Source: a virus
IMG/VR virus record: IMGVR_UViG_3300045912_000261
Span: 48,534 to 112,533 of that record
Strand: one strand, 5' to 3'
DNA: 64,000 nt
The position numbers and the translations under genes were made by a program. This document shows positions 1 through 64,000 of the stretch, in pieces; positions within the stretch are counted from its first letter, which is position 1; each line of letters opens with the position of its first letter. The notes beneath the pieces are model-generated. The model did not search any database, had not been told where the DNA came from, and saw only the letters and a program-made list of their open reading frames with translations.

Positions 1-353
1 TGGCCCAGATAGTACCCACCGGGAGGGAGCAAGTAGTCCACAGAGACATACTGCAGGTTAGTCGTACCCACCCGTGCAGTTGTGCCCGTTGAGATAATCA
101 GCGTCCCCCTTCGGGAGTAGATCCCGATGTCCATGTTGCTGCCCGAAGTACCCCCGTTCCCCCAAAAGAGGCGCCTGATCGGGTACCACCAAGAGTTGAA
201 GAAGGGGTGGTAGATTGCCAGGTTCGCTGAAGGCCACGCAGCAGCTGCCGCCCCCGATGGGCTTACACCAACTGCACGGGCACCAGCTGCCCCGAAGAAG
301 TCCATACATGAGGACACTTGGATCGGTGGCACATGGTAAGTTGCCCGAGCCAC
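1..353 (-). CDS. Virion/tail-associated protein, paralog of 353..895 (runs off window)
   Basis: Manual translation from GTG at 353 (overlaps upstream TAG): AWPSANLAIYHPF...GNGGTSGSNMDIGIY...STG...PGGYYLG aligns with AWPSANQARFFPV...NGGTASGNRDIGLY...STG...PAGLYFIA of the adjacent gene; missing from ORF track. Confidence 0.7.
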   Translation of the reverse strand, partial: MARATYHVPPIQVSSCMDFFGAAGARAVGVSPSGAAAAAWPSANLAIYHPFFNSWWYPIRRLFWGNGGTSGSNMDIGIYSRRGTLIISTGTTARVGTTNLQYVSVDYLLPPGGYYLG

Positions 354-895
354 TATACGACTCCGATCATCGTGAAGCCGAACACGGGCCAGTATGAGGA
401 CGTTATAGCACTGGGTGTAAAGCTAGAAGGCAGGGGGAGCGCTGAAGCCTGTGCACGGACGCCAGCAGAATCCATACCAATAGAAGAGGTGGTCAGCCGG
501 AAGTAAGTGCCCGTCGTGTCAGAGTGTGCGAGGGCAATGAAGTAGAGCCCCGCCGGGTATTCTGTGTCGGTGACGTTATGGGTCTGAATGGTCGATGTGC
601 CCGACTGGGCAACGCTCCCCGTGGACAGAAGCAGGTTGCGCTGCTTGTCATAGAGCCCGATGTCCCGGTTCCCTGACGCCGTTCCCCCGTTGTAGGACCA
701 GAAGTCCGTGACCACGAAGTCCGTCTCCAGCACCACGGGGAAGAACCGAGCCTGGTTCGCAGACGGCCACGCGCCTGAGGCACCAGACTGGCCACAGACG
801 CGTGACATATTCCCGACCATAGAGTGCTCAGAGAGCGTCGAGACTGCGCCCGAGGCAGGAAGGGAAACCTCCTTAACAGGCCAGATCGGGCTCAT
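353..895 (-). CDS. Putative tail-associated beta-sandwich protein
   Basis: 180-aa ORF, ATGA overlap with upstream gene, S/T/G-rich beta-like sequence, tail region. Confidence 0.6.
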   Translation of the reverse strand: MSPIWPVKEVSLPASGAVSTLSEHSMVGNMSRVCGQSGASGAWPSANQARFFPVVLETDFVVTDFWSYNGGTASGNRDIGLYDKQRNLLLSTGSVAQSGTSTIQTHNVTDTEYPAGLYFIALAHSDTTGTYFRLTTSSIGMDSAGVRAQASALPLPSSFTPSAITSSYWPVFGFTMIGVV

Positions 896-1239
896 GCGTG
901 CTTCAGTACCTTCCAGGGAATCGAGCGGCCAGTGCCCCTAACCTGCTTGATCGAGAAGCGCAGGGAATTGGTATCCGTGAGCTCGTTAGAGAGAGGCTCG
1001 GACGGCCACGTCTTTGTGTCAGCCGGCTGCGCATCTGCAACTATCTGGAACAGGGCTACCCTCTCGGTGCCTCCCGTGAGGGTCATCTGGTAGCCTCTGA
1101 TCTCCAGGAGGTCGCCGTTCGCCAGGGCGTTGAGGTCGAGGACCAGTTCGAATACTCCGGCGACGTTCGGCGAGGACAGGAAGTGCTCCGTACCGATCGT
1201 ACAGGACTGGGTGCCCGAAGCGTATGCGGTAACAGCCAT
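892..1239 (-). CDS. Putative virion structural protein
   Basis: 115-aa ORF translationally coupled on both sides in the tail-spike cluster. Confidence 0.55.
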   Translation of the reverse strand: MAVTAYASGTQSCTIGTEHFLSSPNVAGVFELVLDLNALANGDLLEIRGYQMTLTGGTERVALFQIVADAQPADTKTWPSEPLSNELTDTNSLRFSIKQVRGTGRSIPWKVLKHA

Positions 1240-2963
1240 TACGGACTCACATTCCTTACGACCCTTGCCCTAAGGGTTCCTGAACCCAGATCCACTGTGC
1301 CCCCGGTCCGGTTCATGATCGTAACCCTGACCGTGTCTGCGGCGGAGACGAATCCGTGTAGAATCCAGGAGCCACCGTTAGTTTCCACCGACGAGTGGTT
1401 TACTTCCACGAAGTCCCCCACAGCGGCTCCCGTTGCCGTCAGAGTTGTTGAGGCCGACGCCCCATCAGCCAGCGATGGGGGGTCGTACGTAGCCGTGGCG
1501 ACGATCACGTCGGGGGTAAACAGCGTGGTGTCGACTGTTGTCGAACCCAGGAGGTTGCGGTAAGCCCTGTTGGAGGATGCTGTCGTAGTATGCCCTGCTG
1601 CCTTGTTGGCAAACGTCGTAACAGTGCCCACGAAGCGGTTGTCTGCGAACAGAATGCCCGAGCTTGAGCCCGTTGCTCCAGAGCCCTCGGCAAAGCGTAG
1701 GACGACGTTTGCAGTGTCGAAGGTATTCCGACGGAACCAGATACGGTGGCCCTTCTCCAGCTTGATCACACGGGTGTCACCGTGGCCAACATCGGTGAAT
1801 ACGTTGTCGTCGATCTCCACGTCCCGGGCGGACTGGCTTGCTGCGAAGCCGATAGAGACGCCATTCCACCAGTAGTCGAAGACGTTGCCTACGATCTTGA
1901 CGCCCCGTACGCCCTGGATCTGGAAGGGGTTATTGCCCAAGTAGCTCGCGTCGTCACGGCCTCCGTTGCAGTAGTTGTTGGCGAAGATGATGTCGTTGTG
2001 GACGGTAGAGTCAGTCGGGTCTTGTACGTGAGAGAAGAAGGCCGCACACCTTACGCTGTTGAAGACGTTGTGGGCAACTACGACCCCTTGGGTCTTAGTT
2101 GTTAGGTCCGCCTGCGTGGGGATAATGTGGTACGCAACAGCTCCAGCGGTGCCGCGGCACTTCTCGAAGTAGTTACCCACGATGCGGATGTTGCGAATGA
2201 CGGCGAAGGTTGAACCTGAGTTGGGCTCGATGTCGATTGTCCCAGGCATGTCCGTGCGCGTGCTGTTGAGGAAGGTGCATCCCTGGATTAGAACGTCCCG
2301 ACCATCAATGATTGTGATGGCGTTCCTGTTGTCTTGGTTGATCCCGTCGAAGCGGCAGCCGACGATCTTGATGTACCTGTTGTGTCTCTCCACTCCGGCA
2401 GAGTGCGAAGAGGCAAGGTACAAACCGTCAGCACGGTACCCTCGGAAGTAGACATTCTGGATCAGTACGTCGTCCACTGCTGAGAGCGACATTAGGTGGA
2501 CGTTTTGTCCCGTGGCAAACCCATCAACGTCTACGGTCCCACGGAGCTGGAGATCCCTGAAGACCAGGTTTCGCCGGTTGGTTGCAGGGTCAGCAGTTCC
2601 TCCGGTGCCTGGGTTGACCTTAATCAGGTACAGAGGGGCTGTGCCCGTACGCTGCTTGATGATGGAGCCCCAGCCCTCTCCCCGGAGAGTGACGCTGTCA
2701 GCAGCTACCTCAAGGTCTGAACAGGAGTAAGTACCGCGGGGGAAGAACACGGTACCACCGGCAACTTCGGCTGCGTCAATGGCTGCCTGCACCGCAGTGG
2801 TGTCGTTCGTTGTTCCGTCCCCCGTGGCACCGTAATCCTTCACATTGAAGACCTGGGCTACGGCTAGTGAATAGACGTGCTCTCCAAAGTCCTCCAGGTT
2901 TACGGCCGAGAGGGGTGTTGCTGTTGAGGGGCTATTCTGCCACCCATAGTTGGTCCAAGGCAC
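1239..2963 (-). CDS. Tailspike, pectate lyase 3-like right-handed beta-helix
   Basis: FNVKDYGATGDGTTNDTTAVQAAIDAA...GGTVFFPRGTY motif followed by many I.GN.F / IDIEPN beta-helix repeats. Confidence 0.85.
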   Translation of the reverse strand: MPWTNYGWQNSPSTATPLSAVNLEDFGEHVYSLAVAQVFNVKDYGATGDGTTNDTTAVQAAIDAAEVAGGTVFFPRGTYSCSDLEVAADSVTLRGEGWGSIIKQRTGTAPLYLIKVNPGTGGTADPATNRRNLVFRDLQLRGTVDVDGFATGQNVHLMSLSAVDDVLIQNVYFRGYRADGLYLASSHSAGVERHNRYIKIVGCRFDGINQDNRNAITIIDGRDVLIQGCTFLNSTRTDMPGTIDIEPNSGSTFAVIRNIRIVGNYFEKCRGTAGAVAYHIIPTQADLTTKTQGVVVAHNVFNSVRCAAFFSHVQDPTDSTVHNDIIFANNYCNGGRDDASYLGNNPFQIQGVRGVKIVGNVFDYWWNGVSIGFAASQSARDVEIDDNVFTDVGHGDTRVIKLEKGHRIWFRRNTFDTANVVLRFAEGSGATGSSSGILFADNRFVGTVTTFANKAAGHTTTASSNRAYRNLLGSTTVDTTLFTPDVIVATATYDPPSLADGASASTTLTATGAAVGDFVEVNHSSVETNGGSWILHGFVSAADTVRVTIMNRTGGTVDLGSGTLRARVVRNVSP

Positions 2964-4498
2964 TAGACCTCCTCAGCACCTTCCAGCAGAGCGCCAACCT
3001 CTGCGATCAGGATGTCCGCGTTTGTGGAGATGTCGCCAACCGCGTCACGAAGGTTCGCAGCCCTCTCCGGGGCGCCCTGCCCCTCGATCCAGCCGGCGTA
3101 CTCCGGGCCCTGAACCGTGCCCACACGGCCTCGCCACTGCGTTGCACGATGCATCACTCGGGACATGATGGCTTCCTTCAGCTCCCGGGAGATCACGGGC
3201 TTCGGAGGCGGCGGAGGAGCGTTCTCGATCATGAAGGACGCCGTCTTCGTGGTCGAGTTACCCTTGGTGTCCGTTGCCGTTACCTCTAGCGTGTATCTTC
3301 CGTTGGGGATTTGCGTGGAGTCGAAGGTTCCCTCGTACGGGCTGGCCGTGTCGTCGAAGGTAAGGTCGGCCCCATCGCCAAAGAGACGGAAGCTTACCTT
3401 GGCAACCCCTGAAGGGTCAGCTGCCGTTGCAGCGTACCTAACCTCCCCGGAGAGCGGGCTCTCGGTAGGTGCCGTGATCATCAGGTCCGGGCCCGTAGTG
3501 TCGGGCGGCGGAGGGGGCGGAGGTGGCGTGATGCCCGGACGCAGCTGCGTGGGACCGAGATCCTTACACGGAGAGGTATCCTTGAGGCGATAGTCCCCGT
3601 TTGAGGGGTCCATGTACTGCGGATCGACGTTACGGATGCCTTCCGTGGAGTAGCCGGTGCCCTTCAGGCGGCCTCCTACCATTCCGGAAGCGTTCCAGAC
3701 GTTAGTGTTGATGACCTTGTTACCGGTACCTGGGGTGCATCCCCACCACGACTCGACCAGGGCGCGAGAGCTCTTCCTGGAGTTAGTGAAGATTGAATCC
3801 ACCACAACCGAGTCAGAGCTGTTCTGGCAGCCCGAGAACCCTGTGGTAGAGTCAGTTGCTCCTGAGAAGGTGATCCCTCCGTTGACTCTGTCAATGGTGT
3901 TGCGGCGCATAATGATGCCGTCGCCGTCAGGGTAAAGGTGGAAGGCCCAACCGTCGGTCAGGTCGTAGAACAGGCAGTCCTCGACGATACCTGACGCAGT
4001 CGACTTCAGGTAGAGTGGGTGATCGTGGTCAGCCCGGGCAGGGTCCCCAATCTTGGTGAACCGGCACCGTGAGAAACGGAAGTTCCGGCACTTGATCGAG
4101 GCCTGACCCAGTGTTGTGTGGATCCGGCCGGGGAACCCGTTCGTGCGGTTGGTGAGGAGGCAGTCCTCCATCGTGAAGTCGTGGCACATCACTAGCATCG
4201 TGCCCGATGCCTGCGTGCTCACTCCCCCGTCGAGCCAGAAGCCTCGCATTACGATACCCGCGGCTCCGGATCCTACCGAGAAACGTCCCAGCACCTTGAC
4301 TGGAAGCCCCATATGGGCCTCTTTCCTGAGTGCCATTCCCTCAGTCCAGCCTTCAGCTTGGATGACGACCCTCTTGTTCAGGCTGAAGAAGCCTGATCCG
4401 AGGGAGTGGGTCCCAGCCTTCAACAGAAGAGTGTCTCCTGCGGAGGCTGCAGAGTACTTCGATGAAAATTGTCCCGGCGCTACTTCTAGTGTGGCCAT
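2963..4498 (-). CDS. Right-handed beta-helix protein with Pro linker and Ig-like domain (putative depolymerase)
   Basis: Start moved to ATG 4498 (GGAGGAG SD); beta-helix repeats, HDHPLYLK, DPQY..PSNGDYRL..TSP, poly-P, then Ig-like D.SGVAKV.F...PYEGTFDS...NGRYTLEVTATD.KGN. Confidence 0.75.
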   Translation of the reverse strand: MATLEVAPGQFSSKYSAASAGDTLLLKAGTHSLGSGFFSLNKRVVIQAEGWTEGMALRKEAHMGLPVKVLGRFSVGSGAAGIVMRGFWLDGGVSTQASGTMLVMCHDFTMEDCLLTNRTNGFPGRIHTTLGQASIKCRNFRFSRCRFTKIGDPARADHDHPLYLKSTASGIVEDCLFYDLTDGWAFHLYPDGDGIIMRRNTIDRVNGGITFSGATDSTTGFSGCQNSSDSVVVDSIFTNSRKSSRALVESWWGCTPGTGNKVINTNVWNASGMVGGRLKGTGYSTEGIRNVDPQYMDPSNGDYRLKDTSPCKDLGPTQLRPGITPPPPPPPPDTTGPDLMITAPTESPLSGEVRYAATAADPSGVAKVSFRLFGDGADLTFDDTASPYEGTFDSTQIPNGRYTLEVTATDTKGNSTTKTASFMIENAPPPPPKPVISRELKEAIMSRVMHRATQWRGRVGTVQGPEYAGWIEGQGAPERAANLRDAVGDISTNADILIAEVGALLEGAEEV

Positions 4499-4585
4499 CT
4501 CTCCTCCAGTGGGGTAGGCCTTATCGCTAGGATAGGTAGTAGAACTAGGTGCCCGAGTTGACGCGACGAGCACCTAGCCCACCCC

Positions 4586-5134
4586 TTACGACAGCGTGAT
4601 CGTGACCGTGAAGGTCCAGGTCGCAGCTGAAGTTTTCGTCCCCAGGGACTCAACCTTGCGGTTCAGCATCCGCCCGCCAGTTGAGGCATTGAACACGCCC
4701 CACTCCTGCCAAGCGAAGTTGGCGTCACCTGTGCCGAAGACACTCCGGAAGGTAATCGTCGCCGACCCGGAGGTGGTCCCATCCGTGTGCGTGGGGTACG
4801 TCGCCTCCATCGCCTTACGGACCTTGTTGGACGCTGCCTGCAGGTCCGTCTGGGTGGCTGCCGCCGCGGTCGTGGAGTCACCAACCCCGATGTGCGCGTT
4901 GGCGTTGTTGAAGTACGTCAGAGTCTGGCCACCGGTGGTGGTACCGTTCCCGATGAGGCTCTGCCAAATGTTGGAAGAGCCCCCGTAGACGAGGAGGTTC
5001 CCCTCGCGCTCGAGAACTTCGTACGGCTGTACCTCTCCTCGACGGATCTCCTCTTCGGTGACCTCGCCGTGGAACTTCTCCACCTTCCAGTGACACTGCC
5101 AGAGACCCCTCTCCTGGACAGGAGCGATCTCCAT
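4586..5134 (-). CDS. Tail fibre/collar-type structural protein
   Basis: HIGVGDSTTAAAATQTDLQ...ANFAWQEWGVFNA...MLNRKV motif typical of fibre-attachment proteins; AGGAGG SD before ATG 5134. Confidence 0.65.
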   Translation of the reverse strand: MEIAPVQERGLWQCHWKVEKFHGEVTEEEIRRGEVQPYEVLEREGNLLVYGGSSNIWQSLIGNGTTTGGQTLTYFNNANAHIGVGDSTTAAAATQTDLQAASNKVRKAMEATYPTHTDGTTSGSATITFRSVFGTGDANFAWQEWGVFNASTGGRMLNRKVESLGTKTSAATWTFTVTITLS

Positions 5135-5135
5135 G

Positions 5136-5363
5136 TCATGCCTCCTTTTCATCAATTACCCCGCCCGAGTCACCGGAGGTGATGTGGACGTGCTCGAAAT
5201 CCTGCAGAGCCCCTGCCTTCTTGAGCGCCCGAAGGTCGCTCTGAGAGAAGTCCTCTGCAGTAACTGGGGTTCCAGTCTCGAAGCGCCTCCCATCGGAGGT
5301 CTCGATAGTGGCCACGACGAGCAGGTTCTTGGGTGCTTTAGCTGCTTTATCCTTTTGTGCCAT
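5136..5363 (-). CDS. Small hypothetical protein
   Basis: 75-aa ORF with TAATG coupling to the endolysin. Confidence 0.55.
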   Translation of the reverse strand: MAQKDKAAKAPKNLLVVATIETSDGRRFETGTPVTAEDFSQSDLRALKKAGALQDFEHVHITSGDSGGVIDEKEA

Positions 5364-6157
5364 TACGACTCCGGCAGGTAGGACTTAGTACCGCGGAAGT
5401 CGCTACGGTACCTAAGGGGTAGAACTCTCACCGGGTTGGAGCCGAAGCTCACCACGTGCGTTCCGGAGACTGTGTACCCAAGGAGAGCACTAGCCTTCTG
5501 CGCCGAGATCACAACGGCCATATGCGAAGGCCCCCCACGGTTGATGGAACGCGAGTCGTACCCGTAGAAAGCCAGGTCTCCCGGCTGCGGGTTGTCAGTT
5601 GTGAACTTACCCCGAGGCCAAATGGTACCGGTGAACCCGTACCCGTTGTACCCGAACCCGTTAGGATCGGGTGCCCCGGCCTCATGATAGATCACGGTTG
5701 AAGATGATGAACAGTCGTAGTACCCCCTCGGGCGGGAGAAGGGCCGCAGCAGGTACGGCCGCAACCAAGAGTACTGGAAGCGCCAGCGCTCGAGGTAGAA
5801 CCGACCTGCTGCGTCCTCGATCTTCCGCCCCAGGGACGACTCCTCTGCCTTCTTGCGCGCGATGGCCTTCGCCCGCTGCCGCGCGTACATTCGAGCAAGG
5901 AGGATCCTGTCGTAGCGACCTAGGAATGGCTCGAGCTTTGCCCAAGCCTCCTGCCCAAACGTCAGCCCGATAACGGGGCGAATCCCGTAGGCGTGCTTGA
6001 AGCGGTTGACGTCCTCGATGGTCTTTACACCGTACCCACCCTGCCTGTTGTTCTTGTGGGGAAGCCCCTTGGCGTGGAGCGCACGGTGGAGACCATTCTG
6101 CATCGCCCTAACCGCGAGGTTGCGGGCACCTGCTCTTAGATTGGGGCGGTATGCCAT
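5363..6157 (-). CDS. Endolysin, NlpC/P60 peptidase with N-terminal peptidoglycan-binding-like region
   Basis: YYDCSS (catalytic Cys), PGDLAFYG, HMAVV (His); next to holin-like gene. Confidence 0.8.
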   Translation of the reverse strand: MAYRPNLRAGARNLAVRAMQNGLHRALHAKGLPHKNNRQGGYGVKTIEDVNRFKHAYGIRPVIGLTFGQEAWAKLEPFLGRYDRILLARMYARQRAKAIARKKAEESSLGRKIEDAAGRFYLERWRFQYSWLRPYLLRPFSRPRGYYDCSSSSTVIYHEAGAPDPNGFGYNGYGFTGTIWPRGKFTTDNPQPGDLAFYGYDSRSINRGGPSHMAVVISAQKASALLGYTVSGTHVVSFGSNPVRVLPLRYRSDFRGTKSYLPES

Positions 6158-6175
6158 CGGTGCTCCGTTTCCCTA

Positions 6176-6490
6176 TCAGTCAGACGGGAGGATGGGCTGA
6201 TCGCCCTGATCCCCATGGTCCCCTGGGTCCGAAGGGGGAACCGGGTTAGGCTGTCCCGTGCCACCGTCACGCCACGCGGCGTAGATGCCGAGAGCGGCCT
6301 GGAGCATCCGACCGAAGACGGTCAGCGCACCGATGACCAGAGTAACGGTAACCCAGGTTGATGACGGAACCCCAAGGGGCTCAGTTGCTCCTGCCAGCTC
6401 GCCAATCCAGACGGGGGCGGCTGCCAGGAAGGTCAAGGCTAGGCCGACGTAAGTCGCCAGACCCTTGCTTGGACTATCCGGAGTAGTCAT
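6176..6490 (-). CDS. Putative holin
   Basis: 104 aa, two hydrophobic segments, immediately upstream of endolysin, strong GAGGAGG SD. Confidence 0.65.
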   Translation of the reverse strand: MTTPDSPSKGLATYVGLALTFLAAAPVWIGELAGATEPLGVPSSTWVTVTLVIGALTVFGRMLQAALGIYAAWRDGGTGQPNPVPPSDPGDHGDQGDQPILPSD

Positions 6491-6511
6491 TCCTCCTCCT
6501 CCTCTCAGTGG

Positions 6512-7615
6512 CTACTTGATGCGGTAGTAAGCTGCCCGAAACGTTGTGTTATTGAGGTTGGCGTCGTTTACTTTGCCCACGAAGAACTGGATTTTCTGGC
6601 CGCTCGAAAGGTTCACGAAGGCCGAACAAGATACGTCGGTGTTGACTCCCGTCTGGCCATAGTTGGGAGCCCCAGCAGCGGCAACGATAGTTCCTGCAGG
6701 TGCTTGAATCCAGATGTACCCCCAATATGTCCCTGTGGCTGTGAGGGAGAACTGGTGGTTGCCCCACAGTGAGCACATATAGTAACCCGGAGTAGTTGGC
6801 GTAACATCCCACACGAGGTAGGAGTTAGAACCTCCTGTCAGGATGGTACTCGAGAAGGTTGCAAACTCCGGAGGCTGCAGCTTGGCATACTGGATAGTGT
6901 CGTTAGCGATCTTGGCATTGGTAATAGTGCTGTCCTGGATCTTAGCAGCGGTTACGGCACTACTTCCCAGCTTTGCGTTGGTGACGGCCAAGTCTGCGAT
7001 CTTAGCAGTAGCAACTGCCCCATCCTGGATCTTAGCCGTTGTGACAGTGGCGTCGGGTAGCTTAGATGTGGAAACCGCCCCGTCCAGGATCTTGGCTCCT
7101 GTTACAGCGTTCGCCTGGATCATCCCCGAGCTGACACTGTCTGCGGGGAGAGGATCGTTTCCTGCGGACATATGCGTGTGAGCGTGCTTCTCGTGCCCCG
7201 CGGTGGGCTGCACGTACACAATCTGTGAGGTGGAAGCGTTCCACGAAACGGTTCCAATGTTGCGGAAGAAGGCTGCAGAAGGGTTCCCCGCCGACGTAAG
7301 ACGTGCCTCTAGCGAGAACGACCGATCGTTGTCGTTCGAGGAGGTAGTAGCAAAGATGTTGTAGATCCCTGTGGTGGGGAAGGTGCTGGGAGAGAACGTA
7401 ATGCTCAGAGGACTTTCCACCAAACGCATCTTGCCGCCAATGTTAAGACAGGCCGCTGCGTTCCCAGTCCCGGCGGGGACGGTAACCGTAGTGGATCCCG
7501 GGCTCCACTGTAGAGCACAGTTCCAAGCGAGCCCTGCGTGGACCTCCTGGATCCTGTCTAGGAAGTCAGCAGAGACAATGGTCCCGGTCTCGAAGTCAAT
7601 TTGTACAATCGGCAC
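6512..7615 (-). CDS. Tail fibre protein with 10-aa AVTxAKIxDG repeats
   Basis: About 8 tandem (A/S)VTxxKIxDx decapeptides; start GTG 7615 with AGGAG SD. Confidence 0.75.
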   Translation of the reverse strand: MPIVQIDFETGTIVSADFLDRIQEVHAGLAWNCALQWSPGSTTVTVPAGTGNAAACLNIGGKMRLVESPLSITFSPSTFPTTGIYNIFATTSSNDNDRSFSLEARLTSAGNPSAAFFRNIGTVSWNASTSQIVYVQPTAGHEKHAHTHMSAGNDPLPADSVSSGMIQANAVTGAKILDGAVSTSKLPDATVTTAKIQDGAVATAKIADLAVTNAKLGSSAVTAAKIQDSTITNAKIANDTIQYAKLQPPEFATFSSTILTGGSNSYLVWDVTPTTPGYYMCSLWGNHQFSLTATGTYWGYIWIQAPAGTIVAAAGAPNYGQTGVNTDVSCSAFVNLSSGQKIQFFVGKVNDANLNNTTFRAAYYRIK

Positions 7616-7631
7616 TGTTTCGCTCCTGCTG

Positions 7632-9365
7632 CTAGACGGGATCGCCTGCTGCGCTGATGTCAGCCAGGAAGGCCCCCTCAGCGGCAAGGACTACATTGAT
7701 ACCTGCTGGCTTAAGCTCTTGTACGAGCTCGGTCATAGCCCTATAGAGGGCATCACCTGGCTCGGCGGGCAGCCTGATAGTAACTGTGTACGTCGGGTAG
7801 GTGTCCACAATTCCAATATCCTGACCCGCGGGGGCGCCTACGGACTTGACGAATTCGGTCCTGGCCTCGTCGCTGAGTACGAACCTGCGCGCGACCACCA
7901 GGGCTCGACGGTCTGCCAACCTTAGCTCCGAGTACGATGGGAGGCCAAGTTGTCTCTCCCAGTCAGCAATAGCCCAGGTGACCTTACTGGGAATTGACTG
8001 GAAGACGCAATCTTCAAGCATCACGTAGATGTCCGCCAGAGCCTTGGCGTGGACGGTATATAGTCCATTCCCGAGGGAGCTCTCCCTGAGGAAGTCGGGC
8101 ATGTACAAACTGCGAAAACGTCCCACAACGTCGTGGACTGTCCAGATCCACACAAAGGATTCCTGGAAGATAATTGTGGGCCCCGTCGACGGAGCCGAGA
8201 CTCTCAGGCGTAACGTGTACTGGACTCCCTGCTGGAAAGGGGGTTCGACCCAAAATCCGAACTTGCCAACTTTGTCCAGGTCGACTGTAGTTGTCATCCA
8301 AGAGCCGTGCACTCCGGAGATGATGAGCTGCCACTCGATCGTGCCATCTGTAATTGGTGCCAGAACCTCTCCAGAGACGCGGTAGCGTCCATTACCGACG
8401 GCTCCAGGCCGCCAGAAGGGATCGAGGACGACGTTGGAGACTTCGACGGACTCGTGGGTAACGTTTCCTAGTACCCACTCACCTCGGCCCTGCTGGTCGT
8501 ATTGAAGCTGAACACCGTCTGGGAAACTAACCGCCGCCGAAAGTTCACCCCTACCCTCAATGAGAATGTCGGCGGTTCCGACTTCGGCGGACAGCTCACC
8601 CCTGCCAGAAACGTTGGCCTCGAGCTCCGTCGGAGGGGTAATAACTGTGAACGGAGTAAGACCCCTACGGTTGAGAAGGGACGGCGTTCTAGTGGGAGGC
8701 CCTCCTAAGGCGTCTGTAGGCGTTCCGTTAAGGGCCCCAACGTCACCGCTGCCTGACAGGTCGTAGATCAGGGAGGTGTTCCACAGAGGCCGTGCATCCA
8801 AGACGCTTCTTAGGACGTAGCCCCTCCACATTACTGTCCTGAGCTCGCCCTCCGTGAGGGCTACGTCGTACCAAGAAACGTAGGCCAGATCCCCGCCAAG
8901 AGCGAAGCCGAAGCTGGGGTCGTTTCCGTAGTGCGGGCGAACACTTCCGGGCGTGAGGCCAGCTGCCGTAGGTGCAATACTGGTGGTTACAGTACGGCTC
9001 GTTGGCCAGGAGTCAACTGCTGGGTCAGAATGGTACACTGTGGGGGTGTTCGTCCCCACTTGAGTAATGGCGAGGAATAGCCACTTTACGCCATTGCCCA
9101 CATGGACCATGTTGGCCGCCGTTACCCACCAGCGGGCAGTCTCGTTACCCGTCTCTCTGTCAATGATGATCCGGCCAGCCTCAGCTGAGCCAAAGTAGAT
9201 GTCGATCGGGAGAGTGGACCCCTCCCCGAAGGACGTTACGTTTCGGTTCGCCGCGGCCGCATTCCACCTGTACCAACAGCAGAAGGTCCAGTCGGAGGGC
9301 GCAGTCAGGTCCGCCGCAGCTCTGCGGACGGCCTGGGTAGAGGCTGCAGCGAAGTTTACTGGCAC
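7632..9365 (-). CDS. Baseplate wedge protein (XkdU/DUF2313-like C-terminus) fused to N-terminal LamG-like domain
   Basis: C-term YMPDF...WAIADWERQLGLP...RRALV...LKPAGI; N-term WTFCCW...WLFLAIT...GDLAYVSWYDVALT. Confidence 0.65.
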   Translation of the reverse strand: MPVNFAAASTQAVRRAAADLTAPSDWTFCCWYRWNAAAANRNVTSFGEGSTLPIDIYFGSAEAGRIIIDRETGNETARWWVTAANMVHVGNGVKWLFLAITQVGTNTPTVYHSDPAVDSWPTSRTVTTSIAPTAAGLTPGSVRPHYGNDPSFGFALGGDLAYVSWYDVALTEGELRTVMWRGYVLRSVLDARPLWNTSLIYDLSGSGDVGALNGTPTDALGGPPTRTPSLLNRRGLTPFTVITPPTELEANVSGRGELSAEVGTADILIEGRGELSAAVSFPDGVQLQYDQQGRGEWVLGNVTHESVEVSNVVLDPFWRPGAVGNGRYRVSGEVLAPITDGTIEWQLIISGVHGSWMTTTVDLDKVGKFGFWVEPPFQQGVQYTLRLRVSAPSTGPTIIFQESFVWIWTVHDVVGRFRSLYMPDFLRESSLGNGLYTVHAKALADIYVMLEDCVFQSIPSKVTWAIADWERQLGLPSYSELRLADRRALVVARRFVLSDEARTEFVKSVGAPAGQDIGIVDTYPTYTVTIRLPAEPGDALYRAMTELVQELKPAGINVVLAAEGAFLADISAAGDPV

Positions 9366-9368
9366 GAG

Positions 9369-9827
9369 TTAGACTGCGTAGAGGAAGACTGCATCGGCGA
9401 GGATTGTGTCCACTGCCAGCGTGTCGTTGGCGTGAGCCCCCTCGTGGTGGATCTCTACGAGGAGGATGTCATCCGGCGCTGCCCCTGTAACGGAGAAGCT
9501 CACGTCCTTTCTCCTGAGGGCTGTGGTGGGTACCGTAACATCCTGTGCTGCCACACCTGTAAGGGTGGGATCAAGATCCTCTCCGTCAGCCACGAAAGCA
9601 TACCCGATGCTGAGTCTCGTAACTCCGCTCGCGGCGTTAGCCATGATGGACAGCCTAACGGTCCCTCCTGTAGCGTAGTCGTCAGGGATCTGGCACTTTC
9701 CCCTCCACTTACCCGAGACGTCCTTCCTAAAGTGGGGCAAGAGCTGCAAGAAGTCAGCTCCCGCCGGACCGACGTAAGCGTTGCCGTCGGTCGACGGCGT
9801 CGATACGTCGATTGGGACTAGAGGCAT
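9369..9827 (-). CDS. Putative tail/baseplate structural protein
   Basis: 152-aa ORF with GGAAGGAG SD in baseplate/fibre cluster. Confidence 0.55.
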   Translation of the reverse strand: MPLVPIDVSTPSTDGNAYVGPAGADFLQLLPHFRKDVSGKWRGKCQIPDDYATGGTVRLSIMANAASGVTRLSIGYAFVADGEDLDPTLTGVAAQDVTVPTTALRRKDVSFSVTGAAPDDILLVEIHHEGAHANDTLAVDTILADAVFLYAV

Positions 9828-9901
9828 TTCTCCTTCCTCTGGGTAGAGGTTAGTACTAGGATAGAGAGAGTAGTACTCGGAGTAGGCATCCTACCTAGAG
9901 A

Positions 9902-10327
9902 TTATGGGTTGACGATGAGGCGGAAGACTAGCTTGCCGGCACCGAATACCACAGGGACGTCTTGGGTGGTCGCCACCGGGGCGTTCGTTAGGTCGGCGAA
10001 TCCGAAGAAGTTACCGCCAGACGAGGCGTCCCAGAGCGCTGCACCATTGAGGTTGCCCCAGTTGCCACCTGTAGGTGTACCGTGAGTAATCGAGTTCGTG
10101 TTGGACACCGTCGCCCCAGACTGGGTCCAGGAGGTTGCCCCGTTGATTGTTAGCGCCTTACGAGCGTAGGCGTTACCCGAGACCTCAGTACCACCAGTAC
10201 CCGCATCGCTAGTCGGCGTCACGGTGTACAGAGCAAGATACAGCGTACCGGGAGGTGCCCAATCCTCAAAGTTGAAGAGGTGGCGTACAAGCTTCTCCTT
10301 CAGGTACGCACCTAGCTGCGTTGCCAT
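9902..10327 (-). CDS. Minor tail protein
   Basis: LYLALYT..P....GTEVSG.AYARK...WG......LWDASSGGN motif common in phage minor tail proteins. Confidence 0.7.
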   Translation of the reverse strand: MATQLGAYLKEKLVRHLFNFEDWAPPGTLYLALYTVTPTSDAGTGGTEVSGNAYARKALTINGATSWTQSGATVSNTNSITHGTPTGGNWGNLNGAALWDASSGGNFFGFADLTNAPVATTQDVPVVFGAGKLVFRLIVNP

Positions 10328-10343
10328 CTACTTCCCTTTCTGC

Positions 10344-12398
10344 TTATGGTCCTGACACCCATCCGGTGCCGACAACCCACCTGACACGCCCTTCCTTCTG
10401 ACCATCTACGATTAGGTAAGGACGCGACACATCCCGCACGCCCAAACCGTCGCAGCAGGTGCATCCTTCCACCTCGGGGAAGTAAGCCACCCTAAGGGCC
10501 GGAGGCACCGTCCCGCCGAGCTCAGCGTCGACTTGCCAGTCACCCCTACCAGAGAACGAGACGTCAAGCTCGGTCCCACCAGGCTGCGAGGGAACATTCT
10601 GCACGACCCCGAAGACAGACCCCACAAAGTTGTCTGTAGTACCGCTTCCAAAGGGGTCTGAGGGGCCATCTGAATAGACGTCACTGTTGACGAGCAGTCC
10701 CCCCGCCACGGAGTCGAAGGAGTACTGTACCTCACCGGTAGGCGTACCCGATCGGAGACCTGAATGGAATCCTAGCAGGATGTCTCCCCCCGAAGGGGGA
10801 CCCTTGATGGGTGAGGCGACAGTAAACTCAACCCACTGCTCGGCCATGTTCTCTGCCAGCACCCGCTCGTTCGAAACTCCCAACCGGGCGGCCGTGTTGG
10901 CGTTGTACACAACCACCTTGATAGGTTGCGTCGACGAACCTGTTCCAGAACCCCTCATACGGGCCCAGAAGGTAGTAAACTGCTTGCCTGCAGGCATCGT
11001 AAACCGGAAGGCGCGCTTGGCGTCCGGGGACATGCCCTTGAAGCCTGTCGTCCCGGCCGGGAACTTACCAACCTTCTCCGTTCCCGGAGCAGGATCGTCA
11101 CCAGGTTGCGGAGGCGGTGGGGAGGCTGCTTGAGGCTGTGCCGAGATCTGAGCTGGACTGGAGTAGGTACCTCCGGCACGAGTGTATACCGAGTAGTAGT
11201 ACGTTGTACCGTTCGTCAAGCCCGTGTCCGTGTGACTAGTTCCCGTGCTGTCGTAGATCGTGGTTCCGTCAGCTGGGGAAGTCGAGTAGGATCCCGTCTT
11301 CCGGACGATGACGATAGAATCCCATGTTCCACCAGGATTCGTCCACGACAGCGCAACTTGTGTATCCCCTGGAGTAGCTGCTAGGTTAGTTACGGGCGAA
11401 GGCGGAGACGGCGTCGATCCCCCAGGCTGCAGCTGCTGCGGGCCGTACCCGATGGATGGCGAGTTAGAGGATAGTCTGTAGTCCCCTACGGAGGGGTTGA
11501 CGAACAGTGGGTCGGTGTTCTGTAGGTTGCTGGTTGTAAACCCTCCGCTGGAGGAGTTGATTCGCCCACCGGAGCCCGAACCTTGGTAGACGTTGGAATC
11601 CCGAACAACGTTACCCACCCCTGCGGGTGAGCATCCCCAGTAGGACTCAACCAAGTACCTGCCTGACCTAGTGCAGTTCATCAGGATGGACTTCTCGACG
11701 ATGTTGCGGTCGGATGAGTAGCACCCTGTGAGGCCCGTGGAGGAGTCGTTAGCCCCCGAGAAAGTAATCCCGGCGTTAACGTTGGCTGCGGTGATCCTCT
11801 GGACCGTGGTATCATCCCCGTTGTTGTAGAAGTGGAAGCACCAGCCGTCAGTGATTTCGTAGAAGAGGCAGTCCTCCACCCTGGTGAACTGGCAGTTCTT
11901 GATGTACAAGGGGTGGTCGTGGTTGTTTCGGGAGGGGTCTCCGATAAGGCGGAAGCGGATTCGCCTGAAGATCACATTGGAGGTGAACCGAGGGGAGCCG
12001 ATGGTAAAGAAGATCCTCCCCGGGAAGCCATCAATGCGGTTCATGCACACCAAGTCTTCGAAGATGCAGCCGTCTCCGTTGACGAGGCAGGTCCCCGAGG
12101 CTTCCGTAGACACTGCACCGCTCCAGCCGAAACCTCTGAAGACCGAACCTCCACCTCCTGAGTTGATGGAGAATCTGCCCTTAAGGCGGACGGAGACCGA
12201 ACTCATAGTGTGTCCGTGGGTACCGCTTACGAACATCCCAGGGGACCAACCATCCCCTTCGATGATGACTCTCTTGCCGATACTGAAGAAGCCTGACCCC
12301 AAGTTGTGCTCTCCTGGCAGCAGTAGGAGAGTGTCCCCGGAGGCCGCCGCTGAGTACTGGGATGAGAACGTCCCCGGAGAGACGGTAAGAACTGCCAT
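10344..12398 (-). CDS. Right-handed beta-helix protein with FN3 domain (putative depolymerase/receptor-binding protein)
   Basis: N-terminal ~325 aa paralogous to 2963..4498; FN3 motif PVTNLAATPGDTQVALSW...DTGLTNGTTYYYSV. Confidence 0.75.
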   Translation of the reverse strand: MAVLTVSPGTFSSQYSAAASGDTLLLLPGEHNLGSGFFSIGKRVIIEGDGWSPGMFVSGTHGHTMSSVSVRLKGRFSINSGGGGSVFRGFGWSGAVSTEASGTCLVNGDGCIFEDLVCMNRIDGFPGRIFFTIGSPRFTSNVIFRRIRFRLIGDPSRNNHDHPLYIKNCQFTRVEDCLFYEITDGWCFHFYNNGDDTTVQRITAANVNAGITFSGANDSSTGLTGCYSSDRNIVEKSILMNCTRSGRYLVESYWGCSPAGVGNVVRDSNVYQGSGSGGRINSSSGGFTTSNLQNTDPLFVNPSVGDYRLSSNSPSIGYGPQQLQPGGSTPSPPSPVTNLAATPGDTQVALSWTNPGGTWDSIVIVRKTGSYSTSPADGTTIYDSTGTSHTDTGLTNGTTYYYSVYTRAGGTYSSPAQISAQPQAASPPPPQPGDDPAPGTEKVGKFPAGTTGFKGMSPDAKRAFRFTMPAGKQFTTFWARMRGSGTGSSTQPIKVVVYNANTAARLGVSNERVLAENMAEQWVEFTVASPIKGPPSGGDILLGFHSGLRSGTPTGEVQYSFDSVAGGLLVNSDVYSDGPSDPFGSGTTDNFVGSVFGVVQNVPSQPGGTELDVSFSGRGDWQVDAELGGTVPPALRVAYFPEVEGCTCCDGLGVRDVSRPYLIVDGQKEGRVRWVVGTGWVSGP

Positions 12399-12401
12399 TA
12401 C

Positions 12402-14033
12402 CTAGCTCCCTGCCGTGAGGGTGATCGTGCCCGCCAGAGGCCTCTCGCCTTCAGCCAGCGTGAGATTAGCTGCCGTAAGCGCCTGGCCCGTCCTGGCAAG
12501 CTTCACGTTAGCGTAGTCCACAACCCCAGGGAAGTCGTGAATCACGTTGGCAATGTAGGAGAGCCTGATGACGCCCTCCCCAATCGGTAGGTTCCTGATT
12601 GCGTCCGCGATTGCCTTCTTGAGGTCGTCCTGAATGTCCGACAGCATGAGGCCCGCGTCCACGTAGATGCTGGCCTCAGCATCGACCTTCGTCGCCTTCG
12701 CAGAAATAACGGTAACCTGAATACCGATCGGGGCTTGTCCCTCACCATGGCCTCCTGCCGTGCTGTAGATACGCAGTCCGTCAAGGGTGATCGAGGCGGC
12801 TCCGGAAGCTGTTGAGGTGAGGGAGATACGGATGGAGCCGATGCTGGACCAACTGAATGTTCCGGTGGTCGTGAAGCTACTCCGTGCGATCTCCAACCGG
12901 CCCTGTCCCGTACCGCCCCCGAGTCCATCAATTGTAGCGCCCGTGATGGTTGCCTCCGTCAGGCCTACACCTGTCCCGCCAGGGTCGATGAAGGCAACCT
13001 TCAAGTTGGACACTCGGCCGGTTTGGGCAACCTTCACGGATAGGTGGATCTCGTCAGCTGCATCGTCCCAAAAGCCTAGGTTAAGAGTCTTGGTAAGCGT
13101 CGTAGTAACAGTCTGGCTCGCTCCCGCGGTGGCCAGAATACGAGACTCCTCACCCTCTAGCGGGTTGTTTACCTCCGTCGTGACGGACGCTCCCGACCAA
13201 GCCTCCGCAGCTTCAAAGTGAGCTAGGGTCAGCACGCTGGGGTCGAAGTCAGCTTGGATCTCGTCAACCACGGAGGGGGCCACGTGGATCGTATCCCGCC
13301 CGCTGAGGACGACCCTAGCCGTCCCGTTTCCTAGCCACAAGTCCTCTACGCGTACCCCTCCCACGGCAATGTTGTTGAGACCCAGAGCAACATACGTGGC
13401 TTTGTTTCCAGAGGCGGGCAGCTGCCCCGCTCGGGTGAGTGCCCTGAACCGCAGCTCCTCGTCGTCCTCAACGTCAGTGCCACCCTCAGCCGCGTCGGGG
13501 TTGTTGACATCTGTAATGCCTGGGAGAGGGTCTACGATTAGCACGATCGTGTCGGGGTCTACGTTGGTGTGTGCCCCGGGATCAACGGAGCGAGCCTCGA
13601 CAAGTACTGTGGTCTGGCTCGGTGCAATGGTGTAGGGACCGTTAATCACCTCGAACTCCACACCCGAGCTGCCGACGGCAAAGTCACCCTGCGTCGAGAA
13701 CCGCGAACCGTTATTGATAACCGCACCCTCGTCCCCAGTCACCAACAGTGTAGCCGTGGACTGGGTTGCGGGCCTTCTCGTAAGACCAAACTCGGCGGCC
13801 TTGTCATCGAGTGCGTTGCCGATCGCGTATAGAAGGAAGCCCATAGTAAGGGCGTCCTCTGAATAAGAGTGGAGACGCTGGATCTCTACTGCGATCGGCA
13901 TAAGCACGGCATGGATAAGGGAGCCAGCACGGGTGTTCCAGGAGCCTCCTCCGGCGGGCGGAGGAAGGTCCTCCAGGAGCCGGAGGTAAATGTCCTCCGT
14001 AGTCTCTCCTGGGAAGATGGGGGAAATGGCCAC
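12402..14033 (-). CDS. Baseplate J-like protein (XkdT-like)
   Basis: AIGNALDDKAAEFGLTRRPAT, AEGGTDVEDDEELRFR, SGNKATY. Confidence 0.9.
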   Translation of the reverse strand: MAISPIFPGETTEDIYLRLLEDLPPPAGGGSWNTRAGSLIHAVLMPIAVEIQRLHSYSEDALTMGFLLYAIGNALDDKAAEFGLTRRPATQSTATLLVTGDEGAVINNGSRFSTQGDFAVGSSGVEFEVINGPYTIAPSQTTVLVEARSVDPGAHTNVDPDTIVLIVDPLPGITDVNNPDAAEGGTDVEDDEELRFRALTRAGQLPASGNKATYVALGLNNIAVGGVRVEDLWLGNGTARVVLSGRDTIHVAPSVVDEIQADFDPSVLTLAHFEAAEAWSGASVTTEVNNPLEGEESRILATAGASQTVTTTLTKTLNLGFWDDAADEIHLSVKVAQTGRVSNLKVAFIDPGGTGVGLTEATITGATIDGLGGGTGQGRLEIARSSFTTTGTFSWSSIGSIRISLTSTASGAASITLDGLRIYSTAGGHGEGQAPIGIQVTVISAKATKVDAEASIYVDAGLMLSDIQDDLKKAIADAIRNLPIGEGVIRLSYIANVIHDFPGVVDYANVKLARTGQALTAANLTLAEGERPLAGTITLTAGS

Positions 14034-14042
14034 GAGCAGCTC

Positions 14043-14534
14043 CTAGATCCCAATGGGCAAAGAGGCCTGGAAGGCCAGCGTGGCGTCATCATCCAAAATG
14101 ACGTCAAAGTTGATAGTTAGCAATCCGTCCTGGGACAACTCAAACTCTACGTTGCGGATAGAGTCAATCCTGTCATGCACCAGCAAGGCATCCTCGATCA
14201 TTGCTGGAATCTCGGACGCGATCTCCTGCGGCCTCTGAGAGCCTCCCAGGAGCTCGTGGAGATCGGACCCAAACTCCCCAGGGTAGATTACGGTGGAGCC
14301 CCTACGGGTGATCAGAGCCACGGTGATCCACTGTACAAGAGCCTGTGCTTCATCGGCTTGCTGGAGCCAGTTGCTAGGGCTAACAGCGAAGGCCCCTCGG
14401 ATGAAGTCGAACTGCAGGTCCTTCCCGAGGTCCTGAGGCTCCTCAACCTCAAAGTCCTCGAATGCGCTCTCAGCATCGGTAGGCTCCGGTGCCAGGCCGA
14501 AAACTTCATCGTCCGGTACAAAGTTGGTGCTCAT
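14043..14534 (-). CDS. Baseplate wedge protein (XkdS/DUF2634, gp25-like)
   Basis: QALVQWI..AL.T.R....IY...FGSDL...IEDALLVHDRIDSI; directly before baseplate J. Confidence 0.8.
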   Translation of the reverse strand: MSTNFVPDDEVFGLAPEPTDAESAFEDFEVEEPQDLGKDLQFDFIRGAFAVSPSNWLQQADEAQALVQWITVALITRRGSTVIYPGEFGSDLHELLGGSQRPQEIASEIPAMIEDALLVHDRIDSIRNVEFELSQDGLLTINFDVILDDDATLAFQASLPIGI

Positions 14535-15610
14535 GAACCCGCAACCCTAACGGGTGTAGCTGAAATCGAACGCTCCGTCCACCAGGCTCCGTCACCGGAG
14601 TCCTGAATCTTGTACTTACAAGTAAGCGTAACAGCGCTGAGGCCCGTCTTCCTCTTCTCCCTGTACGAATGAAAGGAGGTGTGGGAGAACGTGCCCGAAG
14701 GGCCCGAATGAGTATCCAAAGCATCGGTGTCTGAGGCCGCAGTCGCTCCAATCTGGTAACTCATCCAGTTTTCCTTGTTAGCCGTGCTGGAGTGAATGCG
14801 CGCCCCGATTTTGACGTCGTAGTCGCCTGGAAGGGGTAGAGTGATGGAAGGCCCGACAGTGGCAAGATCACCGTACCCCGTCGCGGTGCGCTGCTCGCTC
14901 GCTGCCACAAGGGCAGATAGGGGAGGACCCCCAACAAAGGCCCAGGGGTAAGTAGCGTTAGGGTCGTAGCAAACCAGGTGCCAGACAATTCCGCTACCTA
15001 CATTGTAGAAAACCGTTCGCCCTAGGGTAGGTGTAGGGAGACTGGTAACCAGGCTAGGGTGCTGCGCCCACTCGACATCGTGATCCGTACCACTAACCTT
15101 TCGGAGCACTGCTCCGGTGGACCCTCCCGTGGGAAGACCTACGGGAGGGGTAGTCCAGCCAACATCGAAGTTGGTGGCACTAGACTTGGTGAGCATCTGT
15201 CCCGTAGACCCCCCGGCAGGGAGCCCCGCAGGCGAGGCCGTCCAGGCAATATCGTAGTCGGCAGCACTGGCTTTCGTAAGGACGTGGCCGTTAGCTCCCC
15301 CTGCAGGGAGTGGCGTCAGGATTCTTGAGGCCTCCTCGTCGGTTAGCTTGCCCACGACGGCCCACATCTTAGCTGTCAGCTGCAGTAGCAGTACCCGGTC
15401 GCCTCTCTTAGGGTTGTACCCGTCAGCCACCCAGATCTCATCGCGGCCGATCAGGTTAGTATCCCCCTCCCTCTCAATCTGGAGGTTCACTCCCACCCTA
15501 CGCACGTACCCCACGGAGGCCTGCCGGACGCTCCTCTGAATCCCTCGCTTAGCCTCATAGCGGGCCGCCTGGACGATACTTTGAGCCGTTCTGGAAGCTG
15601 CAAGGCCCAT
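14531..15610 (-). CDS. Baseplate spike-position protein with fibre-like repeats
   Basis: Short OB-like N-term (P.RGDRVLLL), three LPxGGxxGxxLxKxSxxDxDxxW repeats, C-terminal domain; between hub and XkdS-like gene. Confidence 0.6.
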   Translation of the reverse strand: MGLAASRTAQSIVQAARYEAKRGIQRSVRQASVGYVRRVGVNLQIEREGDTNLIGRDEIWVADGYNPKRGDRVLLLQLTAKMWAVVGKLTDEEASRILTPLPAGGANGHVLTKASAADYDIAWTASPAGLPAGGSTGQMLTKSSATNFDVGWTTPPVGLPTGGSTGAVLRKVSGTDHDVEWAQHPSLVTSLPTPTLGRTVFYNVGSGIVWHLVCYDPNATYPWAFVGGPPLSALVAASEQRTATGYGDLATVGPSITLPLPGDYDVKIGARIHSSTANKENWMSYQIGATAASDTDALDTHSGPSGTFSHTSFHSYREKRKTGLSAVTLTCKYKIQDSGDGAWWTERSISATPVRVAGS

Positions 15611-15611
15611 G

Positions 15612-17780
15612 CTAGTACCCCTGACTCACGGCCGTACTCCAGATGCGGTTAGCCGTTGGTAGATACTGCGGGAAGTACTCGTTGCGCCACTTGGGACGGA
15701 GGCTGTATGAAGGCCTCTGTGCCGCAATAGCAAGCTCAGCCTGCCTTAGCCCCCGGTTGTAGAACGTCCTGAACTCGTCAGCAGAAGCCTTGGCATTCGC
15801 GTCCGCATCGAGCGCCTGCGTCTGGGTCATGCGGTAAGTTGCCATCCGGCCGTTAATGTTGCACTGGAAGAGGCCGAAAGAGGTGCCGTTGTCACCTACG
15901 GCGGCTGGATTGAAAGTGTTCCCCGTCTCGATCATGGCCGTAATGATGAAGGCGATTGGATCCCCTGCCGCACGAGCCCACCGGCAAACTGCGTTGAGCC
16001 CCATGGTGTTGTAGCTCCCGAACCTGAAAGAGCGGCCCGCAGTCGGCTTGGTTGTAGAGTGCTTGGGGCTGACTTGCGCAGCGAGGCCGCTCTGGCCTCC
16101 CGTAGAAGGCGTCCCTCCTCCTGGAGTGGGGCCCGTACCCCCAGGGTTGCCTCCTCCCGGAGAGGACACGCCAGGAACGATGGGCTGCGACCCGTCCTTG
16201 ACGTCCACGTGAACGTGGTCGTAATGGTTTCCTCCGGTAAAGCTCTTCCAGATGACCGTGCCCCGATTGTTGGACACAGCTCCTCCGGAAGCAGGCAGCC
16301 TCGGGAGGCCGAGCGCGTCACAGGCAATCTTCGCCAGCAGGTCAAGTGAAGGCGAGGTAGCTGACGTGGATCCGGCATTGCGTAGATCGTGAGCTGCAAT
16401 GTCAACCGCCAAGCCATACCTGTGGTTGGAGGGTCTACCTGTCCCCGCCACGGTGGAGCCTGGACGAAGTCCTGAAATGCAATACTGGCCTCCGGGAGTT
16501 ACGGTGATAAGCTCACGGTAGAACTGCACGACGTGTGGTTGGACGCCCTCCAGGTTAGTGGTAAAGTCGTCCTGACCCACAGGCGCAATTGTAGCTGCCT
16601 CCGGGTAGATCTCGCTAATGTCACCAACAACTACCGGACGACCATCTGGTCCGAAGGTTACTACTTCCTCAGCCTGAAGCTGCTCTGTCTTCTCTTCCTC
16701 AGTGAGCCTCCTGGCAGGGACAATAGCAACCCAGGAGAGGTCGATGTCCATGTTGTGCTCGCCGGCGGAAATCATGTGATCCACAGCATCCACGAAGAAC
16801 TTGCCCTTCAAACCGGTGTTGCGGTCGGCAATGACCAGAGCGTCAGTCGCGCGGATCGTGGGAATCCCCTCTGCGGACACTCTAGCTGTGCGGCGCAGCC
16901 TCTTAACCTTCTGCAGTCGGGCCCTTGCGAGCTGCTCTAACCTCTTGTACGAGTAAACGTTCGCCTGATCGTACTGGATCGTTTCCGTGATGCGGCCATA
17001 CCGGCGAATGTTGGGGTGGACAACTCGCACGGACTTCTGTGGAATGCGGTTGTCACCCAGGGATACTGCCCGGACGTCAGTAGCTACACCCTCCAAAGAC
17101 TCTGACCACTCAGCACCCTTCAAGTTTGTGGACTCAGAGATCTCCCAGGTGTTGCTTTGGGAGACCAACCGCGTAATATACATCACTCTGCCAATGGCCC
17201 GAATGCGATAGCGCACACCGGTATTAATTCTGTCCTCCGTGTACGCTGCGGTGATGATCTCTAGTGGCGTGCCTTCAAGCCTAACGAACGGGATCTTGAA
17301 CTTGGTCTTGGTAATCCTGTGCGGAATTTCGTGCTCCCGAAACACAGCAGTGGCAATCTGTGACGCCGTCCATCCCCCAGGGTGCCTATTGTCATCCTTG
17401 AAGACCCACGTGCGAGACCCCGTACGCTGCAGGAAGCTGGCAATGTCAAACGACGTAACAGTGGTTGTTGCAGCCAGCCGGTCCGTAAGTCCCCTCTCCC
17501 AGACGTAAAAGTGCATAGCCGGCCTGATCCACTTCTGAGTCAAAGGATCCATTACCTTCATGACCAGCCAGGTCCCGGGCGCAAGCACCTTCCTAGCCCA
17601 GCCCTCAGGGTCGTAGAAGGTGAAGTTGGCTTCAACTGCGGCACGGCTAGCATCTTCTCTCCAACTAACCGTACGCAGCATTGTGCTTACAGTGTAGGCA
17701 GGCTGCTGGTACGGAAAGGCTGTCAGAGAGATGTGATCGACTTTCTCCCGGGCACGCTGGAGTATAGACTTAGGAGGCAC
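15612..17780 (-). CDS. Baseplate hub (XkdQ-like) with C-terminal peptidoglycan hydrolase domains
   Basis: Hub-like N-term ending G.FFVDAVDH.ISAGEH.M.IDL; SNH.YGLAVD...HYDHVHV (M15-type Zn peptidase); ETG..FNP.AVGDNGTSFGLFQ (lysozyme-like). Confidence 0.8.
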   Translation of the reverse strand: MPPKSILQRAREKVDHISLTAFPYQQPAYTVSTMLRTVSWREDASRAAVEANFTFYDPEGWARKVLAPGTWLVMKVMDPLTQKWIRPAMHFYVWERGLTDRLAATTTVTSFDIASFLQRTGSRTWVFKDDNRHPGGWTASQIATAVFREHEIPHRITKTKFKIPFVRLEGTPLEIITAAYTEDRINTGVRYRIRAIGRVMYITRLVSQSNTWEISESTNLKGAEWSESLEGVATDVRAVSLGDNRIPQKSVRVVHPNIRRYGRITETIQYDQANVYSYKRLEQLARARLQKVKRLRRTARVSAEGIPTIRATDALVIADRNTGLKGKFFVDAVDHMISAGEHNMDIDLSWVAIVPARRLTEEEKTEQLQAEEVVTFGPDGRPVVVGDISEIYPEAATIAPVGQDDFTTNLEGVQPHVVQFYRELITVTPGGQYCISGLRPGSTVAGTGRPSNHRYGLAVDIAAHDLRNAGSTSATSPSLDLLAKIACDALGLPRLPASGGAVSNNRGTVIWKSFTGGNHYDHVHVDVKDGSQPIVPGVSSPGGGNPGGTGPTPGGGTPSTGGQSGLAAQVSPKHSTTKPTAGRSFRFGSYNTMGLNAVCRWARAAGDPIAFIITAMIETGNTFNPAAVGDNGTSFGLFQCNINGRMATYRMTQTQALDADANAKASADEFRTFYNRGLRQAELAIAAQRPSYSLRPKWRNEYFPQYLPTANRIWSTAVSQGY

Positions 17781-18682
17781 TACAGATCAGGCCTCACAGG
17801 AGTACTGTTAGCTAGCCTAATTGGTGGACGCGGACGAGTACCTGAAGGGGGCGTGCGGCTCACCGGAGGCTTAGGCTTAGTTTGCGTATCGGACGGCAGC
17901 TTGAGCACCTTGGGTTGACCGCTCTTGTCCTTCGGAACAGCTGGTCCCTTGATCTTGTTCAACTTGGCGATATCCTTCCACCGGCCGGCATCACCATACC
18001 AGCGGATGGCGACATCCCTAAGGTCCTCTCCTGCCTTCGGACGATACGTCTTAGGCAGTTTGAAGAAGCGGGTCCCGCCACGGCGGCGAATGGCTTGAGG
18101 CTCGTACTCGCCGAAGACGATGTCGAACAGGCGATCCCCCGGCCTTCCTGCGGCTTCAGACCACGAGAAGTTTAGGATCCGGGCAGGCATCTTCAGGATG
18201 TTGCTGACGCTGTTGCGGTCACCTACGATGGTGAAACCTACGGAAGCAACGTCCGTGCCCGTAATGAGCCAGAAAATGTCATTGTTGTCCCTCAAGGTCT
18301 CCAGAACCTGGCACGCGAACTGGGGCGAGTTGTAGTCCTGCATCGTTCTAAGGCCCTGGCACAGGCGGGCCAACCCCTCGAACGAGCGATACTCGTCTGA
18401 GGGGAAGAAGCTGGAGAAGGTGACCTCCCGGAGAGGTGGGCCCACGGGATGCGCTGCAATACCCGCGCCAACAAGCTGCACCTCATTCCACAGGCCTGCG
18501 CCTGAGACCGTATACTCCTGTGGAGCAACCGGGAACCAGAAGCCACGCTCCTCCAGCTGTGGTGAGCGGGTCACCTCCTCGATACGGCGCAGGTAAATTG
18601 CACGGGCCTTACCCCGAGGGGTGGGGTCCCTAACAAGGGCTGTGCCTTGCGCTCCGGCGTTGATAGCTAGCTCAAGGGGCAT
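17780..18682 (-). CDS. LysM-domain tail tube initiator (XkdP-like)
   Basis: FPVAP, LREVTFSSFFP, LysM Y..KAGEDLRDVAIRWYGDAGRWKDIAKLN. Confidence 0.85.
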   Translation of the reverse strand: MPLELAINAGAQGTALVRDPTPRGKARAIYLRRIEEVTRSPQLEERGFWFPVAPQEYTVSGAGLWNEVQLVGAGIAAHPVGPPLREVTFSSFFPSDEYRSFEGLARLCQGLRTMQDYNSPQFACQVLETLRDNNDIFWLITGTDVASVGFTIVGDRNSVSNILKMPARILNFSWSEAAGRPGDRLFDIVFGEYEPQAIRRRGGTRFFKLPKTYRPKAGEDLRDVAIRWYGDAGRWKDIAKLNKIKGPAVPKDKSGQPKVLKLPSDTQTKPKPPVSRTPPSGTRPRPPIRLANSTPVRPDL

Positions 18683-18685
18683 GGG

Positions 18686-21661
18686 CTAGGTGTACATCCC
18701 TGCGATGTCTTCCGCGGGAAGCTGGAAGCGCATCTTGTTAATCTCCCTCTCGAGCTCCTTGAAGAACTGCTCAGGATCGTTGGTGTAGATGTTCACGGTA
18801 GCAATGTTGACGTTGGTGCCTCGGGGGGAGCGAGAGCCCTCAGTTCCACTCCCCCTTCGGCCATGCGTGGTCGGGGTCAGGACGGCCCCTCTAGAGGGCT
18901 TAATGCCCCTCTGTGCGTAAGACCGAATTGCCTGCAGCAGCACTTCGGCCCCCTTGGGTGTCGGGCGACTTAGCGGAACGATGGCCTCCGTACCATGCAG
19001 GAGGGCCCAGCTACCCGACATCGGTCCGTGGAAGATTCCCCCACTCTGGAAAACGTCGGCCCCTCTTCGCCTCCGCTCCTCCTGCTGGCGCCTTCGACGG
19101 GCCCTTCTAGCGCCTCCGGGAAGGGATCTGTCCAGGGCTTCGGCAGCGCCCCCTAAGGCTGCACCAAGAGTGCCCATTAGGGCCTGAGTGAGGATATCGG
19201 GGTTGAGCATCCCTTCGAAGCGCCTCATCAAGGCCTCTGCCAGCCTCATAGCTGATCCTTCAGGGGCCCTCTTGTTGCGCTCCATCTCCTCGGCGAAGTC
19301 GATCATCATCATGGCGGCAATGTTACGCGCCGACTCCGGCAGAAGCTTCAGCTGCTCAATCGCAGCCTGCTTAAGCCGAGCGGGGGTAACCTTTCCGAAC
19401 TCCAACCTTTGGTTGAAGAGGGTAAGCGCAGTTTGAATGCCTCCGCCACGAATGGCCTTGAGGGTGTCCTCGTTGAGGTTGGGCCCGAAGGTTATAGGAC
19501 TCATCTTACTGATGTCCCTACCCTCGCGGAGGAGCTCGTAGACCCTCTGCTCAGAGTTTCTCTGTCTCTCAAGGTCCTTCCGTCGGCCTCTCTCCATCAG
19601 CTCCCAGCCACCCCAGACACCCAACGCGAAGGCTGCAAGGGGTCCGGTCATTCCTCCAGGGATCTTCCTCATCGGACCCGGCATCTTTCCACCGGGAACT
19701 CCGGGAACTCCTCCCCCCGGGCCCATAGGAATAGTGAAAATAGGGTCTGATGCGCTACCCTTGGGGCGGCCCTCGAAGAACTTGCCGATACCAGGAATCT
19801 TGGAGAGAATGTTGACGCCGAAGGCCCGATTGGCGAAGACTGCGCCACCAGTAGCAGCAATTAGGACCTTCTTCACCCAGTCGGGCAGGTTGTTAAAGCC
19901 CTCCAGGATCCTTGTGAAGGCGGAGGCTACGGCACCGATTGCAGGGGCGAAGATCTCGGATACGAAGATGGCCAGCTCAGAGATGGCAGCGAGCATGCGA
20001 GGGAAGATTGGCCCCAGATGCTCAGTAAAGTTGCGGGCAACCTCGACAATGGCTGGCAGGACGCTGTTAGTGAGGGCATCCACAATGGGGTCGAGGAATG
20101 GATCCCCGATCTCAGCTAGCTCCATGATGGACTTAATTAGCCCCTCGAATAGCCTACCCAGAGCGCGCAGATGCGGAATTTGGTTGACGAACCCGATGCG
20201 CATATCCTGGGTGTTCATCCCCGAGATGCGGTCGAGCTGCCTCGCTAGCTCGTTCAGAATCCACGTTGCCAGCGGGGCTGCTGCGAACGTAACCTTGTTC
20301 CAGACATCCACGAGGGAAGTAAGGAAGTTCCAAATGGCCCGAAGGACCGGCCGCATCTGGTTAAAGGCCGACGTCCAGCCTCGCAGACCCTCATCAGAGG
20401 AGGCCGTTTCAGCCAAGCGGCCGAGCCACGAGTTGAGGCCTCGCAGGATCCATTGCGCCAGAGGCGTAGCCGCAATCATTACCCCCCGAAGCACGATGGC
20501 TAGCTTGCCGAAGGCTCTCGCAGTATCTTCGGCCAAATCGGGCATGGGAGCAAGCAGCCTCTGGTTGAGCTGGATCTCCCTGGGGTCGCGCATGAAGGAG
20601 ATGAACGATCGACCAAGACGTTCGTTGACATTACCCATCTCGCGGATGAATGGCCCGTAGATGGGTAGTAGCTCTGCTGCGGCGTTCAAGGTGTCCGCAG
20701 TGAGCCTGATGATCTGTTCCCTCATTCCAGAGGTTTCCTGCTCCCACACGCGGCCCAGCTGCTTGACAGCCCCAATAACAGCGTACTCCGAGGCCGTCAG
20801 CTTGGAGTTAGCCTCTTGGAGTTGCTTGAGCGCATCCCTGCGCTCCTGCGCCGTAGTGGCAGTATTGACGGCCTCGGCGGCTGCCTGCACTGCCTGGTAC
20901 TTTTCCTGGATGTCCGTGAGGGCAGGAATGCCTACCGCTGCAACGGCCGCGAACGCAAACCCAACCGCACCTAGGATGGGGAGCATAGCAGCTAAACCCG
21001 CGCCGAGGGCCGAGAGGACAGGGATGGCGGCCAGAACCGCCGCCGTCAAGGCCTCAACCGCAGTGGACAGCTCAGCCAAGAGACCGGTCATGGCTACGAC
21101 CACGAAGCCTGAGAAGCCTCCCAGGAAGCCTCTACGGCCCCGGAAGACCCTCAGGATGTCCCGGAAAGCCCCAATCGGCCCCCTTCCCCCTCCTCTACCA
21201 CCACCGCGTCTATCGAAGCCCTCTGCCCCCACCGCCCCTCCAACTCCAGCACCAACCATAGCCGCGAGGTTAGCTTCTCTTCTCGCCCTCTCAGCTCCTG
21301 CCCTAGCCCGGAGGGAGGGGTCTAGCCGGGGTGTAAACTCTCCCGTGGTGGTGTCGACCACTCCACCCAAGCGCTCCGCCCGCCTGTGCAGAGACTGGTA
21401 GCGCTTCATAAGAGCTATCCGGGCCTTAGCCCAGCGTTCCTCCTCCTCCCTAGTTCTCTTAACCTCCTCCCGGTGCCTCCGGATCCTATCGGTAAGCTTC
21501 GCGAGGGACCCAGTAGCATCCCGATTAAGCTGGTCCATCATCTTCGTCTGCCTGTTGTTGCGCTCCAACTCCCTTTCAAGGCGCGCAGCATTGTCCCGGA
21601 TGCGCCCTAGCTGGCGCGACATCCGGTCGTGCAGGACGAAGAAGGCGTCTACTCGGGCCAC
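18686..21661 (-). CDS. Tape measure protein
   Basis: 991-aa helical Ala/Leu-rich protein with hydrophobic segments after the chaperone; C-terminal FQSGGI...ALLHGTEAIVPL. Confidence 0.9.
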   Translation of the reverse strand: MARVDAFFVLHDRMSRQLGRIRDNAARLERELERNNRQTKMMDQLNRDATGSLAKLTDRIRRHREEVKRTREEEERWAKARIALMKRYQSLHRRAERLGGVVDTTTGEFTPRLDPSLRARAGAERARREANLAAMVGAGVGGAVGAEGFDRRGGGRGGGRGPIGAFRDILRVFRGRRGFLGGFSGFVVVAMTGLLAELSTAVEALTAAVLAAIPVLSALGAGLAAMLPILGAVGFAFAAVAAVGIPALTDIQEKYQAVQAAAEAVNTATTAQERRDALKQLQEANSKLTASEYAVIGAVKQLGRVWEQETSGMREQIIRLTADTLNAAAELLPIYGPFIREMGNVNERLGRSFISFMRDPREIQLNQRLLAPMPDLAEDTARAFGKLAIVLRGVMIAATPLAQWILRGLNSWLGRLAETASSDEGLRGWTSAFNQMRPVLRAIWNFLTSLVDVWNKVTFAAAPLATWILNELARQLDRISGMNTQDMRIGFVNQIPHLRALGRLFEGLIKSIMELAEIGDPFLDPIVDALTNSVLPAIVEVARNFTEHLGPIFPRMLAAISELAIFVSEIFAPAIGAVASAFTRILEGFNNLPDWVKKVLIAATGGAVFANRAFGVNILSKIPGIGKFFEGRPKGSASDPIFTIPMGPGGGVPGVPGGKMPGPMRKIPGGMTGPLAAFALGVWGGWELMERGRRKDLERQRNSEQRVYELLREGRDISKMSPITFGPNLNEDTLKAIRGGGIQTALTLFNQRLEFGKVTPARLKQAAIEQLKLLPESARNIAAMMMIDFAEEMERNKRAPEGSAMRLAEALMRRFEGMLNPDILTQALMGTLGAALGGAAEALDRSLPGGARRARRRRQQEERRRRGADVFQSGGIFHGPMSGSWALLHGTEAIVPLSRPTPKGAEVLLQAIRSYAQRGIKPSRGAVLTPTTHGRRGSGTEGSRSPRGTNVNIATVNIYTNDPEQFFKELEREINKMRFQLPAEDIAGMYT

Positions 21662-21885
21662 TAGACCCTCTGGGCGTCTTCCTCAGCCTTAATTTCGGCG
21701 CAAGCTGAAATGAAGGCTCGAGTCTTATGGGGGTTAGGCGGGGGAGGGATCCGCCACTGACCGGATCCCTCAGGCCACTCGCGCTCCTTGCCCATGTTGT
21801 AGAACTGGTACAAGTCTACATACCCCGCCCGGAACACGTTGTAAAGAGCGGTCGCAATTCCTGGACCGCTCTTTACGAGTTTTTT
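21661..21885 (-). CDS. Tail assembly chaperone, -1 frameshift extension
   Basis: After slippery A AAA AAC the -1 frame reads KLVKSGPGIATALYNVF...RAFISACAEIKAEEDAQRV* and ends at TAG overlapping the tape-measure GTG. Confidence 0.8.
   Translation of the reverse strand, partial: KKLVKSGPGIATALYNVFRAGYVDLYQFYNMGKEREWPEGSGQWRIPPPPNPHKTRAFISACAEIKAEEDAQRV
21841..21885 (-). other. Programmed -1 frameshift signal (AAAAAAC plus 13-bp stem-loop)
   Basis: Heptamer at 21879-21885, followed 2 nt later by perfect stem GTAAAGAGCGGTC/GACCGCTCTTTAC. Confidence 0.8.
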
Positions 21886-22385
21886 ACTACTGTCACCGCG
21901 TCGTCGCCGCCACCGGAGAGATCCATGACGATCTCAGCTACGGAGCTCAGTTCCAGAGGCTTGAACTTCTCCATGAGGAAATCCGCTAGACTACGGTGCC
22001 CCACGTGCTTGGTGAAGTCGGGCTCCACGAGGGCTGCCGCAACAATGTGCGCCGACATCTCCGTAAGGCGACGGTTGGGCCTCGAGTTGTCCCTCAGACG
22101 CCTCCGGCCAGCCCTGCTCCCGAGGGAAGAGTCGTCGAACATCTCGAAGATGTCACCCAACTCCCTCTCTGAAAGCTCCCTGACCGTGAGGTGGAAGGGA
22201 CGCCCGAGACGCTGGGTCCAGGAACGGATCTCCACCGTCTCGGTGTCAACTGCTGCTGCGTCCGCGCTGAGGAAGGCATCCACGATGTCCTTCTCGTCTT
22301 CGGGCGTCATGCCCGCACCAACCGTAATCCCAGGATCCTCCTCCTGGGGGCCGGCATCCTCTGGAACGTGTGAAACAACCGACAT
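21873..22385 (-). CDS. Tail assembly chaperone (XkdN-like)
   Basis: Between tube and tape measure; IVAAALVEPDF, DLSG...VKN C-terminus. Confidence 0.8.
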   Translation of the reverse strand: MSVVSHVPEDAGPQEEDPGITVGAGMTPEDEKDIVDAFLSADAAAVDTETVEIRSWTQRLGRPFHLTVRELSERELGDIFEMFDDSSLGSRAGRRRLRDNSRPNRRLTEMSAHIVAAALVEPDFTKHVGHRSLADFLMEKFKPLELSSVAEIVMDLSGGGDDAVTVVKNS

Positions 22386-22553
22386 GTGAGGGCTCCTTCG
22401 TACTGCTTGTGTGGAACAGGACTCCCCGGAATGGCCGAAGCCGGCATTTTTTTTTGGGGAGGAAACACCCTCCGTGCGGGCCGCGGAGCGAGGTCGCAGG
22501 ACCAGGCTCCGGTGAGGCCGTCACTTCAGAGTGTCATGCCTATCACTCGCTTG

Positions 22554-23018
22554 TTACGGGGCTGGGATCCTGGCGCCCGGCTCGACACCTTCGAACGAGA
22601 AGGGCCACTCCCGCCCGACCAGGTCGGTAAGCTGGAAACCACCAGTGTACGACCAGAACAGAACGTCCAGGAGGGTCTCTGTCTCTCGCCCATGTGCGTG
22701 AGGGCTGTCCAGGGCCACCAGAAGGTTCAGAGGCGGCCTAGGATCGATGCCGGCATCGCGCATGGCCCGAAGCTGCTGCGGCGTCGTAGCCACGTAGTTC
22801 AGGAACGTATCCTCCCAACGGGAATACACCTTGTGCATCCGTAGGGTGCCTGTGCCGGTAATGATCCCTTCCGTAAAGGTGTTCCACCGGGTTCCAACCT
22901 GGGGTACGTCTACCCTCTCGATTTCGATCGAGTACTCAATGCCCGTCACCTCAGCGAGGATCTGGCCATCGCGGTAAACTTCACCCCATCTCCCGTGGAC
23001 GACTTTCACCCTTGGCAT
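22554..23018 (-). CDS. Tail tube protein (XkdM-like)
   Basis: HGRWGEVYRDG..LAEV...GTGTLRMHKVYS...EWPFSF. Confidence 0.85.
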   Translation of the reverse strand: MPRVKVVHGRWGEVYRDGQILAEVTGIEYSIEIERVDVPQVGTRWNTFTEGIITGTGTLRMHKVYSRWEDTFLNYVATTPQQLRAMRDAGIDPRPPLNLLVALDSPHAHGRETETLLDVLFWSYTGGFQLTDLVGREWPFSFEGVEPGARIPAP

Positions 23019-23035
23019 ACTCTATGCTCCTTCCC

Positions 23036-24484
23036 TTATGCTGCCGGGATGCTTACGCGGCCAAGGATTTGTTCGATGCCCGGCGCAGGCTTGTACGAGA
23101 ACAGGATGTAGAGCGTCTCGCCCGTGTTGTCCTGTGCGGGGTCGTAAACCACGGTTGCCCCTGGGACGGTAACGTCGGCCTCTTCGAGGGCCTTCAGCTC
23201 GCCTCGGAACATCGCCAGGATGCTGTCGCGGCCGGACGGGGTGTTCGAGATCGGCTGCCCGATGATCCGCTCCTGTACTAGGAGATCGAACCTACGGAAG
23301 GTGTGGTGCAGCCTCCGCATGAACAGAAGGCTGTCGAACTTACCCTTGTTGGGATCCGTTGCTGACGTAGCCTGGTAGGTTGTCTTGCCACGCTGTAGGC
23401 GCACGATGCCGGAGTCGTTGACGATCGGCACGACGCCCCCGCGCACCATGGACTCAACCTCAGTCACGGACGGAGGAGAGGCTAGCTGTACGCCCTCAAG
23501 GCGAGCACCCGAGATCGAGCGGTACTGAGCCGCCGCGGAAATGATCCCCGCGATCCGGGCAGCCATCCTTGCGGAGTTGTAAGGCAGGCCGTCGACAGTG
23601 ACGTCCCCGTGGATAGCAACAACGTACTCAGAGGCCAGTGCGGTCGCTCGGGTAATGGCCGCAGCCGAAGTCTCAGACGTAGGACCACCGATCACCATGT
23701 GGAACAACTTGCCCTCAGAGTTCAGGCGCTTGGTCCACTCGACGTAGGCCGTACGGATGGCGCCCGTGTCGTCAGGCAGGTCGTCCACTGCGAAAGTGTC
23801 GAAGCCGCCGTAGGCCTCGAACGCATCCATCGCAGCCGTGTGGTCCCCAGCTACGAGGGAAGTTCCTGAGTTACCGCCCGTAAGAGCCTGGTTGGTGACT
23901 ACCGCGAGCGCCACACCATCAATGAGCACCGCCGCGTCGACGAACTGGGACCGCGCGTTAATCGAAGCCGCGAATCCCGCAATGTTCGCCTTCGTGTCCG
24001 TGAAAGTCTCCCTAAGGGTAGTACCTTCCAGAATGAGGATGTCATTCTTAGTTGCGTCTCCTGGTGTCTCACGGACAGTCACACGCAGGTTGTTGCCCCG
24101 AGTGCCCTTGTATGCCGCCGTCAGGGTAAGGGCGGCCGCTGGTGTGGTGTTGTTGAGCGTAATCGCCGCTTTCGCACCCGCGGACCCCACCGCCCGGTAT
24201 GCCAGAACCGTGGAGGCTCCGTTGCGCTCGGCTGTCCCCTCTCCCTCAAGTGCCTGAGTGATGGTGAAGTGCGCTGTTGAAGTGCTGCCATAGGTGGCCA
24301 GGGCCTGAGACTCAGTTCCAATCTCGACGATTGAGTTGTCAGGACCCCAGTCTGCCTTGACTACTACTGCCGCAACCCCCCTAGATACGTCTCGCGTCTT
24401 GGGGAGGGCTGCGACCTCGACGTTGATGAAGACTCCGCCTCTCTGAGGCGGGTCTGTGACGTTGTAACTACCTCCGAATGCCAT
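23036..24484 (-). CDS. Tail sheath protein (XkdK-like)
   Basis: RGGVFIN, ADWGP, TAAYKGTRGNNLRVTV, LTGGNSG, IG..SNTPSGR. Confidence 0.9.
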   Translation of the reverse strand: MAFGGSYNVTDPPQRGGVFINVEVAALPKTRDVSRGVAAVVVKADWGPDNSIVEIGTESQALATYGSTSTAHFTITQALEGEGTAERNGASTVLAYRAVGSAGAKAAITLNNTTPAAALTLTAAYKGTRGNNLRVTVRETPGDATKNDILILEGTTLRETFTDTKANIAGFAASINARSQFVDAAVLIDGVALAVVTNQALTGGNSGTSLVAGDHTAAMDAFEAYGGFDTFAVDDLPDDTGAIRTAYVEWTKRLNSEGKLFHMVIGGPTSETSAAAITRATALASEYVVAIHGDVTVDGLPYNSARMAARIAGIISAAAQYRSISGARLEGVQLASPPSVTEVESMVRGGVVPIVNDSGIVRLQRGKTTYQATSATDPNKGKFDSLLFMRRLHHTFRRFDLLVQERIIGQPISNTPSGRDSILAMFRGELKALEEADVTVPGATVVYDPAQDNTGETLYILFSYKPAPGIEQILGRVSIPAA

Positions 24485-24495
24485 CTATCCGCCTC

Positions 24496-24765
24496 CTAGC
24501 TAACTTCGCGGGAGAGGAAGTCTTCAACAGCCCTCTTAGCCTCTTCGCGAGTGCACTCAGAGACCCCTAGAAGAGCCGCGTGTACAATCTCAGGCTTGGT
24601 GCCTAGAGCCGCGAACGAGTTCTCTGCCCACACGCTCGAGGACTGCATGTTGGGGGCCTCGAAGGTCGTGGGCTCGGGCGCAGATGCCTCCTCCTGCTTC
24701 TCAACAGCCTCCTCCTGGGACGACTGCGACTGAGGTGCTGCCTTCTTGGTGCTCTTCTGCTCCAT
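24496..24765 (-). CDS. YqzN/YkzM-like small tail-region protein
   Basis: C-term LG.KPEIVHAAL....T.EEAKRAVEDFLSREV; directly upstream of sheath as in PBSX-like modules. Confidence 0.6.
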   Translation of the reverse strand: MEQKSTKKAAPQSQSSQEEAVEKQEEASAPEPTTFEAPNMQSSSVWAENSFAALGTKPEIVHAALLGVSECTREEAKRAVEDFLSREVS

Positions 24766-24774
24766 TGGTACCTT

Positions 24775-25305
24775 CTACGGTAGAGTGTGCGTGTACTCGA
24801 CGTCAGTAACAAAGGGAGGCAGCGGAAACTCAGGACTACGTTCAACCGTGTAAGTAAGATCCACGGCGATGGTCCACAACCCGTACTCGTCCCTTCGAGG
24901 CTGCACGCTAACGGACTCGCTGTTGATGAAGATCCAGTGGTCCGTGTCCACCGGTGCGTCAGGATCACTGAAGTCGTAGATCTTTACTAGACCACGCAGC
25001 CTCTCATCGTTCCTGACCAATACTCTCGACAGCCATGTGGCCGCCTTATTCTTCTCGTAGTGCGTGTCCGCTGCTGTGGGCGAGCCGTACCACATCAAGC
25101 TGACAGAACGTTCCTCCCAGTAGTGGTACGGTCCATCATCCTGAATGCCCATAGTCAGAACGGACAAATGGATCATCGGTCTCTCGAAAGCCCCCTCATC
25201 CTCACGGATCCGGACTTCCTCAGGACACTCCGGGTGGGTGCGGAGCCAGAGGCTAAAGCTCTCCAGCTCGTGCTCGACGCCATCTAGCGGGTACGGTCGG
25301 ATCAC
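24775..25305 (-). CDS. Putative tail terminator/completion protein
   Basis: Synteny between neck genes and sheath, acidic 176 aa. Confidence 0.6.
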   Translation of the reverse strand: MIRPYPLDGVEHELESFSLWLRTHPECPEEVRIREDEGAFERPMIHLSVLTMGIQDDGPYHYWEERSVSLMWYGSPTAADTHYEKNKAATWLSRVLVRNDERLRGLVKIYDFSDPDAPVDTDHWIFINSESVSVQPRRDEYGLWTIAVDLTYTVERSPEFPLPPFVTDVEYTHTLP

Positions 25306-25766
25306 AGGCGGCTAATTACCTTCCAGCGGTAGAACATACCTTCCATCCGCCCTCGGAGGGTTCGCTCGAAGTTGCGAGCTCCGCGGGCAAACATTTTCAC
25401 AGGAGCGGTTCCAGGGTGCTGTACGTTATCGTAGAAGACAACTTGCCCCTTTCGTCCCCAGTAAAACTTGAGGGCCTTCTTTCCAGTTCCATGCTTGATC
25501 TGGTGGGGCCGAGTACCGTCCTCAACGAAGCTTGCGTAGGGGAGCTCGCTCTTCGCACCTCCCCGCCAAGTTCGAAGACGGATTCTCTGAGTCCTGATGG
25601 GCTCGATGGAGTCCCACAAGCGGCCAGTCTTGACAGGGGTCACCCGCCGGATATGCTGTACGAGCTCCTCAGACTCTTCCTCTGTGAGCCTACGCATAAA
25701 GAAGGGAAGGTGAAAGAGACCAAGGTCAATGGAACGGACGACTGATCCCCGAACGTAAACAGGCAT
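25302..25766 (-). CDS. HK97 gp10-like neck protein
   Basis: TPVKTGRLWDSI...YASFVEDGTRPH.I...KALKF...VQHPGT. Confidence 0.85.
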   Translation of the reverse strand: MPVYVRGSVVRSIDLGLFHLPFFMRRLTEEESEELVQHIRRVTPVKTGRLWDSIEPIRTQRIRLRTWRGGAKSELPYASFVEDGTRPHQIKHGTGKKALKFYWGRKGQVVFYDNVQHPGTAPVKMFARGARNFERTLRGRMEGMFYRWKVISRL

Positions 25767-26170
25767 CAGTGCTCCTCCAGCTTCCTCAGGGGAACAACCT
25801 GGAGGAGCTCCCTCTTGAGGTTCCGAGGCCTCTGAACTACTCCCACGACCTCGAAAGTTGCGTAGGGGACGAAGGTGCTAGAGCCCCTGTTGCCTCTTTC
25901 AACCGTGACCGTATCGGCGGCTGTGAACTCGAGGGGAACGTCATTGACGTCATCAAGCGCACAGATCATGGTGTGCGTGATCTCGAGTTCTTTACGCATG
26001 GCCCTTCCTACCTCAGAAGCGTTCGCCGGATCGATCCGACAGCGAAAGTATGGAGTCATCGTGGGGACGATTTGTGTCTCGCCCCTAATGCGTGGACCCT
26101 TTACTCTCCGGGTTGCTCTTGCCCTATCCGTGAAGACCTTCCGGATGTTAGGCGGGGTACGCTGGGGCAT
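25766..26170 (-). CDS. Putative head closure/stopper protein
   Basis: Size and synteny in neck module. Confidence 0.55.
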   Translation of the reverse strand: MPQRTPPNIRKVFTDRARATRRVKGPRIRGETQIVPTMTPYFRCRIDPANASEVGRAMRKELEITHTMICALDDVNDVPLEFTAADTVTVERGNRGSSTFVPYATFEVVGVVQRPRNLKRELLQVVPLRKLEEH

Positions 26171-26703
26171 TACGGCCCCGGATTACGGTAAGGTAGGGAG
26201 AACCAATCAAACTCGGTAACTGCCGAAGCAGGAGGCTCCTCTGAAGAGCCTCTGACGTCCGCAAGCCACTTCTCCCAACACTCGGGAGTGATAAGTAGGT
26301 AGAGCAGGTCGTGCAGTGCAGGAAGCGGGTTGAGCAGCTGGCGCTCTTCGATCTTCGCCGCTCGATCGTACTTAGTCTCCGAGTATCCTGGAACGGAGAA
26401 CGAACGGACGAGGTCCGCCAAGGCTTCGTCGGAGTAGTCGGTGCTCTCGTGGATGACCTGTTGGACTAGGCGAAGGAGGACAGCTCTCCTGGCAAGGATT
26501 ACATCAGCCTCGTTGGCGGGATCCGCAGCATTGAGTGCATCGAAGTCCCTACAGGTCCTCTTCTCTACATAGTTCCAAGCTAAGGTAAGCTCTTCCTGCA
26601 GAGCTGTATCAGGGGCAGGTGAAGGGTCCGGAAATCCGTTAGCCACAAGGAACGGATTGATCCTTGGATTGGCCCTGACCTCCGCTGGGGTGATTCTGTC
26701 CAT
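26170..26703 (-). CDS. Putative head-tail adaptor
   Basis: A..YVE..T.R.F, SFSV.GYSET.Y pattern; synteny after capsid. Confidence 0.65.
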   Translation of the reverse strand: MDRITPAEVRANPRINPFLVANGFPDPSPAPDTALQEELTLAWNYVEKRTCRDFDALNAADPANEADVILARRAVLLRLVQQVIHESTDYSDEALADLVRSFSVPGYSETKYDRAAKIEERQLLNPLPALHDLLYLLITPECWEKWLADVRGSSEEPPASAVTEFDWFSLPYRNPGP

Positions 26704-26761
26704 TACTTGAGGCGGTGGATTGGCCCCTCACACAGTGTGCTAGGAGCCATTCCTTACCGTC

Positions 26762-27289
26762 CTACGACTCCTGGGCAGCTTTGCGCTCTGCAACCTGCCG
26801 CTCGTACTCCTCGTCGGTCATCTGCGCACGTCCCTTCTCACCGATCGCGGGCACGTGATCGACCTCGAGGTCATGCTCTACTACGACCTTCTTCCCGTTA
26901 TCGGTCAGGACGCCAACAAGATAGGGCCCTCGGACTGAGTAGTCCATCAGGTCGTCTGGGTTAAAGTCGTCCCCCAGTTCCTTCTTGAAGTACGCCTTGG
27001 CCTTACTGGGCTTCAGCTTGTCAGTGGCTTCATCAATCCGGGCGTACTGCTGAGCCAGCTCCAACTTCGTCGGGCCCGTAGGCTCTTCAGGAGCTGAGGC
27101 TGGCTCCGCAGACATCTTAGCCACAGCCTCCTCGAGGACGTCGAGGCGCTTCAGCAGAGACTGCTCGCGGGCTGCTGAAGTTGGACCCGCGGCAGGAGCA
27201 GGAGCCTGCGACGGCGTGGCTGGTGCTTCTTTCGAAGACGCCTGCTTCTGCTGCGCTGGAGCCTGCTGAGGGCTCTTCTGCTCTGGCAT
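26762..27289 (-). CDS. Hypothetical protein downstream of capsid
   Basis: 175 aa, GGAGG SD, low-complexity N-terminus. Confidence 0.6.
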   Translation of the reverse strand: MPEQKSPQQAPAQQKQASSKEAPATPSQAPAPAAGPTSAAREQSLLKRLDVLEEAVAKMSAEPASAPEEPTGPTKLELAQQYARIDEATDKLKPSKAKAYFKKELGDDFNPDDLMDYSVRGPYLVGVLTDNGKKVVVEHDLEVDHVPAIGEKGRAQMTDEEYERQVAERKAAQES

Positions 27290-27301
27290 TTACTACCTCC
27301 G

Positions 27302-28345
27302 TTACGCGACTGCGGCCTTAAACGCGGACCTCCACTCCCACATCTTGACGGCCCAGAAGTGCCGGATCTTCCACCAGATCTCGTCGTACTCGAAGGTGTA
27401 CGGGTTGTGCTGCATCCCGCCCATGAGCAGACGAATGTGGGGGTCGCGGAGGTACACACTGGGGTTCTCCATCCCGTTGAGGAAGGCGACCACCATCGGA
27501 GCGCGCCCCTGCATCGGGTCGGTGAACAGGTACCAGTCGTTCGCGTCCGTAAGGTACGGCTCGACGACTACGTCGACAGCACCGCGGACGGCGTTCCAAG
27601 AGGTGAGCCCAGTGCCCGGCTGGTAGATTGGCGCGTCCGAAACGATCCGGCGAGCCGTAAACTCCAGCTGCGGGGGAACAACTAGGGTCTTGGGGCGAAC
27701 CCCAATCCGCCTGCCGTCCGAGTCCGTCTGGGTCTTCATGGTTGTCAGGGCAGAGGCGAGGGAAGCCTCAGACAGCGCAGTGCTACCCAGGTTGTTGTGC
27801 GTTGCGTGGAAGAATGCCACGCCATCGTACGCGTTCCCCGGGTTCTCGAGAGTGTTCTGCACGATGTCGATGGACAGCGTCATGGCTGCCGCCTCGGCCA
27901 TCATGCTCGGGACCTCCCGGAACTTCATCAGGTCATCGTTCGTGATGGTCTCGAACGTGAGGGAGAACGTACGACCGAACTTCTTGAGCTGGATCTTGGG
28001 CCCAGCAATCTCGGTCACCTGCGCGTCGTGGTACTCACCACCCTCGCGCACCTGAAGAAGCTCGGGGAACCCTGAAAGGCTCACCCACGAGACTTCCTTG
28101 AAGTCGCGAACCGTGAACGGCCGGACAAAGGCCTTGTACTCAGATGTCCACCGGGTGTACCGGTCCATGAACATCTTGTTGACCTTGTCGTCCAGGTACG
28201 TGGGGAAGTCGGTAGTAGCACCAGACTCCCGAAGCTCCTGAGCCTCAGGGGAATGGAGCCACTCCTTGTAACCCTCGTACAGGAGGACAGAGTGTCCGAT
28301 CTCGCCGTAGTCCTCGACTCCCGGGAGTCCGAACAGCTGACTCAT
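27302..28345 (-). CDS. Major capsid protein, Mu gpT-like (HK97 fold)
   Basis: TTDFP, VRDFK, V.EGGEY, FGRTFSLT.E.I.NDD, DG..FFHATH.N, P..LVVPPQLE, PYLTD..DWYL. Confidence 0.9.
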   Translation of the reverse strand: MSQLFGLPGVEDYGEIGHSVLLYEGYKEWLHSPEAQELRESGATTDFPTYLDDKVNKMFMDRYTRWTSEYKAFVRPFTVRDFKEVSWVSLSGFPELLQVREGGEYHDAQVTEIAGPKIQLKKFGRTFSLTFETITNDDLMKFREVPSMMAEAAAMTLSIDIVQNTLENPGNAYDGVAFFHATHNNLGSTALSEASLASALTTMKTQTDSDGRRIGVRPKTLVVPPQLEFTARRIVSDAPIYQPGTGLTSWNAVRGAVDVVVEPYLTDANDWYLFTDPMQGRAPMVVAFLNGMENPSVYLRDPHIRLLMGGMQHNPYTFEYDEIWWKIRHFWAVKMWEWRSAFKAAVA

Positions 28346-28381
28346 TTGCCTTACTCCTCTAGTTGCTGGTCGTGGACTACG

Positions 28382-28738
28382 TTACGCAGTAGCGGGCTGG
28401 TTACTGTGCAGCAGGAACCACATCTTGCCGGCAGGAACACCTGGCTCGTCGTCTAGGCGATAGACCCGCCCGATGAGACGCTTGCCCGCGCCCGCGGTAA
28501 GCGAGATGGTGTTGTCGGCGGCTGTGAGGTAAACCTCACCACCCTTTGCTGCAGCCCCGCCTGGGTCGGTGATCTCGAAGATCCCCTTGATGCGGAGCGT
28601 GTACTTCTCCCCGGACGCGGCGTTGACCTCCGGGATGCCCACCCAGCCCTGCTCGATAACGGGCACGCCGGCAGTGCGGGCGGCAGCGGCGGTGACCTCA
28701 ATCCGGCCATCGTCCAGGTTGCCACGATGGTTCAGCAT
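28382..28738 (-). CDS. Capsid cement/decoration protein (DUF2190-like)
   Basis: AG.PV.....VGI....AASGE...L.IKGIFE...G..VY; directly upstream of Mu-like capsid gene. Confidence 0.75.
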   Translation of the reverse strand: MLNHRGNLDDGRIEVTAAAARTAGVPVIEQGWVGIPEVNAASGEKYTLRIKGIFEITDPGGAAAKGGEVYLTAADNTISLTAGAGKRLIGRVYRLDDEPGVPAGKMWFLLHSNQPATA

Positions 28739-28773
28739 GCTCTATTGCTCCTAACTATCTCGAACGGGATGGG

Positions 28774-29436
28774 TTAGGACTTTGCGCCCGCTGTCTCCGC
28801 CGGCATGGGCTCGGCGATGAGCTTGTCGATCTCCGCGTTGGGAGACCATCGCGGACGCTTGGTGACGCCACCCTCCTTCGTTTCCGCCTCATCCGACTTG
28901 CCGTCGGTCGCAGGGGCTGCCGGCCCTAGGCCGCGAACCCGAGCGGAGGCCTGAATGTACTCACTGATCTCTTCCTTCTTGGCCTCGATCAGCTCGGCTG
29001 CCTTCTCCTTGAAGACGTCCATCTGAGACTTGGTCTCAGACCCATCCTCAGAGGTCTCGGCCTCGTACACCGCGTCGTACATCTCTGCGCGGATGGTCTT
29101 CTGCGAAGCAGGCCGCAGACCACTCGCTGCCAGCATGCGGTCTAGCTCTGCACGCTGATCCCGCTTGAGGTCCTCGACCTTCTGCATCTCACGAACTTCG
29201 GCAACCGCGGCCTCGCGAGCCTCAGTGAGCATCTTCTCAAGCTCCTCCCGGGTAACCGGGACGGTCTCAGAGGTCTCACCCTCAGCCTGGCTTTCAGTTG
29301 CCTCCGTGCCGGGTACAGTAACACCCTGGTTGGACAGAGCCTCAATCGTCTCTGCCTCAACCTGCGCACGGAACTGATCGAGAAGGTCTGGACGGTCCTG
29401 CATCAGGTCGTCCAGGGTCCCCTCGAACTTAGCCAT
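28774..29436 (-). CDS. Scaffold protein from nested in-frame start
   Basis: AAGGAGGAGACC-ATG (MAKFEG) just after the protease domain, as in lambda C/Nu3. Confidence 0.6.
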   Translation of the reverse strand: MAKFEGTLDDLMQDRPDLLDQFRAQVEAETIEALSNQGVTVPGTEATESQAEGETSETVPVTREELEKMLTEAREAAVAEVREMQKVEDLKRDQRAELDRMLAASGLRPASQKTIRAEMYDAVYEAETSEDGSETKSQMDVFKEKAAELIEAKKEEISEYIQASARVRGLGPAAPATDGKSDEAETKEGGVTKRPRWSPNAEIDKLIAEPMPAETAGAKS

Positions 29437-32085
29437 GGTCTCCTCCTTGTGGGATTCTGCGACTGACACAAACCCGCCTCCTGCGCCAGCCTCAGTAACG
29501 AAGTCTACCGAGCGGCCCTGGATAAAGCTTTCCACGACGCGGTAGTCCTTGCCGTCAACCCTTCCGGGCTTGGCAATAGCTCGAGCTCGAATGCTGACAC
29601 CTAGGTGGGCGTGCCCCTTCTTAGCCTTCTGGTGGAAAGCCTCGTCTACGAAGGTGACTCCACCGTAGCCCGTACCTGTGTCATCAGCCCAAGCTTCCTC
29701 GATTACGGCCGCCCAGTCATCGACACTCCTGGTGCGGCCACCTAGCTTCTTCTCCTCCTCCGGAGTGAGGTGATCCTTGTACATCTTCTTGCCCTCTGCG
29801 AGGACCTTGATGTCGCGGCGGATCACGTCGCCGGGGTAGTAGAACCGGTCTGCGGGGTTGCCCGGTCCCGGAACGATGACGCGGATGATCGCGTCAACAT
29901 CTTTACCCGAGGGAGTCTTGGGCTTTGAGGGGGCTGTTTTGGACTCGGCAATCGAGACGAGACCCTCCATGGGGACCATTTCGTCGACGGTTACCTCCGC
30001 CCCACCATCCTCAGCTACCTGTACGACATCCCCATCGGGCGGGTCTTCCGTCTCGAGCTCTTCAGAGACGGAGCCTTCGGCTTCGCCTTCGGGCGGGGCT
30101 TCGACTTGGCCTTCATCCTCTTTGGCATTAGACCCCTTTCTGCCAGCCTTACCGAGAACCTCAAGTGCGCGGCGGCGCACCTTCTTCTTCTCTTCCTCAG
30201 TGAGGTCGGACTGGTTAATCATTGCCAGCGCGAGGCGGGCGTGATTCACGTCCGGGATCGGAAACTTGTACTCCTTGGACCCATCGGGCTTCGTGCGGAC
30301 AATCACGGCCGAACGCTTCCTCTCCTCAGCTGAGAGGCGCGCGGCGTAGATCTCCACGCCTGGAGGACTAGGTGCCCGAGTTGACTGGTTGCTAGTGCTA
30401 GTGCTAGTGCTGGGTGCCCGAGTCGCCTCGGTGCCAGCCTCCTCGGGGGACTTCCTGCCTGAGGTGGCTGCATCGATACAGGCTTTTCTGGCCTCAACGA
30501 AGCTCTTACCCGCACGGATCTGCTTCTTCAGGCAGTCCCCGAAGTTGTTAACGGAGCCTGTTGCGGCCAGCTTTGCCGTCTGTTCACTAGCTGCCTCCGA
30601 CACTCTGGGGATGGGGGGCAACTTCTTACCAAGGATGCTCCTGGGGCCCCGAATGATCCTGCCGCTCTTGTCCTCCACAAGCGCCGGCATCGAACGGTTA
30701 CCGTTCTTGACGATCACCCACGTAAAGCCCTTCGGTGAACCTTGGGAACGGTCATCCTGCTCGCTGTCAACTCGGGCACCCTGTCCTTCAGGGGACTCGT
30801 CCGACGAGTCATCAGCCGAATCGGCCGAATCGGCACCGGAGTCTACCGCCCCAGGCTCCTCCACCGAGTCGTCGGTAGGATTAGGTGCCGAGTCGTCCGA
30901 CGCGCTGGGTACCTCGTCGTCAGTAGTGGAGGCTTCATCCTTGGCTGGAGTCTCTGCGGTAGCTGAGGACTCCGAGGTCTCAGCCTTCTTGTACTCGATC
31001 TCGACGCGCTCTGCTTCGCCGTTAAGGACGACCTGCCCAGCGGAGTCGACAGAGTAGAACTGGCGATAGAGTTCGGGGCCATGGGCATCGCCATGGCGAT
31101 CGAACTCAAAGATCACGTGGTCGTTAAACGTCTCGCGGATGTAGCAATACCCGCTGTTGGCGTAGAGAGGGTCGTTCTTCTTGTACTTCTCCCGCAGGGC
31201 GGCGTGAAGTCTCTCCTTGATCCTCTCCTGGGAGGCAGCCTCGGCGCTTTCGTCTCCACTACAGCCGCAACCGCCCTCCTCGGCGGCTTTCTTCAGAAGC
31301 TCGACCTGCTTTGCCATAGCTGCGGCCTCCCACGCCTCCATGTCGTCGCCGTCGGTCCCGTCGTCGTCGGGATCGTCCCAGGCGAAGCCAGGATCGGCAA
31401 TGTCGTCGTACACGGAGGGCGCATCCCTCTCCATCCCTGGATCGTAGCCCTCCTTCGTCTCCCTCTCCATCTCGGCCTCGAGGAAGTCAGAGAGCTCGTT
31501 GCAGAAGACGTCGAACCCCTCCTCGTCAGGCATCCAGCTAGGGAGCAAAATGGTATTGCCCGCCTCCAGAAGCTCCATTGCTTCCGCAGCGGACGCGGCC
31601 TTCTTGGCCTTGATCAGGGCAATGTCCCTTGCGCGGCTCTTGCGCCACGAAGTTGTGCCCAGCCACTGGTCCTTTAGCCAAGCACAGAGTCTGTTGACAT
31701 TACCACCGCCCCGAGCAACGAGGTGAGGCTTCTTGCTCAAGACTCGGACACACTTGGTAAACCGTCCGTTAGCCCACTTACCGAAGGTGCGGACGAGACG
31801 GCGAACCGGCTCCTGCCGAGCCTCGGGGTCCTTCCCGCCCATCGAGCCCGAACGGATCTTCTCGGCAACCTCGGCGTCAGTGAGCCCAAACTGCCTTCCT
31901 AGAGCTTTGGCAACTGCCTCAGCGAGCTCCTCAGAGGTGGTCCCCGGACGAACGTTGATGCCGGAAACCGTACGAGGACTATTCGGCGTCCAGAGGGGGT
32001 CACCGTTGGAACCTACAAACACGTTGTAGGTCGATGAGCCAGTGGTGTTTCCGGCGCTGCCGGAAGTGCTCTGGTCGTCTGCCAT
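28774..32085 (-). CDS. Prohead protease/scaffold fusion with long multi-module N-terminus
   Basis: YYP...MYKDH...RSVDD...GVSIRA...SVDFVTEAGAGG protease motifs, then coiled-coil scaffold. Confidence 0.8.
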   Translation of the reverse strand: MADDQSTSGSAGNTTGSSTYNVFVGSNGDPLWTPNSPRTVSGINVRPGTTSEELAEAVAKALGRQFGLTDAEVAEKIRSGSMGGKDPEARQEPVRRLVRTFGKWANGRFTKCVRVLSKKPHLVARGGGNVNRLCAWLKDQWLGTTSWRKSRARDIALIKAKKAASAAEAMELLEAGNTILLPSWMPDEEGFDVFCNELSDFLEAEMERETKEGYDPGMERDAPSVYDDIADPGFAWDDPDDDGTDGDDMEAWEAAAMAKQVELLKKAAEEGGCGCSGDESAEAASQERIKERLHAALREKYKKNDPLYANSGYCYIRETFNDHVIFEFDRHGDAHGPELYRQFYSVDSAGQVVLNGEAERVEIEYKKAETSESSATAETPAKDEASTTDDEVPSASDDSAPNPTDDSVEEPGAVDSGADSADSADDSSDESPEGQGARVDSEQDDRSQGSPKGFTWVIVKNGNRSMPALVEDKSGRIIRGPRSILGKKLPPIPRVSEAASEQTAKLAATGSVNNFGDCLKKQIRAGKSFVEARKACIDAATSGRKSPEEAGTEATRAPSTSTSTSNQSTRAPSPPGVEIYAARLSAEERKRSAVIVRTKPDGSKEYKFPIPDVNHARLALAMINQSDLTEEEKKKVRRRALEVLGKAGRKGSNAKEDEGQVEAPPEGEAEGSVSEELETEDPPDGDVVQVAEDGGAEVTVDEMVPMEGLVSIAESKTAPSKPKTPSGKDVDAIIRVIVPGPGNPADRFYYPGDVIRRDIKVLAEGKKMYKDHLTPEEEKKLGGRTRSVDDWAAVIEEAWADDTGTGYGGVTFVDEAFHQKAKKGHAHLGVSIRARAIAKPGRVDGKDYRVVESFIQGRSVDFVTEAGAGGGFVSVAESHKEETMAKFEGTLDDLMQDRPDLLDQFRAQVEAETIEALSNQGVTVPGTEATESQAEGETSETVPVTREELEKMLTEAREAAVAEVREMQKVEDLKRDQRAELDRMLAASGLRPASQKTIRAEMYDAVYEAETSEDGSETKSQMDVFKEKAAELIEAKKEEISEYIQASARVRGLGPAAPATDGKSDEAETKEGGVTKRPRWSPNAEIDKLIAEPMPAETAGAKS

Positions 32086-32107
32086 AAACTCTGTGGTCCT
32101 ATCTCTT

Positions 32108-32146
32108 ATTTTAGCTGGCGGCCCACGAGGAAATCACGATCATTTT
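32108..32146 (-). promoter_or_regulatory. Putative late promoter (capsid operon)
   Basis: AAAATGATC-GTGATT-N18-TAAAAT upstream of the protease; the 13-mer AAAATGATCGTGA is shared with the terS promoter. Confidence 0.7.
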
Positions 32147-32165
32147 GGTCTATTTTAGTATGGGG

Positions 32166-32462
32166 CTAAGAGAAGAAGGCATCCCCGAGAGGGAAACCCG
32201 CAGCTACCTCCGGAGGGGTGTACCCCTCGACCCCTGTAACCTCATCCAGGGTGTGGACCATCAGAGCCAGAAAGCCTTCCTCGGAGGTGTAGAAACCCTC
32301 CATGATCTCGGGGCCTCCTGGGTAGGGAACCAGACCGTAGCCCTCAGGGAGCACAGCTAAAGCTAGGTCAGCAGCCCCTCTTACTTCCGGGTGCATATCA
32401 GGCATACCATTCCTGAAGTGGACCCTCACGAACTTGCCTTCCAGTACTCCTTCAATGGTCAC
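32166..32462 (-). CDS. Small hypothetical protein, possible partner/inhibitor of upstream peptidase
   Basis: GTGA overlap with stop of the 1697-aa gene. Confidence 0.5.
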   Translation of the reverse strand: MTIEGVLEGKFVRVHFRNGMPDMHPEVRGAADLALAVLPEGYGLVPYPGGPEIMEGFYTSEEGFLALMVHTLDEVTGVEGYTPPEVAAGFPLGDAFFS

Positions 32463-35400
32463 TCCAACCCTCCAAGTAGGCCCATTGCTAGATGCCAAAC
32501 TTCCTGCCAGTCAGCCCGCAAGTGAATCCATCCTACGGAAGGTCTCCAGTGAGTGAAGAGCGACTCGATTGCGACCGTAGCAACCTCCATGCCTCTGGGA
32601 CGCCCCACCCCGGGATTCGCTGGAGGCCAGTAGGCAACCTGCATGTAGTCTTCTGGTAGGACCTGGTTGGACGCCGGGACCCTCCATCCGAGTAGGGACT
32701 GCATCCAGCCTGATAAACTGTCGGCCTGAGGGGCATTAGCCCAGCTGTCCCCGCGCTTGCGTAGAAGCCACTCCCCCTGCAGAGGAAGCAACCCTGGGTG
32801 GACTTCTTCCATGAGGTGAACAAACTCGTGAAGTAGAGTACCCGGCCGAGCGTTCAGGGGGACGACGATCGAATGGGACCTTCCTCGGAAAGGATTCCCT
32901 ATAGCCCCCTTGGAGTAGAACCACCCAGCACCCTTGATGCCTGGCAGCTCTAGCACCACAACATTCTCTCCGGAGTCGTTCAATCTTCTGAGCCAACTCT
33001 TGGGGAGAATGGAAATCTCCCTCAATAGGCGCTGCTGGCCTCTTTCAGCTCCTCTGGCAATATCTACGTCCGTAAGCCCCACATAGCCCCGTAGTTCTGC
33101 GAGCCCCGGATTGTTTCTGATCCAGGGGCCAAAGTGTGCCACTACATCAGCCGTGGGTACGAACGCGTTCAGCCCCTCCTCCGGCAGCCCCAGATCCCTG
33201 TGCTCTTCCAACACTCGCTTTACAGCCTTGTTCTCAATTGTCTTAAGGGCCTCGCGAGCCTTCTTCTCGTCTAGCTTCTGCCTCGCCTTCAATACGGGAT
33301 CCTTAGGGATGCCCTCCGTATCAAGCTTCCTTACCCTCGAGTAGAGCTCCTGGATAGTACCCCACTCAGGAGTACGCCTAAGGGCCATCTCGTAAGCCTG
33401 CCCAACACGTTGTGCTTGCTCTGGAGTACGAATTCCCCTAGCCCGAAGTTGGCTAATGTGGTCCTTCAACTCGCTTGGACTAAGCCTCTCTAGAATCTCC
33501 CACTCACGGTCAGGGTCGTACTGGTAGTCGCTCGGCTCCGGATCGAGAACAGGAGATTCTTCAGGAGGCCTCGGAGAGATGTCCCCTACAGGTGTGAGTG
33601 GAGGCCTAGGGCTTGTAGGACCCGGAGCAGGGTCTGGCGGAGGGGGTTCGACTTCACCCCGGGAGCGAAGCTCAGCATTGACGTCGGCTAGATCGGACTC
33701 AACCCGCTGCCTACCTTCAGGCGTTAGCCTTCTATTCTGGTCGTCCCTCTCTAGAGTACGTCTGAGGTTGTCCCTAATCCTGCGGAGGGACGAAGTGGCA
33801 GCTCGGGCGTACTTGCCTGTTGGTGCAGGAAGTTCGGGCTCGGGAGCCTGCGGAGGCCTAGCCGGAGCCTGTGGTGTAATCGGAGGAGGCGTCTCATCAG
33901 TCCTAGGGGCAGTCTCTGGCGTCCCCGGAGGCTTTGGACCCTGCCGGCGAGTAAGCTCATCCTGGATGCGAGCGATGGTTTCTTCGTTACGATTTCTCTC
34001 AGGCGACCCGGGGCGCTGCCTCGACGCCAGCCTCTGGCGAAAGGCTAGCATTCTACGTAAGGTTGCGTCCGGCTGATCCTCCACCCTGAATGGGGTCCGC
34101 TGAGGGCCCGGCTCCTCCGGCTCAGGTAGCTCAGGTGTGAACTCTGGTGGAGGGGGAGCTTCGGGGCCAGGATCCCGATCGATAATGTCAGGGCCCGGAG
34201 CGCCAGGAGGCGTAGACGTCCTTTGAGGAACGATGGGAGGCGCTTCCCTCTCCCGGGCTAGATGCTGCCTAACGTCCCACGTACTCTTGTTGGACTTGTC
34301 AGCTACCCTCTTAGCGTGAGCTGCCCCTCCGAAAGCTGCAGCGCGCTGTTGGGCAACATTCCCACCAGGGCGTCCGAAGAGGATGAGAGAGTCCCCTTCC
34401 TGAACTGCCTTAGTGTACGCAGTCGTTCCCCTACGGGCGTCTTCCGACAAACTCTTCCACTGGGGGTGCAACAAAGCTGAGCGGTTCCAGGCTGCCTTGT
34501 CGGCCCCCGTACCCTCCTCGGGATCGAAATCAACCTCAATCCACCTCAAGCGGTCGGCCCACTGGGATCGGGAACCTAGAACTCGCGTAAGGTACCGAAT
34601 AGCACTCTGCCGCTGCTGGGGGTTCTGCACGTGGATCTCAGCGCGTCCGTCACCGGCTAGGACGCCGATTACGAACTCCATGTCACCCGTGGTGCCTCCA
34701 GTAACAGCCGTCTTACCCCGCTGGGCTAGCCAATAGCCCACTTTACGGGCGTAGAGCCTGTCCTCAGTAGAGAGCCGCCGGGTTGCAATCAGGGAAACCT
34801 TCTCGGAGGCAGCCGGGACGGCGTCTTCAGGGATGTCAGGCCCACCGATGCGGGCGATTTGATCCCTGACCTGAGGAACATCCGGCGTCTTAGGTGGCTC
34901 TCCTGGGGGAGCAGCAGGAGGTTCAGGACGAATCGTCCGTACGTACTGGCTCATCTCGCCCTTGAGCACCTCTCTTAGGCGAGGAACGTACTTGCGTGCG
35001 ATCTCGTTGTAGGCTTTGCGGGCCTTATTAGGGTCGTGGAAGCCCCTATTGACTCTGCCCTCACGGTTAAAGATATCTAGGGTGTCTGGGTCAAACTTTA
35101 GTTCGACAAGTACCTCACGAAGGGCTCTCTGTTCCTCCGGAGTACCTACACGACCCTGCAGGATGGCACGCAGGCGATCACGCCGAAACTGGGGGTGATT
35201 CCAGTTATCAAGATGTTCAGGACTGTCAATCCGGAGCACCCTGGGGGCCTCAATGTCAACGTTCCCTGAATCGAACTCCTGCCGGCGGGGAGTGCCTCCT
35301 AGCATCAGCATCACCCGCAGCGAGGCCTCATACGGGGGCATTCCCTCGCGGGTCATTGCGTGCATAAGTACCGCCGAGCGTGTGCGATTCTTATCTAGTA

Positions 35401-37552
35401 CAAGGTCGCGGGCATCCGGCGCAGGGGAGGTAAAGCCAACCTGATCAGCCGGTACGAAGCCCTTAAACGGGGGGTATCGGCGAGAGCGGCCGGATAGCTC
35501 CTCGAGCGTCGGTGGATCTGGTCCAGCAAGAGGCTTCTCAGACCGAGTAAGCCACCTCCGGAACTCATCTGCGTCGGTTAGATCACGCTGCATCCGGGAC
35601 AGAAGACGATCTGTACGCTCCTCAAACTCGGAGTCCGTCTCCAGCTGTCCTCTCTGGAGGTTCTCGTCATCCTCATAGAGCTTATTCCAGTCCTCATCGG
35701 CTCGAAGCAGATGACGGCCCGTGTGCGTCATTCCATGCCGGTTGCGGTCCTCGTCATGGAACTCGTAAATTTCGCCCTTAATATCCTCGACGAACTCGCT
35801 TAGGTTGGCTTTGACCTTAGCGTAGTTACGGGCAATAAGCTCCTCTGGCACGGTTCCTGACCGGAAGCGTCGTGCAGTTAGTCGAATGGCCTGCTGCTCG
35901 GAAAAGCCTTCCCAACGCTTCAAGCCCTCAATCGAGACGAACTGGGCAACGGCTGCGGACCGAGCCTTACCCGAGGCAATGGGCGCAATATCAGCCGCCT
36001 TACGAAGCTGCTCCAGACGGCGGCTCCGTAGGAGGTCGCTGATCGTGTTTGCCCGCAGGGCCACATCACGGTCAGGAAACTTGCGGAACTGTGTTTCCAA
36101 GCCCCGATGGATTGCTAGGAGCTGCGGCGTTGGCAGATCCTCGTACATGGCCCTCAAGGCCGTCGTGTCAACAGGCCCCCTACGGCGAATAACCTTTCGA
36201 GGACCTGTAGCGGGAAGCTTATCCGGTACCGGAATCAGTGGGGAAGGAGCTCTAGCGGGACGCCGGGCACTTCGGTGCTGAATCGCCCTTCGGACAGCTG
36301 CTAGTTCGGCCCTATCACGCCTCCGGTGAGCAGGTGTTAGAGCACCGGCTGCTCTGAAGATGATTGTGTCCTCGAGCCTTCGGAGGGCGGCATCGGAAAT
36401 ATCCGAAGCAGCTAGCTTGAGACCCCTACTTTCTACGTACTCCCCATACTCTTTGGTTCCGGCATAGAGGTCTTCAGGAACGGGCTCCAAAGGGAACGGA
36501 ACCTCCTGGGCCGCAGTCTGAGCCTCTCGGCCGGCCTGAGTGGCCCGACGCTCCCTGAGTTTCTCGAAGTCCTCTGAGGGAATAAGAGGCTTTTCCATCT
36601 CCCGAAGACGTTGGCGGGTACGTCCACTCTTAGCCCTCGGAGAACCCAGCCTCTCACGCTCTTTGGTGGCAATAGCCATCTGGAGCGCCTCAATCAGAAT
36701 CCGATTCCTGTTCTCTTCAACCGGATCCGTGAAAGTCTGTGCCTCGACATCCGGGTTATCGGGATCGAAGCCGAAAGCCTTGTTGAGCTCCTTACGGAGG
36801 TCATCCAGGGTAGGAGCTCTCCGAACGGTCTTGCCTCCCATTCGCTCTGTGATGGGAGACCGCAGGATCCGACGACTCTCCCGAGAGACCTCAGCATCGA
36901 ATGCTGTCGTCCCCGGCTGGAAGATGACTGGCTCTGGGGGCGGAGAAGGCTCAAAGGCCGGCTGGGCCGGTTGGCTGGGAGAACGAAGCTCCTGCCTCAG
37001 ACTACGGAGACCCCTCTGAGGCGTAGTTGCCTCCCCGGGAGGCTGGGGAACCCTGCGAGCCAGGTCTCTGGGGGTGGCAGCCTCAGGGCTAGGAGCTCCT
37101 GGAGGACTAGGTGCCCGAGTTGCTTGATGCCCTGCGGGCCTCTCCTCCACGAAGACAGGACGGCCGTTAATCCACGTCCAGAAGCCTCCTAGCTGCCGAA
37201 TCTGCTCCTGCTTACGCCTCTCGTGGTACCAGCGCCTATAGGCCGTGTCGGCGTAGTCCTGAGGCCTCGGAGGAACGAGGTCCGCGTCGGACCCCTTAAC
37301 GCCGGGGCGGCCGCGAACCTGCCCTAGCCTTCCTACACCCCCACCCCCGGAGCCCCGCCCGAGGCCTACGCTAGGTGTGAGCGCTCTACGGGTCCTACGG
37401 GCGCTGGGTGTGACGTCAGGGAGCAGAGCCCTTCTGATGGAGCCTTTAATCCGCCCTTTTAGCCGGCCAGAGAGGCCGCCGCGACGCCCCAGGGGGCGCC
37501 AGCGCTCCTCCAGGTCCGCAACATTATAGGTAGGCCTTAAAGTGTCGCTCAA
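32459..37552 (-). CDS. Polyvalent head-region protein (SLOG/DprA-like domain, C-terminal zincin metallopeptidase)
   Basis: SLIATR...G..LA..G...VTGG..GD...HP.W...GGAAHA.RVA (SLOG-like); LLHEFVH...Y...EV....E.LF (HExxH); Pro/Arg-rich linkers; between portal and protease. Confidence 0.65.
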   Translation of the reverse strand: MSDTLRPTYNVADLEERWRPLGRRGGLSGRLKGRIKGSIRRALLPDVTPSARRTRRALTPSVGLGRGSGGGGVGRLGQVRGRPGVKGSDADLVPPRPQDYADTAYRRWYHERRKQEQIRQLGGFWTWINGRPVFVEERPAGHQATRAPSPPGAPSPEAATPRDLARRVPQPPGEATTPQRGLRSLRQELRSPSQPAQPAFEPSPPPEPVIFQPGTTAFDAEVSRESRRILRSPITERMGGKTVRRAPTLDDLRKELNKAFGFDPDNPDVEAQTFTDPVEENRNRILIEALQMAIATKERERLGSPRAKSGRTRQRLREMEKPLIPSEDFEKLRERRATQAGREAQTAAQEVPFPLEPVPEDLYAGTKEYGEYVESRGLKLAASDISDAALRRLEDTIIFRAAGALTPAHRRRDRAELAAVRRAIQHRSARRPARAPSPLIPVPDKLPATGPRKVIRRRGPVDTTALRAMYEDLPTPQLLAIHRGLETQFRKFPDRDVALRANTISDLLRSRRLEQLRKAADIAPIASGKARSAAVAQFVSIEGLKRWEGFSEQQAIRLTARRFRSGTVPEELIARNYAKVKANLSEFVEDIKGEIYEFHDEDRNRHGMTHTGRHLLRADEDWNKLYEDDENLQRGQLETDSEFEERTDRLLSRMQRDLTDADEFRRWLTRSEKPLAGPDPPTLEELSGRSRRYPPFKGFVPADQVGFTSPAPDARDLVLDKNRTRSAVLMHAMTREGMPPYEASLRVMLMLGGTPRRQEFDSGNVDIEAPRVLRIDSPEHLDNWNHPQFRRDRLRAILQGRVGTPEEQRALREVLVELKFDPDTLDIFNREGRVNRGFHDPNKARKAYNEIARKYVPRLREVLKGEMSQYVRTIRPEPPAAPPGEPPKTPDVPQVRDQIARIGGPDIPEDAVPAASEKVSLIATRRLSTEDRLYARKVGYWLAQRGKTAVTGGTTGDMEFVIGVLAGDGRAEIHVQNPQQRQSAIRYLTRVLGSRSQWADRLRWIEVDFDPEEGTGADKAAWNRSALLHPQWKSLSEDARRGTTAYTKAVQEGDSLILFGRPGGNVAQQRAAAFGGAAHAKRVADKSNKSTWDVRQHLAREREAPPIVPQRTSTPPGAPGPDIIDRDPGPEAPPPPEFTPELPEPEEPGPQRTPFRVEDQPDATLRRMLAFRQRLASRQRPGSPERNRNEETIARIQDELTRRQGPKPPGTPETAPRTDETPPPITPQAPARPPQAPEPELPAPTGKYARAATSSLRRIRDNLRRTLERDDQNRRLTPEGRQRVESDLADVNAELRSRGEVEPPPPDPAPGPTSPRPPLTPVGDISPRPPEESPVLDPEPSDYQYDPDREWEILERLSPSELKDHISQLRARGIRTPEQAQRVGQAYEMALRRTPEWGTIQELYSRVRKLDTEGIPKDPVLKARQKLDEKKAREALKTIENKAVKRVLEEHRDLGLPEEGLNAFVPTADVVAHFGPWIRNNPGLAELRGYVGLTDVDIARGAERGQQRLLREISILPKSWLRRLNDSGENVVVLELPGIKGAGWFYSKGAIGNPFRGRSHSIVVPLNARPGTLLHEFVHLMEEVHPGLLPLQGEWLLRKRGDSWANAPQADSLSGWMQSLLGWRVPASNQVLPEDYMQVAYWPPANPGVGRPRGMEVATVAIESLFTHWRPSVGWIHLRADWQEVWHLAMGLLGGLE

Positions 37553-37977
37553 TCTTCATCCTGTACGTTTGCCGGGAAGTCAGCCTGCTCCTGATCCACC
37601 TTTACGGACCAATGCTCAAAGGTGATGCCATCATCCCCTGGGTACGGAACCTGGTGGACGACTCGACCGTAAGCAATATCCTCAGGGATCCCCTCGGGAA
37701 ACGCCATACAGGTACCCGGTTTACGCCAGTTGTGGAGAGCACAGTTTCGGCAAGAAACCTCAGGGGCCTCCTCCCGCATCATCCAGCTGGGAAGCTGATG
37801 CCCTTGAAAGCCTCCGTAGGGAGATGCTCCAAACTGAGGTGGGACGGCCGGCCTGACTTTCTCCTGCACCCTTCTCAGGTGAGGCTTGATAAAAGCACCG
37901 TCGCTGCGTACGTACCCTGGAACAGCCTCGATGTCAACTCGCTCACCTGGGCTCAGAGGCCTCAGAGGCTTAGCCAT
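37549..37977 (-). CDS. Conserved phage Cys/His protein
   Basis: C.NC...C.AFPEGIP.DI..G...H..PYPGDDGI.FE plus N-terminal VPGYVRSDG.FIKPH.R; start ATG 37977 with GGAGG. Confidence 0.65.
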   Translation of the reverse strand: MAKPLRPLSPGERVDIEAVPGYVRSDGAFIKPHLRRVQEKVRPAVPPQFGASPYGGFQGHQLPSWMMREEAPEVSCRNCALHNWRKPGTCMAFPEGIPEDIAYGRVVHQVPYPGDDGITFEHWSVKVDQEQADFPANVQDED

Positions 37978-38122
37978 GCGCGCCTCCCTGATCCCCCGGA
38001 ATGTCCGAACCGCGGGCATGCCCAGGGAAAAGAACAGGCCTAGGTCTCGCGGAGCGAGGGGGCCCGGGGCGGGGTGGGGGTTGGGGGGCGGGGGAGGGGG
38101 CTGGTGCCATCGTGAAAGGCAT
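37970..38122 (-). CDS. 50-aa proline-rich peptide
   Basis: TAATG coupling upstream, stop overlaps next gene; MPFTMAPAPSPAPQPPPRPGPP... Confidence 0.4.
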   Translation of the reverse strand: MPFTMAPAPSPAPQPPPRPGPPRSARPRPVLFPGHARGSDIPGDQGGAHG

Positions 38123-38373
38123 TATCGTCCTAAGATTCGCTTCTTTTGTTGATCCTTAGCACGAGCAAGACGATCGGAGGCAGTCGGCGGTTTCGAGGCA
38201 GTGATAACGAAGACTGGACGCCCGTTCTTCTGTGTCCAATACCCGCCAAGACGACGAGCCTGCTGGATCTTACGCCGCAGACCTGACTTCTTGGCGCCAA
38301 CAGCATTCGGGCCGACGAGGCGTCTGACGGGTACTTTAAGGCGGAGCGCTGGCTTACGTACGTACTTAGACAC
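38122..38373 (-). CDS. Small basic protein with WTxxNGRPVF motif
   Basis: GTG overlapping portal end; K/R-rich. Confidence 0.55.
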   Translation of the reverse strand: MSKYVRKPALRLKVPVRRLVGPNAVGAKKSGLRRKIQQARRLGGYWTQKNGRPVFVITASKPPTASDRLARAKDQQKKRILGR

Positions 38374-40489
38374 CGCCGTTGCTCCTGAACCGTTCTTCTG
38401 CGATGGCCCGACGTAAGGCCTCCACAGCGGCAGCATCCTCCTGCCCCATAGTCACGCCCGTGTGGGCTCCTGGGAAAGGCTGCTGTGTGGTAAGCCGCTC
38501 GGGGGCCCCCGCAAAGGGGCCTGCGATGCCGAGGCCTCCGGTACCCACAGCTGCCCCTGCCGTGGGGTTGGCAGGATTAGGTGCCGGGCCGACTGCCGAC
38601 CCAGGTGCCCCTGGTGCTCCGGGGGCTCCTGGTGGGAGACCGGGTACCATACCTGCTCCAGGTTCCATACCGGGCTGCTGAGGCTGCTGGTTCTCGATGC
38701 CTTCGGGGTAGACCTGCCGAACAACGGCATCTGGGTCGGGGTAGCCGAGCCACAAGAGAACCTGCTGGAGGGTGAGGCGCTTGAGCGGGACGTCCGTAGC
38801 GAACGGATCCAGGCGGGCCATTGTGTTGGTGAGCGAGGCAACCAGCTCGGGGATCGAACGCTGCATGATGTTGGGCATCTCGACGTAGAAGGTTCGGTCG
38901 ATCTGCTCTGGCAGCGCTCCATCATCAATTGCCTTGTCGATGCAGAAGTCGATCACCTTGGTGACCATCTGCTCGAATAGCTCCTGCCTCGCCTCCATCA
39001 TCTTCAGGACGGGCTGCTCCATGGCCGTAGCGTTCGCTAGGTTGGCGCTCCCCTTGTCCCCGAGATAATGGATGGGGAGTCCTAGGGCGACACCAACCTG
39101 CCCACGCAGCATCTGGGCGTCTTGCTCGGCCTCTCCAGCACCTGATGTGGTCTTGAACTGCTCCAGGTTCTCGTTCTGGTTCTCAGTCAGAACCGACCCA
39201 GGGGCAGGAGGCGCGACGGGGTCGAAGTCGGCCGGGAGGCCTGTACGGCCCATGCCAGAGACCATCCTCTGGGCAGCCTGTACAACTGCCTGGGAACCTC
39301 CCTTCACCTTCTTACGGAAGATGAACGTGGCTAGAGCGCGAAGGAGGGTCAGCCTCCAGGTGAAGAAATCGTTGAGGGCCCGTGCCCAGCGGACAGCACG
39401 CCAAAGTTCAGAGTTCCCCCGCAGCTGGAAGCTGTGCCTGTTGACCATGATGTGGAGAATCTTGCCCTCACCCATTTTGGACTGGGGAGGACTACTTTGG
39501 TCAGGCTCAGGCGGATAGAAGAGGTCCTCGTAGTACCTGGTGATTCTCTCCTGTGGCCCTGCAAAGGCCCACGATCCGTCACCAGTATAGTCGTACTTCT
39601 TCTTGACGATCACCCTCTTGTAGTACCGAGGCTTAGCCGCGTTCTCCTCGTCGGGAATGACGTCCTCGATCTCGTTGGGGTGAATCTGCCCCAACTTGAC
39701 AGCCGAGGGGGGAGGAGGTGGCTCCGGCTTCTGCTTCTCTCCAGGCTTCGGCGGCTCAGCCTCCGGCTCCTCAATCTCAGGCTCTGGCATCCTTCCGGTG
39801 AGGTCTGGGTCCTCGCTGGGAGGGAGCAGTGCCTGCATGGTAGGATTAGGTGCCGAGCCGTTTGGTCCCGAGCCGTTGGGTGCTCCGTTAGATGAGCTGG
39901 GGAGGCCGATCTCCTCTTCGTCTTCGGGTGGGGCGAGGTCATCAGGGGACCACTCACCCTGATCAAACAGCACGAGGAAGAGCTCGCCGAAGAGAGTGAG
40001 CTCAGTGCCCTTGCAAACTTGTGCTTCGTACGAAGTGAGGATCAGCTTGTTGTCCGGGTCCTCCCAGAACGACCTGATGAGTCGCTGGATCCTCTTGTCT
40101 AGAGCTCGCGGCATTGGAAGACCACGGCCCCAGACGTACTCGTTCATTGTGTCGACGCCGCGACCTGCAACAGGATCTTCCCGCCAGATCTTCTCAGCCT
40201 GCTCGTTCCTTGCGCGGCGGGCCTTAGGCGTCATGTCTAGGGAATCAAGGAGACCGGTTCGCTGCGCAGAGATGAGGTCCCAGGAGAAGTCTTCCTGGAG
40301 CGTCTCCCGCATCATAAGCTCGGCCTGGGCGTCGGAGATACTCTCCGTCAGGTCCAGAATCCGGTCGCGGAGCTCAGCCGATGTGGTCTCCTCCAAACTA
40401 TCTACCCTCTCCTCGATGGTAGGACTGGGTGCCGAGTTGGCTGCGTTGGCCGACTCAGCTGGCTCACGGAAGAAGTCTAGGAGGCCCAT
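38366..40489 (-). CDS. Portal protein
   Basis: After terminase; DP.A.R.VD....YVWGRG, FW.DP.N, GELFL, RGNSEL, GLP.HYLGD..AN.A.A..ME.P; Pro-rich insertions. Confidence 0.85.
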   Translation of the reverse strand: MGLLDFFREPAESANAANSAPSPTIEERVDSLEETTSAELRDRILDLTESISDAQAELMMRETLQEDFSWDLISAQRTGLLDSLDMTPKARRARNEQAEKIWREDPVAGRGVDTMNEYVWGRGLPMPRALDKRIQRLIRSFWEDPDNKLILTSYEAQVCKGTELTLFGELFLVLFDQGEWSPDDLAPPEDEEEIGLPSSSNGAPNGSGPNGSAPNPTMQALLPPSEDPDLTGRMPEPEIEEPEAEPPKPGEKQKPEPPPPPSAVKLGQIHPNEIEDVIPDEENAAKPRYYKRVIVKKKYDYTGDGSWAFAGPQERITRYYEDLFYPPEPDQSSPPQSKMGEGKILHIMVNRHSFQLRGNSELWRAVRWARALNDFFTWRLTLLRALATFIFRKKVKGGSQAVVQAAQRMVSGMGRTGLPADFDPVAPPAPGSVLTENQNENLEQFKTTSGAGEAEQDAQMLRGQVGVALGLPIHYLGDKGSANLANATAMEQPVLKMMEARQELFEQMVTKVIDFCIDKAIDDGALPEQIDRTFYVEMPNIMQRSIPELVASLTNTMARLDPFATDVPLKRLTLQQVLLWLGYPDPDAVVRQVYPEGIENQQPQQPGMEPGAGMVPGLPPGAPGAPGAPGSAVGPAPNPANPTAGAAVGTGGLGIAGPFAGAPERLTTQQPFPGAHTGVTMGQEDAAAVEALRRAIAEERFRSNGGV

Positions 40490-40747
40490 CTAGAGTTCCT
40501 CTCGGGGGTTGTCGGCACGCCAAGTGGGACATCCGTCATAGTCCCGGGTGCAGCGCCCGAAGTAGGTGTTCGGAGAATTGCGGGCTTCAATGAGATGCCC
40601 TTCGATCCGGCAGAGGCATACATGCCGCGATACCTGTAGACCTGCAGGACATCTCACGGGAGGATCGAGAAGCTCCTGAGATCGATGTTCCTCTACGAAC
40701 CGGCGGAGATCGACGTCGTCGCGGTCGAGAATCTTGGAGAGTCCCAT
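40490..40747 (-). CDS. Small Cys-rich protein
   Basis: 85 aa, five Cys, between TerL and portal. Confidence 0.55.
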   Translation of the reverse strand: MGLSKILDRDDVDLRRFVEEHRSQELLDPPVRCPAGLQVSRHVCLCRIEGHLIEARNSPNTYFGRCTRDYDGCPTWRADNPREEL

Positions 40748-40752
40748 ATCGG

Positions 40753-42918
40753 CTAGTACCTCACGCCTTCGTAAGTCTCAATGCCCAGGTCGTCCAGAGT
40801 GACGTAGTCCTCGCCGGGCATCGTAAGTACGCTGTGACCGAAGCGGGACAGGTACCCCACGACACCAGCAACGGAATCTGAGGTCTCCTTGAGCCCCGTG
40901 ATGCTCTGTCCGCCATCCTCTAGCTGCATGAGCTCCCTGGACGCCCAGCCATAGTTCATCACGCGGATACGACCCTCGTTGACCGCGAGCTGGAGGTCTG
41001 TGTAGGGCTGCTTGTCAACTGCCATAGGAGCTCCGGTTCCATAGGGGACCCCTGTGTTGGGATCGATCAGCGCGCCCACGGTTACGAGACCAGCCCTAAC
41101 AAACTTCTGTACCAGCGAGGCACTCTGGAAACCTGCCACACTAGCCGACGTGATGAGGAACCTCCGCACCTGGCGAAGGGCAATGATGAAGTCTGCACAT
41201 GCGCCTAGGTTTAGGTGCCCCACACGTGGCGCGATGACACGCATCACTAGGGGCACTTCGAAAAGGGGCACCTCAACTTCCATAGGCGCGTTCTCGATGA
41301 ACGTAACAACCCGCTTCCAGTTGGAGATGCGCCCCAGGGCAACAGACGCAATCCCGCCTCCGGCAGCTACCGAGAGGTGTGCATGCCACAGAATCTGCGC
41401 GTCGCCCTGGAACTCAGGCTTCAGGGCTGCCAGCAGAGTGTCCAAGGAGCTACCGTCTGCCACTAGCCACTCTGAGCGCTCTGCTGCGGTCTCCTCCGTG
41501 GTCTCAGTGTCGGAATCCGCATCTGGATCCCACTTGTCGGTAGCAAGAATGCTCGAGGAGTAGTCCCTAATGGCTCCTTCAGGGTTCAGCTGGGACTGGA
41601 GAACGAATGCCTCGTCGATCTTGCGGCCCTCTGGGAACAGCATCCGGCGGCCGGGACGCTCAGCGAGCATGATGCCTGCCATCGACATCGTGTCCACCTG
41701 GTCGTCATGGTCCCCGTTCGGGAAGTTCAAGAGCTCTTCCTCCCAGTCGGGAAGCCAGGGTGCCGAGTCGCGAGCATACACAGTCCCTGCTGCGAAGCGC
41801 GCAAGGATACTCGAGGCCCGGGAAACCTTGTCCTTGTCGGCAGGGATGGGTCTGACAGGGAGGCCCTCCCTAAGGGCTGTCTGCACCACACTCAGCTGGA
41901 AGCCGGTCTTCTCAATCCCGATGTACCCGGGGTGCCACTTCTGGTACACCCTATTGAGGAGGTTGATGTGATCCGGGCCAGCCATGCGGGATCGCTGCAC
42001 ATCTAGCACCAGGAGGTCAGCCTCGGGAGTCACCCCGAACACAGAAACGACAGAGTAGTCCGCTGTCTCCTTCAGGGATGTTGCAAGGTCGGTCGTGGCA
42101 AATCGGAAGAGGTCCTGGGGAGCTACGGTCTTTAGATCCCCATTGCTTTGTAGGAGCTGGTAGAATCCAGTGCTGGGGTCGACAGTGAAGTACTTGAACC
42201 ACTCAGGCTTGAACTGGTGGGCGCCAGGAGCGATGAACTGGGCCTCGTACTCTTGTGCAAACTTGTAGGGTCCCAGCTCGAGCTTAGCAGCCTCAATCTC
42301 GGTCTGGGGGATCTTGGGATTGTCAGCTGTGGGCCTCTGCCACCGCGCCCAATCACCCAGCTTCGGTACCCGTTCGAAGAGCTTCCAGAACCAGTTGCGT
42401 CCCTGGGGAGTGGAGATGAAGATGCACCAACCTTCACGGTCGGAGAGCGCGGGGCGCAGGGCCTCAGCCCAGGCGTCCTCTTTCACATAGGCAGCCTCGT
42501 CGATAACGAGGCCGTCTAGACCTGAGCCTCGAAGCGAGTCGGGGTTGTCAGTTGACCTCACAGTAATGCTGCCGCCACCAGGAAGAACGATCCGGCGCTC
42601 CACCTCACTCTTTTCGACCCAGGCTCCGATAAGAGCCTTCTTCAGGTCGCGCCAGATCTGGTTGGAGATGTTATAGGTGGGGCAAACCCACCAGACATTG
42701 CCTCCCTGGAGAGCACCAATTCGGGGGCTGTCTGCGGGGCCGTGACCCTGAACCACTGACATGAGACCCAAGACGGTCTTCCCCCAGCGGCGCCCACAGC
42801 AGCAAACCTTGAAGCGTGCAGGGGACTCTAACACTACGGCCTGGTGCTGCAGCGCTCTCGGCAGGATGATGCGCGGAACATCCTCCAAGTCTAGGGGTCG
42901 ACCAGCCGTTACGGGCAT
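40753..42918 (-). CDS. terL: Terminase large subunit with C-terminal extension
   Basis: GRRWGKT Walker A, LRG.GLDGLVIDEAA Walker B, ISTP.G.NWF, nuclease DLA...DYS...IEK...FPNGDHDDQVD. Confidence 0.95.
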   Translation of the reverse strand: MPVTAGRPLDLEDVPRIILPRALQHQAVVLESPARFKVCCCGRRWGKTVLGLMSVVQGHGPADSPRIGALQGGNVWWVCPTYNISNQIWRDLKKALIGAWVEKSEVERRIVLPGGGSITVRSTDNPDSLRGSGLDGLVIDEAAYVKEDAWAEALRPALSDREGWCIFISTPQGRNWFWKLFERVPKLGDWARWQRPTADNPKIPQTEIEAAKLELGPYKFAQEYEAQFIAPGAHQFKPEWFKYFTVDPSTGFYQLLQSNGDLKTVAPQDLFRFATTDLATSLKETADYSVVSVFGVTPEADLLVLDVQRSRMAGPDHINLLNRVYQKWHPGYIGIEKTGFQLSVVQTALREGLPVRPIPADKDKVSRASSILARFAAGTVYARDSAPWLPDWEEELLNFPNGDHDDQVDTMSMAGIMLAERPGRRMLFPEGRKIDEAFVLQSQLNPEGAIRDYSSSILATDKWDPDADSDTETTEETAAERSEWLVADGSSLDTLLAALKPEFQGDAQILWHAHLSVAAGGGIASVALGRISNWKRVVTFIENAPMEVEVPLFEVPLVMRVIAPRVGHLNLGACADFIIALRQVRRFLITSASVAGFQSASLVQKFVRAGLVTVGALIDPNTGVPYGTGAPMAVDKQPYTDLQLAVNEGRIRVMNYGWASRELMQLEDGGQSITGLKETSDSVAGVVGYLSRFGHSVLTMPGEDYVTLDDLGIETYEGVRY

Positions 42919-42924
42919 GTGGTC

Positions 42925-43092
42925 CTACTGCCTCCAGGTCTCTACGGTGAGCAATAGGTCCTCAAGGGAAGCTCCTTCGAGCAGGGAGATTTCGAGCTCC
43001 CTCATTAGAGCCTCATGCCCTCGGTTGGAGGGCTGGAGCTTCTCTCTGGTCTGCTCTGCTAGAGCTTCGTGCCAATCTAGTTGGTAGGACAT
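42925..43092 (-). CDS. 55-aa hypothetical protein
   Basis: Manual translation MSYQLDWHEAL...VETWRQ fills the gap; its ATG lies inside a dispersed-motif copy. Confidence 0.45.
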   Translation of the reverse strand: MSYQLDWHEALAEQTREKLQPSNRGHEALMRELEISLLEGASLEDLLLTVETWRQ

Positions 43093-43124
43093 GGTGCCCG
43101 AGTCGACTTGTGGTGGGACGGTAA

Positions 43125-43511
43125 TTATGGTATCGTCCTTGGAGCTAGACGGATCTCACCCGTTCTGGCGTAGTGGGCACAATCTAGTGCCGGGAAGTAC
43201 TGGAGGGCGAGATCGTTCGCCTCAGGAGCCCTGGTGTCGATAAACTGTCTGATACCCGTTCGTGTCTCGTCCATGATAATACAGGCGTCTAGCCTTGCCT
43301 GTTCTTGTGCTTGAGCCACCTGGATGATGTCTCGGGCCTCTTCTCGGTCGGCTAGCTGTTCATTCCTAACTAGCACACCTAAGGTAACAGCCAGCACCAG
43401 CAAGGTCAGGGTCATTGCGGCTGCCATAGACTTGAAGACCAGCAGCCTGGTTGCGTGCTCGTTGGGCTTGCTTGGGCCCACACGCTTGAGTAGACGAGAG
43501 ATTGGGATCAT
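43125..43511 (-). CDS. Single-pass membrane protein
   Basis: One TM helix, coiled segment, two Cys. Confidence 0.6.
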   Translation of the reverse strand: MIPISRLLKRVGPSKPNEHATRLLVFKSMAAAMTLTLLVLAVTLGVLVRNEQLADREEARDIIQVAQAQEQARLDACIIMDETRTGIRQFIDTRAPEANDLALQYFPALDCAHYARTGEIRLAPRTIP

Positions 43512-43608
43512 GCCCCAAAAGGCCCTGAAATAGCTGCGGCGACAATTACGATCAGGTTGCCCCAGGTCCAGCAGCGAATTGTGAAGGGGATCTTCTGGTG
43601 CAAGACTG

Positions 43609-43959
43609 CTACTTTTTGAAGAGTCCTGTCAGTACTGCTAGAGGCAGGTACCCCATCAGCAGAAGATACGCGGCTAGGAGAGGAGCTGCCACCGTTCCGT
43701 CCCGGGAGTCGAAGAAGAGAAGGGCTCCGCCAAAGATGAAAGCTACCACTGTCGAGATAACCGGCCACCAGACCCGAAACCACTGAGGAGGCCCATCTGG
43801 AGGGTAGGGATTCTCCTTGCCCTTGATGCCTCCGTTGCCGCTGTCGCTGTCGCTGCCGTTGCCTCCCCTCCTGCTCCCTCTGGGCCTCTTCTGCCCCCTC
43901 TGGGGCTCGGTTGACATCAGGAGCCCTGGGAGCAAGCCTACCGCTGCCGTAGACATCAC
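43609..43959 (-). CDS. Two-TM membrane protein (holin-like)
   Basis: Two C-terminal hydrophobic helices, ATGA overlap with HNH gene. Confidence 0.55.
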   Translation of the reverse strand: MMSTAAVGLLPGLLMSTEPQRGQKRPRGSRRGGNGSDSDSGNGGIKGKENPYPPDGPPQWFRVWWPVISTVVAFIFGGALLFFDSRDGTVAAPLLAAYLLLMGYLPLAVLTGLFKK

Positions 43960-44531
43960 CCATGGATCTCTTGTGGAACTGGATCTGAGGGTGCGATGGG
44001 ATTAGGTGCCCGAGTCGTCGAGACGATAGGACTAGGTGCCCGAGTTGCCGAGTCGGTAGGTACTGGAGGAATGTCGCTGCCGTCGTAAGGACGCTTGAGA
44101 TTGCACTCCCGGCAGATGATTCTTACGTTGGAGCGCATGTGCTTGCCTCCACGTGCAATGGGGACAATGTGGTCCAGATTACGACTTCTCTCGTGACCAG
44201 GACGGTTAGCCAACTTTCTCTGGCACAGAGGACACGTCGTTGTAGAGCGCCAGAGCTCGATCATCCACTCGCTAGTAATGTCAGTGTGCTGCTGCCTCGC
44301 CCTCCGGAGGTGAAGCTGGTTGACAAACTCCGCCTTATCTTCCGGACTGGGGCCTAGAGTAGCTAGGTACCGCTTCCTGCGCGCCCGAGCGGATTGGTAC
44401 TTCCGCATGCACTCCTTGCATCTGTGCTGCAGCCCATCTTTCGACTCGGTCCGGCGGTAGAAGGCCTCTCTCGGCTTCCGCTTGTGGCACTTGTTGCACA
44501 CCTTCGTTCGAGACTGTGTCTGAGTTGCCAC
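43956..44531 (-). CDS. HNH endonuclease with N-terminal zinc ribbon
   Basis: CNKC...DGLQHRCKEC; CPLC...LDHIVP..RGGKH..SNV..ICRECN. Confidence 0.9.
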   Translation of the reverse strand: MATQTQSRTKVCNKCHKRKPREAFYRRTESKDGLQHRCKECMRKYQSARARRKRYLATLGPSPEDKAEFVNQLHLRRARQQHTDITSEWMIELWRSTTTCPLCQRKLANRPGHERSRNLDHIVPIARGGKHMRSNVRIICRECNLKRPYDGSDIPPVPTDSATRAPSPIVSTTRAPNPIAPSDPVPQEIHG

Positions 44532-44562
44532 GATAGGACTGGGTGCCCGAGTAGCCCTGGCG

Positions 44563-45105
44563 CTAGCTACTGCGCCAGTCGACTTCTTCGGGAAGCTTAT
44601 TGTGCTTCCGGCAGTTACAGGACTTGCAGGCTGGAGTTACATTCTCTAGCTCGTGCCGTCCACCCCTGCTGACGGGTACAATGTGATCTACTGTGACAGT
44701 ACCTGGAGTAAGAGTGATTTCGCAGTACGTACACTTCCAGCCCAAGAATTCACATAGCTCGAAAAAGTCCCTCAGGTCTAGATAGCCTCCAGCCTCAGTC
44801 CTACGCGCTCGGTAAGCATGCTGCCAGTTGCGCTGTTTCTCCCTGTTGCGCTCTAGGTACTCTTGCTGTTGCTCCCGAATCCAGTCCGCATTCAGTTTCC
44901 TATACTGGCGATTGTACTCTGAGATGTGCCCTTTGTGTTGTAAGCCCCAAGCTTTTCTACTGGGGTAGGATTCACCGTTGTGGCAAGGCTTACAGCGCCA
45001 AGAGCGCCCTTTGCGGCCGCTTCGGTTCTTGTAAAAGGCCCCAGGAGGCAAATCTTGACCACACTTTCCGCAGCGGAGCAACTCCTGTTCCCTTACAAGA
45101 TTCAA
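44563..45105 (-). CDS. HNH endonuclease with N-terminal zinc ribbon
   Basis: CGKC...CKPC; CTYC...VDHIVPVSRGGRH...NVTPACKSCN..K. Confidence 0.9.
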   Translation of the reverse strand: MNLVREQELLRCGKCGQDLPPGAFYKNRSGRKGRSWRCKPCHNGESYPSRKAWGLQHKGHISEYNRQYRKLNADWIREQQQEYLERNREKQRNWQHAYRARRTEAGGYLDLRDFFELCEFLGWKCTYCEITLTPGTVTVDHIVPVSRGGRHELENVTPACKSCNCRKHNKLPEEVDWRSS

Positions 45106-45917
45106 CTACTTCTCCAATCATCTGTATAAATCACTTGGACCTGGACGGTGCCCTGGTTGTTCCCGATGCTGACACCTGGCTTCTGGTCGTTCGCGGGGTG
45201 CTTGCCGTCGCCGTTGGTAGGCTTGCTGGGCTCCTTGCCCCGACTGAGCCTCTCTAGCGCAACGCCGTTCTTGAGCCACTCGTTCATCATCTGAGGCGTA
45301 AGCTCTTCGGGGTCCATGTCCTCTAGGGCCTCTGCTACCTTGTCAATAAGGCGTCTGGCGAGGCCTGCATGAGTCAGCTCCATCTCAATGCTGTCGGCGC
45401 GGAGCTGGATTTCCTGTTCCTGCTCTCTGAACTTGTCGTACGCGCTTGCGCGATACTGCCAGCAGTAAAGGGCTGCGATCGTGTTGAGCGTCGCGGGGTT
45501 CACCTTCAAGAGCTCGGCTACCTTCGCCAGCGTCCGCCGCTTATGCTGCGCCAGCCTGCTCTTTGTAAGGTTGCTTGCCTGTGTGGCACTAGAGGCCGTG
45601 ATCGTGGTATAAGGGTAATCCCTGTACTTCTTGAACGCCTCGTAGTACTTCATCGGCTCGTTCTCGAGGCGCTCCCAAAAAGGTGTCCCCTGCGGCGTAG
45701 TGGGGAAACCTTCAACGTAGCTTAGCGGGATGAGGGTGGGCTCCTCGTAGTCCTCGCTCAGGGTTGTGGGGTCCCAGTACCCCTCGATGTTGCCATCGAC
45801 GTCTAGGGGGAGCTGTCTGGCGTTGGCTCTATCGACTAGCGCCTTAGTCGCATTGAGCATCTCCGGAGGGAGATCCAGCTCTTGTCTTGCGGTAGTGGGT
45901 TCTAGTGCGGTCCCCAT
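45102..45917 (-). CDS. terS: Probable terminase small subunit
   Basis: First gene of late operon; WER...E....YEAF..YRD...RTLAKVA...W..RA.AYD HTH pattern followed by coiled coil. Confidence 0.65.
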   Translation of the reverse strand: MGTALEPTTARQELDLPPEMLNATKALVDRANARQLPLDVDGNIEGYWDPTTLSEDYEEPTLIPLSYVEGFPTTPQGTPFWERLENEPMKYYEAFKKYRDYPYTTITASSATQASNLTKSRLAQHKRRTLAKVAELLKVNPATLNTIAALYCWQYRASAYDKFREQEQEIQLRADSIEMELTHAGLARRLIDKVAEALEDMDPEELTPQMMNEWLKNGVALERLSRGKEPSKPTNGDGKHPANDQKPGVSIGNNQGTVQVQVIYTDDWRSS

Positions 45918-45951
45918 GCTCCAGCTCGATCTAGGGTCCCATCTTACTTGA

Positions 45952-45990
45952 ATTATACACTCCGGGGCAGGATGATTTCACGATCATTTT
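45952..45990 (-). promoter_or_regulatory. Putative late promoter (packaging operon)
   Basis: AAAATGATC-GTGAAA-N18-TATAAT upstream of terS. Confidence 0.75.
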
Positions 45991-46100
45991 CGACCGATTT
46001 AGTCTCCGAGCCCAAACCGACTTGATCGGGCACCTGCCCCCCCCCCGTCCAAACCCTGCCTGTTTTGCCTGCCCCCTTGTAGGAGAAGAGACGGCTGCGC

Positions 46101-46408
46101 GGTGGTTGGAATTAGAATGGTTGGGTGATAGTTGTATAGAGGAGGTTAGAGGGGATGTGGTTGAAAGAATTTGTAAGGTAGTAAAGAGAGGAAAGTAGAT
46201 TGGTAAGTTTATGGTAGATGGAAGGTTAAAGTGAAGGAAGGAAAGGAGATGATGAAGGAATGAAGTAGGAAAGGTTGAAGTAGTTGGTGTAGAGTATAGT
46301 GAAAGGAGTGGGGGATATGTGGATGATGATGTGGAATGGTGAGGTGGAGAGTGTGGAAAAGGTGAAGAAGGAATGTGAGATGTTTGAGTTGGAGATGGTG
46401 ATGGGTTG
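46101..46408. other. 308-nt cytosine-free tract at the strand switch
   Basis: No C on the + strand from 46101 to 46408 (direct reading). Confidence 0.95.
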
Positions 46409-46433
46409 CCGCTGGACGGAAAGTTTTGTGTGA

Positions 46434-46467
46434 TTCTCCGGGGATCGAAGTCTGTTTTGTTGAAGTT
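46434..46467 (+). promoter_or_regulatory. Class-A upstream motif copy 1
   Basis: TCTCCGGGGA-N3-AGTCTGTT-N3-TGAA; three copies, each before a transcription unit. Confidence 0.55.
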
Positions 46468-46532
46468 AGGCTTCAGAGGGGATATGGAGCCGAGATGGAC
46501 GGTCAGTCACCGTACAATCCGAGGAGGATACA

Positions 46533-46790
46533 ATGGCCGCTGCGAAGAACACCGAGAAGAAGATCTACGTCCGTGTGGACGTGAAGCAGGTGCGCAAGGG
46601 GTTCGTGCTCGTGAGCCGCACGGTCCCCGGAGGGAACCTGGACGCCGTGCCGGAGGACGTCAAGTTCCTGACGCGCGGGATGTACATCCGGACGGATGAG
46701 GAGGTCCAGGTGGGCGACAAGCTCCGTCTGGAGATCATCGTCCGAGGGGTCGAGCGCCCGGAGGTCGGCGGCGACGACCAGGAGTTCTAG
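46533..46790 (+). CDS. Hypothetical early protein
   Basis: GAGGAGG SD, strong GC3 bias. Confidence 0.75.
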   Translation: MAAAKNTEKKIYVRVDVKQVRKGFVLVSRTVPGGNLDAVPEDVKFLTRGMYIRTDEEVQVGDKLRLEIIVRGVERPEVGGDDQEF

Positions 46791-46829
46791 CAGGACGAGC
46801 TAGAGCTAGAGCATGAGCAGGCTGCAGTC

Positions 46830-46862
46830 TCTCCGGGGACTGCAGTCTGTTCAGGTGAAAGT
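46830..46862 (+). promoter_or_regulatory. Class-A upstream motif copy 2
   Basis: TCTCCGGGGACTGCAGTCTGTTCAGGTGAAAGT. Confidence 0.5.
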
Positions 46863-46883
46863 AAGCAACCGGAAGGGGGATAC

Positions 46884-47021
46884 ATGCCCGAGATGCCGCA
46901 GGACCCGAAGTGTCCGGTCTGCCGCCGGTGGTGCTCGGAGCGCGAGTGGCTCCAAGGGCAGTGTGACGACTGCCCGGGGCCGCCCCGCTCAGGCCGCCGG
47001 CCGTCCCGAAAGGGGGACTAG
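46884..47021 (+). CDS. 45-aa zinc-finger-like peptide
   Basis: Manual translation MPEMPQDPKCPVC...CDDC...; purine-rich SD; stop overlaps next GTG. Confidence 0.55.
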   Translation: MPEMPQDPKCPVCRRWCSEREWLQGQCDDCPGPPRSGRRPSRKGD

Positions 47022-47296
47022 TGATCCCGAGCAAGCCCAAGCTGGGCCTCAACACCCGCCCGCTGGCCATGGAGCGCATGCGCACCCGGATGGAGTCCCA
47101 CATCCGCCGCGCCCTGGCCGGCCTCGACCTCCATGGCGACACCGACTACTACCTCGCCGAGACGGAAGAGACCGTCCGTGAGGTGGCCGCGCTCCACTGC
47201 CCCTCCGCGGACGACTGGGGCGAGATGTACCCTCTGGCCTGTCTCGTCGCCCAGAGAATCGAAGACGACCAACCGACCCGAAAGGAGGATACGTGA
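47021..47296 (+). CDS. Hypothetical protein
   Basis: Coupled ORF, GC3 bias. Confidence 0.65.
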   Translation: MIPSKPKLGLNTRPLAMERMRTRMESHIRRALAGLDLHGDTDYYLAETEETVREVAALHCPSADDWGEMYPLACLVAQRIEDDQPTRKEDT

Positions 47297-47535
47297 CCAC
47301 ACCCACGCTCACCGTCGGTGAGTTCGCACACAACCGCCTCGAGGAGCTACTGGACGCCGAGCTCCAGCAGGCCGTGGGGGACGGCGACTCCTCCACGCTC
47401 GCGATGCACGCCCCTCGAGCAATCCGCGCAGTCGCCACGGAGATCACGGTGTGCTACGGCATCCCGTTCCCGCTGTCCATGCGCGACGCCGATGAGGCGT
47501 TCAGCACCGTGCTGGCCTCGTGGGGGATCCACTGA
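47293..47535 (+). CDS. Hypothetical protein
   Basis: AAGGAGG SD, GTGA overlap. Confidence 0.7.
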   Translation: MTTPTLTVGEFAHNRLEELLDAELQQAVGDGDSSTLAMHAPRAIRAVATEITVCYGIPFPLSMRDADEAFSTVLASWGIH

Positions 47536-47536
47536 C

Positions 47537-47608
47537 GTGGAGCTCATCCTCGCCCTGGCCGCCGCGGTCCTGCTGTACGGCATCGGCTCCATCATCCACG
47601 ACCTCTAG
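47537..47608 (+). CDS. 23-aa hydrophobic peptide
   Basis: MELILALAAAVLLYGIGSIIHDL, starts 1 nt after upstream stop. Confidence 0.45.
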   Translation: MELILALAAAVLLYGIGSIIHDL

Positions 47609-47782
47609 GGCCGGCTAGTTCCCCTGCCAAGCCGTAGAGTACCAAGATCCGGGTCTTGGGCCGAAAGGTACCGAGAAAGGTCCAAAGGTTCCAAGATCCG
47701 GATCTGGAGCCGTAAGGTTTCCAAGAGAAGCCGGGAGGGGATAGGAATCCGGAGGTTGCCACTGAATGTGATGTGGTTGTGT

Positions 47783-47816
47783 TTCTCCGGGGAATGAAGT
47801 CTGTTAGGTTGAAGTT
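47783..47816 (+). promoter_or_regulatory. Class-A upstream motif copy 3
   Basis: TTCTCCGGGGAATGAAGTCTGTTAGGTTGAAGTT. Confidence 0.55.
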
Positions 47817-47881
47817 GGATATTCGGGAAGTAGAGGATGTCCGCTTCAGTCCATAGGTACCTAGAGCTCAGGAGGCTCGAG

Positions 47882-48178
47882 ATGGCCAAGAAGAACGAGA
47901 AGATCGTCCTGACCTCCGAGGAGATCGCGCTGGCCAAGGCGCTGACCGAGGCCGCGAACGGCGAGAAGTCGTCCGTGATGCGGCACCTGTTCGGCCACGA
48001 GGGGTGGTCGCGGGGCAAGATCCGGGCGGCGCTGACGGTCGTGCACTTCGGGAAGCAGGACGTGGAGCCCGGGGTGCGGTTCCAGCACGTGTACAACGTG
48101 ACGAAGGGCATGGAGGCCGGGAAGCACAAGCCGGAGCTGGAGCTGCCGAAGGCGAAGGAGACGCCGACGGCCGCGTAG
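47882..48178 (+). CDS. Small HTH-like protein, paralog 1
   Basis: KS.VMR.L..EGWSRGKI...VRFQHVYNV; AGGAGG SD. Confidence 0.7.
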   Translation: MAKKNEKIVLTSEEIALAKALTEAANGEKSSVMRHLFGHEGWSRGKIRAALTVVHFGKQDVEPGVRFQHVYNVTKGMEAGKHKPELELPKAKETPTAA

Positions 48179-48251
48179 TCCGAAGGACCGACGGACGGAG
48201 GGGGACAAGGAGGTCCCCTTCCGTACACCAAGAACCCAGGAGGTTCTCAGC

Positions 48252-48503
48252 ATGCCGAAGATTCGCGAGCTGGTATCCACGGCGGCGAAGCGAGCCGTCG
48301 AGGACCTGGTGTTCGAGCAGAGGTTGCTCGAAGCCGGTGGCGAGGTCCGCACGATGACCGAGTCGCAGCTGATGCAGACGATCAGGGGCACGAAGGTGCC
48401 CCGAGCGTTCAGGATCGCAGCGGCACGGGAGATGCGCAGGCGCGACGATCGGGAGCGTGAGCTCAGGTCGCTCGAGACGCTGATGCGCACCAACGGACGA
48501 TAG
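48252..48503 (+). CDS. Hypothetical protein
   Basis: AGGAGG SD, 83 aa. Confidence 0.7.
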   Translation: MPKIRELVSTAAKRAVEDLVFEQRLLEAGGEVRTMTESQLMQTIRGTKVPRAFRIAAAREMRRRDDRERELRSLETLMRTNGR

Positions 48504-48551
48504 GTCGGGTGTCGGCTAGCCGCAGAGGCTAGAGACAAGCCGATCACGAAG

Positions 48552-48596
48552 CCGGGCGGTGGTCCCAAGGACGGGATCGCCGTCCGGTTTTTTTTT
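48552..48596 (+). terminator. Intrinsic terminator
   Basis: CCGGGCGGTGGTCCC/GGGATCGCCGTCCGG stem with G-U pairs, then T9. Confidence 0.85.
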
Positions 48597-48918
48597 GCCG
48601 CCCCGCTCCGCGGGAACACCTCGGGCGCGGCTTCGCCGCAGCGTAAAGCTTGCGCGATGTTGCTACACGGAGGCAGCAACGATCTCGCTACCAGCAGCCC
48701 GTCCGGGGCTCCGCCCCTCCCGGGAGCCGGCTAGGGCCCCCCAGTTTCTGCGCTTAGCACGGCCGATCCCAGTCCGCCCGGGCGCCTTCCCTAGGAACCT
48801 GGCCCGAGCCGCCCTGGACGCTGGGCCGGGCCCAGTCCGCCGCACTCGGTTCCCAGGACACAAGGTTATAGGACCCGATGGCCCGGGACAGTATCGGATC
48901 GATACGGTAGCCGAGTTC

Positions 48919-48969
48919 TTGAAATTTTTATGAAGCCCGTTGAAAGGCCCCTCTGGCACAAGATATACT
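48919..48969 (+). promoter_or_regulatory. Class-B sigma70-like promoter
   Basis: TTGAAA-N18-TATACT with two upstream phased TGAA. Confidence 0.8.
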
Positions 48970-49043
48970 ATAAGTACAAAATGAGAGAACACCCAACCAC
49001 ACGTACCAGTGTTCTCTCCCTACGTACCCAGGAGGTACTCACC

Positions 49044-49316
49044 ATGGCCGACAACACCGACACCAAGACCCCGGAGACCACCGAGACCCAGCGCGGCCCC
49101 GAGGTGTCCGAGAACGACATCCGCCACGCCGAGAAGCTGACCAAGGACGCGGGCGGGAAGAAGTCCCCGGTCATGCGCCAGCTGGCCGACGAGGGCTGGA
49201 GCACGGGCAAGATCGCCAAGGCGCTCACCGCCGTGCACTACCCCAACGGCGACAAGCAGGTGCGGTTCCAGCACGTCTACAACGTCCTCAACGGCCGGAA
49301 GCCCAAGGGGTCGTAG
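49044..49316 (+). CDS. Small HTH-like protein, paralog 2
   Basis: KSPVMRQLADEGWSTGKIAKAL...VRFQHVYNVL; AGGAGG SD. Confidence 0.75.
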   Translation: MADNTDTKTPETTETQRGPEVSENDIRHAEKLTKDAGGKKSPVMRQLADEGWSTGKIAKALTAVHYPNGDKQVRFQHVYNVLNGRKPKGS

Positions 49317-49324
49317 CACCACCC

Positions 49325-49367
49325 AGGGAGGAGGGTCCACGCCAGGGCTCTCCTCCCTTTCCTTTTT
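49325..49367 (+). terminator. Probable intrinsic terminator
   Basis: AGGGAGGAGGGTCC/GGGCTCTCCTCCCT stem then TTCCTTTTT. Confidence 0.6.
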
Positions 49368-49391
49368 CCACCCAGGCTCAGGAGGCCTAGA

Positions 49392-49613
49392 ATGAAGCCC
49401 AAGATCCTCATCTCGCGCGAGCGGACCGGCACGCACGAGTACATCGGCGGGCGGTCCTACAACGAGCTGGTCCGGTCGTTCATCTTCGAGGACCAGTGCC
49501 TGCGGACCAGCTACCACCGGTGCATGACTCCCGACGGCCTGCTGGAGACGCACGCGCTCCAGTCCCCGGACGGCGAGAACATCCTCGTCCACGCCCTGTA
49601 CCCGGAGGCCTAG
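49392..49613 (+). CDS. Hypothetical protein
   Basis: AGGAGG SD, GC3 bias. Confidence 0.7.
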   Translation: MKPKILISRERTGTHEYIGGRSYNELVRSFIFEDQCLRTSYHRCMTPDGLLETHALQSPDGENILVHALYPEA

Positions 49614-49789
49614 TGACCCCGGCCCAGTGCCAGATCCTCACGGATGAGCTCGAGCAGACCTTCCACATGACCCAGGTCCTGCTCGGTGCCGTGACGCGTG
49701 ACCTGTACATCATCCGTCACGACGGGACCCAACTGGTGGTGAGCCCTAGCGGCGACGTCCGTCCCAAGATCAACCGGCCCGAGGCCTAG
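49613..49789 (+). CDS. Hypothetical protein
   Basis: TAGTG overlap, GGAGG SD. Confidence 0.55.
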   Translation: MTPAQCQILTDELEQTFHMTQVLLGAVTRDLYIIRHDGTQLVVSPSGDVRPKINRPEA

Positions 49790-50071
49790 GACCTCAAGGT
49801 AACGCCTGGGTGCTAGGCCGAGGCCAACTGTGCCGTGCTAACGGCCCGAGCCGGGATCCTCGTGCCAGTACAAAGGGACCTTGAGCTCGGCGTAGCCCGG
49901 GCGGCCCGCTCCTACCGGTATCAAGTAAGAGGCCCACAAGGCCCATGGACCAGGACCAGGCCCACTGTCCAAACCTAGAAGGCCAGGGTTATCCCACTCC
50001 CGTCCTGTGCACTACCTGTCCGGGCCCATATGAGTACCTGCGTGGTCGTGGTCGGCCCAGGCCCCGTCTCC

Positions 50072-50223
50072 TTCTTGTGCCTTGAGTGATTTCTTTCTTG
50101 TGCCTTGAGTGATTTCTTTCTTGTGCCTTAAGTAGGTTCTTTCTTGTGCCTTACTGATTTCTTGTGCCTCGAGTAGGTACTTCTTGTGCCTTGTCTTGTG
50201 TTCTGAGTAGGTTCTTGTGCCTT
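50072..50223. repeat. Iteron-like tandem repeats (TTCTTGTGCCT)
   Basis: About 8 copies, first four at 23-bp period. Confidence 0.85.
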
Positions 50224-50256
50224 GGGTAGTTCCCCTCCCGTACTTGTTACGGGTAA

Positions 50257-50307
50257 TGAAATTTCTATGATGACCCCTTGAAGCCCACTTAAGGCCTAAG
50301 TTATAAT
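50257..50307 (+). promoter_or_regulatory. Class-B promoter
   Basis: TTGAAG-N18-TATAAT with upstream TGAAATT and TGA. Confidence 0.8.
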
Positions 50308-50349
50308 ATAGTTACAAAAATTTCTCAAAGCCCCGATAGGAGGGCCGCC

Positions 50350-50757
50350 ATGAACGGACCGACACGACCGACACAACCGACACAACCGGAACGACACTAC
50401 CCCGCCAAGCTCAACCAGGAGTACGCCCGTACCTACACCGACTGGGAGGCCGTCCTCGGCAGCGGACAAGCCTGGGCCGACAGGATCATGAGCGTACTCG
50501 GGAACAAGCCTCTACTACTCAGGGACGACGAGATGCCCCTGCTCCAGCCGGCACTGGACATCACCATGATCCAGATGACCGACGTCGGCCCCGATGAGGT
50601 CACTGACGCGGACATCCTCGTCACGTTCCACACCGTCTGGAACATGCTCACGACTGAGTACTTCGTCGCGAGCGGGGGCAAGTGGACCACGAGGCTGGAC
50701 GAGAGCGGCCGAAAGGTCCTCACCGGATTCAACCACCCCGAGATGACGAAGGAGTAA
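50350..50757 (+). CDS. Hypothetical protein
   Basis: AGGAGG SD after promoter. Confidence 0.7.
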   Translation: MNGPTRPTQPTQPERHYPAKLNQEYARTYTDWEAVLGSGQAWADRIMSVLGNKPLLLRDDEMPLLQPALDITMIQMTDVGPDEVTDADILVTFHTVWNMLTTEYFVASGGKWTTRLDESGRKVLTGFNHPEMTKE

Positions 50758-50762
50758 CGGCC

Positions 50763-50990
50763 ATGGACAGGAGACTGGACAGTCGAGAGATCCACGACCG
50801 GATCATCCGCGCCCTCCAGAACGAGTTTCCCACCCTGGAGATCTACGAGGACGGGATGTTCACGGACGAGTCCGGGGCGCGCCTCCAGATCCCAACCGAT
50901 CTCCCCGGGGGCGGAGACTACGTCCTGGTCGAGGTGTTCTACCAGGCGGCCACCGGCCCCTGGAGCACCCGCCGATTCGAAGAGGGGTAG
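50763..50990 (+). CDS. Hypothetical protein
   Basis: AAGGAG SD, operon packing. Confidence 0.65.
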   Translation: MDRRLDSREIHDRIIRALQNEFPTLEIYEDGMFTDESGARLQIPTDLPGGGDYVLVEVFYQAATGPWSTRRFEEG

Positions 50991-50992
50991 GC

Positions 50993-51244
50993 ATGAGCCA
51001 AGGTCCAAGGGTCGTCCACGACGTCCTCGACTTCTCCGGGCCAGTGGCCTTCAACCAAGTCCAAAAGGGGGCCTATCAGCCCATCTGTCCGTGGTGCGCC
51101 TCGGACGTGGGAGGGCCTGTTGAGGCCACTACCTATGGAGACCTGTACGAACTACTCTTCGACAGGATCGTACCCCACGTGATGAACAGCCAGTGCAGGG
51201 ACGCCCTGAAGATGGCCGTCACCATCCACAGGAAGGAGGACTAG
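50993..51244 (+). CDS. Hypothetical protein (CPWC)
   Basis: Operon packing. Confidence 0.65.
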   Translation: MSQGPRVVHDVLDFSGPVAFNQVQKGAYQPICPWCASDVGGPVEATTYGDLYELLFDRIVPHVMNSQCRDALKMAVTIHRKED

Positions 51245-51245
51245 C

Positions 51246-51506
51246 ATGAGCGAGGACAGGCTCCTGAAGGTCAAAGTGTACTACGATGACGGATCCGTCC
51301 AGGAGGGCGGCTTCGTCATGAACATCCCCGCGAGCGACAAGTACTGGACCAAAGGGTCACCGCACCCATTCCAGGCACGCCAGTTCACTGTGGTATGGAT
51401 CCCGTTCCACTGGAAGGCCCCCCATGACGAGGAGGCCGGCTACCTGGACATCGTCCCCAGCAAGGACGTGGAACTCATCCGTGACAAGGAGGAGACCAAT
51501 GGCTGA
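51246..51506 (+). CDS. Hypothetical protein
   Basis: AGGAGG SD. Confidence 0.65.
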   Translation: MSEDRLLKVKVYYDDGSVQEGGFVMNIPASDKYWTKGSPHPFQARQFTVVWIPFHWKAPHDEEAGYLDIVPSKDVELIRDKEETNG

Positions 51507-51663
51507 CCTGTGTCTCGCGCCCAAGGACGAACTGATCAAGCTCAGGGCCATCCTTGGCCTCACCATGAGCACCAACTGGTGTCCCAAGGTGACCGAGATC
51601 GTCGATGACTCCATCGCCGACTACGACGAGGTCAACCCCAAGGGCACCGACGACGCCTTCTAG
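51499..51663 (+). CDS. Hypothetical protein
   Basis: AAGGAGG SD. Confidence 0.6.
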   Translation: MADLCLAPKDELIKLRAILGLTMSTNWCPKVTEIVDDSIADYDEVNPKGTDDAF

Positions 51664-51674
51664 GAGGTAACAAG

Positions 51675-51890
51675 ATGGTCAGGGAAACAGCCCTGCGCAG
51701 GATGCAGGACGCCGTGTACCGAAAGGAAACGTCGGTGACGACGGAGTACGGCCGTCACGGGATCCAGTACGGTGAGGACGAGGAGGGGAACGAGTACGGC
51801 CTCGTCGGACTGAACCTGCCCGAAGGGTTCTACGCCGAGATCGATGGCGAGACCTACGGCGCCCTTCAGGGCATCCGAATCTACCGCTGA
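51675..51890 (+). CDS. Hypothetical protein
   Basis: AGGAGGT SD. Confidence 0.65.
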   Translation: MVRETALRRMQDAVYRKETSVTTEYGRHGIQYGEDEEGNEYGLVGLNLPEGFYAEIDGETYGALQGIRIYR

Positions 51891-51906
51891 CAAGGGAGAA
51901 GCTGGC

Positions 51907-52149
51907 ATGTACACACAGGCCACAGTCTTGGAGCAGCTCAGGCGAGCAGCCGAAGCCCGGAAGGAGACCCGTCAGGAGTTCCTACAGGCCATCCAGGAGA
52001 TCGAGCCCCGGTGGGAGTCCCTGGCGGACGCGGAGGAGTCCAGGAACATCGAGGTCCAGGCCCTCCTCCAGAGGTACGCCTCGAGGGACCTCGACCACGC
52101 CTACGAGATCGCCGACCTCGCCGAGACCCTACTGAACAAGGAGGACTGA
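51907..52149 (+). CDS. Hypothetical helical protein
   Basis: GGAG SD, operon packing. Confidence 0.6.
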   Translation: MYTQATVLEQLRRAAEARKETRQEFLQAIQEIEPRWESLADAEESRNIEVQALLQRYASRDLDHAYEIADLAETLLNKED

Positions 52150-52150
52150 C

Positions 52151-52396
52151 ATGAACACCCGAGGACCAGAGTACGCCATCGTACGATTCGAGGATGAGCA
52201 CCTAGCCGGAGAGGTTCTCATGGGTGGGCTCACCGTCTGGGTCCCCACAGTGAACCAAGAGATCAGGATCACCGAGGACCGTCTCAGGCAGGACGTGATC
52301 CAACTGTTCCACGACCGTAAGAACAGGGATCTGGCCCTCAGGCTGGAGAACGAAATGCTCGAGCACCAGATGCTCGTGGAGGTCATGAGCAGCTAG
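52151..52396 (+). CDS. Hypothetical protein
   Basis: AGGAGG SD. Confidence 0.65.
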   Translation: MNTRGPEYAIVRFEDEHLAGEVLMGGLTVWVPTVNQEIRITEDRLRQDVIQLFHDRKNRDLALRLENEMLEHQMLVEVMSS

Positions 52397-52408
52397 GACA
52401 CCTAGCAG

Positions 52409-52456
52409 CCCGGCACCGGAGTCTACCGCTAGCAACTCGGGCACCGGAGTCTACCG
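52409..52456 (+). repeat. Dispersed motif, tandem pair (CGG(G)CACCGGAGTCTACC)
   Basis: Two copies at operon end, just before a promoter. Confidence 0.8.
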
Positions 52457-52465
52457 GCACGAGTT

Positions 52466-52517
52466 TTGAAGTTTTCATGAGGGCCACTAGAAAGCCCATC
52501 GGTGCCCACGATATAAT
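52466..52517 (+). promoter_or_regulatory. Class-B promoter
   Basis: TAGAAA-N18-TATAAT, upstream TTGAAG. Confidence 0.75.
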
Positions 52518-52558
52518 AGTATCATCACAAAAACTCTGGACTCAGGAGGTCCGCCGAG

Positions 52559-52909
52559 GTGGCATTCAGCCGGCACGACAAGCTCTACGTGGTCATCTCA
52601 GTCAACGACGAGGGCCTTCGGGATGCCCTGATCACAAGGGCACCCAACATGCGCGAGGCCATCAAGAACATCAACCTCTACCCGTTCGTCTGGCCCGCGG
52701 ACTGGGATGACCCGGACACCCCTTACGAGAAGGCTCTCGACAGGGTAGTGGCCTACTACGGAGGCCCCGAAGGGGACTTGAAGAAGGCCTCCTATGAGGG
52801 CAACTTCGTGGACGGGGACTCCTCCTGCCAGAACGTCCTGATCGAGATCGACCCCCGTTACCACGACCTTCGTACGTACCCGAAGACCCAACTGGAAGGA
52901 GGTGTCTGA
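52559..52909 (+). CDS. Hypothetical protein
   Basis: SD plus promoter, operon packing. Confidence 0.65.
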   Translation: MAFSRHDKLYVVISVNDEGLRDALITRAPNMREAIKNINLYPFVWPADWDDPDTPYEKALDRVVAYYGGPEGDLKKASYEGNFVDGDSSCQNVLIEIDPRYHDLRTYPKTQLEGGV

Positions 52910-53139
52910 TGAACCAGTCAGAGCCCACGTGTCTCGAGTTGCACAGAGGTGACTGCGAGGGCAAGGTGGAGTACCACCACAACCCCGACCGGGATGACTT
53001 CAAGACCTTTCCACGGTGCGAGAAGCACCAAGCCCGGCGTCTGGAGCAGGCCCAAGGAAACATGGTGTACCGGAGCCCTGCGCCACCTCCGTGGTTCGAC
53101 GAGGGCTACGCCGGTGAGCGTTGGGAGGAGGACTACTGA
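52909..53139 (+). CDS. Hypothetical Cys/His protein
   Basis: AAGGAGGT SD; C...C.G.V...RCEKH. Confidence 0.65.
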   Translation: MNQSEPTCLELHRGDCEGKVEYHHNPDRDDFKTFPRCEKHQARRLEQAQGNMVYRSPAPPPWFDEGYAGERWEEDY

Positions 53140-53366
53140 TGGGCGAAGAGGGCGAGATCTGGATCGTCGAGTACTACCCCGACACGGACACCTGGGTGAG
53201 ATACGGACCCTCTTCCACGGAGGAGGCGTCCAATGCCCTACTGGCCTCCCTGATGGAGACGGCCGTCGAGTCCGGCAAGATGGACGCCGTCCGTGTGGGG
53301 AAGTTCATAGTGGGTCCCGGTGAGGATCCGGTCGAGAAGGCCAAGAGCCAGGGAATGGGAGGTTAG
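53139..53366 (+). CDS. Hypothetical protein
   Basis: TGATG overlap, GGAGG SD. Confidence 0.6.
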   Translation: MGEEGEIWIVEYYPDTDTWVRYGPSSTEEASNALLASLMETAVESGKMDAVRVGKFIVGPGEDPVEKAKSQGMGG

Positions 53367-53373
53367 ACCGACC

Positions 53374-53538
53374 ATGGTAACCTACGATGGACCACTCTGC
53401 AGGGTCGAAGGCTGTGGCAAGCCCACGGTCGTCGCCCACATCGGTGCGCCCGGCTACGGAACGGTGCGGGTCTGCGAGGCCGGCCACCGGGAGGAGCTGA
53501 CCCCGGCCGGTGAGCTGGAGGTGCACCATGTGCTATGA
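53374..53538 (+). CDS. Small zinc-ribbon-like protein
   Basis: CRVEGC...C..GH; GGAGGT SD. Confidence 0.55.
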   Translation: MVTYDGPLCRVEGCGKPTVVAHIGAPGYGTVRVCEAGHREELTPAGELEVHHVL

Positions 53539-53767
53539 CAAGCTCACCTGGGACGACATTCAACGCATGGAGGATGGTCGTCCACCTCGTCCGCTGACGT
53601 TCACTGGGGAGTGGCTCAACGAGCACTTCCCCAACGGGATGGACGAGGACGACATCGCCGTGATGAACATGGTGATGGAGAAGGACATGATCAACCGAGG
53701 GCTGTGCCCCTGCTGCGGCCAGCCCCGGGAGACGGAGACGGAGACGGAGGAGTACGATGATGACTGA
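53528..53767 (+). CDS. Hypothetical protein (CPCC)
   Basis: GGAGGT SD. Confidence 0.6.
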   Translation: MCYDKLTWDDIQRMEDGRPPRPLTFTGEWLNEHFPNGMDEDDIAVMNMVMEKDMINRGLCPCCGQPRETETETEEYDDD

Positions 53768-54149
53768 GACACCTACCACGCTGAAGCCCGTGTCCGGGAA
53801 GAGCCTCCTGACCTACCTGGAGGACACCAAGGAGTACGACCACGAACGGGGTCACTTCTGGATTGTCTTCACCCCGTACGAGCAGCGTCTGGTCGAGCCA
53901 ACACCCGAAAGGGGGCCGGTCTGGGCGCTCCACTTCGAGCTGTCCATGTACCGGTGGGAGATCCTCATGGGTGCCCTCGGGGATCTGGCCAAGCGGGAGG
54001 AGGTCACGCCCACCGAGATCCTGCACCGAATCCTGTGCGTGCGGGACGAGGTCAGGTGCCACCAGCCCTCTGACTGGGTCATGTACGTGGCGCAGCAGGT
54101 CCTCATCCTCTACCACGAGCTGGCCACCGGCCGGGAAAGGAAGCTGTAG
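53757..54149 (+). CDS. Hypothetical protein
   Basis: GGAGG SD, operon packing. Confidence 0.65.
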   Translation: MMTETPTTLKPVSGKSLLTYLEDTKEYDHERGHFWIVFTPYEQRLVEPTPERGPVWALHFELSMYRWEILMGALGDLAKREEVTPTEILHRILCVRDEVRCHQPSDWVMYVAQQVLILYHELATGRERKL

Positions 54150-54451
54150 TGGGACAGAAGGAACTGGACGAGTACCGTCGGCAGGAGAGGGAGGAGAGCC
54201 TGAGGATCATGCAGACCCCTCCCGGGTGGTTCATGTGGCCCGTCCTCCCCGTCAAGAGGCGGAAGCCCGATGGGGGCTGGCCCGACTTGGGGATCATGAT
54301 CGACGTCGACGAGCACCGCCACAAGGTGTTCCGTGTGGGGCTGTACTCACTGAAGAAGAACGTCCCACTGGAGGAACAGCTCCACGGCATCGAGGTGGAT
54401 CGCTACGAGAGCCTGGAAGAGGTCATCGAGGCCGGCTGGGTCGTCGACTAG
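54149..54451 (+). CDS. Conserved-looking phage protein (W..WPVLPVKR...Y.SLEE...AGWVVD)
   Basis: TAGTG overlap; motif recognisable from small phage proteins of unknown function. Confidence 0.65.
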   Translation: MGQKELDEYRRQEREESLRIMQTPPGWFMWPVLPVKRRKPDGGWPDLGIMIDVDEHRHKVFRVGLYSLKKNVPLEEQLHGIEVDRYESLEEVIEAGWVVD

Positions 54452-54453
54452 CT

Positions 54454-54504
54454 GACTCGGGCACACTATCCTACCGCCTGACGACTCGGGCACCGGAGTC
54501 TACC
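54454..54504 (+). repeat. Dispersed motif, tandem pair
   Basis: GACTCGGGCACACTATCCTACC and GACTCGGGCACCGGAGTCTACC. Confidence 0.8.
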
Positions 54505-54507
54505 ACA

Positions 54508-54582
54508 ATGGACGTCATCTGGTTCCCCTTGACCATCATCGCCCTGCTCCTGTTCTGGCGGGCCGGCTCTAAGGAGGTCTAG
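54508..54582 (+). CDS. 24-aa hydrophobic peptide
   Basis: MDVIWFPLTIIALLLFWRAGSKEV; GGAG inside the motif could serve as SD. Confidence 0.45.
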   Translation: MDVIWFPLTIIALLLFWRAGSKEV

Positions 54583-54785
54583 CCCTGGAGTAGTCACCAC
54601 GTGTGCCGACCCCGCGTTGGTGGGGAGGAAAAACAGGCTATCCATCGTGCGGGCGAAGCCCCTAGGAGGGCCAGCGATCAGGTGCCAGCTAGGGTGGTCC
54701 AGGCCAAAGCTCCGGCACGAACATTGAGGCCCCAGCCGTCTAAGGTCGCCTGCCTCCTAGGGGTGGAGGGGTGGTAGGCATGGTG

Positions 54786-54836
54786 TTGAAGATTTTTTGA
54801 AACCCCTTGAAATGCCTAGAGGGACCGCTCTATAAT
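54786..54836 (+). promoter_or_regulatory. Class-B promoter
   Basis: TTGAAA-N18-TATAAT with TTGAAG and TTGAAA upstream. Confidence 0.8.
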
Positions 54837-54872
54837 AGTATCATCAGAAAACTTCTGGCCTCAGGAGGGCCT

Positions 54873-55184
54873 GTGTCCAAGGCACACTCTGTACGCTTCG
54901 ACGAAGAGCTCCCGGGAGGGATAGCCCGCTGCGACTACCAGAGTTGCGGTGGGGAGCTCGGTCACGACCACATCCTGTACAACAGTAACGGCACGGACGC
55001 AATGCACTACCTGGTGTGCCTCAACAAGCCTGACCTGCACCGCTTCCACCTCATTGGAAGCACAGGAGCCTTGCTCCGCGCCTCCCGGGGAAGATGGGGT
55101 TGGGGTGCGTTGTGGAGGTACCCTCTGCGCGAGAAGTCAGGGTTCCCCAGTGGAACCGAGATCCGCCCGGAAAGGCGAAAGTAA
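54873..55184 (+). CDS. Hypothetical Cys/His-rich protein
   Basis: AGGAGG SD, GTG start. Confidence 0.6.
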   Translation: MSKAHSVRFDEELPGGIARCDYQSCGGELGHDHILYNSNGTDAMHYLVCLNKPDLHRFHLIGSTGALLRASRGRWGWGALWRYPLREKSGFPSGTEIRPERRK

Positions 55185-55531
55185 TGCAGGCCAGTCAGAT
55201 GATGATCGACGCCCTAGTCGGCACGGTCGGGATGAAGCCCTCCCCGGAGGACCAGGAGGCTCTCAAGCCGGTCGGGGACCTCTTGGCGGAGATGCTCGTC
55301 TCCCACGCGGTCTTCGTGTCCAAGCTCGCTCCGGCCTTAGAGGGGAGCCTCGACAAGATCGACAAGGGCAAGAACTCCAGCCAGCTCCTGGCAGCTGGCC
55401 TATCGAGGATGGCGGAATGCTTCGAGGAGGGCCTCACCTCGATCAGGCTCCTACTGGTGCTGCTCGGTGAGGACCTGGAGGAGATCGACCGGCTCATCGA
55501 CGCCGGCCGAGAGGGTGGGGAGGCAGCCTAG
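55184..55531 (+). CDS. Hypothetical helical protein
   Basis: TAATG overlap. Confidence 0.6.
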   Translation: MQASQMMIDALVGTVGMKPSPEDQEALKPVGDLLAEMLVSHAVFVSKLAPALEGSLDKIDKGKNSSQLLAAGLSRMAECFEEGLTSIRLLLVLLGEDLEEIDRLIDAGREGGEAA

Positions 55532-55732
55532 ATGGAGTTGAGCCAGCACGAGAAGAGGCTCATCAAGGAGCTGCTCGAAGCCGAAGTAAGGACCATTCAG
55601 GGCCGCATTCACGATGCACGACTGCCTGATGGGCCGCCTCGGGAGCTGCTCCATAGGCTCGTGCACGCCCAGCTCGCTTTGGCCAAGTTCCAAGTGGACC
55701 TAGAAGAGAAGCCCGATGCCCTTGATCGTTGA
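55532..55732 (+). CDS. Hypothetical protein
   Basis: GGAGG SD. Confidence 0.6.
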   Translation: MELSQHEKRLIKELLEAEVRTIQGRIHDARLPDGPPRELLHRLVHAQLALAKFQVDLEEKPDALDR

Positions 55733-56339
55733 CCTGCCCCCTGTCAGGGAGCCTACCGTTTGCGAACGCCGTTTCGTAGACGACATCTACCACTTCCTCA
55801 ATCGGGACGGGGTTCCTGTCGAGTACCCAAGCCTCAAGGTAGCCCCCGGGAACCTACCGGCGCTCACTTCCCTAATGGGCCAAGAGATCCCTTTCGAGGG
55901 TCTGGCAATTCAGGTCTCCCCAGGTGCCGAGTGGCAGATGGTACTTGCCGGCAGTGTAGCCCGCGAGGGCTGTGCTGACCTGAAGCAGCTGCCGAGGAGG
56001 GGACCTAATCGCCCTCTACTTGCCAACCAGGTAGGGCTCCACTCGGTCAGGATCGTCATTCACGAGTTCCTACATCAGTACACCCCTTACGAGATCTTGG
56101 CCTCAGGTGAGCACGAAGGTATCGTCGAGGCCGTCGCCCGTGACCTCACTGTCCGTTGGACACGGAAGACCTACGGGATCCGTACTGGTGTATACCGAGA
56201 GCTGCGCGACGTCTACGAGACCGAAGTAAACCACTTTCGGGCCTCTTCAGCGATGCGCACTGGGCAGGAGTGGTTCCAGCCTCGCGCCGTGTTTTACCGC
56301 CGTCACGTCCTCATGCATGGAAAGGAGCCCGAAGGATGA
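55716..56339 (+). CDS. Putative zincin metallopeptidase-like protein
   Basis: IVIHEFLH...EG..E gluzincin-like spacing. Confidence 0.55.
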   Translation: MPLIVDLPPVREPTVCERRFVDDIYHFLNRDGVPVEYPSLKVAPGNLPALTSLMGQEIPFEGLAIQVSPGAEWQMVLAGSVAREGCADLKQLPRRGPNRPLLANQVGLHSVRIVIHEFLHQYTPYEILASGEHEGIVEAVARDLTVRWTRKTYGIRTGVYRELRDVYETEVNHFRASSAMRTGQEWFQPRAVFYRRHVLMHGKEPEG

Positions 56340-56524
56340 CCGAGATGCCTCGAGAGCTGCCCATCCAGTACGACCCCGAGAAGGGACGCTGCTTCGTCAG
56401 CATCGGCTACCAAAAGCACTACCTGCAAGGGGAGCCCCGGATCGACAACCACTCCGGAGAGGTTCTTCTCCCCACAGGTGTGTTCGCTGAGTGGGTCCGA
56501 AGCACAACCAGTGTCCTGCCATGA
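56336..56524 (+). CDS. Hypothetical protein
   Basis: ATGA overlaps at both ends. Confidence 0.55.
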   Translation: MTEMPRELPIQYDPEKGRCFVSIGYQKHYLQGEPRIDNHSGEVLLPTGVFAEWVRSTTSVLP

Positions 56525-56832
56525 AACGGGCGGCAACCACAGCAGTGGCGGCAGTAGTCCTGGCCCTGGGCGTCGGCTGCGGTGGCGAGGACATTCGCTC
56601 AGGGATCGTAGTAGACAAGAAGTACGAGCCGGAGAGGGAGTACAGCGAGCTTCAGCCAGTGTTCGTTCCTTCACCCAACGGTCCTGTGATCGGCTACTAC
56701 ATCCCGCAGACCAGAATCGACGACGAGGACTTCCTTCTCCAGCTTTGGAACCAGCAACTCGACCGTAAGGGCTGGATCGAGGTTCCGAAGGAGGAGTACG
56801 AGAGGTACAACAAGGGGGACATGTACCCGTGA
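56521..56832 (+). CDS. Putative lipoprotein
   Basis: MKR, hydrophobic core, LGVG-C lipobox-like site. Confidence 0.65.
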   Translation: MKRAATTAVAAVVLALGVGCGGEDIRSGIVVDKKYEPEREYSELQPVFVPSPNGPVIGYYIPQTRIDDEDFLLQLWNQQLDRKGWIEVPKEEYERYNKGDMYP

Positions 56833-57614
56833 TCACGCATGTGGTCATCAGCGACGTTCACGGAAACTACCGGGCCCTTGAGCGCCTTCTACACAAGACA
56901 GGGACGCTCACTTCCAGAGGCAAGCATCCTGACCACAGGGTCGTCTTCGTTGGGGACGTGGTGAACCTGGCTCCGTTGCAGCCTGGGTTCGACGACCTCG
57001 AGGCTCTGAAGATGGCCGTGACGGTGGCTGACCTCATCCTCTTGGGTAATCACGAGCTTCCTTACCTAGCTCCCGGACGTCCTGGGTCCTACTTCGTAGG
57101 GTACCAGCCGCCAGTAGGGGACCTGGCCCACGAGATCAACGTGGCTCAGCGCGACGGGCACTTCATCGCAGCTGCCGTCATCCACGGGTGGTTGATCACC
57201 CACGCAGGACTCCATCCCTACTGGCAGGAGAGGTACGGATGGTCCGCTGGAACACCGGCCAGAATGGTCGGGGAGTGGCTCAATGACCACTTCTACGACT
57301 GGCTGACACACAGTACGGGAGAAGGGGCCGTCTTCGACTCAGTAAGTGCCTTGAGGGGAGGACGCGACCCCGTGGGCGGGATCTTCTGGGCCGACATGAA
57401 AGAACACAAGGAAGCACGTAACCGCAACAGAATTCCTCAGATCTTTGGGCACACAGCCCTCAGCACCAACCCCGTTCTCTTCCCGCAGCAGGAGGGTGCG
57501 CCCTTCTGGTGCATCGACTCAGGGTTCCCGACCGTAACCGCTCTCGTCAAGAGGGGGAGTGGCAACTGGCAGCCCTACACAGCTAGTGTGGGGGACGAAG
57601 AAGATGCTGGCTGA
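56829..57614 (+). CDS. Calcineurin-like metallophosphoesterase
   Basis: SDVHG, GDVVN, GNHE, THAG, GHT motifs. Confidence 0.9.
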   Translation: MITHVVISDVHGNYRALERLLHKTGTLTSRGKHPDHRVVFVGDVVNLAPLQPGFDDLEALKMAVTVADLILLGNHELPYLAPGRPGSYFVGYQPPVGDLAHEINVAQRDGHFIAAAVIHGWLITHAGLHPYWQERYGWSAGTPARMVGEWLNDHFYDWLTHSTGEGAVFDSVSALRGGRDPVGGIFWADMKEHKEARNRNRIPQIFGHTALSTNPVLFPQQEGAPFWCIDSGFPTVTALVKRGSGNWQPYTASVGDEEDAG

Positions 57615-57855
57615 AGTCCGCAGAACAGCTTGGCATGACCGCCTGATCTTCAACACCTTCTCGCACCCCTTCCCCTACCTCTTCCACAGGTGGGACGTAT
57701 ACTTCGGCGAGGTATACGAGCATTACGACAAGGTCGTTTGGAGCTGGGCCAAGGGCTTCTGGTTCCGTAGGGAGGCAGAGGAGTACGCCCATGAAATCGA
57801 GGGCTTCGGGTACTGGGGCGAGGAAGGTCTGGATGACCAAGATCTGGCTCGATGA
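57604..57855 (+). CDS. Hypothetical aromatic-rich protein
   Basis: Fills gap in operon. Confidence 0.5.
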   Translation: MLAEVRRTAWHDRLIFNTFSHPFPYLFHRWDVYFGEVYEHYDKVVWSWAKGFWFRREAEEYAHEIEGFGYWGEEGLDDQDLAR

Positions 57856-58126
57856 CATAAGACCGGCTCCTCCGGGCTGGTCCCGTGTGGACCGGGTAGG
57901 AGTCGTAAAGATCATGCTTTCCCATGAGACCGTGCATGTTCTCTCGCTGGATCACGACCTCGGGGAGGGCCGGCCTACGGGCTACGACCTCGTGAAGTGG
58001 ATGGCGGAGACCGGACACTGGCCCATCGTCGGGATCCAGATTCACTCAGCCAATCCCGTTGGGGTCAGCAACATGAAGGCCACCATCGAGAGGTACGCCC
58101 CCAGGCACATCTGGAACTGGTTCTAA
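57833..58126 (+). CDS. Cyclic-phosphate processing receiver-domain protein
   Basis: KIWLDD.RPAP.GW...SLDHDLG...TGYD...IHSANPVG..NM. Confidence 0.8.
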   Translation: MTKIWLDDIRPAPPGWSRVDRVGVVKIMLSHETVHVLSLDHDLGEGRPTGYDLVKWMAETGHWPIVGIQIHSANPVGVSNMKATIERYAPRHIWNWF

Positions 58127-58136
58127 GGAGCACAGC

Positions 58137-58499
58137 ATGCCACAGGATCTTGAATGGGCCCTCCAGAGGATCGAGCATCTGGAAAGGGCTCTCGAGCACG
58201 AGGGCAGGAGGCGCAAGCAGGTCGAGCTCACTCTCAGGAAGCGGGGTGGCGACGCTGTCATCGCCGAGGCCGAGGCCAATCACCTTCGGGCGCAGCTCGT
58301 GCATGGCCACGAGGAAGAGCGAGGCCGCCTCCAGGCCAAGTGTGAGCTGCAGAGACGCGAGATCGTACGCCTCTCCAAGGAAGTAGCTGAGCTCCAAGGA
58401 GCACTCCAGGAGGCCCGGAGAAGTCTGCGAGAGGCCAAAGGCTCGGCTGCCAAAGGCTCGGGGGCTACGCCGAGGCCAATCGGGAGGGCCCGGAAATGA
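58137..58499 (+). CDS. Coiled-coil protein
   Basis: AAGGAG SD; heptad pattern. Confidence 0.65.
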   Translation: MPQDLEWALQRIEHLERALEHEGRRRKQVELTLRKRGGDAVIAEAEANHLRAQLVHGHEEERGRLQAKCELQRREIVRLSKEVAELQGALQEARRSLREAKGSAAKGSGATPRPIGRARK

Positions 58500-58828
58500 G
58501 CGTGGAACGTCTGGAGGACTTCGCCTGTTCCTGCGCCCTCACCGATGCGGGCAGGCTGCGGCGCTCGCTGTATCAGTGCAAGAAGACTCTAGGGGCCACC
58601 GACGCGGACTTCCTGTCGCGCCTGATCATGGACCTCGAGTGGGGTCTACCGAACAACTGTCGGGCGCACATTGATTGGGTGGCCTGCGACCAGTGGTTCG
58701 GGGTGGGGGCCTCCGTGTACCAGGGTGGTATGAAGGCAGCTTCCATCGTGGTGCAGTGCGACCAGCTGGAGTATGGGCTTGCTCGTGTCCGAGAGATGGT
58801 CTACGAGTTTGCCCAGACCGCTTCTTGA
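58496..58828 (+). CDS. Hypothetical protein
   Basis: ATGA overlap. Confidence 0.6.
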   Translation: MSVERLEDFACSCALTDAGRLRRSLYQCKKTLGATDADFLSRLIMDLEWGLPNNCRAHIDWVACDQWFGVGASVYQGGMKAASIVVQCDQLEYGLARVREMVYEFAQTAS

Positions 58829-58875
58829 AGATTCGATGAAGCCCATTGCTTTGACTCCAGCTCCCCAGTTATACT
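58825..58875 (+). promoter_or_regulatory. Class-B promoter
   Basis: TTGCTT-N18-TATACT, upstream TTGAAG and ATGAAG. Confidence 0.75.
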
Positions 58876-58914
58876 TTAGTTACAAAATCAAAAACGTTCC
58901 AAAGGAGGAACGAG

Positions 58915-59250
58915 ATGCCCGTCCAGCTTCCCGACAACGCCGTCGACACCGTCCAGACGCTGCTCGAGGACAACGCCGGCAACCGATCCGCGACGATCCG
59001 CGCACTGGCAGCCGAGGGCTGGTCGCGAGGCCAGATCTCCAAGGCCATGTCCGAGGCGTGCGGCTCCAAGATCTCCTACCAGAGGGTCTACAACACCCTG
59101 AAGAAGGCCTCCGAGGCCAAGGGGACCGAGGGCGCCACCGCGAGGGAGCGCTCCAAGGTCGAGAAGACCCCCGCGGTGGAGGCGATCGACCTCACCTCCG
59201 TGGACGCGCCGGAGGCGGTGGAGGACCCCGAGATCCTCGCCGAGGCGTAG
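58915..59250 (+). CDS. Small HTH-like protein, paralog 3
   Basis: RSATIRALAAEGWSRGQISKAM...ISYQRVYNTL; AAGGAGG SD. Confidence 0.75.
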   Translation: MPVQLPDNAVDTVQTLLEDNAGNRSATIRALAAEGWSRGQISKAMSEACGSKISYQRVYNTLKKASEAKGTEGATARERSKVEKTPAVEAIDLTSVDAPEAVEDPEILAEA

Positions 59251-59259
59251 GCACCCTCG

Positions 59260-59310
59260 CAACTCGGGCACCTAATCCTACCACCCGGCAGCTCGGCACC
59301 CTGTCCTACC
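59260..59310 (+). repeat. Dispersed motif, tandem pair
   Basis: CAACTCGGGCACCTAATCCTACC and GCTCGGCACCCTGTCCTACC. Confidence 0.8.
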
Positions 59311-59338
59311 GGAAAGGCTCCTGAGAGGGAGCCTTTCC
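59311..59338 (+). terminator. Hairpin, possible terminator
   Basis: GGAAAGGCTCC/GGAGCCTTTCC 11-bp stem, no clear U-tract. Confidence 0.5.
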
Positions 59339-59361
59339 CCTGCCTTCAAGAGGCCCGGTTC

Positions 59362-59412
59362 TTGAAATTTCGATGAAGAACCTTGAAAGGCCCCTTGAGA
59401 ATATGATAGAAT
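59362..59412 (+). promoter_or_regulatory. Class-B promoter
   Basis: TTGAAA-N18-TAGAAT, upstream TTGAAA and ATGAAG. Confidence 0.8.
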
Positions 59413-59507
59413 AATGTTACAAAAAGTGAAAGAGGCGCCAACAGTGGTCCGTACCGAAGTGGCCTACCGGACCGCAGCAGCCTCTGCAGACCCAGGAGGT
59501 CGACAAC

Positions 59508-59726
59508 ATGTCAAGCGCCACTCGGGGCAGGGTGCCCACCTTCGAGTTCACCGCGCGTCTGGAGAAGATCACCAAGAACAACGTGGTGTACAGGGTCAAC
59601 GGCGAGCCCGGAGAGAACAAGGGCTTCGGCGTGATCTACGTGCCGAAGGACAGCATGAGCGACCCGACGCACCCACCGATGGGGATCTCCGCGGTGGTGA
59701 AGCTGCAGGAGCCTCCCGTCGCCTAG
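59508..59726 (+). CDS. Hypothetical protein
   Basis: AGGAGGT SD. Confidence 0.7.
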   Translation: MSSATRGRVPTFEFTARLEKITKNNVVYRVNGEPGENKGFGVIYVPKDSMSDPTHPPMGISAVVKLQEPPVA

Positions 59727-59731
59727 CCGTT

Positions 59732-59809
59732 GTGGTCATCATCGACGTGCTGCTTACCCTGGCCTTCATTGCCCTGCTGACCGAGGTCGGGAAGTTCCTC
59801 AGAGGGTGA
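59732..59809 (+). CDS. 25-aa hydrophobic peptide
   Basis: MVIIDVLLTLAFIALLTEVGKFLRG at operon end; no clear SD. Confidence 0.35.
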   Translation: MVIIDVLLTLAFIALLTEVGKFLRG

Positions 59810-59817
59810 CAACGAAT

Positions 59818-59866
59818 GAGCCGGGGAGGCTCGCGAAAAGACCTCTCCGGCTCTTCCTTTGTTTCT
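59818..59866 (+). terminator. Probable intrinsic terminator
   Basis: GAGCCGGGGAGG/CCTCTCCGGCTC stem then T-rich tail. Confidence 0.65.
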
Positions 59867-59943
59867 GTAGCACTCAGTTCTTCAGGTTTCTTCATGCGAT
59901 CTTGTGATTTTTCACCCCGTCTTCGCTCAGTTCTTTCAGATAC

Positions 59944-60351
59944 GTTTCATTTTATCCGATACCCGACATTTTATCAGCACAGACGAAAACATACTAAATA
60001 GGCCTTAATAGCACGAAAAACCTCAGGAAACCTCTCATAACTGATGTGAGCTGAAAAAACTGAAGAACCGAAACAAATTTTCTACTATATCGATTCTAGA
60101 TTGATCTTCATTCCTTCATCATACTTCCTTCATAACTCCATCATATTCTGGTCGATATAGTATATTCCTACCTTCCTACCTACGGAATGTCCTTCTCGAT
60201 TCTAATATAGGGCTCTTTTATTTCGGTTCTTCAGTTCTTTCATCTCCTATCATCAACCAGTAAGATCCCATAAGTTTTTGGATCTATCTAGTATGTTTTC
60301 GTCTCGTTTCGTCTCAGAAGATAGACTGATATCTCTCGGATGAAATGAAAC
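59944..60351. repeat. Long AT-rich imperfect inverted repeat (candidate origin or structured RNA)
   Basis: Nested complementary blocks 59944-59959/60336-60351, 59981-59996/60289-60304, 60048-60073/60221-60246, 60084-60093/60152-60161. Confidence 0.85.
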
Positions 60352-60463
60352 AGATACACCAGATTTTCGCGAGTCTGATACATCGGTCCACCTCCATTGG
60401 TAGAATCACATGCCAGGTGGACAGGTTGCAAGGTGGACAGGACACACTCAGAAAGAGGTAGCG

Positions 60464-60823
60464 ATGGACAACGTGAAGTACTCCGTTAGGGATCCGCTCA
60501 CGCCTAGCGAAGTTGCGGGGGAGACCCTGCGCTGGATCAACGGGATTCGGAAAGAGCTGGGTCTGCCCCGCCTCAGGAGGCTCCTGAAAGGCTTGCCTGG
60601 AAGTTCCTGGCTCTGTCCCGTGGCGAGATCTCTGGCCAAAGGACTGCCCAAGGGCCATTTGGTCAAGGTGACTCCTTCGTACGTGGTGATCGATTCGCCC
60701 ACCTTACAGACCGTGGGCCTTTCGTACGACACCATCCCTCCCGTGAAGGCTTTCATCAGGGAGTTCGACGGCGGAGGGTTCCAGGAATACAAACTGAAGC
60801 GTGGGAGAAAACTATGGTGGTGA
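60464..60823 (+). CDS. CP[VI]A-family protein, paralog 1
   Basis: WIN.IR...LP....L.KG......CPVA.S...FI..FD.G. Confidence 0.7.
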   Translation: MDNVKYSVRDPLTPSEVAGETLRWINGIRKELGLPRLRRLLKGLPGSSWLCPVARSLAKGLPKGHLVKVTPSYVVIDSPTLQTVGLSYDTIPPVKAFIREFDGGGFQEYKLKRGRKLWW

Positions 60824-61176
60824 TGTGGGTAGTAACGCGTGACCGGGACTACGAACTGCTGGGCGGGCAAGGGCTCATCCCCTCCCGAGTCGGAGTTGGG
60901 ATGACCGGGGAGGAAGTCCGCAAGACCATGGACGACGTTGCCTTTCCTCAGCGGACCGTGTTCGTCAAGGAAGGCCTGAAGCCAGAGGACGTCCCGCCCC
61001 CGACGGTCAGATTCCGCCTGCTTGACGGAGACGCCAACATCTACTACGAAGGTGTCGCAGCAGAGGATCTAGCCACCAGCAGCGACGACATCTGGTCCAT
61101 CCTCAAGTGGGGTGAGGCCGAAGCAGGCTGCACCACTCTCCAACTGCTCGAGGAGGGAACATGGCGAACCGTCTGA
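60814..61176 (+). CDS. Hypothetical protein (FRL.DGD..IYYEG...GCT)
   Basis: GGAG SD, overlap with upstream gene. Confidence 0.65.
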   Translation: MVVMWVVTRDRDYELLGGQGLIPSRVGVGMTGEEVRKTMDDVAFPQRTVFVKEGLKPEDVPPPTVRFRLLDGDANIYYEGVAAEDLATSSDDIWSILKWGEAEAGCTTLQLLEEGTWRTV

Positions 61177-61304
61177 GGCGAAAGACGCCAACGGCAGAGG
61201 AACTCTACCGGAGAGCAGACAAGCTGTTTACGGTAGCCCTCGTATTGCTGGTCGTGGCAGCAGTCATGGGGCTCGTAGCCCTCACCCTAGCACTGGTGGA
61301 GTAA
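61161..61304 (+). CDS. 47-aa membrane peptide
   Basis: AGGAGG SD; basic N-term then LFTVALVLLVVAAVMGLVALTLALV. Confidence 0.6.
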   Translation: MANRLRRKTPTAEELYRRADKLFTVALVLLVVAAVMGLVALTLALVE

Positions 61305-61570
61305 TGTCCGACCTTGAGTATTCCGTCCGGATCGAATACATCGATCCTAAGACCATCTTCGGCTTCCACACCGAAATGGGCACAGCTCGAGTAGACGGTC
61401 TCGAAATCCCGATCAGATCGACGATCGGCATGGGAGGCTCTCACATCTTCATCTACGGGAAAGATGGACGGCCTGGAGTGTCGGTCAACTTAGGTCCCCT
61501 GATCGAGCACCTCGTCAGGCTCCACCTAGGGGAAGGGAGTTCAGATGCCGCCACTCAGCCGGAGAAGTAA
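61304..61570 (+). CDS. Hypothetical protein
   Basis: TAATG overlap. Confidence 0.6.
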   Translation: MSDLEYSVRIEYIDPKTIFGFHTEMGTARVDGLEIPIRSTIGMGGSHIFIYGKDGRPGVSVNLGPLIEHLVRLHLGEGSSDAATQPEK

Positions 61571-61880
61571 GTCCTCTCTCGTACGGACAACCGTCGCTTG
61601 GGTCAACGAGGTCAGGGAGCAGATCGAACTCCCACCGATCAAGAGGCTGAGCAAGGGACACCGGAGACATCCGAACTACTGCCCTGTGGCACTCTCCATC
61701 GTGCGAGGAACTCAGTACAAGGCCAACGTGGAGCCCCTCCGCTTCTCAGTGTGGTCCGCAGAGGGCCTTTCGCCAGGAGTCCGGCTTCTCGCCTCCGGAG
61801 TCCCTCCCCATCAGGTGACCCGTTTCGTTGTCCTATTCGACCAAGGCGAGCCCAGCCTCGACTACCTGCAGGAGAAGTAA
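61545..61880 (+). CDS. CP[VI]A-family protein, paralog 2
   Basis: AWVNEVREQIELPPIKRLSKG...CPVALS...FVVLFDQG. Confidence 0.7.
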   Translation: MPPLSRRSKSSLVRTTVAWVNEVREQIELPPIKRLSKGHRRHPNYCPVALSIVRGTQYKANVEPLRFSVWSAEGLSPGVRLLASGVPPHQVTRFVVLFDQGEPSLDYLQEK

Positions 61881-61881
61881 G

Positions 61882-62205
61882 GTGACCAAAGAGGAAAGAC
61901 AGAGGCTCGAAAGAGACGTCATTGCCTGGATTAACCGAGTCAGGGAGCAACTTGATCTGCCTCCGATCAAGAAGCTGAGCAAGGGTCTCCCGAGGGAGAG
62001 CCAGGAGTGTCCGATTGCCATCTCACTAGCGCGAGGAAGTCGTTTTCACGCCGACGTAAGGGACACCATGTACAGGGTCTACGACGTCGACTACAGGCTT
62101 GTGTTGAAAGGGAGGTTGTCAAGGCCCGCAATGGCCTTCGTGAAGCTCTTCGACTTCCCTGACCTGAACAAGCCTCTGGACAGATACATGAAGCGGAAGC
62201 AGTAA
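61882..62205 (+). CDS. CP[VI]A-family protein, paralog 3
   Basis: AWINRVREQLDLPPIKKLSKG...CPIAIS...FVKLFD. Confidence 0.7.
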   Translation: MTKEERQRLERDVIAWINRVREQLDLPPIKKLSKGLPRESQECPIAISLARGSRFHADVRDTMYRVYDVDYRLVLKGRLSRPAMAFVKLFDFPDLNKPLDRYMKRKQ

Positions 62206-62342
62206 TGGGAATTGTCATTGGGCTAGCGGCCCTCTTCATACTCGTCCTTTTCAACCCCACACTGGCGATGATTCCTGCTGCTCTACTAGTCATCTGGTGG
62301 CTCTTTAGCGTGGGCCGCTGGGGCAAAATCCGCCGCTGGTAG
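62205..62342 (+). CDS. 45-aa membrane peptide
   Basis: TAATG overlap; MGIVIGLAALFILVLFNPTLAMIPAALLVIWWLFSVGRWGKIRRW. Confidence 0.55.
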   Translation: MGIVIGLAALFILVLFNPTLAMIPAALLVIWWLFSVGRWGKIRRW

Positions 62343-62356
62343 TGCCAGCACCAAGC

Positions 62357-62396
62357 CGACTCGGGCACCAAGCCGACTCGGGCACCTAATCCTACC
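62357..62396 (+). repeat. Dispersed motif, tandem pair
   Basis: CGACTCGGGCACCAAG and CGACTCGGGCACCTAATCCTACC. Confidence 0.8.
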
Positions 62397-62470
62397 AGCA
62401 GGATCACATGCCACGCATGCCACGCATGCCACGCATGTCGGGTGGACAGGTGGACGGGCCGGCGGTCCTC

Positions 62471-62500
62471 TTGATTTAAGCCTGATCCTTAGGTGATAAT
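62471..62500 (+). promoter_or_regulatory. Putative sigma70-like promoter
   Basis: TTGATT-N18-GATAAT. Confidence 0.55.
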
Positions 62501-62541
62501 ATAGAAACAGACTAGACTAGACAATATCACCGGAGGAAACG

Positions 62542-62919
62542 TTGCCGAAGGCGTTCGTAGGAGACGATGGGCAGCTCTACAAAGCATGTCCGCAGTGCAT
62601 TAAGGACGAAATGGCAGTCTTCCCAACCCTGGATAAGGAGGAGGCAACCCTTAGGGTAACTGTGCTAGCAGAGGACAACTTCTGTGCTAGCTCATATACC
62701 TCAGACGGCTTCCAACCTTGGTGTAAAGCTCATGTGCACGAGGCCAACAAGAGGCGTCAGCAGGAACTTGATCCTGCGGAAAGGGAGAGGAGGAAAGCAC
62801 GCCAGAGGGAAAACGCCAAGAGACACAGGGAAGCCCTCCGCGCAGCGGCTTCCAAGAAGAAAGCCTCCCTTGAGGCTCCTGATGACGTAGGTGGGTTGAT
62901 TCCTCCCCCAAATGAGTAA
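62542..62919 (+). CDS. Zinc-ribbon protein resembling the N-terminus of the HNH endonucleases
   Basis: CPQC...F.....DGFQPWCKAH then basic helix; GGAGG SD, TTG start. Confidence 0.6.
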   Translation: MPKAFVGDDGQLYKACPQCIKDEMAVFPTLDKEEATLRVTVLAEDNFCASSYTSDGFQPWCKAHVHEANKRRQQELDPAERERRKARQRENAKRHREALRAAASKKKASLEAPDDVGGLIPPPNE

Positions 62920-63388
62920 TCTCACCGTAGGCACCGTAAACACAGTGTGCGCCCGGGGTAGACTGTTTCCTACTTCAATTTTCCTGCCCGACAACCCCGA
63001 AGATGTCTCCCGCAGGAAGCTCCGGAAGTTTTGCCGGCAGAATCTAGCTGCCCTCGCTTTCCTCTCTTGGCTCTACCAAGGCGTTGTACCACGTGACCTT
63101 AAGTTCAGGGCGCTGAGCTCCCTGGATAGCTACCGAGTCTCACGTGGCCGAACGGCACTGACCCACACCCTAGCGGGGATGACTGCCTGCATACTTCTCT
63201 CTCAAGCGTCCCTTCTCGTACACGTCCTCGTTACCGGCCGCTCTTGGTTCTTGGGGCTGATTGCGGTCCCATTCATAGGATGGTCGGTGTACATGCTGCG
63301 CTGCTGCCTCGAAGAGGCCTCAAGGAAGAAGGCTCTGGCACAGAAGTACCTGGAGGAGTACAAAGACAACATGAACAACTGGTTCTAG
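62912..63388 (+). CDS. Membrane protein
   Basis: Two to three hydrophobic segments. Confidence 0.55.
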   Translation: MSNLTVGTVNTVCARGRLFPTSIFLPDNPEDVSRRKLRKFCRQNLAALAFLSWLYQGVVPRDLKFRALSSLDSYRVSRGRTALTHTLAGMTACILLSQASLLVHVLVTGRSWFLGLIAVPFIGWSVYMLRCCLEEASRKKALAQKYLEEYKDNMNNWF

Positions 63389-63399
63389 GAGGAGAGGCC

Positions 63400-63621
63400 A
63401 TGACAGCAAGCCCTGAGAGACCATCACCCACACCTTCGGCAACGATCAGTAGGATCGAGTGGCCGCCAATGGTCCACTTGGACCAAGAGGACCTACTGAG
63501 GATCCGTATCGCCCTCGAGGCAATGATCGCCGGGAACAGGCACTCCCCTGCCGGAGTGGCCGCCAACGAAGGCTTCGACGCCACCCTGGACAAGATCTAC
63601 AGGTATCTCTCAAACCGCTGA
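63400..63621 (+). CDS. Hypothetical protein
   Basis: AGGAGG SD; ends where the array begins. Confidence 0.6.
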   Translation: MTASPERPSPTPSATISRIEWPPMVHLDQEDLLRIRIALEAMIAGNRHSPAGVAANEGFDATLDKIYRYLSNR

Positions 63622-64000
63622 GACTCTCCATCCCCACTCCCTCCGAAGCGACAACCCTTCTCCTCTCAGCCCGAAGCGACATTCCGACTCGCTGCTCTCC
63701 GAGGTGACATCCCGAACCGGCCCTTTCGGCCCTCAGCGACTGACCACCCCCACTCCGCCCGAAGCGACAATCCGCGTCCTTTCAGACCGACGCGACATAT
63801 CACACCGAGTCCGTCCGACGCGACACGCCTCGTCGTGTCCTCTCATCTCGACCCAAAGCGACTCTCCGTGCCACCTCTCGTCGAAGCGACGTTCCCGACC
63901 ATCTCCCGTCCCGTCGGCCCCTCCCGAAGCGACTCACCGAGCCGGCTCGAAGCGACATCCCGTATCGCGTCGGTCCAGCCAAGCCGAAGCGACAAATCGT
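63620..64000. repeat. Non-coding array GCGAC-(NNNYC)n-GAA, truncated by window end
   Basis: 12 copies of CCGAAGCGAC-like anchor, mostly 28-bp period, unique spacers built from pentamers ending in YC. Confidence 0.85.

Follow-up and report, generated by a model that had tools for sequence, protein, structure and literature searches.

An asymmetric 29-bp repeat in an uncultured tailed phage is oriented by chromosome position and not by gene direction

The window analyzed here is a 64,000-nucleotide stretch of a 112.5-kb contig from an uncultured tailed phage. The phage is a myovirus of an orphan lineage; its TerL is at most 26% identical to that of any cultured phage, and no close relatives were found in the collections searched. 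Tail, portal, and large terminase genes lie in the left part of the window, and a divergent control region lies beside the small terminase gene. This region is non-coding and contains a 308-nt C-free tract and 23-bp repeats. A second non-coding landmark, an iteron-like array with a 28-bp period, is found at the contig end. To the left of the window, contig positions 1–45.7 kb carry plus-strand genes for replication and nucleotide metabolism, identified by homology: ligase, exonuclease, a Sak4-like annealing protein, QueC, FolE, dUTPase, a SNF2 helicase, a DUF3854 primase-helicase, and PolA. We refer to this 44-kb region as the replication arm. In addition to its own ligase the phage encodes four HNH endonucleases and an ECF-type sigma factor of 178 amino acids with regions 2 and 4, the gene for which is adjoined by an ORF with weak similarity to ribbon-helix-helix proteins.

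An asymmetric motif recurs throughout the contig. With a position weight matrix refined on the whole contig, 37 copies scored at least 18 bits (strong copies below), and about 45 copies were present when weak ones were counted. No site reached 18 bits in Markov-simulated genomes (n = 20), confirming that the repeated motif proposed from the window sequence alone is real. There are 26 occurrences within the window, and the looser pattern GGCACC-N3-TCCTAC with up to two mismatches matched the window 41 times as compared with 7.5 ± 2.7 times in shuffles. The unit is longer than had been proposed. Information is contiguous from −12 to +16 around GGCACC with no conservation beyond those bounds, making a unit of ∼29 bp that carries ∼25 bits. 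As a cis-acting DNA signal, the motif has two tightly conserved blocks, GGCACC and CCTAC, separated by 4 variable bp. GGCACC is mismatched in just 3 of the 37 copies, and adjacent positions are free to vary. An invariant core and a variable 4-bp spacer within one 29-bp block point to direct readout by a protein and not to recent copying alone. Neither strand of the units gave a fold signal (fold z-scores −2.1 to +0.4). Correlated spacer-variant sub-families, of GGAG type and of TAA/TAG type, are present in all three regions of the chromosome, the GGAG variant being the only one with a Shine-Dalgarno core. Tandem units are frequent, with a spacing of 22–30 bp. The overall density is one copy per 2.5–3 kb, but spacing is irregular; copies crowd around the packaging genes and are almost missing from the tail genes, where gaps of 8–16 kb occur. 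The sequence-only reading had also suggested that the motif shares pentamers, and hence perhaps a binder, with the terminal array. That array does have a strong C periodicity of 5 nt (autocorrelation 0.27 versus 0.00 ± 0.05 in shuffles), and the motif can be parsed likewise, but the two have no sequence in common.

The copies in the window are as follows (window coordinates).

1195 to 1227, minus strand, weak copy of 20.1 bits just within the start of a 115-aa ORF
4533 to 4565, minus strand, 33.2 bits, between two tail-region genes
5655 to 5687, minus strand, weak copy of 13.5 bits
14473 to 14505, minus strand, weak copy of the GGAG variant, 11.9 bits
21980 to 22012, minus strand, 20.9 bits
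30356 to 30388, minus strand, 33.3 bits, in a low-complexity linker of a 1103-aa ORF, encoding TRAPSPP
30398 to 30430, minus strand, 23.6 bits, in the same linker of the 1103-aa ORF as the preceding copy
30763 to 30795, plus strand, orientation exception of 26.9 bits, antisense in the 1103-aa ORF, where it is read as GQGAR
30820 to 30852, plus strand, orientation exception of the GGAG variant, 20.7 bits, head-to-head with the next copy
30869 to 30901, minus strand, 24.0 bits, encoding DSAPNPT
37095 to 37127, minus strand, 30.5 bits, in the N-terminal linker of a 1697-aa ORF, encoding TRAPSPP
38565 to 38597, minus strand, 20.1 bits, in the portal's variable C-terminal tail
39834 to 39866, minus strand, 21.5 bits, in an indel-rich portal linker that is missing in a 57%-identical relative
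40413 to 40445, minus strand, 27.3 bits, in a variable N-terminal segment of the portal (aa 17–24)
42154 to 42186, minus strand, degenerate copy of 23.6 bits within the large terminase gene
43078 to 43110, minus strand, 33.7 bits, preceding the large terminase gene and 14 nt past the upstream gene's stop
43990 to 44052, minus strand, tandem pair of 31.8 and 37.6 bits, 30 bp apart, beyond the HNH domain of the second HNH ORF, in its tail
44527 to 44559, minus strand, 27.3 bits, filling the 31-nt gap between two HNH endonuclease genes
46020 to 46036, plus strand, only the 5′ half of a unit, at the edge of the divergent control region
52400 to 52460, plus strand, tandem pair of 18.8 and 31.8 bits, 28 bp apart, past the stop of the last gene of a transcription unit and 28 nt before a sigma70-like −35 element
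54448 to 54509, plus strand, tandem pair of 25.9 and 31.4 bits, 29 bp apart, overlapping the upstream stop codon and ending 4 nt before an ATG
59255 to 59315, plus strand, tandem pair of 35.7 and 23.1 bits, 28 bp apart, followed by a hairpin with a 12-bp stem and then by a promoter at 59383
62347 to 62401, plus strand, duplicated 17-bp 5′ half-units and then one full unit of 34.5 bits, upstream of a promoter at 62471

The positions given by the sequence-only reading were correct to within a few bases, including a degenerate plus-strand copy at 9875 and the two plus-strand exceptions at 30763 and 30820, both of which are real and lie within the 1103-aa ORF. Two of its copies are weak (1202, 20.1 bits; 14478, 11.9 bits), and two others (41758 and 46026) are 5′ halves only. 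It had omitted the minus-strand copies at 21980 (20.9 bits), 42154 (23.6 bits), and 5655 (13.5 bits).

The polarity noted in the window was borne out: below 46 kb there are 17 strong minus-strand copies and the two plus-strand exceptions, and beyond 52 kb there are 7 plus-strand copies. In contig coordinates, minus-strand copies extend from 11 to 93 kb and plus-strand copies from 101 to 111 kb. The minus orientation persists for another 37 kb to the left of the window, crossing a second strand switch. The replication arm has 13 strong and 3 weak copies, at contig 11–46 kb, and every one of them is minus and thus antisense to the genes there. Between 11 and 93 kb, across the convergent junction between the replication and structural arms, 28 of 30 strong copies are minus, and the 7 copies at 101–111 kb are plus. 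A rule by which the motif points away from the 93–101 kb region is satisfied by 35 of the 37 copies, and a rule by which it points with the genes is violated by 15 of the 37 strong copies. Because the minus orientation is kept across the second strand switch, where it is antisense, polarity follows chromosome position and not transcription. The boundaries between the two polarity domains fall at the divergent control region and the iteron-like array. The contig is ∼90% complete and one of the two polarity switches falls at its ends, so that this boundary is poorly defined. Base skews track transcription only and gave no independent replication direction. No other word with the same polarity domains was found.

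The phage tolerates copies only at places with room for ∼30 bp, in gaps after stop codons and in flexible protein linkers. At least 19 of the 37 copies are non-coding, although non-coding DNA makes up at most 18% of the genome (p = 6e-6). The coding copies are confined to flexible linkers and low-complexity or indel-rich segments, and a loop in the exonuclease domain of PolA carries a ∼30-aa insert made of three units. Ten of 11 sense coding copies are in one frame (Ala-Pro-Ser/Asn-Pro), as are 7 of 7 antisense coding copies (Gly-Ala). Such a near-constant, benign frame for each orientation at low-complexity or indel-rich sites shows that the DNA is kept and not the peptide. The right-arm pairs lie at operon ends, as previously noted, between the last stop codon of a transcription unit and the next sigma70-like promoter. 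No unit overlaps any sigma70-like promoter found, the nearest ending 28–29 bp upstream of a −35 element.

The decoupling of polarity from transcription argues against stoperators, start-associated sequences, promoters, and RNA elements and favors a strand-specific signal at the DNA level. We consider that the motif is probably a signal of this type with a non-transcriptional role. With its strand set by position, it is most likely read on the DNA itself, in nicking, priming, or fork control, and not in gene expression. The conservation pattern implies that a protein, presumably one of the phage's own, recognizes the sequence and acts on a single DNA strand. The meeting of the domains at the divergent region and the iteron-like array suggests that the choice of strand reflects the direction of some genome-scale DNA transaction, most simply the movement of replication forks. 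A link to replication, nicking, or priming is our best reading, although with less than even confidence, and nicking specifically is a more tentative proposal. In the mechanism that we find most likely, the marked strand would be nicked site-specifically, or primed, at the units, with the four HNH endonucleases as candidate nicking enzymes, and the resulting interruptions would parallel the localized single-strand interruptions of T5, tf, and the phiKMV-group phages. This mechanism, including nicking, the binder, and the origin, is inferred in its entirety.

Several observations fit this scheme poorly. The 7 right-arm copies and the 2 exceptions are off-strand, whereas T5, tf, and the phiKMV phages use one strand genome-wide. 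Tandem pairs 22–30 bp apart fit cooperative protein binding better than nicking, and the irregular spacing, with its long gaps in the tail genes, is unlike that of regular priming sites. Neither the likeness to the phiKMV consensus nor that to the RP4 nick region (below) is significant once the number of motifs compared is counted. A link to replication also has against it the transcription-bound skews, the lack of another word with these polarity domains, and the lack of an HUH relaxase or Rep motif in any plausible ORF.

An unlikely alternative is that the units are polar, stoperator-like roadblocks for RNA polymerase, at which an asymmetrically bound phage protein halts transcription arriving from one direction. 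Two strong divergent promoters at 94–95 kb would provide the reference for site orientation, and the sites would gate the leftward late transcripts and the rightward early ones. Those in the replication arm would halt convergent transcription or antisense read-through. The arrays in both arms do occupy expected terminator positions between the last stop codon and the next promoter, tandem units are suited to cooperative binding, and the ribbon-helix-helix protein could be the binder. The copy number is near the 20–30 sites of cluster A phages, which are likewise asymmetric and lie in short gaps and at some coding positions (PMC9283540, PMC6550527). Against this stand the antisense orientation of all 13 strong replication-arm copies and the absence of units from sigma70-like promoters. 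No repressor or integrase was recognized in the phage, and, with sense copies inside the portal and other late genes, binding would have to be timed if the late operon were not to be blocked.

The two opposed orientation domains, bounded by two non-coding landmarks, would also fit a guide or gate that does not nick, in which asymmetric binding sites pass or load a DNA-tracking machine in one direction only. The machine could be the replisome, or the SNF2 or terminase translocase, and the arrangement would be formally like Ter/Tus-RTP barriers or KOPS. The phage owns a primase-helicase, PolA, and the SNF2 helicase, and Ter and RTP sites resemble the units in length (23–30 bp) and in having tandem sub-sites. 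However, ∼45 sites far exceed known fork traps, copies are dense at packaging genes and almost absent from tail genes, and neither origin is supported by replication skew. No Tus/RTP-like terminator protein was recognized among the ORFs scanned with Pfam and PHROGs, a set that takes in only part of the small ORFs. We regard this possibility as improbable.

There is little likelihood that the motif is a selfish or neutral mini-repeat of no use to the phage. Such a repeat would multiply by insertion or copying, replication would give it its strand bias (as when single-strand transposition targets the lagging-strand template), and it would survive only where harmless. Its restriction to permissive places (post-stop gaps, disordered linkers, the PolA loop insert), the sub-families with correlated spacers in all three regions, and the half-unit duplications would be accounted for. 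On the other hand, the very uneven conservation indicates selection for recognition, the units lack terminal inverted repeats, hairpins, and target duplications, and neither a transposase nor an HUH gene was found. The phage, metagenome, and bacterial collections searched gave no other genome with several copies of the motif. Finally, a promoter for the ECF-type sigma factor is very unlikely, as is an RNA-level site for processing or antitermination, which the sequence-only reading had also put forward: the phage has such a sigma factor, units lie upstream of genes in the sense direction in the structural and right arms, and the equivalent LUZ19 motif was originally annotated as a phage promoter, but the information forms one continuous block that peaks at the would-be spacer and not two elements 15–18 bp apart (a misfit to the ECF-type layout), the next start codon adjoins or lies within several units, the RNA that 16 copies would drive or mark is antisense, the units have no RNA structure, and no phage RNA polymerase motif (T7-type or DFDGD) was found.

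Under the preferred reading of a strand-specific DNA signal, the units might, more speculatively, constitute a chromosome-scale direction code for a phage DNA machine, with ∼45 asymmetric docking or nicking sites marking one strand in the direction leading away from, or toward, two landmarks, the cos-proximal divergent region and the iteron-like origin. If so, a replisome, nick-primed strand-displacement system, or translocase would always know its direction of travel. To our knowledge, no tailed phage has been described with a comparable array, one that is long, private to the phage, polar in two domains, and decoupled from transcription.

Among known systems, T-DNA borders are 25-bp imperfect direct repeats that are polar and act strand-specifically. 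The nick region of RP4, the site of a MOB-P relaxase (CACCTA-TCCTG/CCC; sequence from an oligonucleotide in PMC3772185), agrees with the motif's TAA variant at 12 of 14 positions in an alignment that has one gap. Unlike relaxase nic sites and T-DNA borders, the units have no inverted repeat 5′ of the site and no hairpin beside them, and no relaxase or HUH motif occurs in plausible ORFs; the base before the presumed cut is A in 30 of the 37 copies, and not the required G. The motif was accordingly rejected as a nic site or border.

Chi, KOPS, and the Ter/Tus and RTP sites are asymmetric and oriented in two opposed chromosome domains rather than by gene set, and Ter and RTP sites also have adjacent sub-sites and a similar length; Ter sites are of far lower copy number than the units. 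Chi and KOPS are words of 5–8 nt that occur abundantly in the host genome and that host machines read. A Chi/KOPS-like polar signal had been suggested, and the position-set polarity does persist through a change of gene direction, but a phage-private unit of 29 bp and 25 bits is not a word of the Chi/KOPS type: 185,579 bacterial species representatives (596 Gb) gave 53 single hits and no multi-copy genome, close to a rough chance estimate of a few dozen.

Start-associated sequences of cluster K mycobacteriophages lie 3–7 bp upstream of start codons and include the Shine-Dalgarno core (PMC3203893); here only 3 or 4 of the 37 units abut a start codon and 16 copies are antisense, and this class was rejected. 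The stoperators of cluster A mycobacteriophages (L5 gp71-type repressor) are like the units in numbering dozens of asymmetric sites, mostly in short gaps with some in genes, and in their strikingly uniform orientation within large domains. They are 13–14 bp long and oriented with transcription, and some of them are true operators located within promoters (PMC9283540, PMC6550527); a monomeric repressor binds them and blocks elongation. The units are 29 bp long, about one-third are antisense to genes, and none is in a promoter; by these definitions the earlier suggestion of stoperators does not hold, the orientation rule being broken by 15 of the 37 strong copies.

The nick sites of the tf/T5/phiKMV group (including LUZ19 and phiKF77) belong to phages unrelated to this one. 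Such a site is defined by a nick with adjoining 3′-OH and 5′-P ends at a set position in virion DNA. Their words are single and 7–19 bp long and each set lies on one strand genome-wide, in contrast to the 29-bp, often tandem units seen here, which are known from sequence only and switch strand in the right 18 kb. In LUZ19, four nick-associated motifs (CGACC-N4-CCTAC...) lie in gene gaps directly after stop codons; the spacing and 8 of 10 core positions match the motif, with ACC-N4-CCTAC in common and differing flanks, a match that is not significant after multiple comparisons. Phage tf has 14 nick sites, all on the top strand and spanning two convergent transcription units (PMC3517423), at a density of one per 3.3 kb that is similar to that of the units. 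As with the units, one conserved asymmetric word marks each site. The strand is fixed whatever the gene direction, which for the units holds across the convergent junction (28 of 30 strong copies) but not for the 7 plus-strand copies at 101–111 kb.

Within the window, 41 sites match a loose pattern for the motif, compared with an expectation of 7.5. Scoring with a weight matrix that had been refined on the whole contig found 37 strong sites (≥18 bits) and about eight weaker ones, and none in simulated genomes. The motif proposed in the sequence-only reading is thus real; all coordinates in its copy list hold, but three minus-strand copies had been missed and two of the listed copies are half-units. 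The information in the motif forms a single contiguous block running from −12 to +16 relative to GGCACC (∼29 bp, ∼25 bits), beyond which nothing is conserved. Information peaks at GGCACC and CCTAC, which are separated by four variable bases (TAAT, TAGT, CAGT, CTGT, ATGT, GGAG, and others). Of the 37 copies, all but three match GGCACC exactly, whereas the adjoining positions are free to vary. Such uneven conservation indicates sequence-specific recognition rather than recent copying alone. No RNA or DNA hairpin consistent across units was found.

This phage, a myovirus, belongs to an orphan lineage. Its 112,533-bp contig, of which the window is the final 64 kb (48534-112533), is classed as linear and ∼90% complete in the IMG/VR record. 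The window encodes a tail sheath, a major head protein fused to a protease-like region, a portal, and the large and small terminases, with two HNH endonucleases between the terminase genes. This HNH pair suggests what we take to be cos-type packaging, with ends near 94.5 kb. To the left of the window, genes on the plus strand encode a DUF3854 primase-helicase, an ATP-dependent ligase, a SNF2 helicase, an exonuclease, a Sak4-like annealing protein, an SSB-like protein, a QueC/QueD/QueE/FolE set, a dUTPase, an ECF-type sigma factor, and PolA. The features referred to below are as follows, where a genome coordinate is the window coordinate plus 48533 and L101 denotes a stretch of the same contig left of the window.

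Window 43956-44531: HNH endonuclease
Window 44563-45105: HNH endonuclease
Genome 8113-8961: HNH endonuclease
Genome 29319-29936: HNH endonuclease, between QueD and QueE
Genome 25594-34862: 7-deazaguanine (preQ0-type) pathway (QueC, QueD, QueE-like, GTP cyclohydrolase I)
Genome 32428-32724 (L101:12428-12724): 98-aa ORF upstream of the sigma factor gene, weak ribbon-helix-helix match
Genome 32712-33248, plus (L101:12712-13248): ECF-type sigma factor, 178 aa, Pfam Sigma70_r2 and r4_2, PHROG 1740
Genome 38932-41475, plus: PolA, with an N-terminal uracil-DNA-glycosylase-like (UDG) domain
Window 32459-37552, minus: 1697-aa ORF between the portal and head genes, without a family match overall
Window 54807-54836, plus: strong sigma70-like promoter
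Genome 3426, 7826, 11373, 16979, 22191, 26434, and 35998, plus: strong sigma70-like promoters
Window 48940, 50278, 52488, 59383, and 62471: looser sigma70-like promoters
Window 50072-50193: four tandem 23-bp repeats (or 46 bp × 2.8)
Window 63620-64000: terminal array, 12 anchors (CGAAGCGAC-like) ∼28 bp apart

The 7-deazaguanine pathway suggests that the phage DNA carries modified guanines. Residues 918-1041 of the 1697-aa ORF are similar to the phage's own DprA-like protein, and the ORF is possibly a packaged polyvalent protein.

In the window alone the motif seems to track the genes, being minus-oriented where the structural genes run leftward and plus-oriented where the early genes run rightward. 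Seen over the entire contig, this agreement proves to be coincidental. Codon-usage scoring resolves only two blocks of gene direction, a rightward block from ∼94.5 kb via the contig ends up to 45.7 kb and a leftward block from 94.45 kb down to 45.7 kb. Between 11.2 and 45.6 kb the genes run rightward, but all 13 strong and all three weak copies are on the minus strand. A count of orientation over the whole genome, the check that the sequence-only reading had proposed, was run with the weight matrix and revealed not random orientation but two opposed domains: 28 of 30 strong copies are minus from 11 to 93 kb, and 7 of 7 are plus from 101 to 111 kb. The motif switch at 93-101 kb coincides with a switch in gene direction. 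The second motif switch falls between 110.9 and 11.2 kb via the contig ends, where gene direction is unchanged, and at 45.7 kb gene direction switches but motif orientation does not. With two switches of each kind, and one of each coinciding, transcription and position can be separated as the basis of the polarity, and transcription fails. GC and AT skews track gene direction only and give no separate replication signal, and no other 6-8-mer was found to share the polarity domains of the motif.

In the switch region at 93-101 kb, which is free of the motif, there are divergent promoters next to the small terminase gene, a C-free tract of 308 nt, and, at 98.6 kb, the four 23-bp repeats. These repeats, candidate iterons or operators, lie in 0.9 kb of non-coding DNA that immediately precedes two early promoters. 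The switch region at the contig ends contains the 12-unit terminal array (period ∼28 bp), inside which the contig terminates; the array may serve as an origin of the iteron type, or may have caused the assembly to break there. Its spacers have a 5-nt C periodicity (autocorrelation 0.27, >5 S.D. above shuffles), and the motif does parse as five NNNYC pentamers interrupted by GG(G). To this extent the link drawn earlier between the two repeats stands, but they have no sequence in common, and a shared binder is no more than possible. An array of the same anchored type is present in an unrelated phage, on an IMG/VR contig that encodes a distant relative of the TerL (L082:2568-3363), where 13 anchors (AGCGAGCCA), for the most part spaced 36 or 72 bp from one another, alternate with AGAnAACCA words. 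Blastn and tblastx comparison of the contig ends detected no similarity and no terminal repeat, and the exact matches between the ends amount to a few words of 12-15 nt. The first 15 bases of the contig (genome 1-15) recur exactly at 111451-111465 (window 62918-62932), 1.1 kb from the right end, which is possibly an assembly-graph artefact.

At least 19 of the 37 strong copies are non-coding, although non-coding DNA accounts for no more than 18% of the genome (p = 6e-6). Units occur singly or as tandem arrays with a spacing of 22-30 bp, and typically start at, or within ∼20 nt of, the stop codon of the upstream gene. Coding copies are confined to low-complexity or indel-rich segments, namely three variable portal segments, linkers in the proteins of 1103 and 1697 aa, an HNH protein tail, C-terminal tails, and a segment of PolA. 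In PolA, three antisense units encode a ∼30-aa low-complexity insert (residues 251-279; L101:19682-19768) in the 3′-5′ exonuclease domain, where the Pfam envelope suggests ∼34 extra residues. Ten of 11 sense coding copies are in the frame that reads Ala-Pro-Ser/Asn-Pro, and all seven antisense coding copies are in the frame that reads Gly-Ala. Among the 77 higher-confidence ORFs kept, six of eight AP[SN]P peptides are motif-encoded. The frame use and this share of motif-encoded peptides indicate that it is the DNA that is conserved and that the protein merely tolerates it.

Exact-motif scans gave 10 matches in IMG/VR, 6 in JGI metagenomes, and 53 in a set of one genome per bacterial or archaeal species, all of them single chance matches without homology to this phage. 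The length of the motif and its absence from bacterial genomes exclude a host Chi/KOPS-type word, one of the functions first suggested for it. DNA searches of the phage collection returned no match. The closest TerL in IMG/VR is 49% identical (cultured phages, ≤26%), and the IMG/VR loci of these TerL relatives lack the motif. Protein-level relatives also exist (TerL 83 and 56%, portal 57%); the motif-encoded peptides are absent from the 57% portal relative. The identical portal is also carried by a second contig, whose end lies 120 nt away from a motif and gives no sign of a break at a site.

Asymmetric repeated words in phages are usually explained by transcription, as promoters or repressor sites. 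What remains here, and is somewhat more likely than not, is a DNA-level, strand-specific signal, apparently read by a specific protein and polar on the scale of the chromosome. As replication is the simplest polar process on that scale, forks are proposed as the basis of the polarity. Forks would start from one of the switch regions and terminate at the second, or would proceed to the ends of a linear molecule, and the marked strand would be nicked or primed site-specifically at the motif. On the sequence evidence a replication-linked, strand-specific reading of the motif may apply, a proposal that we hold tentatively and at somewhat less than even confidence. Nicking specifically at the motif is more doubtful. 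The HNH family includes strand-specific nickases with long asymmetric sites, and we count in favor of nicking that the phage encodes its own ligase besides four HNH endonucleases. Counted against it are the strand switch in the right arm, the frequent tandem units, and the long unit, all of which a bound protein complex would fit at least as well.

A polar roadblock to RNA polymerase, oriented relative to divergent promoters, is unlikely. In both rightward arms some arrays precede promoters of a sigma70-like family (TTGAWW-N18-TAnAAT, with a conserved TTGAA...TTTT element located ∼20 nt upstream of the −35), but they never overlap them, and roughly one in two of these promoters lacks an array. 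A non-nicking gate of the Ter or KOPS kind is improbable. A selfish, strand-biased mini-repeat, set against the uneven conservation around GGCACC, is distinctly improbable. The units flank the second HNH gene, yet other HNH genes have none and paralogues are few, which led us to reject a homing-endonuclease cassette. Promoter and RNA-level readings, taken jointly, are very improbable: the lack of structure and the antisense orientation of a third of the copies argue strongly against an RNA element, and a promoter is disfavored by the one continuous information block, the antisense copies, and the lack of a phage RNA polymerase motif. The ECF sigma factor is in principle a possible reader of the motif, but a two-element promoter layout does not fit; by-eye comparison of the information profile with sigma-54, ops, hrp-box, and ECF layouts gave misfits in spacing, and no late promoter pattern of T4 or ECF type stood out. 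Stoperators, the first function suggested, are defined by co-orientation with transcription and by operator copies within promoters (PMC9283540, PMC6550527), and the motif has neither feature. Start-associated sequences lie 3-7 bp before start codons (PMC3203893), a distance at which only a few units are found.

Several documented systems resemble the proposed replication-linked reading. No relaxase-type gene is present, and the nick region of RP4 is similar to the TAA variant of the motif. In the phiKMV group, four LUZ19 nick-associated motifs start right after stop codons and have ACC-N4-CCTAC in common with the motif. Given the number of motifs compared, these two likenesses are not significant and may serve as leads only. 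The closest documented behavior is that of phage tf, in which 14 nick sites lie on one strand throughout and span two convergent transcription units (PMC3517423). Being short, specific (∼25 bits), and orientation-dependent, the motif would lend itself readily to in vitro tests and might find use as a tool, whether it is nicked or bound. If the copies are protein gates, this would make them the first phage example of a Ter- or KOPS-like system. If they are nicks or priming points, the unexplained localized nicks of T5, tf, and phiKMV would extend to an unrelated large myovirus and be tied to replication polarity, giving their function a testable meaning.

Follow-up and report, generated by a model that had tools for sequence, protein, structure and literature searches.

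A punctuated array of five-nucleotide repeats at the end of an assembled phage contig probably comprises a set of short guide-RNA genes belonging to a cytosine-phased subtype of VIPR. In the text of the preprints that describe it, this class consists of a lone viral Cas7-like RAMP protein beside arrays of pentamers (bioRxiv 10.64898/2026.04.26.720920,.720927; 10.64898/2026.10.15.759431). The array lies on the + strand at 63620..64000 of the window, by which is meant the whole stretch of 64,000 nucleotides analysed, and holds 13 units, the last one cut at the contig end. The window corresponds to bases 48534-112533 of a 112,533-bp IMG/VR record, which carries a linear classification and an estimated completeness of about 90%, and the DNA derives from hot-spring microbial-mat metagenomes.

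Each unit opens with G[CT]GAC, runs on through 3, 4, 6 or 7 NNNYC pentamers and closes with GAA (variants GAG, GAC and AAA). The original prediction, made from the letters alone, had given twelve anchors with their periods, all of which were found in the sequence; ahead of them stands a first unit, a degenerate copy with GAGAC that runs from 63620 and overlaps the TGA stop of the ORF at 63400-63621, so that the array does begin at that stop, as proposed. The twelve complete units measure 28 (seven of them), 32, 38, 43, 23 and 37 nt. Ten belong to the length class 3 mod 5, in agreement with the proposed stepping of lengths by five, and the two off-class units (32 and 37 nt) contain one 1-nt indel apiece, which shifts the phase. 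When the 56 pentamers are phased on the anchor, 55 have a pyrimidine at position 4 and 52 a cytosine at position 5, and all four bases occur at positions 1-3. This 5-nt YC phasing is significant against shuffled sequence: among 100,000 within-unit shuffles the top score was 40/56 cytosines at position 5, and the observed value was never reached. The suggested autocorrelation check gave a cytosine peak at lag 5 across the array, with others at 23 and 28. At least nine of ten phased cytosines are found at 18 places in the whole 112.5-kb contig, 13 of them within the array, and seven of the eight exact copies of GAAGCGAC on the contig + strand also lie there. The array is genuine, its grammar and phase lying far beyond chance.

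The argument that a 28-nt unit, not being divisible by three, cannot be coding is sound, yet the variable triplets behave like codons of a target. Translation in 5-nt steps was rejected, a stop codon being the first codon of unit 4, as was a G-quadruplex or i-motif, for which the G or C tracts are insufficiently regular. Neither strand of the array RNA folds better than shuffles (z-scores +0.92 and -0.42), Rfam holds no match for the array, and promoter and terminator scans around it gave nothing informative. Between units, no conserved structured 3′ tail was found, only GCGAC and a weak pyrimidine ahead of it being conserved.

The same grammar recurs elsewhere. An anchor-only search of IMG/VR (two exact GAAGCGAC copies, 20 nt apart) returned unrelated simple repeats only; a pattern encoding the grammar (GCGAC, four NNNYC pentamers and GAAGCGAC) led to a metagenome contig, L035, which L042 overlaps, and a looser grammar pattern gave 31 loci in IMG/VR, of which 18 are true arrays with 5-45 anchors each. 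The grammar GCGAC + (NNNCC)n + NNN is thereby found in 19 other viral or metagenomic loci (18 from IMG/VR and L035/L042). Across this family, unit lengths are 3 mod 5 in 214 of 293 cases, cytosine stands at position 4 in 83% and at position 5 in 97% of 1074 pentamers, and conservation beyond the phase is limited to GCGAC and the pyrimidine that precedes it; there are 2-10 repeats per guide in the family as against 3-7 in the window. By its grammar the window array can be assigned to this cytosine-phased family, with a looser position 4, where T occurs in 39% of window pentamers compared with 9% in the array family. In L035 (with L042), a 23-unit array at 4499-5175 of the reversed locus is flanked by a 126-aa ORF and by an HNH gene, the ATG of which directly follows the last GCGAC. 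No RAMP gene was found within the 8.7 kb available for that locus, and its array may be a second solo array.

Clustering of the flanking ORFs yielded a single conserved protein family of 220-260 aa, which a profile search of six-frame translations placed in 16 of the 19 loci; L035/L042 and two fragments of <2 kb make up the other three. The gene directly adjoins an array, on its upstream or its downstream side, or stands between two arrays, always on the strand on which the array reads NNNCC (16/16 loci), and in several loci the array ends 0-60 nt from the gene's ribosome-binding site. The protein has an invariant GG.P near its N-terminus and a C-terminal GhGxxRSxGxGKF, which is the glycine loop of RAMP proteins. 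There are weak matches to the Pfam Cas6 C-terminal model (two members) and to Csm4 (PDB profile search), and hhalign pairs its C-terminal 53 columns with the G-loop region of SUSP1 Vipr (E 0.0011, probability 20%). An AlphaFold2 model (mean pLDDT 79.3, pTM 0.69) was matched by Foldseek to Cmr4, Csm3 and type VII Cas7 (best E 2e-7, probability 1.00), with 131 chains at E<=0.001; by its predicted fold, the family protein is a stand-alone Cas7-like RAMP. At least 150 homologues occur in metagenomes, nearly all of them unnamed, two being labelled Csm4/RAMP by JGI. No vap-like partner is conserved among the flanking ORFs of the family. The likeness to VIPR arrays with another grammar, which the original prediction had drawn, is thus borne out by 19 further loci and a Cas7-like RAMP adjoining 16 of them, and the array together with its RAMP-linked relatives is, as judged from sequence, a VIPR-type system of different grammar. 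The remark that no RAMP gene was visible in the window holds for the whole contig, on which the family HMM at maximum sensitivity gave a best E of 1.9 and a motif scan found no G-loop.

The proposal that variable bases be joined and compared with genomes bore fruit for one unit. When the three variable bases of successive pentamers are joined with zero gaps, unit 9 (63886..63928, + strand; 43 nt, seven pentamers) gives a 21-mer that reads as the T-loop, the 3′ strand of the T-stem, the 3′ strand of the acceptor stem and the discriminator base of a tRNA. The exact 21-mer has three matches in 185,579 GTDB species genomes (a Longimicrobium, an Aquimonas and an alphaproteobacterial MAG, from three phyla), where about 0.3 would be expected for a random 21-mer; a 5-nt complement of the T-stem strand precedes the match in all three, and in L050 the Rfam tRNA model covers the match as positions 53-73 of a tRNA gene. 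Unit 9, decoded in this way, spells a tRNA 3′ end, and a chance agreement is very unlikely because the match starts at the T-loop and lies in the appropriate stem context. The third base of each triplet would be informative in this guide, since all seven third bases match. The matching gene in L050 (5772-5907, - strand) carries a 66-nt insert in its anticodon loop and the neighbouring tRNA-Trp gene a 63-nt insert; the sites in L051 and L052 that match unit 9 were not called as tRNAs. The 21-mer was absent from IMG/VR and matched no hot-spring genome.

The other 12 units were of insufficient length for placement or yielded no match, leaving one of 13 with an identified match; most guides in the window array have 12 variable bases, which gives them little specificity. 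Unit 7 (63820..63857, + strand; 38 nt) has six clean pentamers and its decoded 18-mer reads TSVLID, for which there is no convincing target: IMG/VR holds one match against about three expected by chance, and this was rejected as lying out of codon phase and spanning a start codon. Guides read with 0-3 skipped bases matched their own genome and the related contig at chance level only, and a comparison among all fetched loci gave two cross-matches with 2-3 mismatches, which are unconvincing.

Family-wide, the triplets of 138 clean non-redundant units are fitted best, among six frames, by in-frame sense codon usage; sense is preferred to antisense by 84 of 125 units, and the most frequent triplets are those that GC-rich genomes favour as codons. 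In-frame stops number 9 against 13.2 expected (antisense, 6 against 11.3), a deficit that is not significant alone. Two guides of L064, both read post hoc, spell conserved motifs in frame. One reads MPKTEEL, the GGMPKTE[DE]L motif of the family RAMP, and differs from L064's own RAMP gene at 7 of 21 bases, almost all of them wobble positions. The other reads NHKPPIRGTD, and a wobble-masked search (about 0.2 matches expected) found one in-frame match, in a D5/P4-type primase-helicase gene, which would be a homologue of the target rather than the target, because only 2 of 10 third bases agree. The loci concerned are the L064 array at 2587-3654 of the oriented locus and L085:784-1272:-. From these readings, rival VIPR systems and satellite-like replicons are candidate targets of the L064 guides, and the motifs support codon-phased guides rather than identified targets.

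How far the system departs from VIPR as published deserves some care. The class dates from 2026, and most of the arrays behind its description are of the GGY/NN kind and come from phages of enterobacteria and Pseudomonas. In the SUSP1 VIPR filament one protomer is reported to bind per repeat, with the fixed bases sequestered and the variable ones presented, and solo vrRNA arrays are reported from vipr-less phages of the SUSP1 family, with the protein supplied in trans (VIPR preprints, main text: 10.64898/2026.04.26.720920,.720927; 10.64898/2026.10.15.759431). The text further mentions non-canonical units (NNNGG, YNNNG, NNNNG; GAC/NN, CAC/NN, WGT/NN, TGH/NN) and ‘staggered’ arrays in which one vrRNA's end is the next one's start (10.64898/2026.04.26.720920; 10.64898/2026.10.21.760802). 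Our re-derivation of the locus in Escherichia phage SUSP1, the type II reference, located Vipr through its flanking YNNGG arrays, with YNNGG on the gene strand. The window array and its family share with VIPR a viral setting and a tandem 5-nt repeat in which some positions are fixed and others hypervariable; the relatives alone share the stand-alone G-loop Cas7-like RAMP, with arrays before and/or after its gene. A 3-nt, codon-sized target period, reported for VIPR in the preprint text, is suggested here by one decoded unit and by the family triplets; an L064 guide spells a motif of the vipr gene itself; and arrays lacking a vipr gene are also known in VIPR as the preprints describe it.

The differences are no less clear. 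Canonical GGY/NN (YNNGG) stands on the gene strand, whereas here YC or CC stands on the strand of the neighbouring genes and GR or GG on the opposite one. In the preprint text the SUSP1 type has two variable bases per repeat, 9-16 repeats per guide, a leader and a structured tail of roughly 40 nt, and a one-base skip in target matching; in the array and its family there are three variable bases, 3-7 repeats (family 2-10), GCGAC plus about 3 nt, and, in the decoded unit 9, a match with no skip. The family RAMP is also longer than SUSP1 Vipr (220-260 against 195 aa), only its C-terminal third aligns, and from the assembled contig the vipr gene is missing altogether. Neither GCGAC nor its complement is named in the running text of the preprints, which is equally silent on a CC-based unit and on zero-skip matching, and the cytosine-phased family may be one of the seven VIPR types listed there.

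The original prediction had also set the array apart from CRISPR and TIGR, and this holds: the conserved element is 5-8 nt long, the periods are 5 and 28 nt, and no cas or Tas protein was found. With Class 1 CRISPR systems (types I, III and VII), the family shares a Cas7-like fold in its RAMP and a short conserved tag at the guide border, and probably also one protomer per fixed guide step, with lengths stepping by the protomer footprint. The step is 6 nt in CRISPR and 5 nt here, however, and the fixed bases here lie inside the guide; moreover, units of 23-43 nt take the place of repeats of 23-50 nt with their hairpin. No cas1/cas2, Cas6 or large subunit was found nearby, and no Cas family among the scanned ORFs (Pfam, PHROGs). 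TIGR-Tas is likewise a compact non-CRISPR guide array of mobile elements but has, in the text available on it, an 18-nt period and a Nop-domain Tas protein, which Pfam and PHROGs did not detect among the neighbouring ORFs. GCGAC presumably resembles the 8-nt handle of Thermus CRISPR, and an idea of mimicry on that basis was dropped.

The phage is a myovirus, with a T4-type large terminase, a Mu-gpT-like capsid protein and a tail sheath encoded on the - strand of window 1-45917, and a + strand run of small orphan genes from about 46000 up to the array. Its relatives are distant: TerL finds one IMG/VR fragment (35% identical) and matches in isolated phages that are all <60% identical, and the DNA of 60000-64000 matched none of 50,697 phage records. 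For the ten ORFs upstream of the array, Pfam and PHROGs were uninformative, and no counterpart of any of them adjoins an array at another locus. The last of them, at 63400..63621 (+), encodes 73 aa behind a strong ribosome-binding site, matches no protein family and has no relatives in IMG/VR; its neighbour at 62912..63388 (+) encodes 158 aa with a hydrophobic C-terminal half, and likewise has no relatives in IMG/VR. Next upstream, a 125-aa protein (62542-62919, +) combines a CxxC...C...H cluster with a long tail rich in Arg/Lys, features that suggest binding to nucleic acid; it has no Pfam or PHROGs family. Further upstream, the ORFs at 61545-61880 and 61882-62205 (+) are adjacent paralogues with a common motif, LPPIK[KR]LSKG...CP[IV]A, and one of the two weakly matches an unnamed PHROG.

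Reading past 64000, as had been suggested, is precluded by the record, the window's last base being also that of the contig: the array is truncated by the assembly. An exact 30-mer from the array end had no match in JGI metagenomes, where the source record may be masked. The sequencing runs listed as containing the stretch include none of RNA. Logan contigs from four runs (DNA), compared over 62500-64000, show why the assembly stops. In the source run, the array-bearing piece (62929-64000) has a depth of 9 and ends at the window's own last base, no other Logan contig reaching the array; the main form of the population, represented by a 52-kb contig, has 62958 fused directly to base 56 of the record, with 8 nt of microhomology at the junction. 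The assembled part of the strain-variable cassette therefore spans 62959..64000 (+), at depth 9 against about 26 in the flanking genome, and its branch point at 62958 lies 47 nt inside the 158-aa ORF. At the junction of the main form, the first 15 codons of ORF 62912 are fused to another reading frame. The sequence of 62918-62932 recurs as contig bases 1-15. A third form, in two further runs of the source sample, leaves the window sequence after 63293, inside the same ORF. The end of the early region is a hotspot of strain variation, and about one phage in three in the population has the array cassette, the far side of which is unassembled. Because the main form joins 62958 to base 56, the genome closes on itself, and because the circle closes there, the contig end is an assembly break and no genome end; T7-type primase sites or terminal repeat arrays were rejected on this ground. 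An HNH endonuclease gene (44563-45102, -) adjoins the large terminase gene (40753-42915, -), an arrangement known from cos-type packaging, and this pairing argues for true genome ends near 46000 rather than at the contig ends.

By analogy with the SUSP1 filament, the array would be transcribed and bound by one RAMP protomer per 5-nt repeat, each gripping the fixed pair (YC as written here, GR in the complementary strand) and displaying the three variable bases. The earlier proposal of gapped guides for a polymerising protein, one subunit per 5 nt, draws support from the RAMP-linked relatives, in which the protein would bind the array RNA. GCGAC, 8 nt with the preceding GAA, would be the border between guides, and because it marks those borders guide lengths would step by 5 nt. 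Successive triplets of a unit would then address a contiguous target, with 5 nt of guide spent per 3 nt (one codon) of target, such that each guide would cover 9-21 contiguous bases, or as many as 30 in the relatives. Whether they belong to the host or to competing mobile elements, targets bound in this way would be silenced. The partner protein could be encoded in the unassembled remainder of the cassette, since the order of array then RAMP gene occurs in several relatives and the gene may lie beyond the assembly; alternatively, a co-infecting element could supply it in trans to a solo array. Carriage by about a third of the population is as expected for a conflict module.

Two observations favour the C-rich strand as the RNA: it is co-oriented with the RAMP gene throughout the 16 loci and with the flanking genes both here and in L035, and arrays abut start codons. 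Against it, published VIPR RNAs, as given in the preprint text, are all G-based, and one of the variants listed there, NNNGG, corresponds to the family unit read as its reverse complement, a form that only an antisense transcript would have. The choice is between an RNA made from the strand opposite to that of the neighbouring genes and a new grammar. Co-transcription of RAMP gene and array is not assured, because in L066 a terminator-like hairpin with a T-run (1770-1844 of the oriented locus) stands after the RAMP gene and ahead of the array, which may have its own promoter; just past that array, at about 2354-2450, lies a terminator-like hairpin on the opposite strand.

Other explanations must be weighed against a guide-RNA array. 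The cassette may be a stranded, decaying remnant, in which the RAMP gene has been lost and the array idles as passive cargo of a mostly deleted segment, as one might suppose from the lack of a RAMP gene in 112.5 kb, the minority status of the cassette (depth 9 against 26), a main form that resembles a deletion across 8-nt microhomology, the position 4 looser than in the family and the phase-breaking indels of two units. Yet 52 phased cytosines and 55 pyrimidines among 56 pentamers are too clean for unconstrained drift, the contig end cuts the array so that a partner gene may merely be unassembled, and working solo arrays are published from vipr-less phages; we consider decay unlikely. A wholly different possibility is that the array acts as DNA, with GCGAC as a binding site for packaging, replication origin or partition functions and the phased cytosines structural. 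Short, irregularly spaced repeats near a contig end do resemble iteron or pac arrays, and the HNH-terminase arrangement implies a defined packaging machinery, but that region is 18 kb distant, and the contig end is an assembly break, since the main form closes the circle by joining 62958 to base 56. Such an element does not explain why three bases in each repeat are hypervariable while the 5-nt phase is strict, nor does it explain the 5-nt steps in unit length, the codon-like triplets, the tRNA end in unit 9 and the constant linkage to a Cas7-like RNA-binding fold, and is highly improbable.

The primary sites of Rho recognise YC dinucleotides in unstructured RNA that is rich in C and poor in G, and the array might be a platform for a YC-binding host factor: a loading site or sponge for Rho that affects transcription termination after the early genes. 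Cytosine makes up 43% of the + strand RNA, which folds no better than its shuffles, and the array follows early genes on the same strand. Rho requires neither a strict 5-nt phase nor conserved punctuation, however, and neither the RAMP linkage in the family nor the information in the variable triplets would be accounted for; we give this reading even less credence than a DNA-level element. Within the guide-RNA reading, a more specific version can be put forward only tentatively, and we regard it as doubtful: a distinct VIPR subtype, in which a C-rich RNA co-transcribed with the RAMP gene is held by its CC (YC) and its codon triplets are read with zero skip, which would amount to a second and denser code for recognition guided by a RAMP. 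One guide would be directed against a tRNA 3′ end, and the phage, a lytic hot-spring myovirus, would turn a solo array on rival integrating elements or on the tRNA. The 3′ end of tRNA genes is the classic attachment site of integrative elements.

The VIPR class is already published; the novelty here lies in the grammar with its punctuation, in a dense triplet code, in a guide that spells a tRNA end and in an orphan state that varies within the population. The window array and roughly 20 related loci have a compact layout of many short guides separated by 5-nt punctuation, and a tRNA 3′ end is a type of target that goes unmentioned in the main text of the preprints. The 16 loci with co-oriented RAMP gene and array, together with the two arrays that are RAMP-less in the DNA at hand, constitute a test set for the guide strand. 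Zero-skip matching, if true at the bench, would widen the rules by which a Cas7-like filament presents its guide and would provide a denser programmable code, in a system whose array cassette is borne by only part of a natural phage population.
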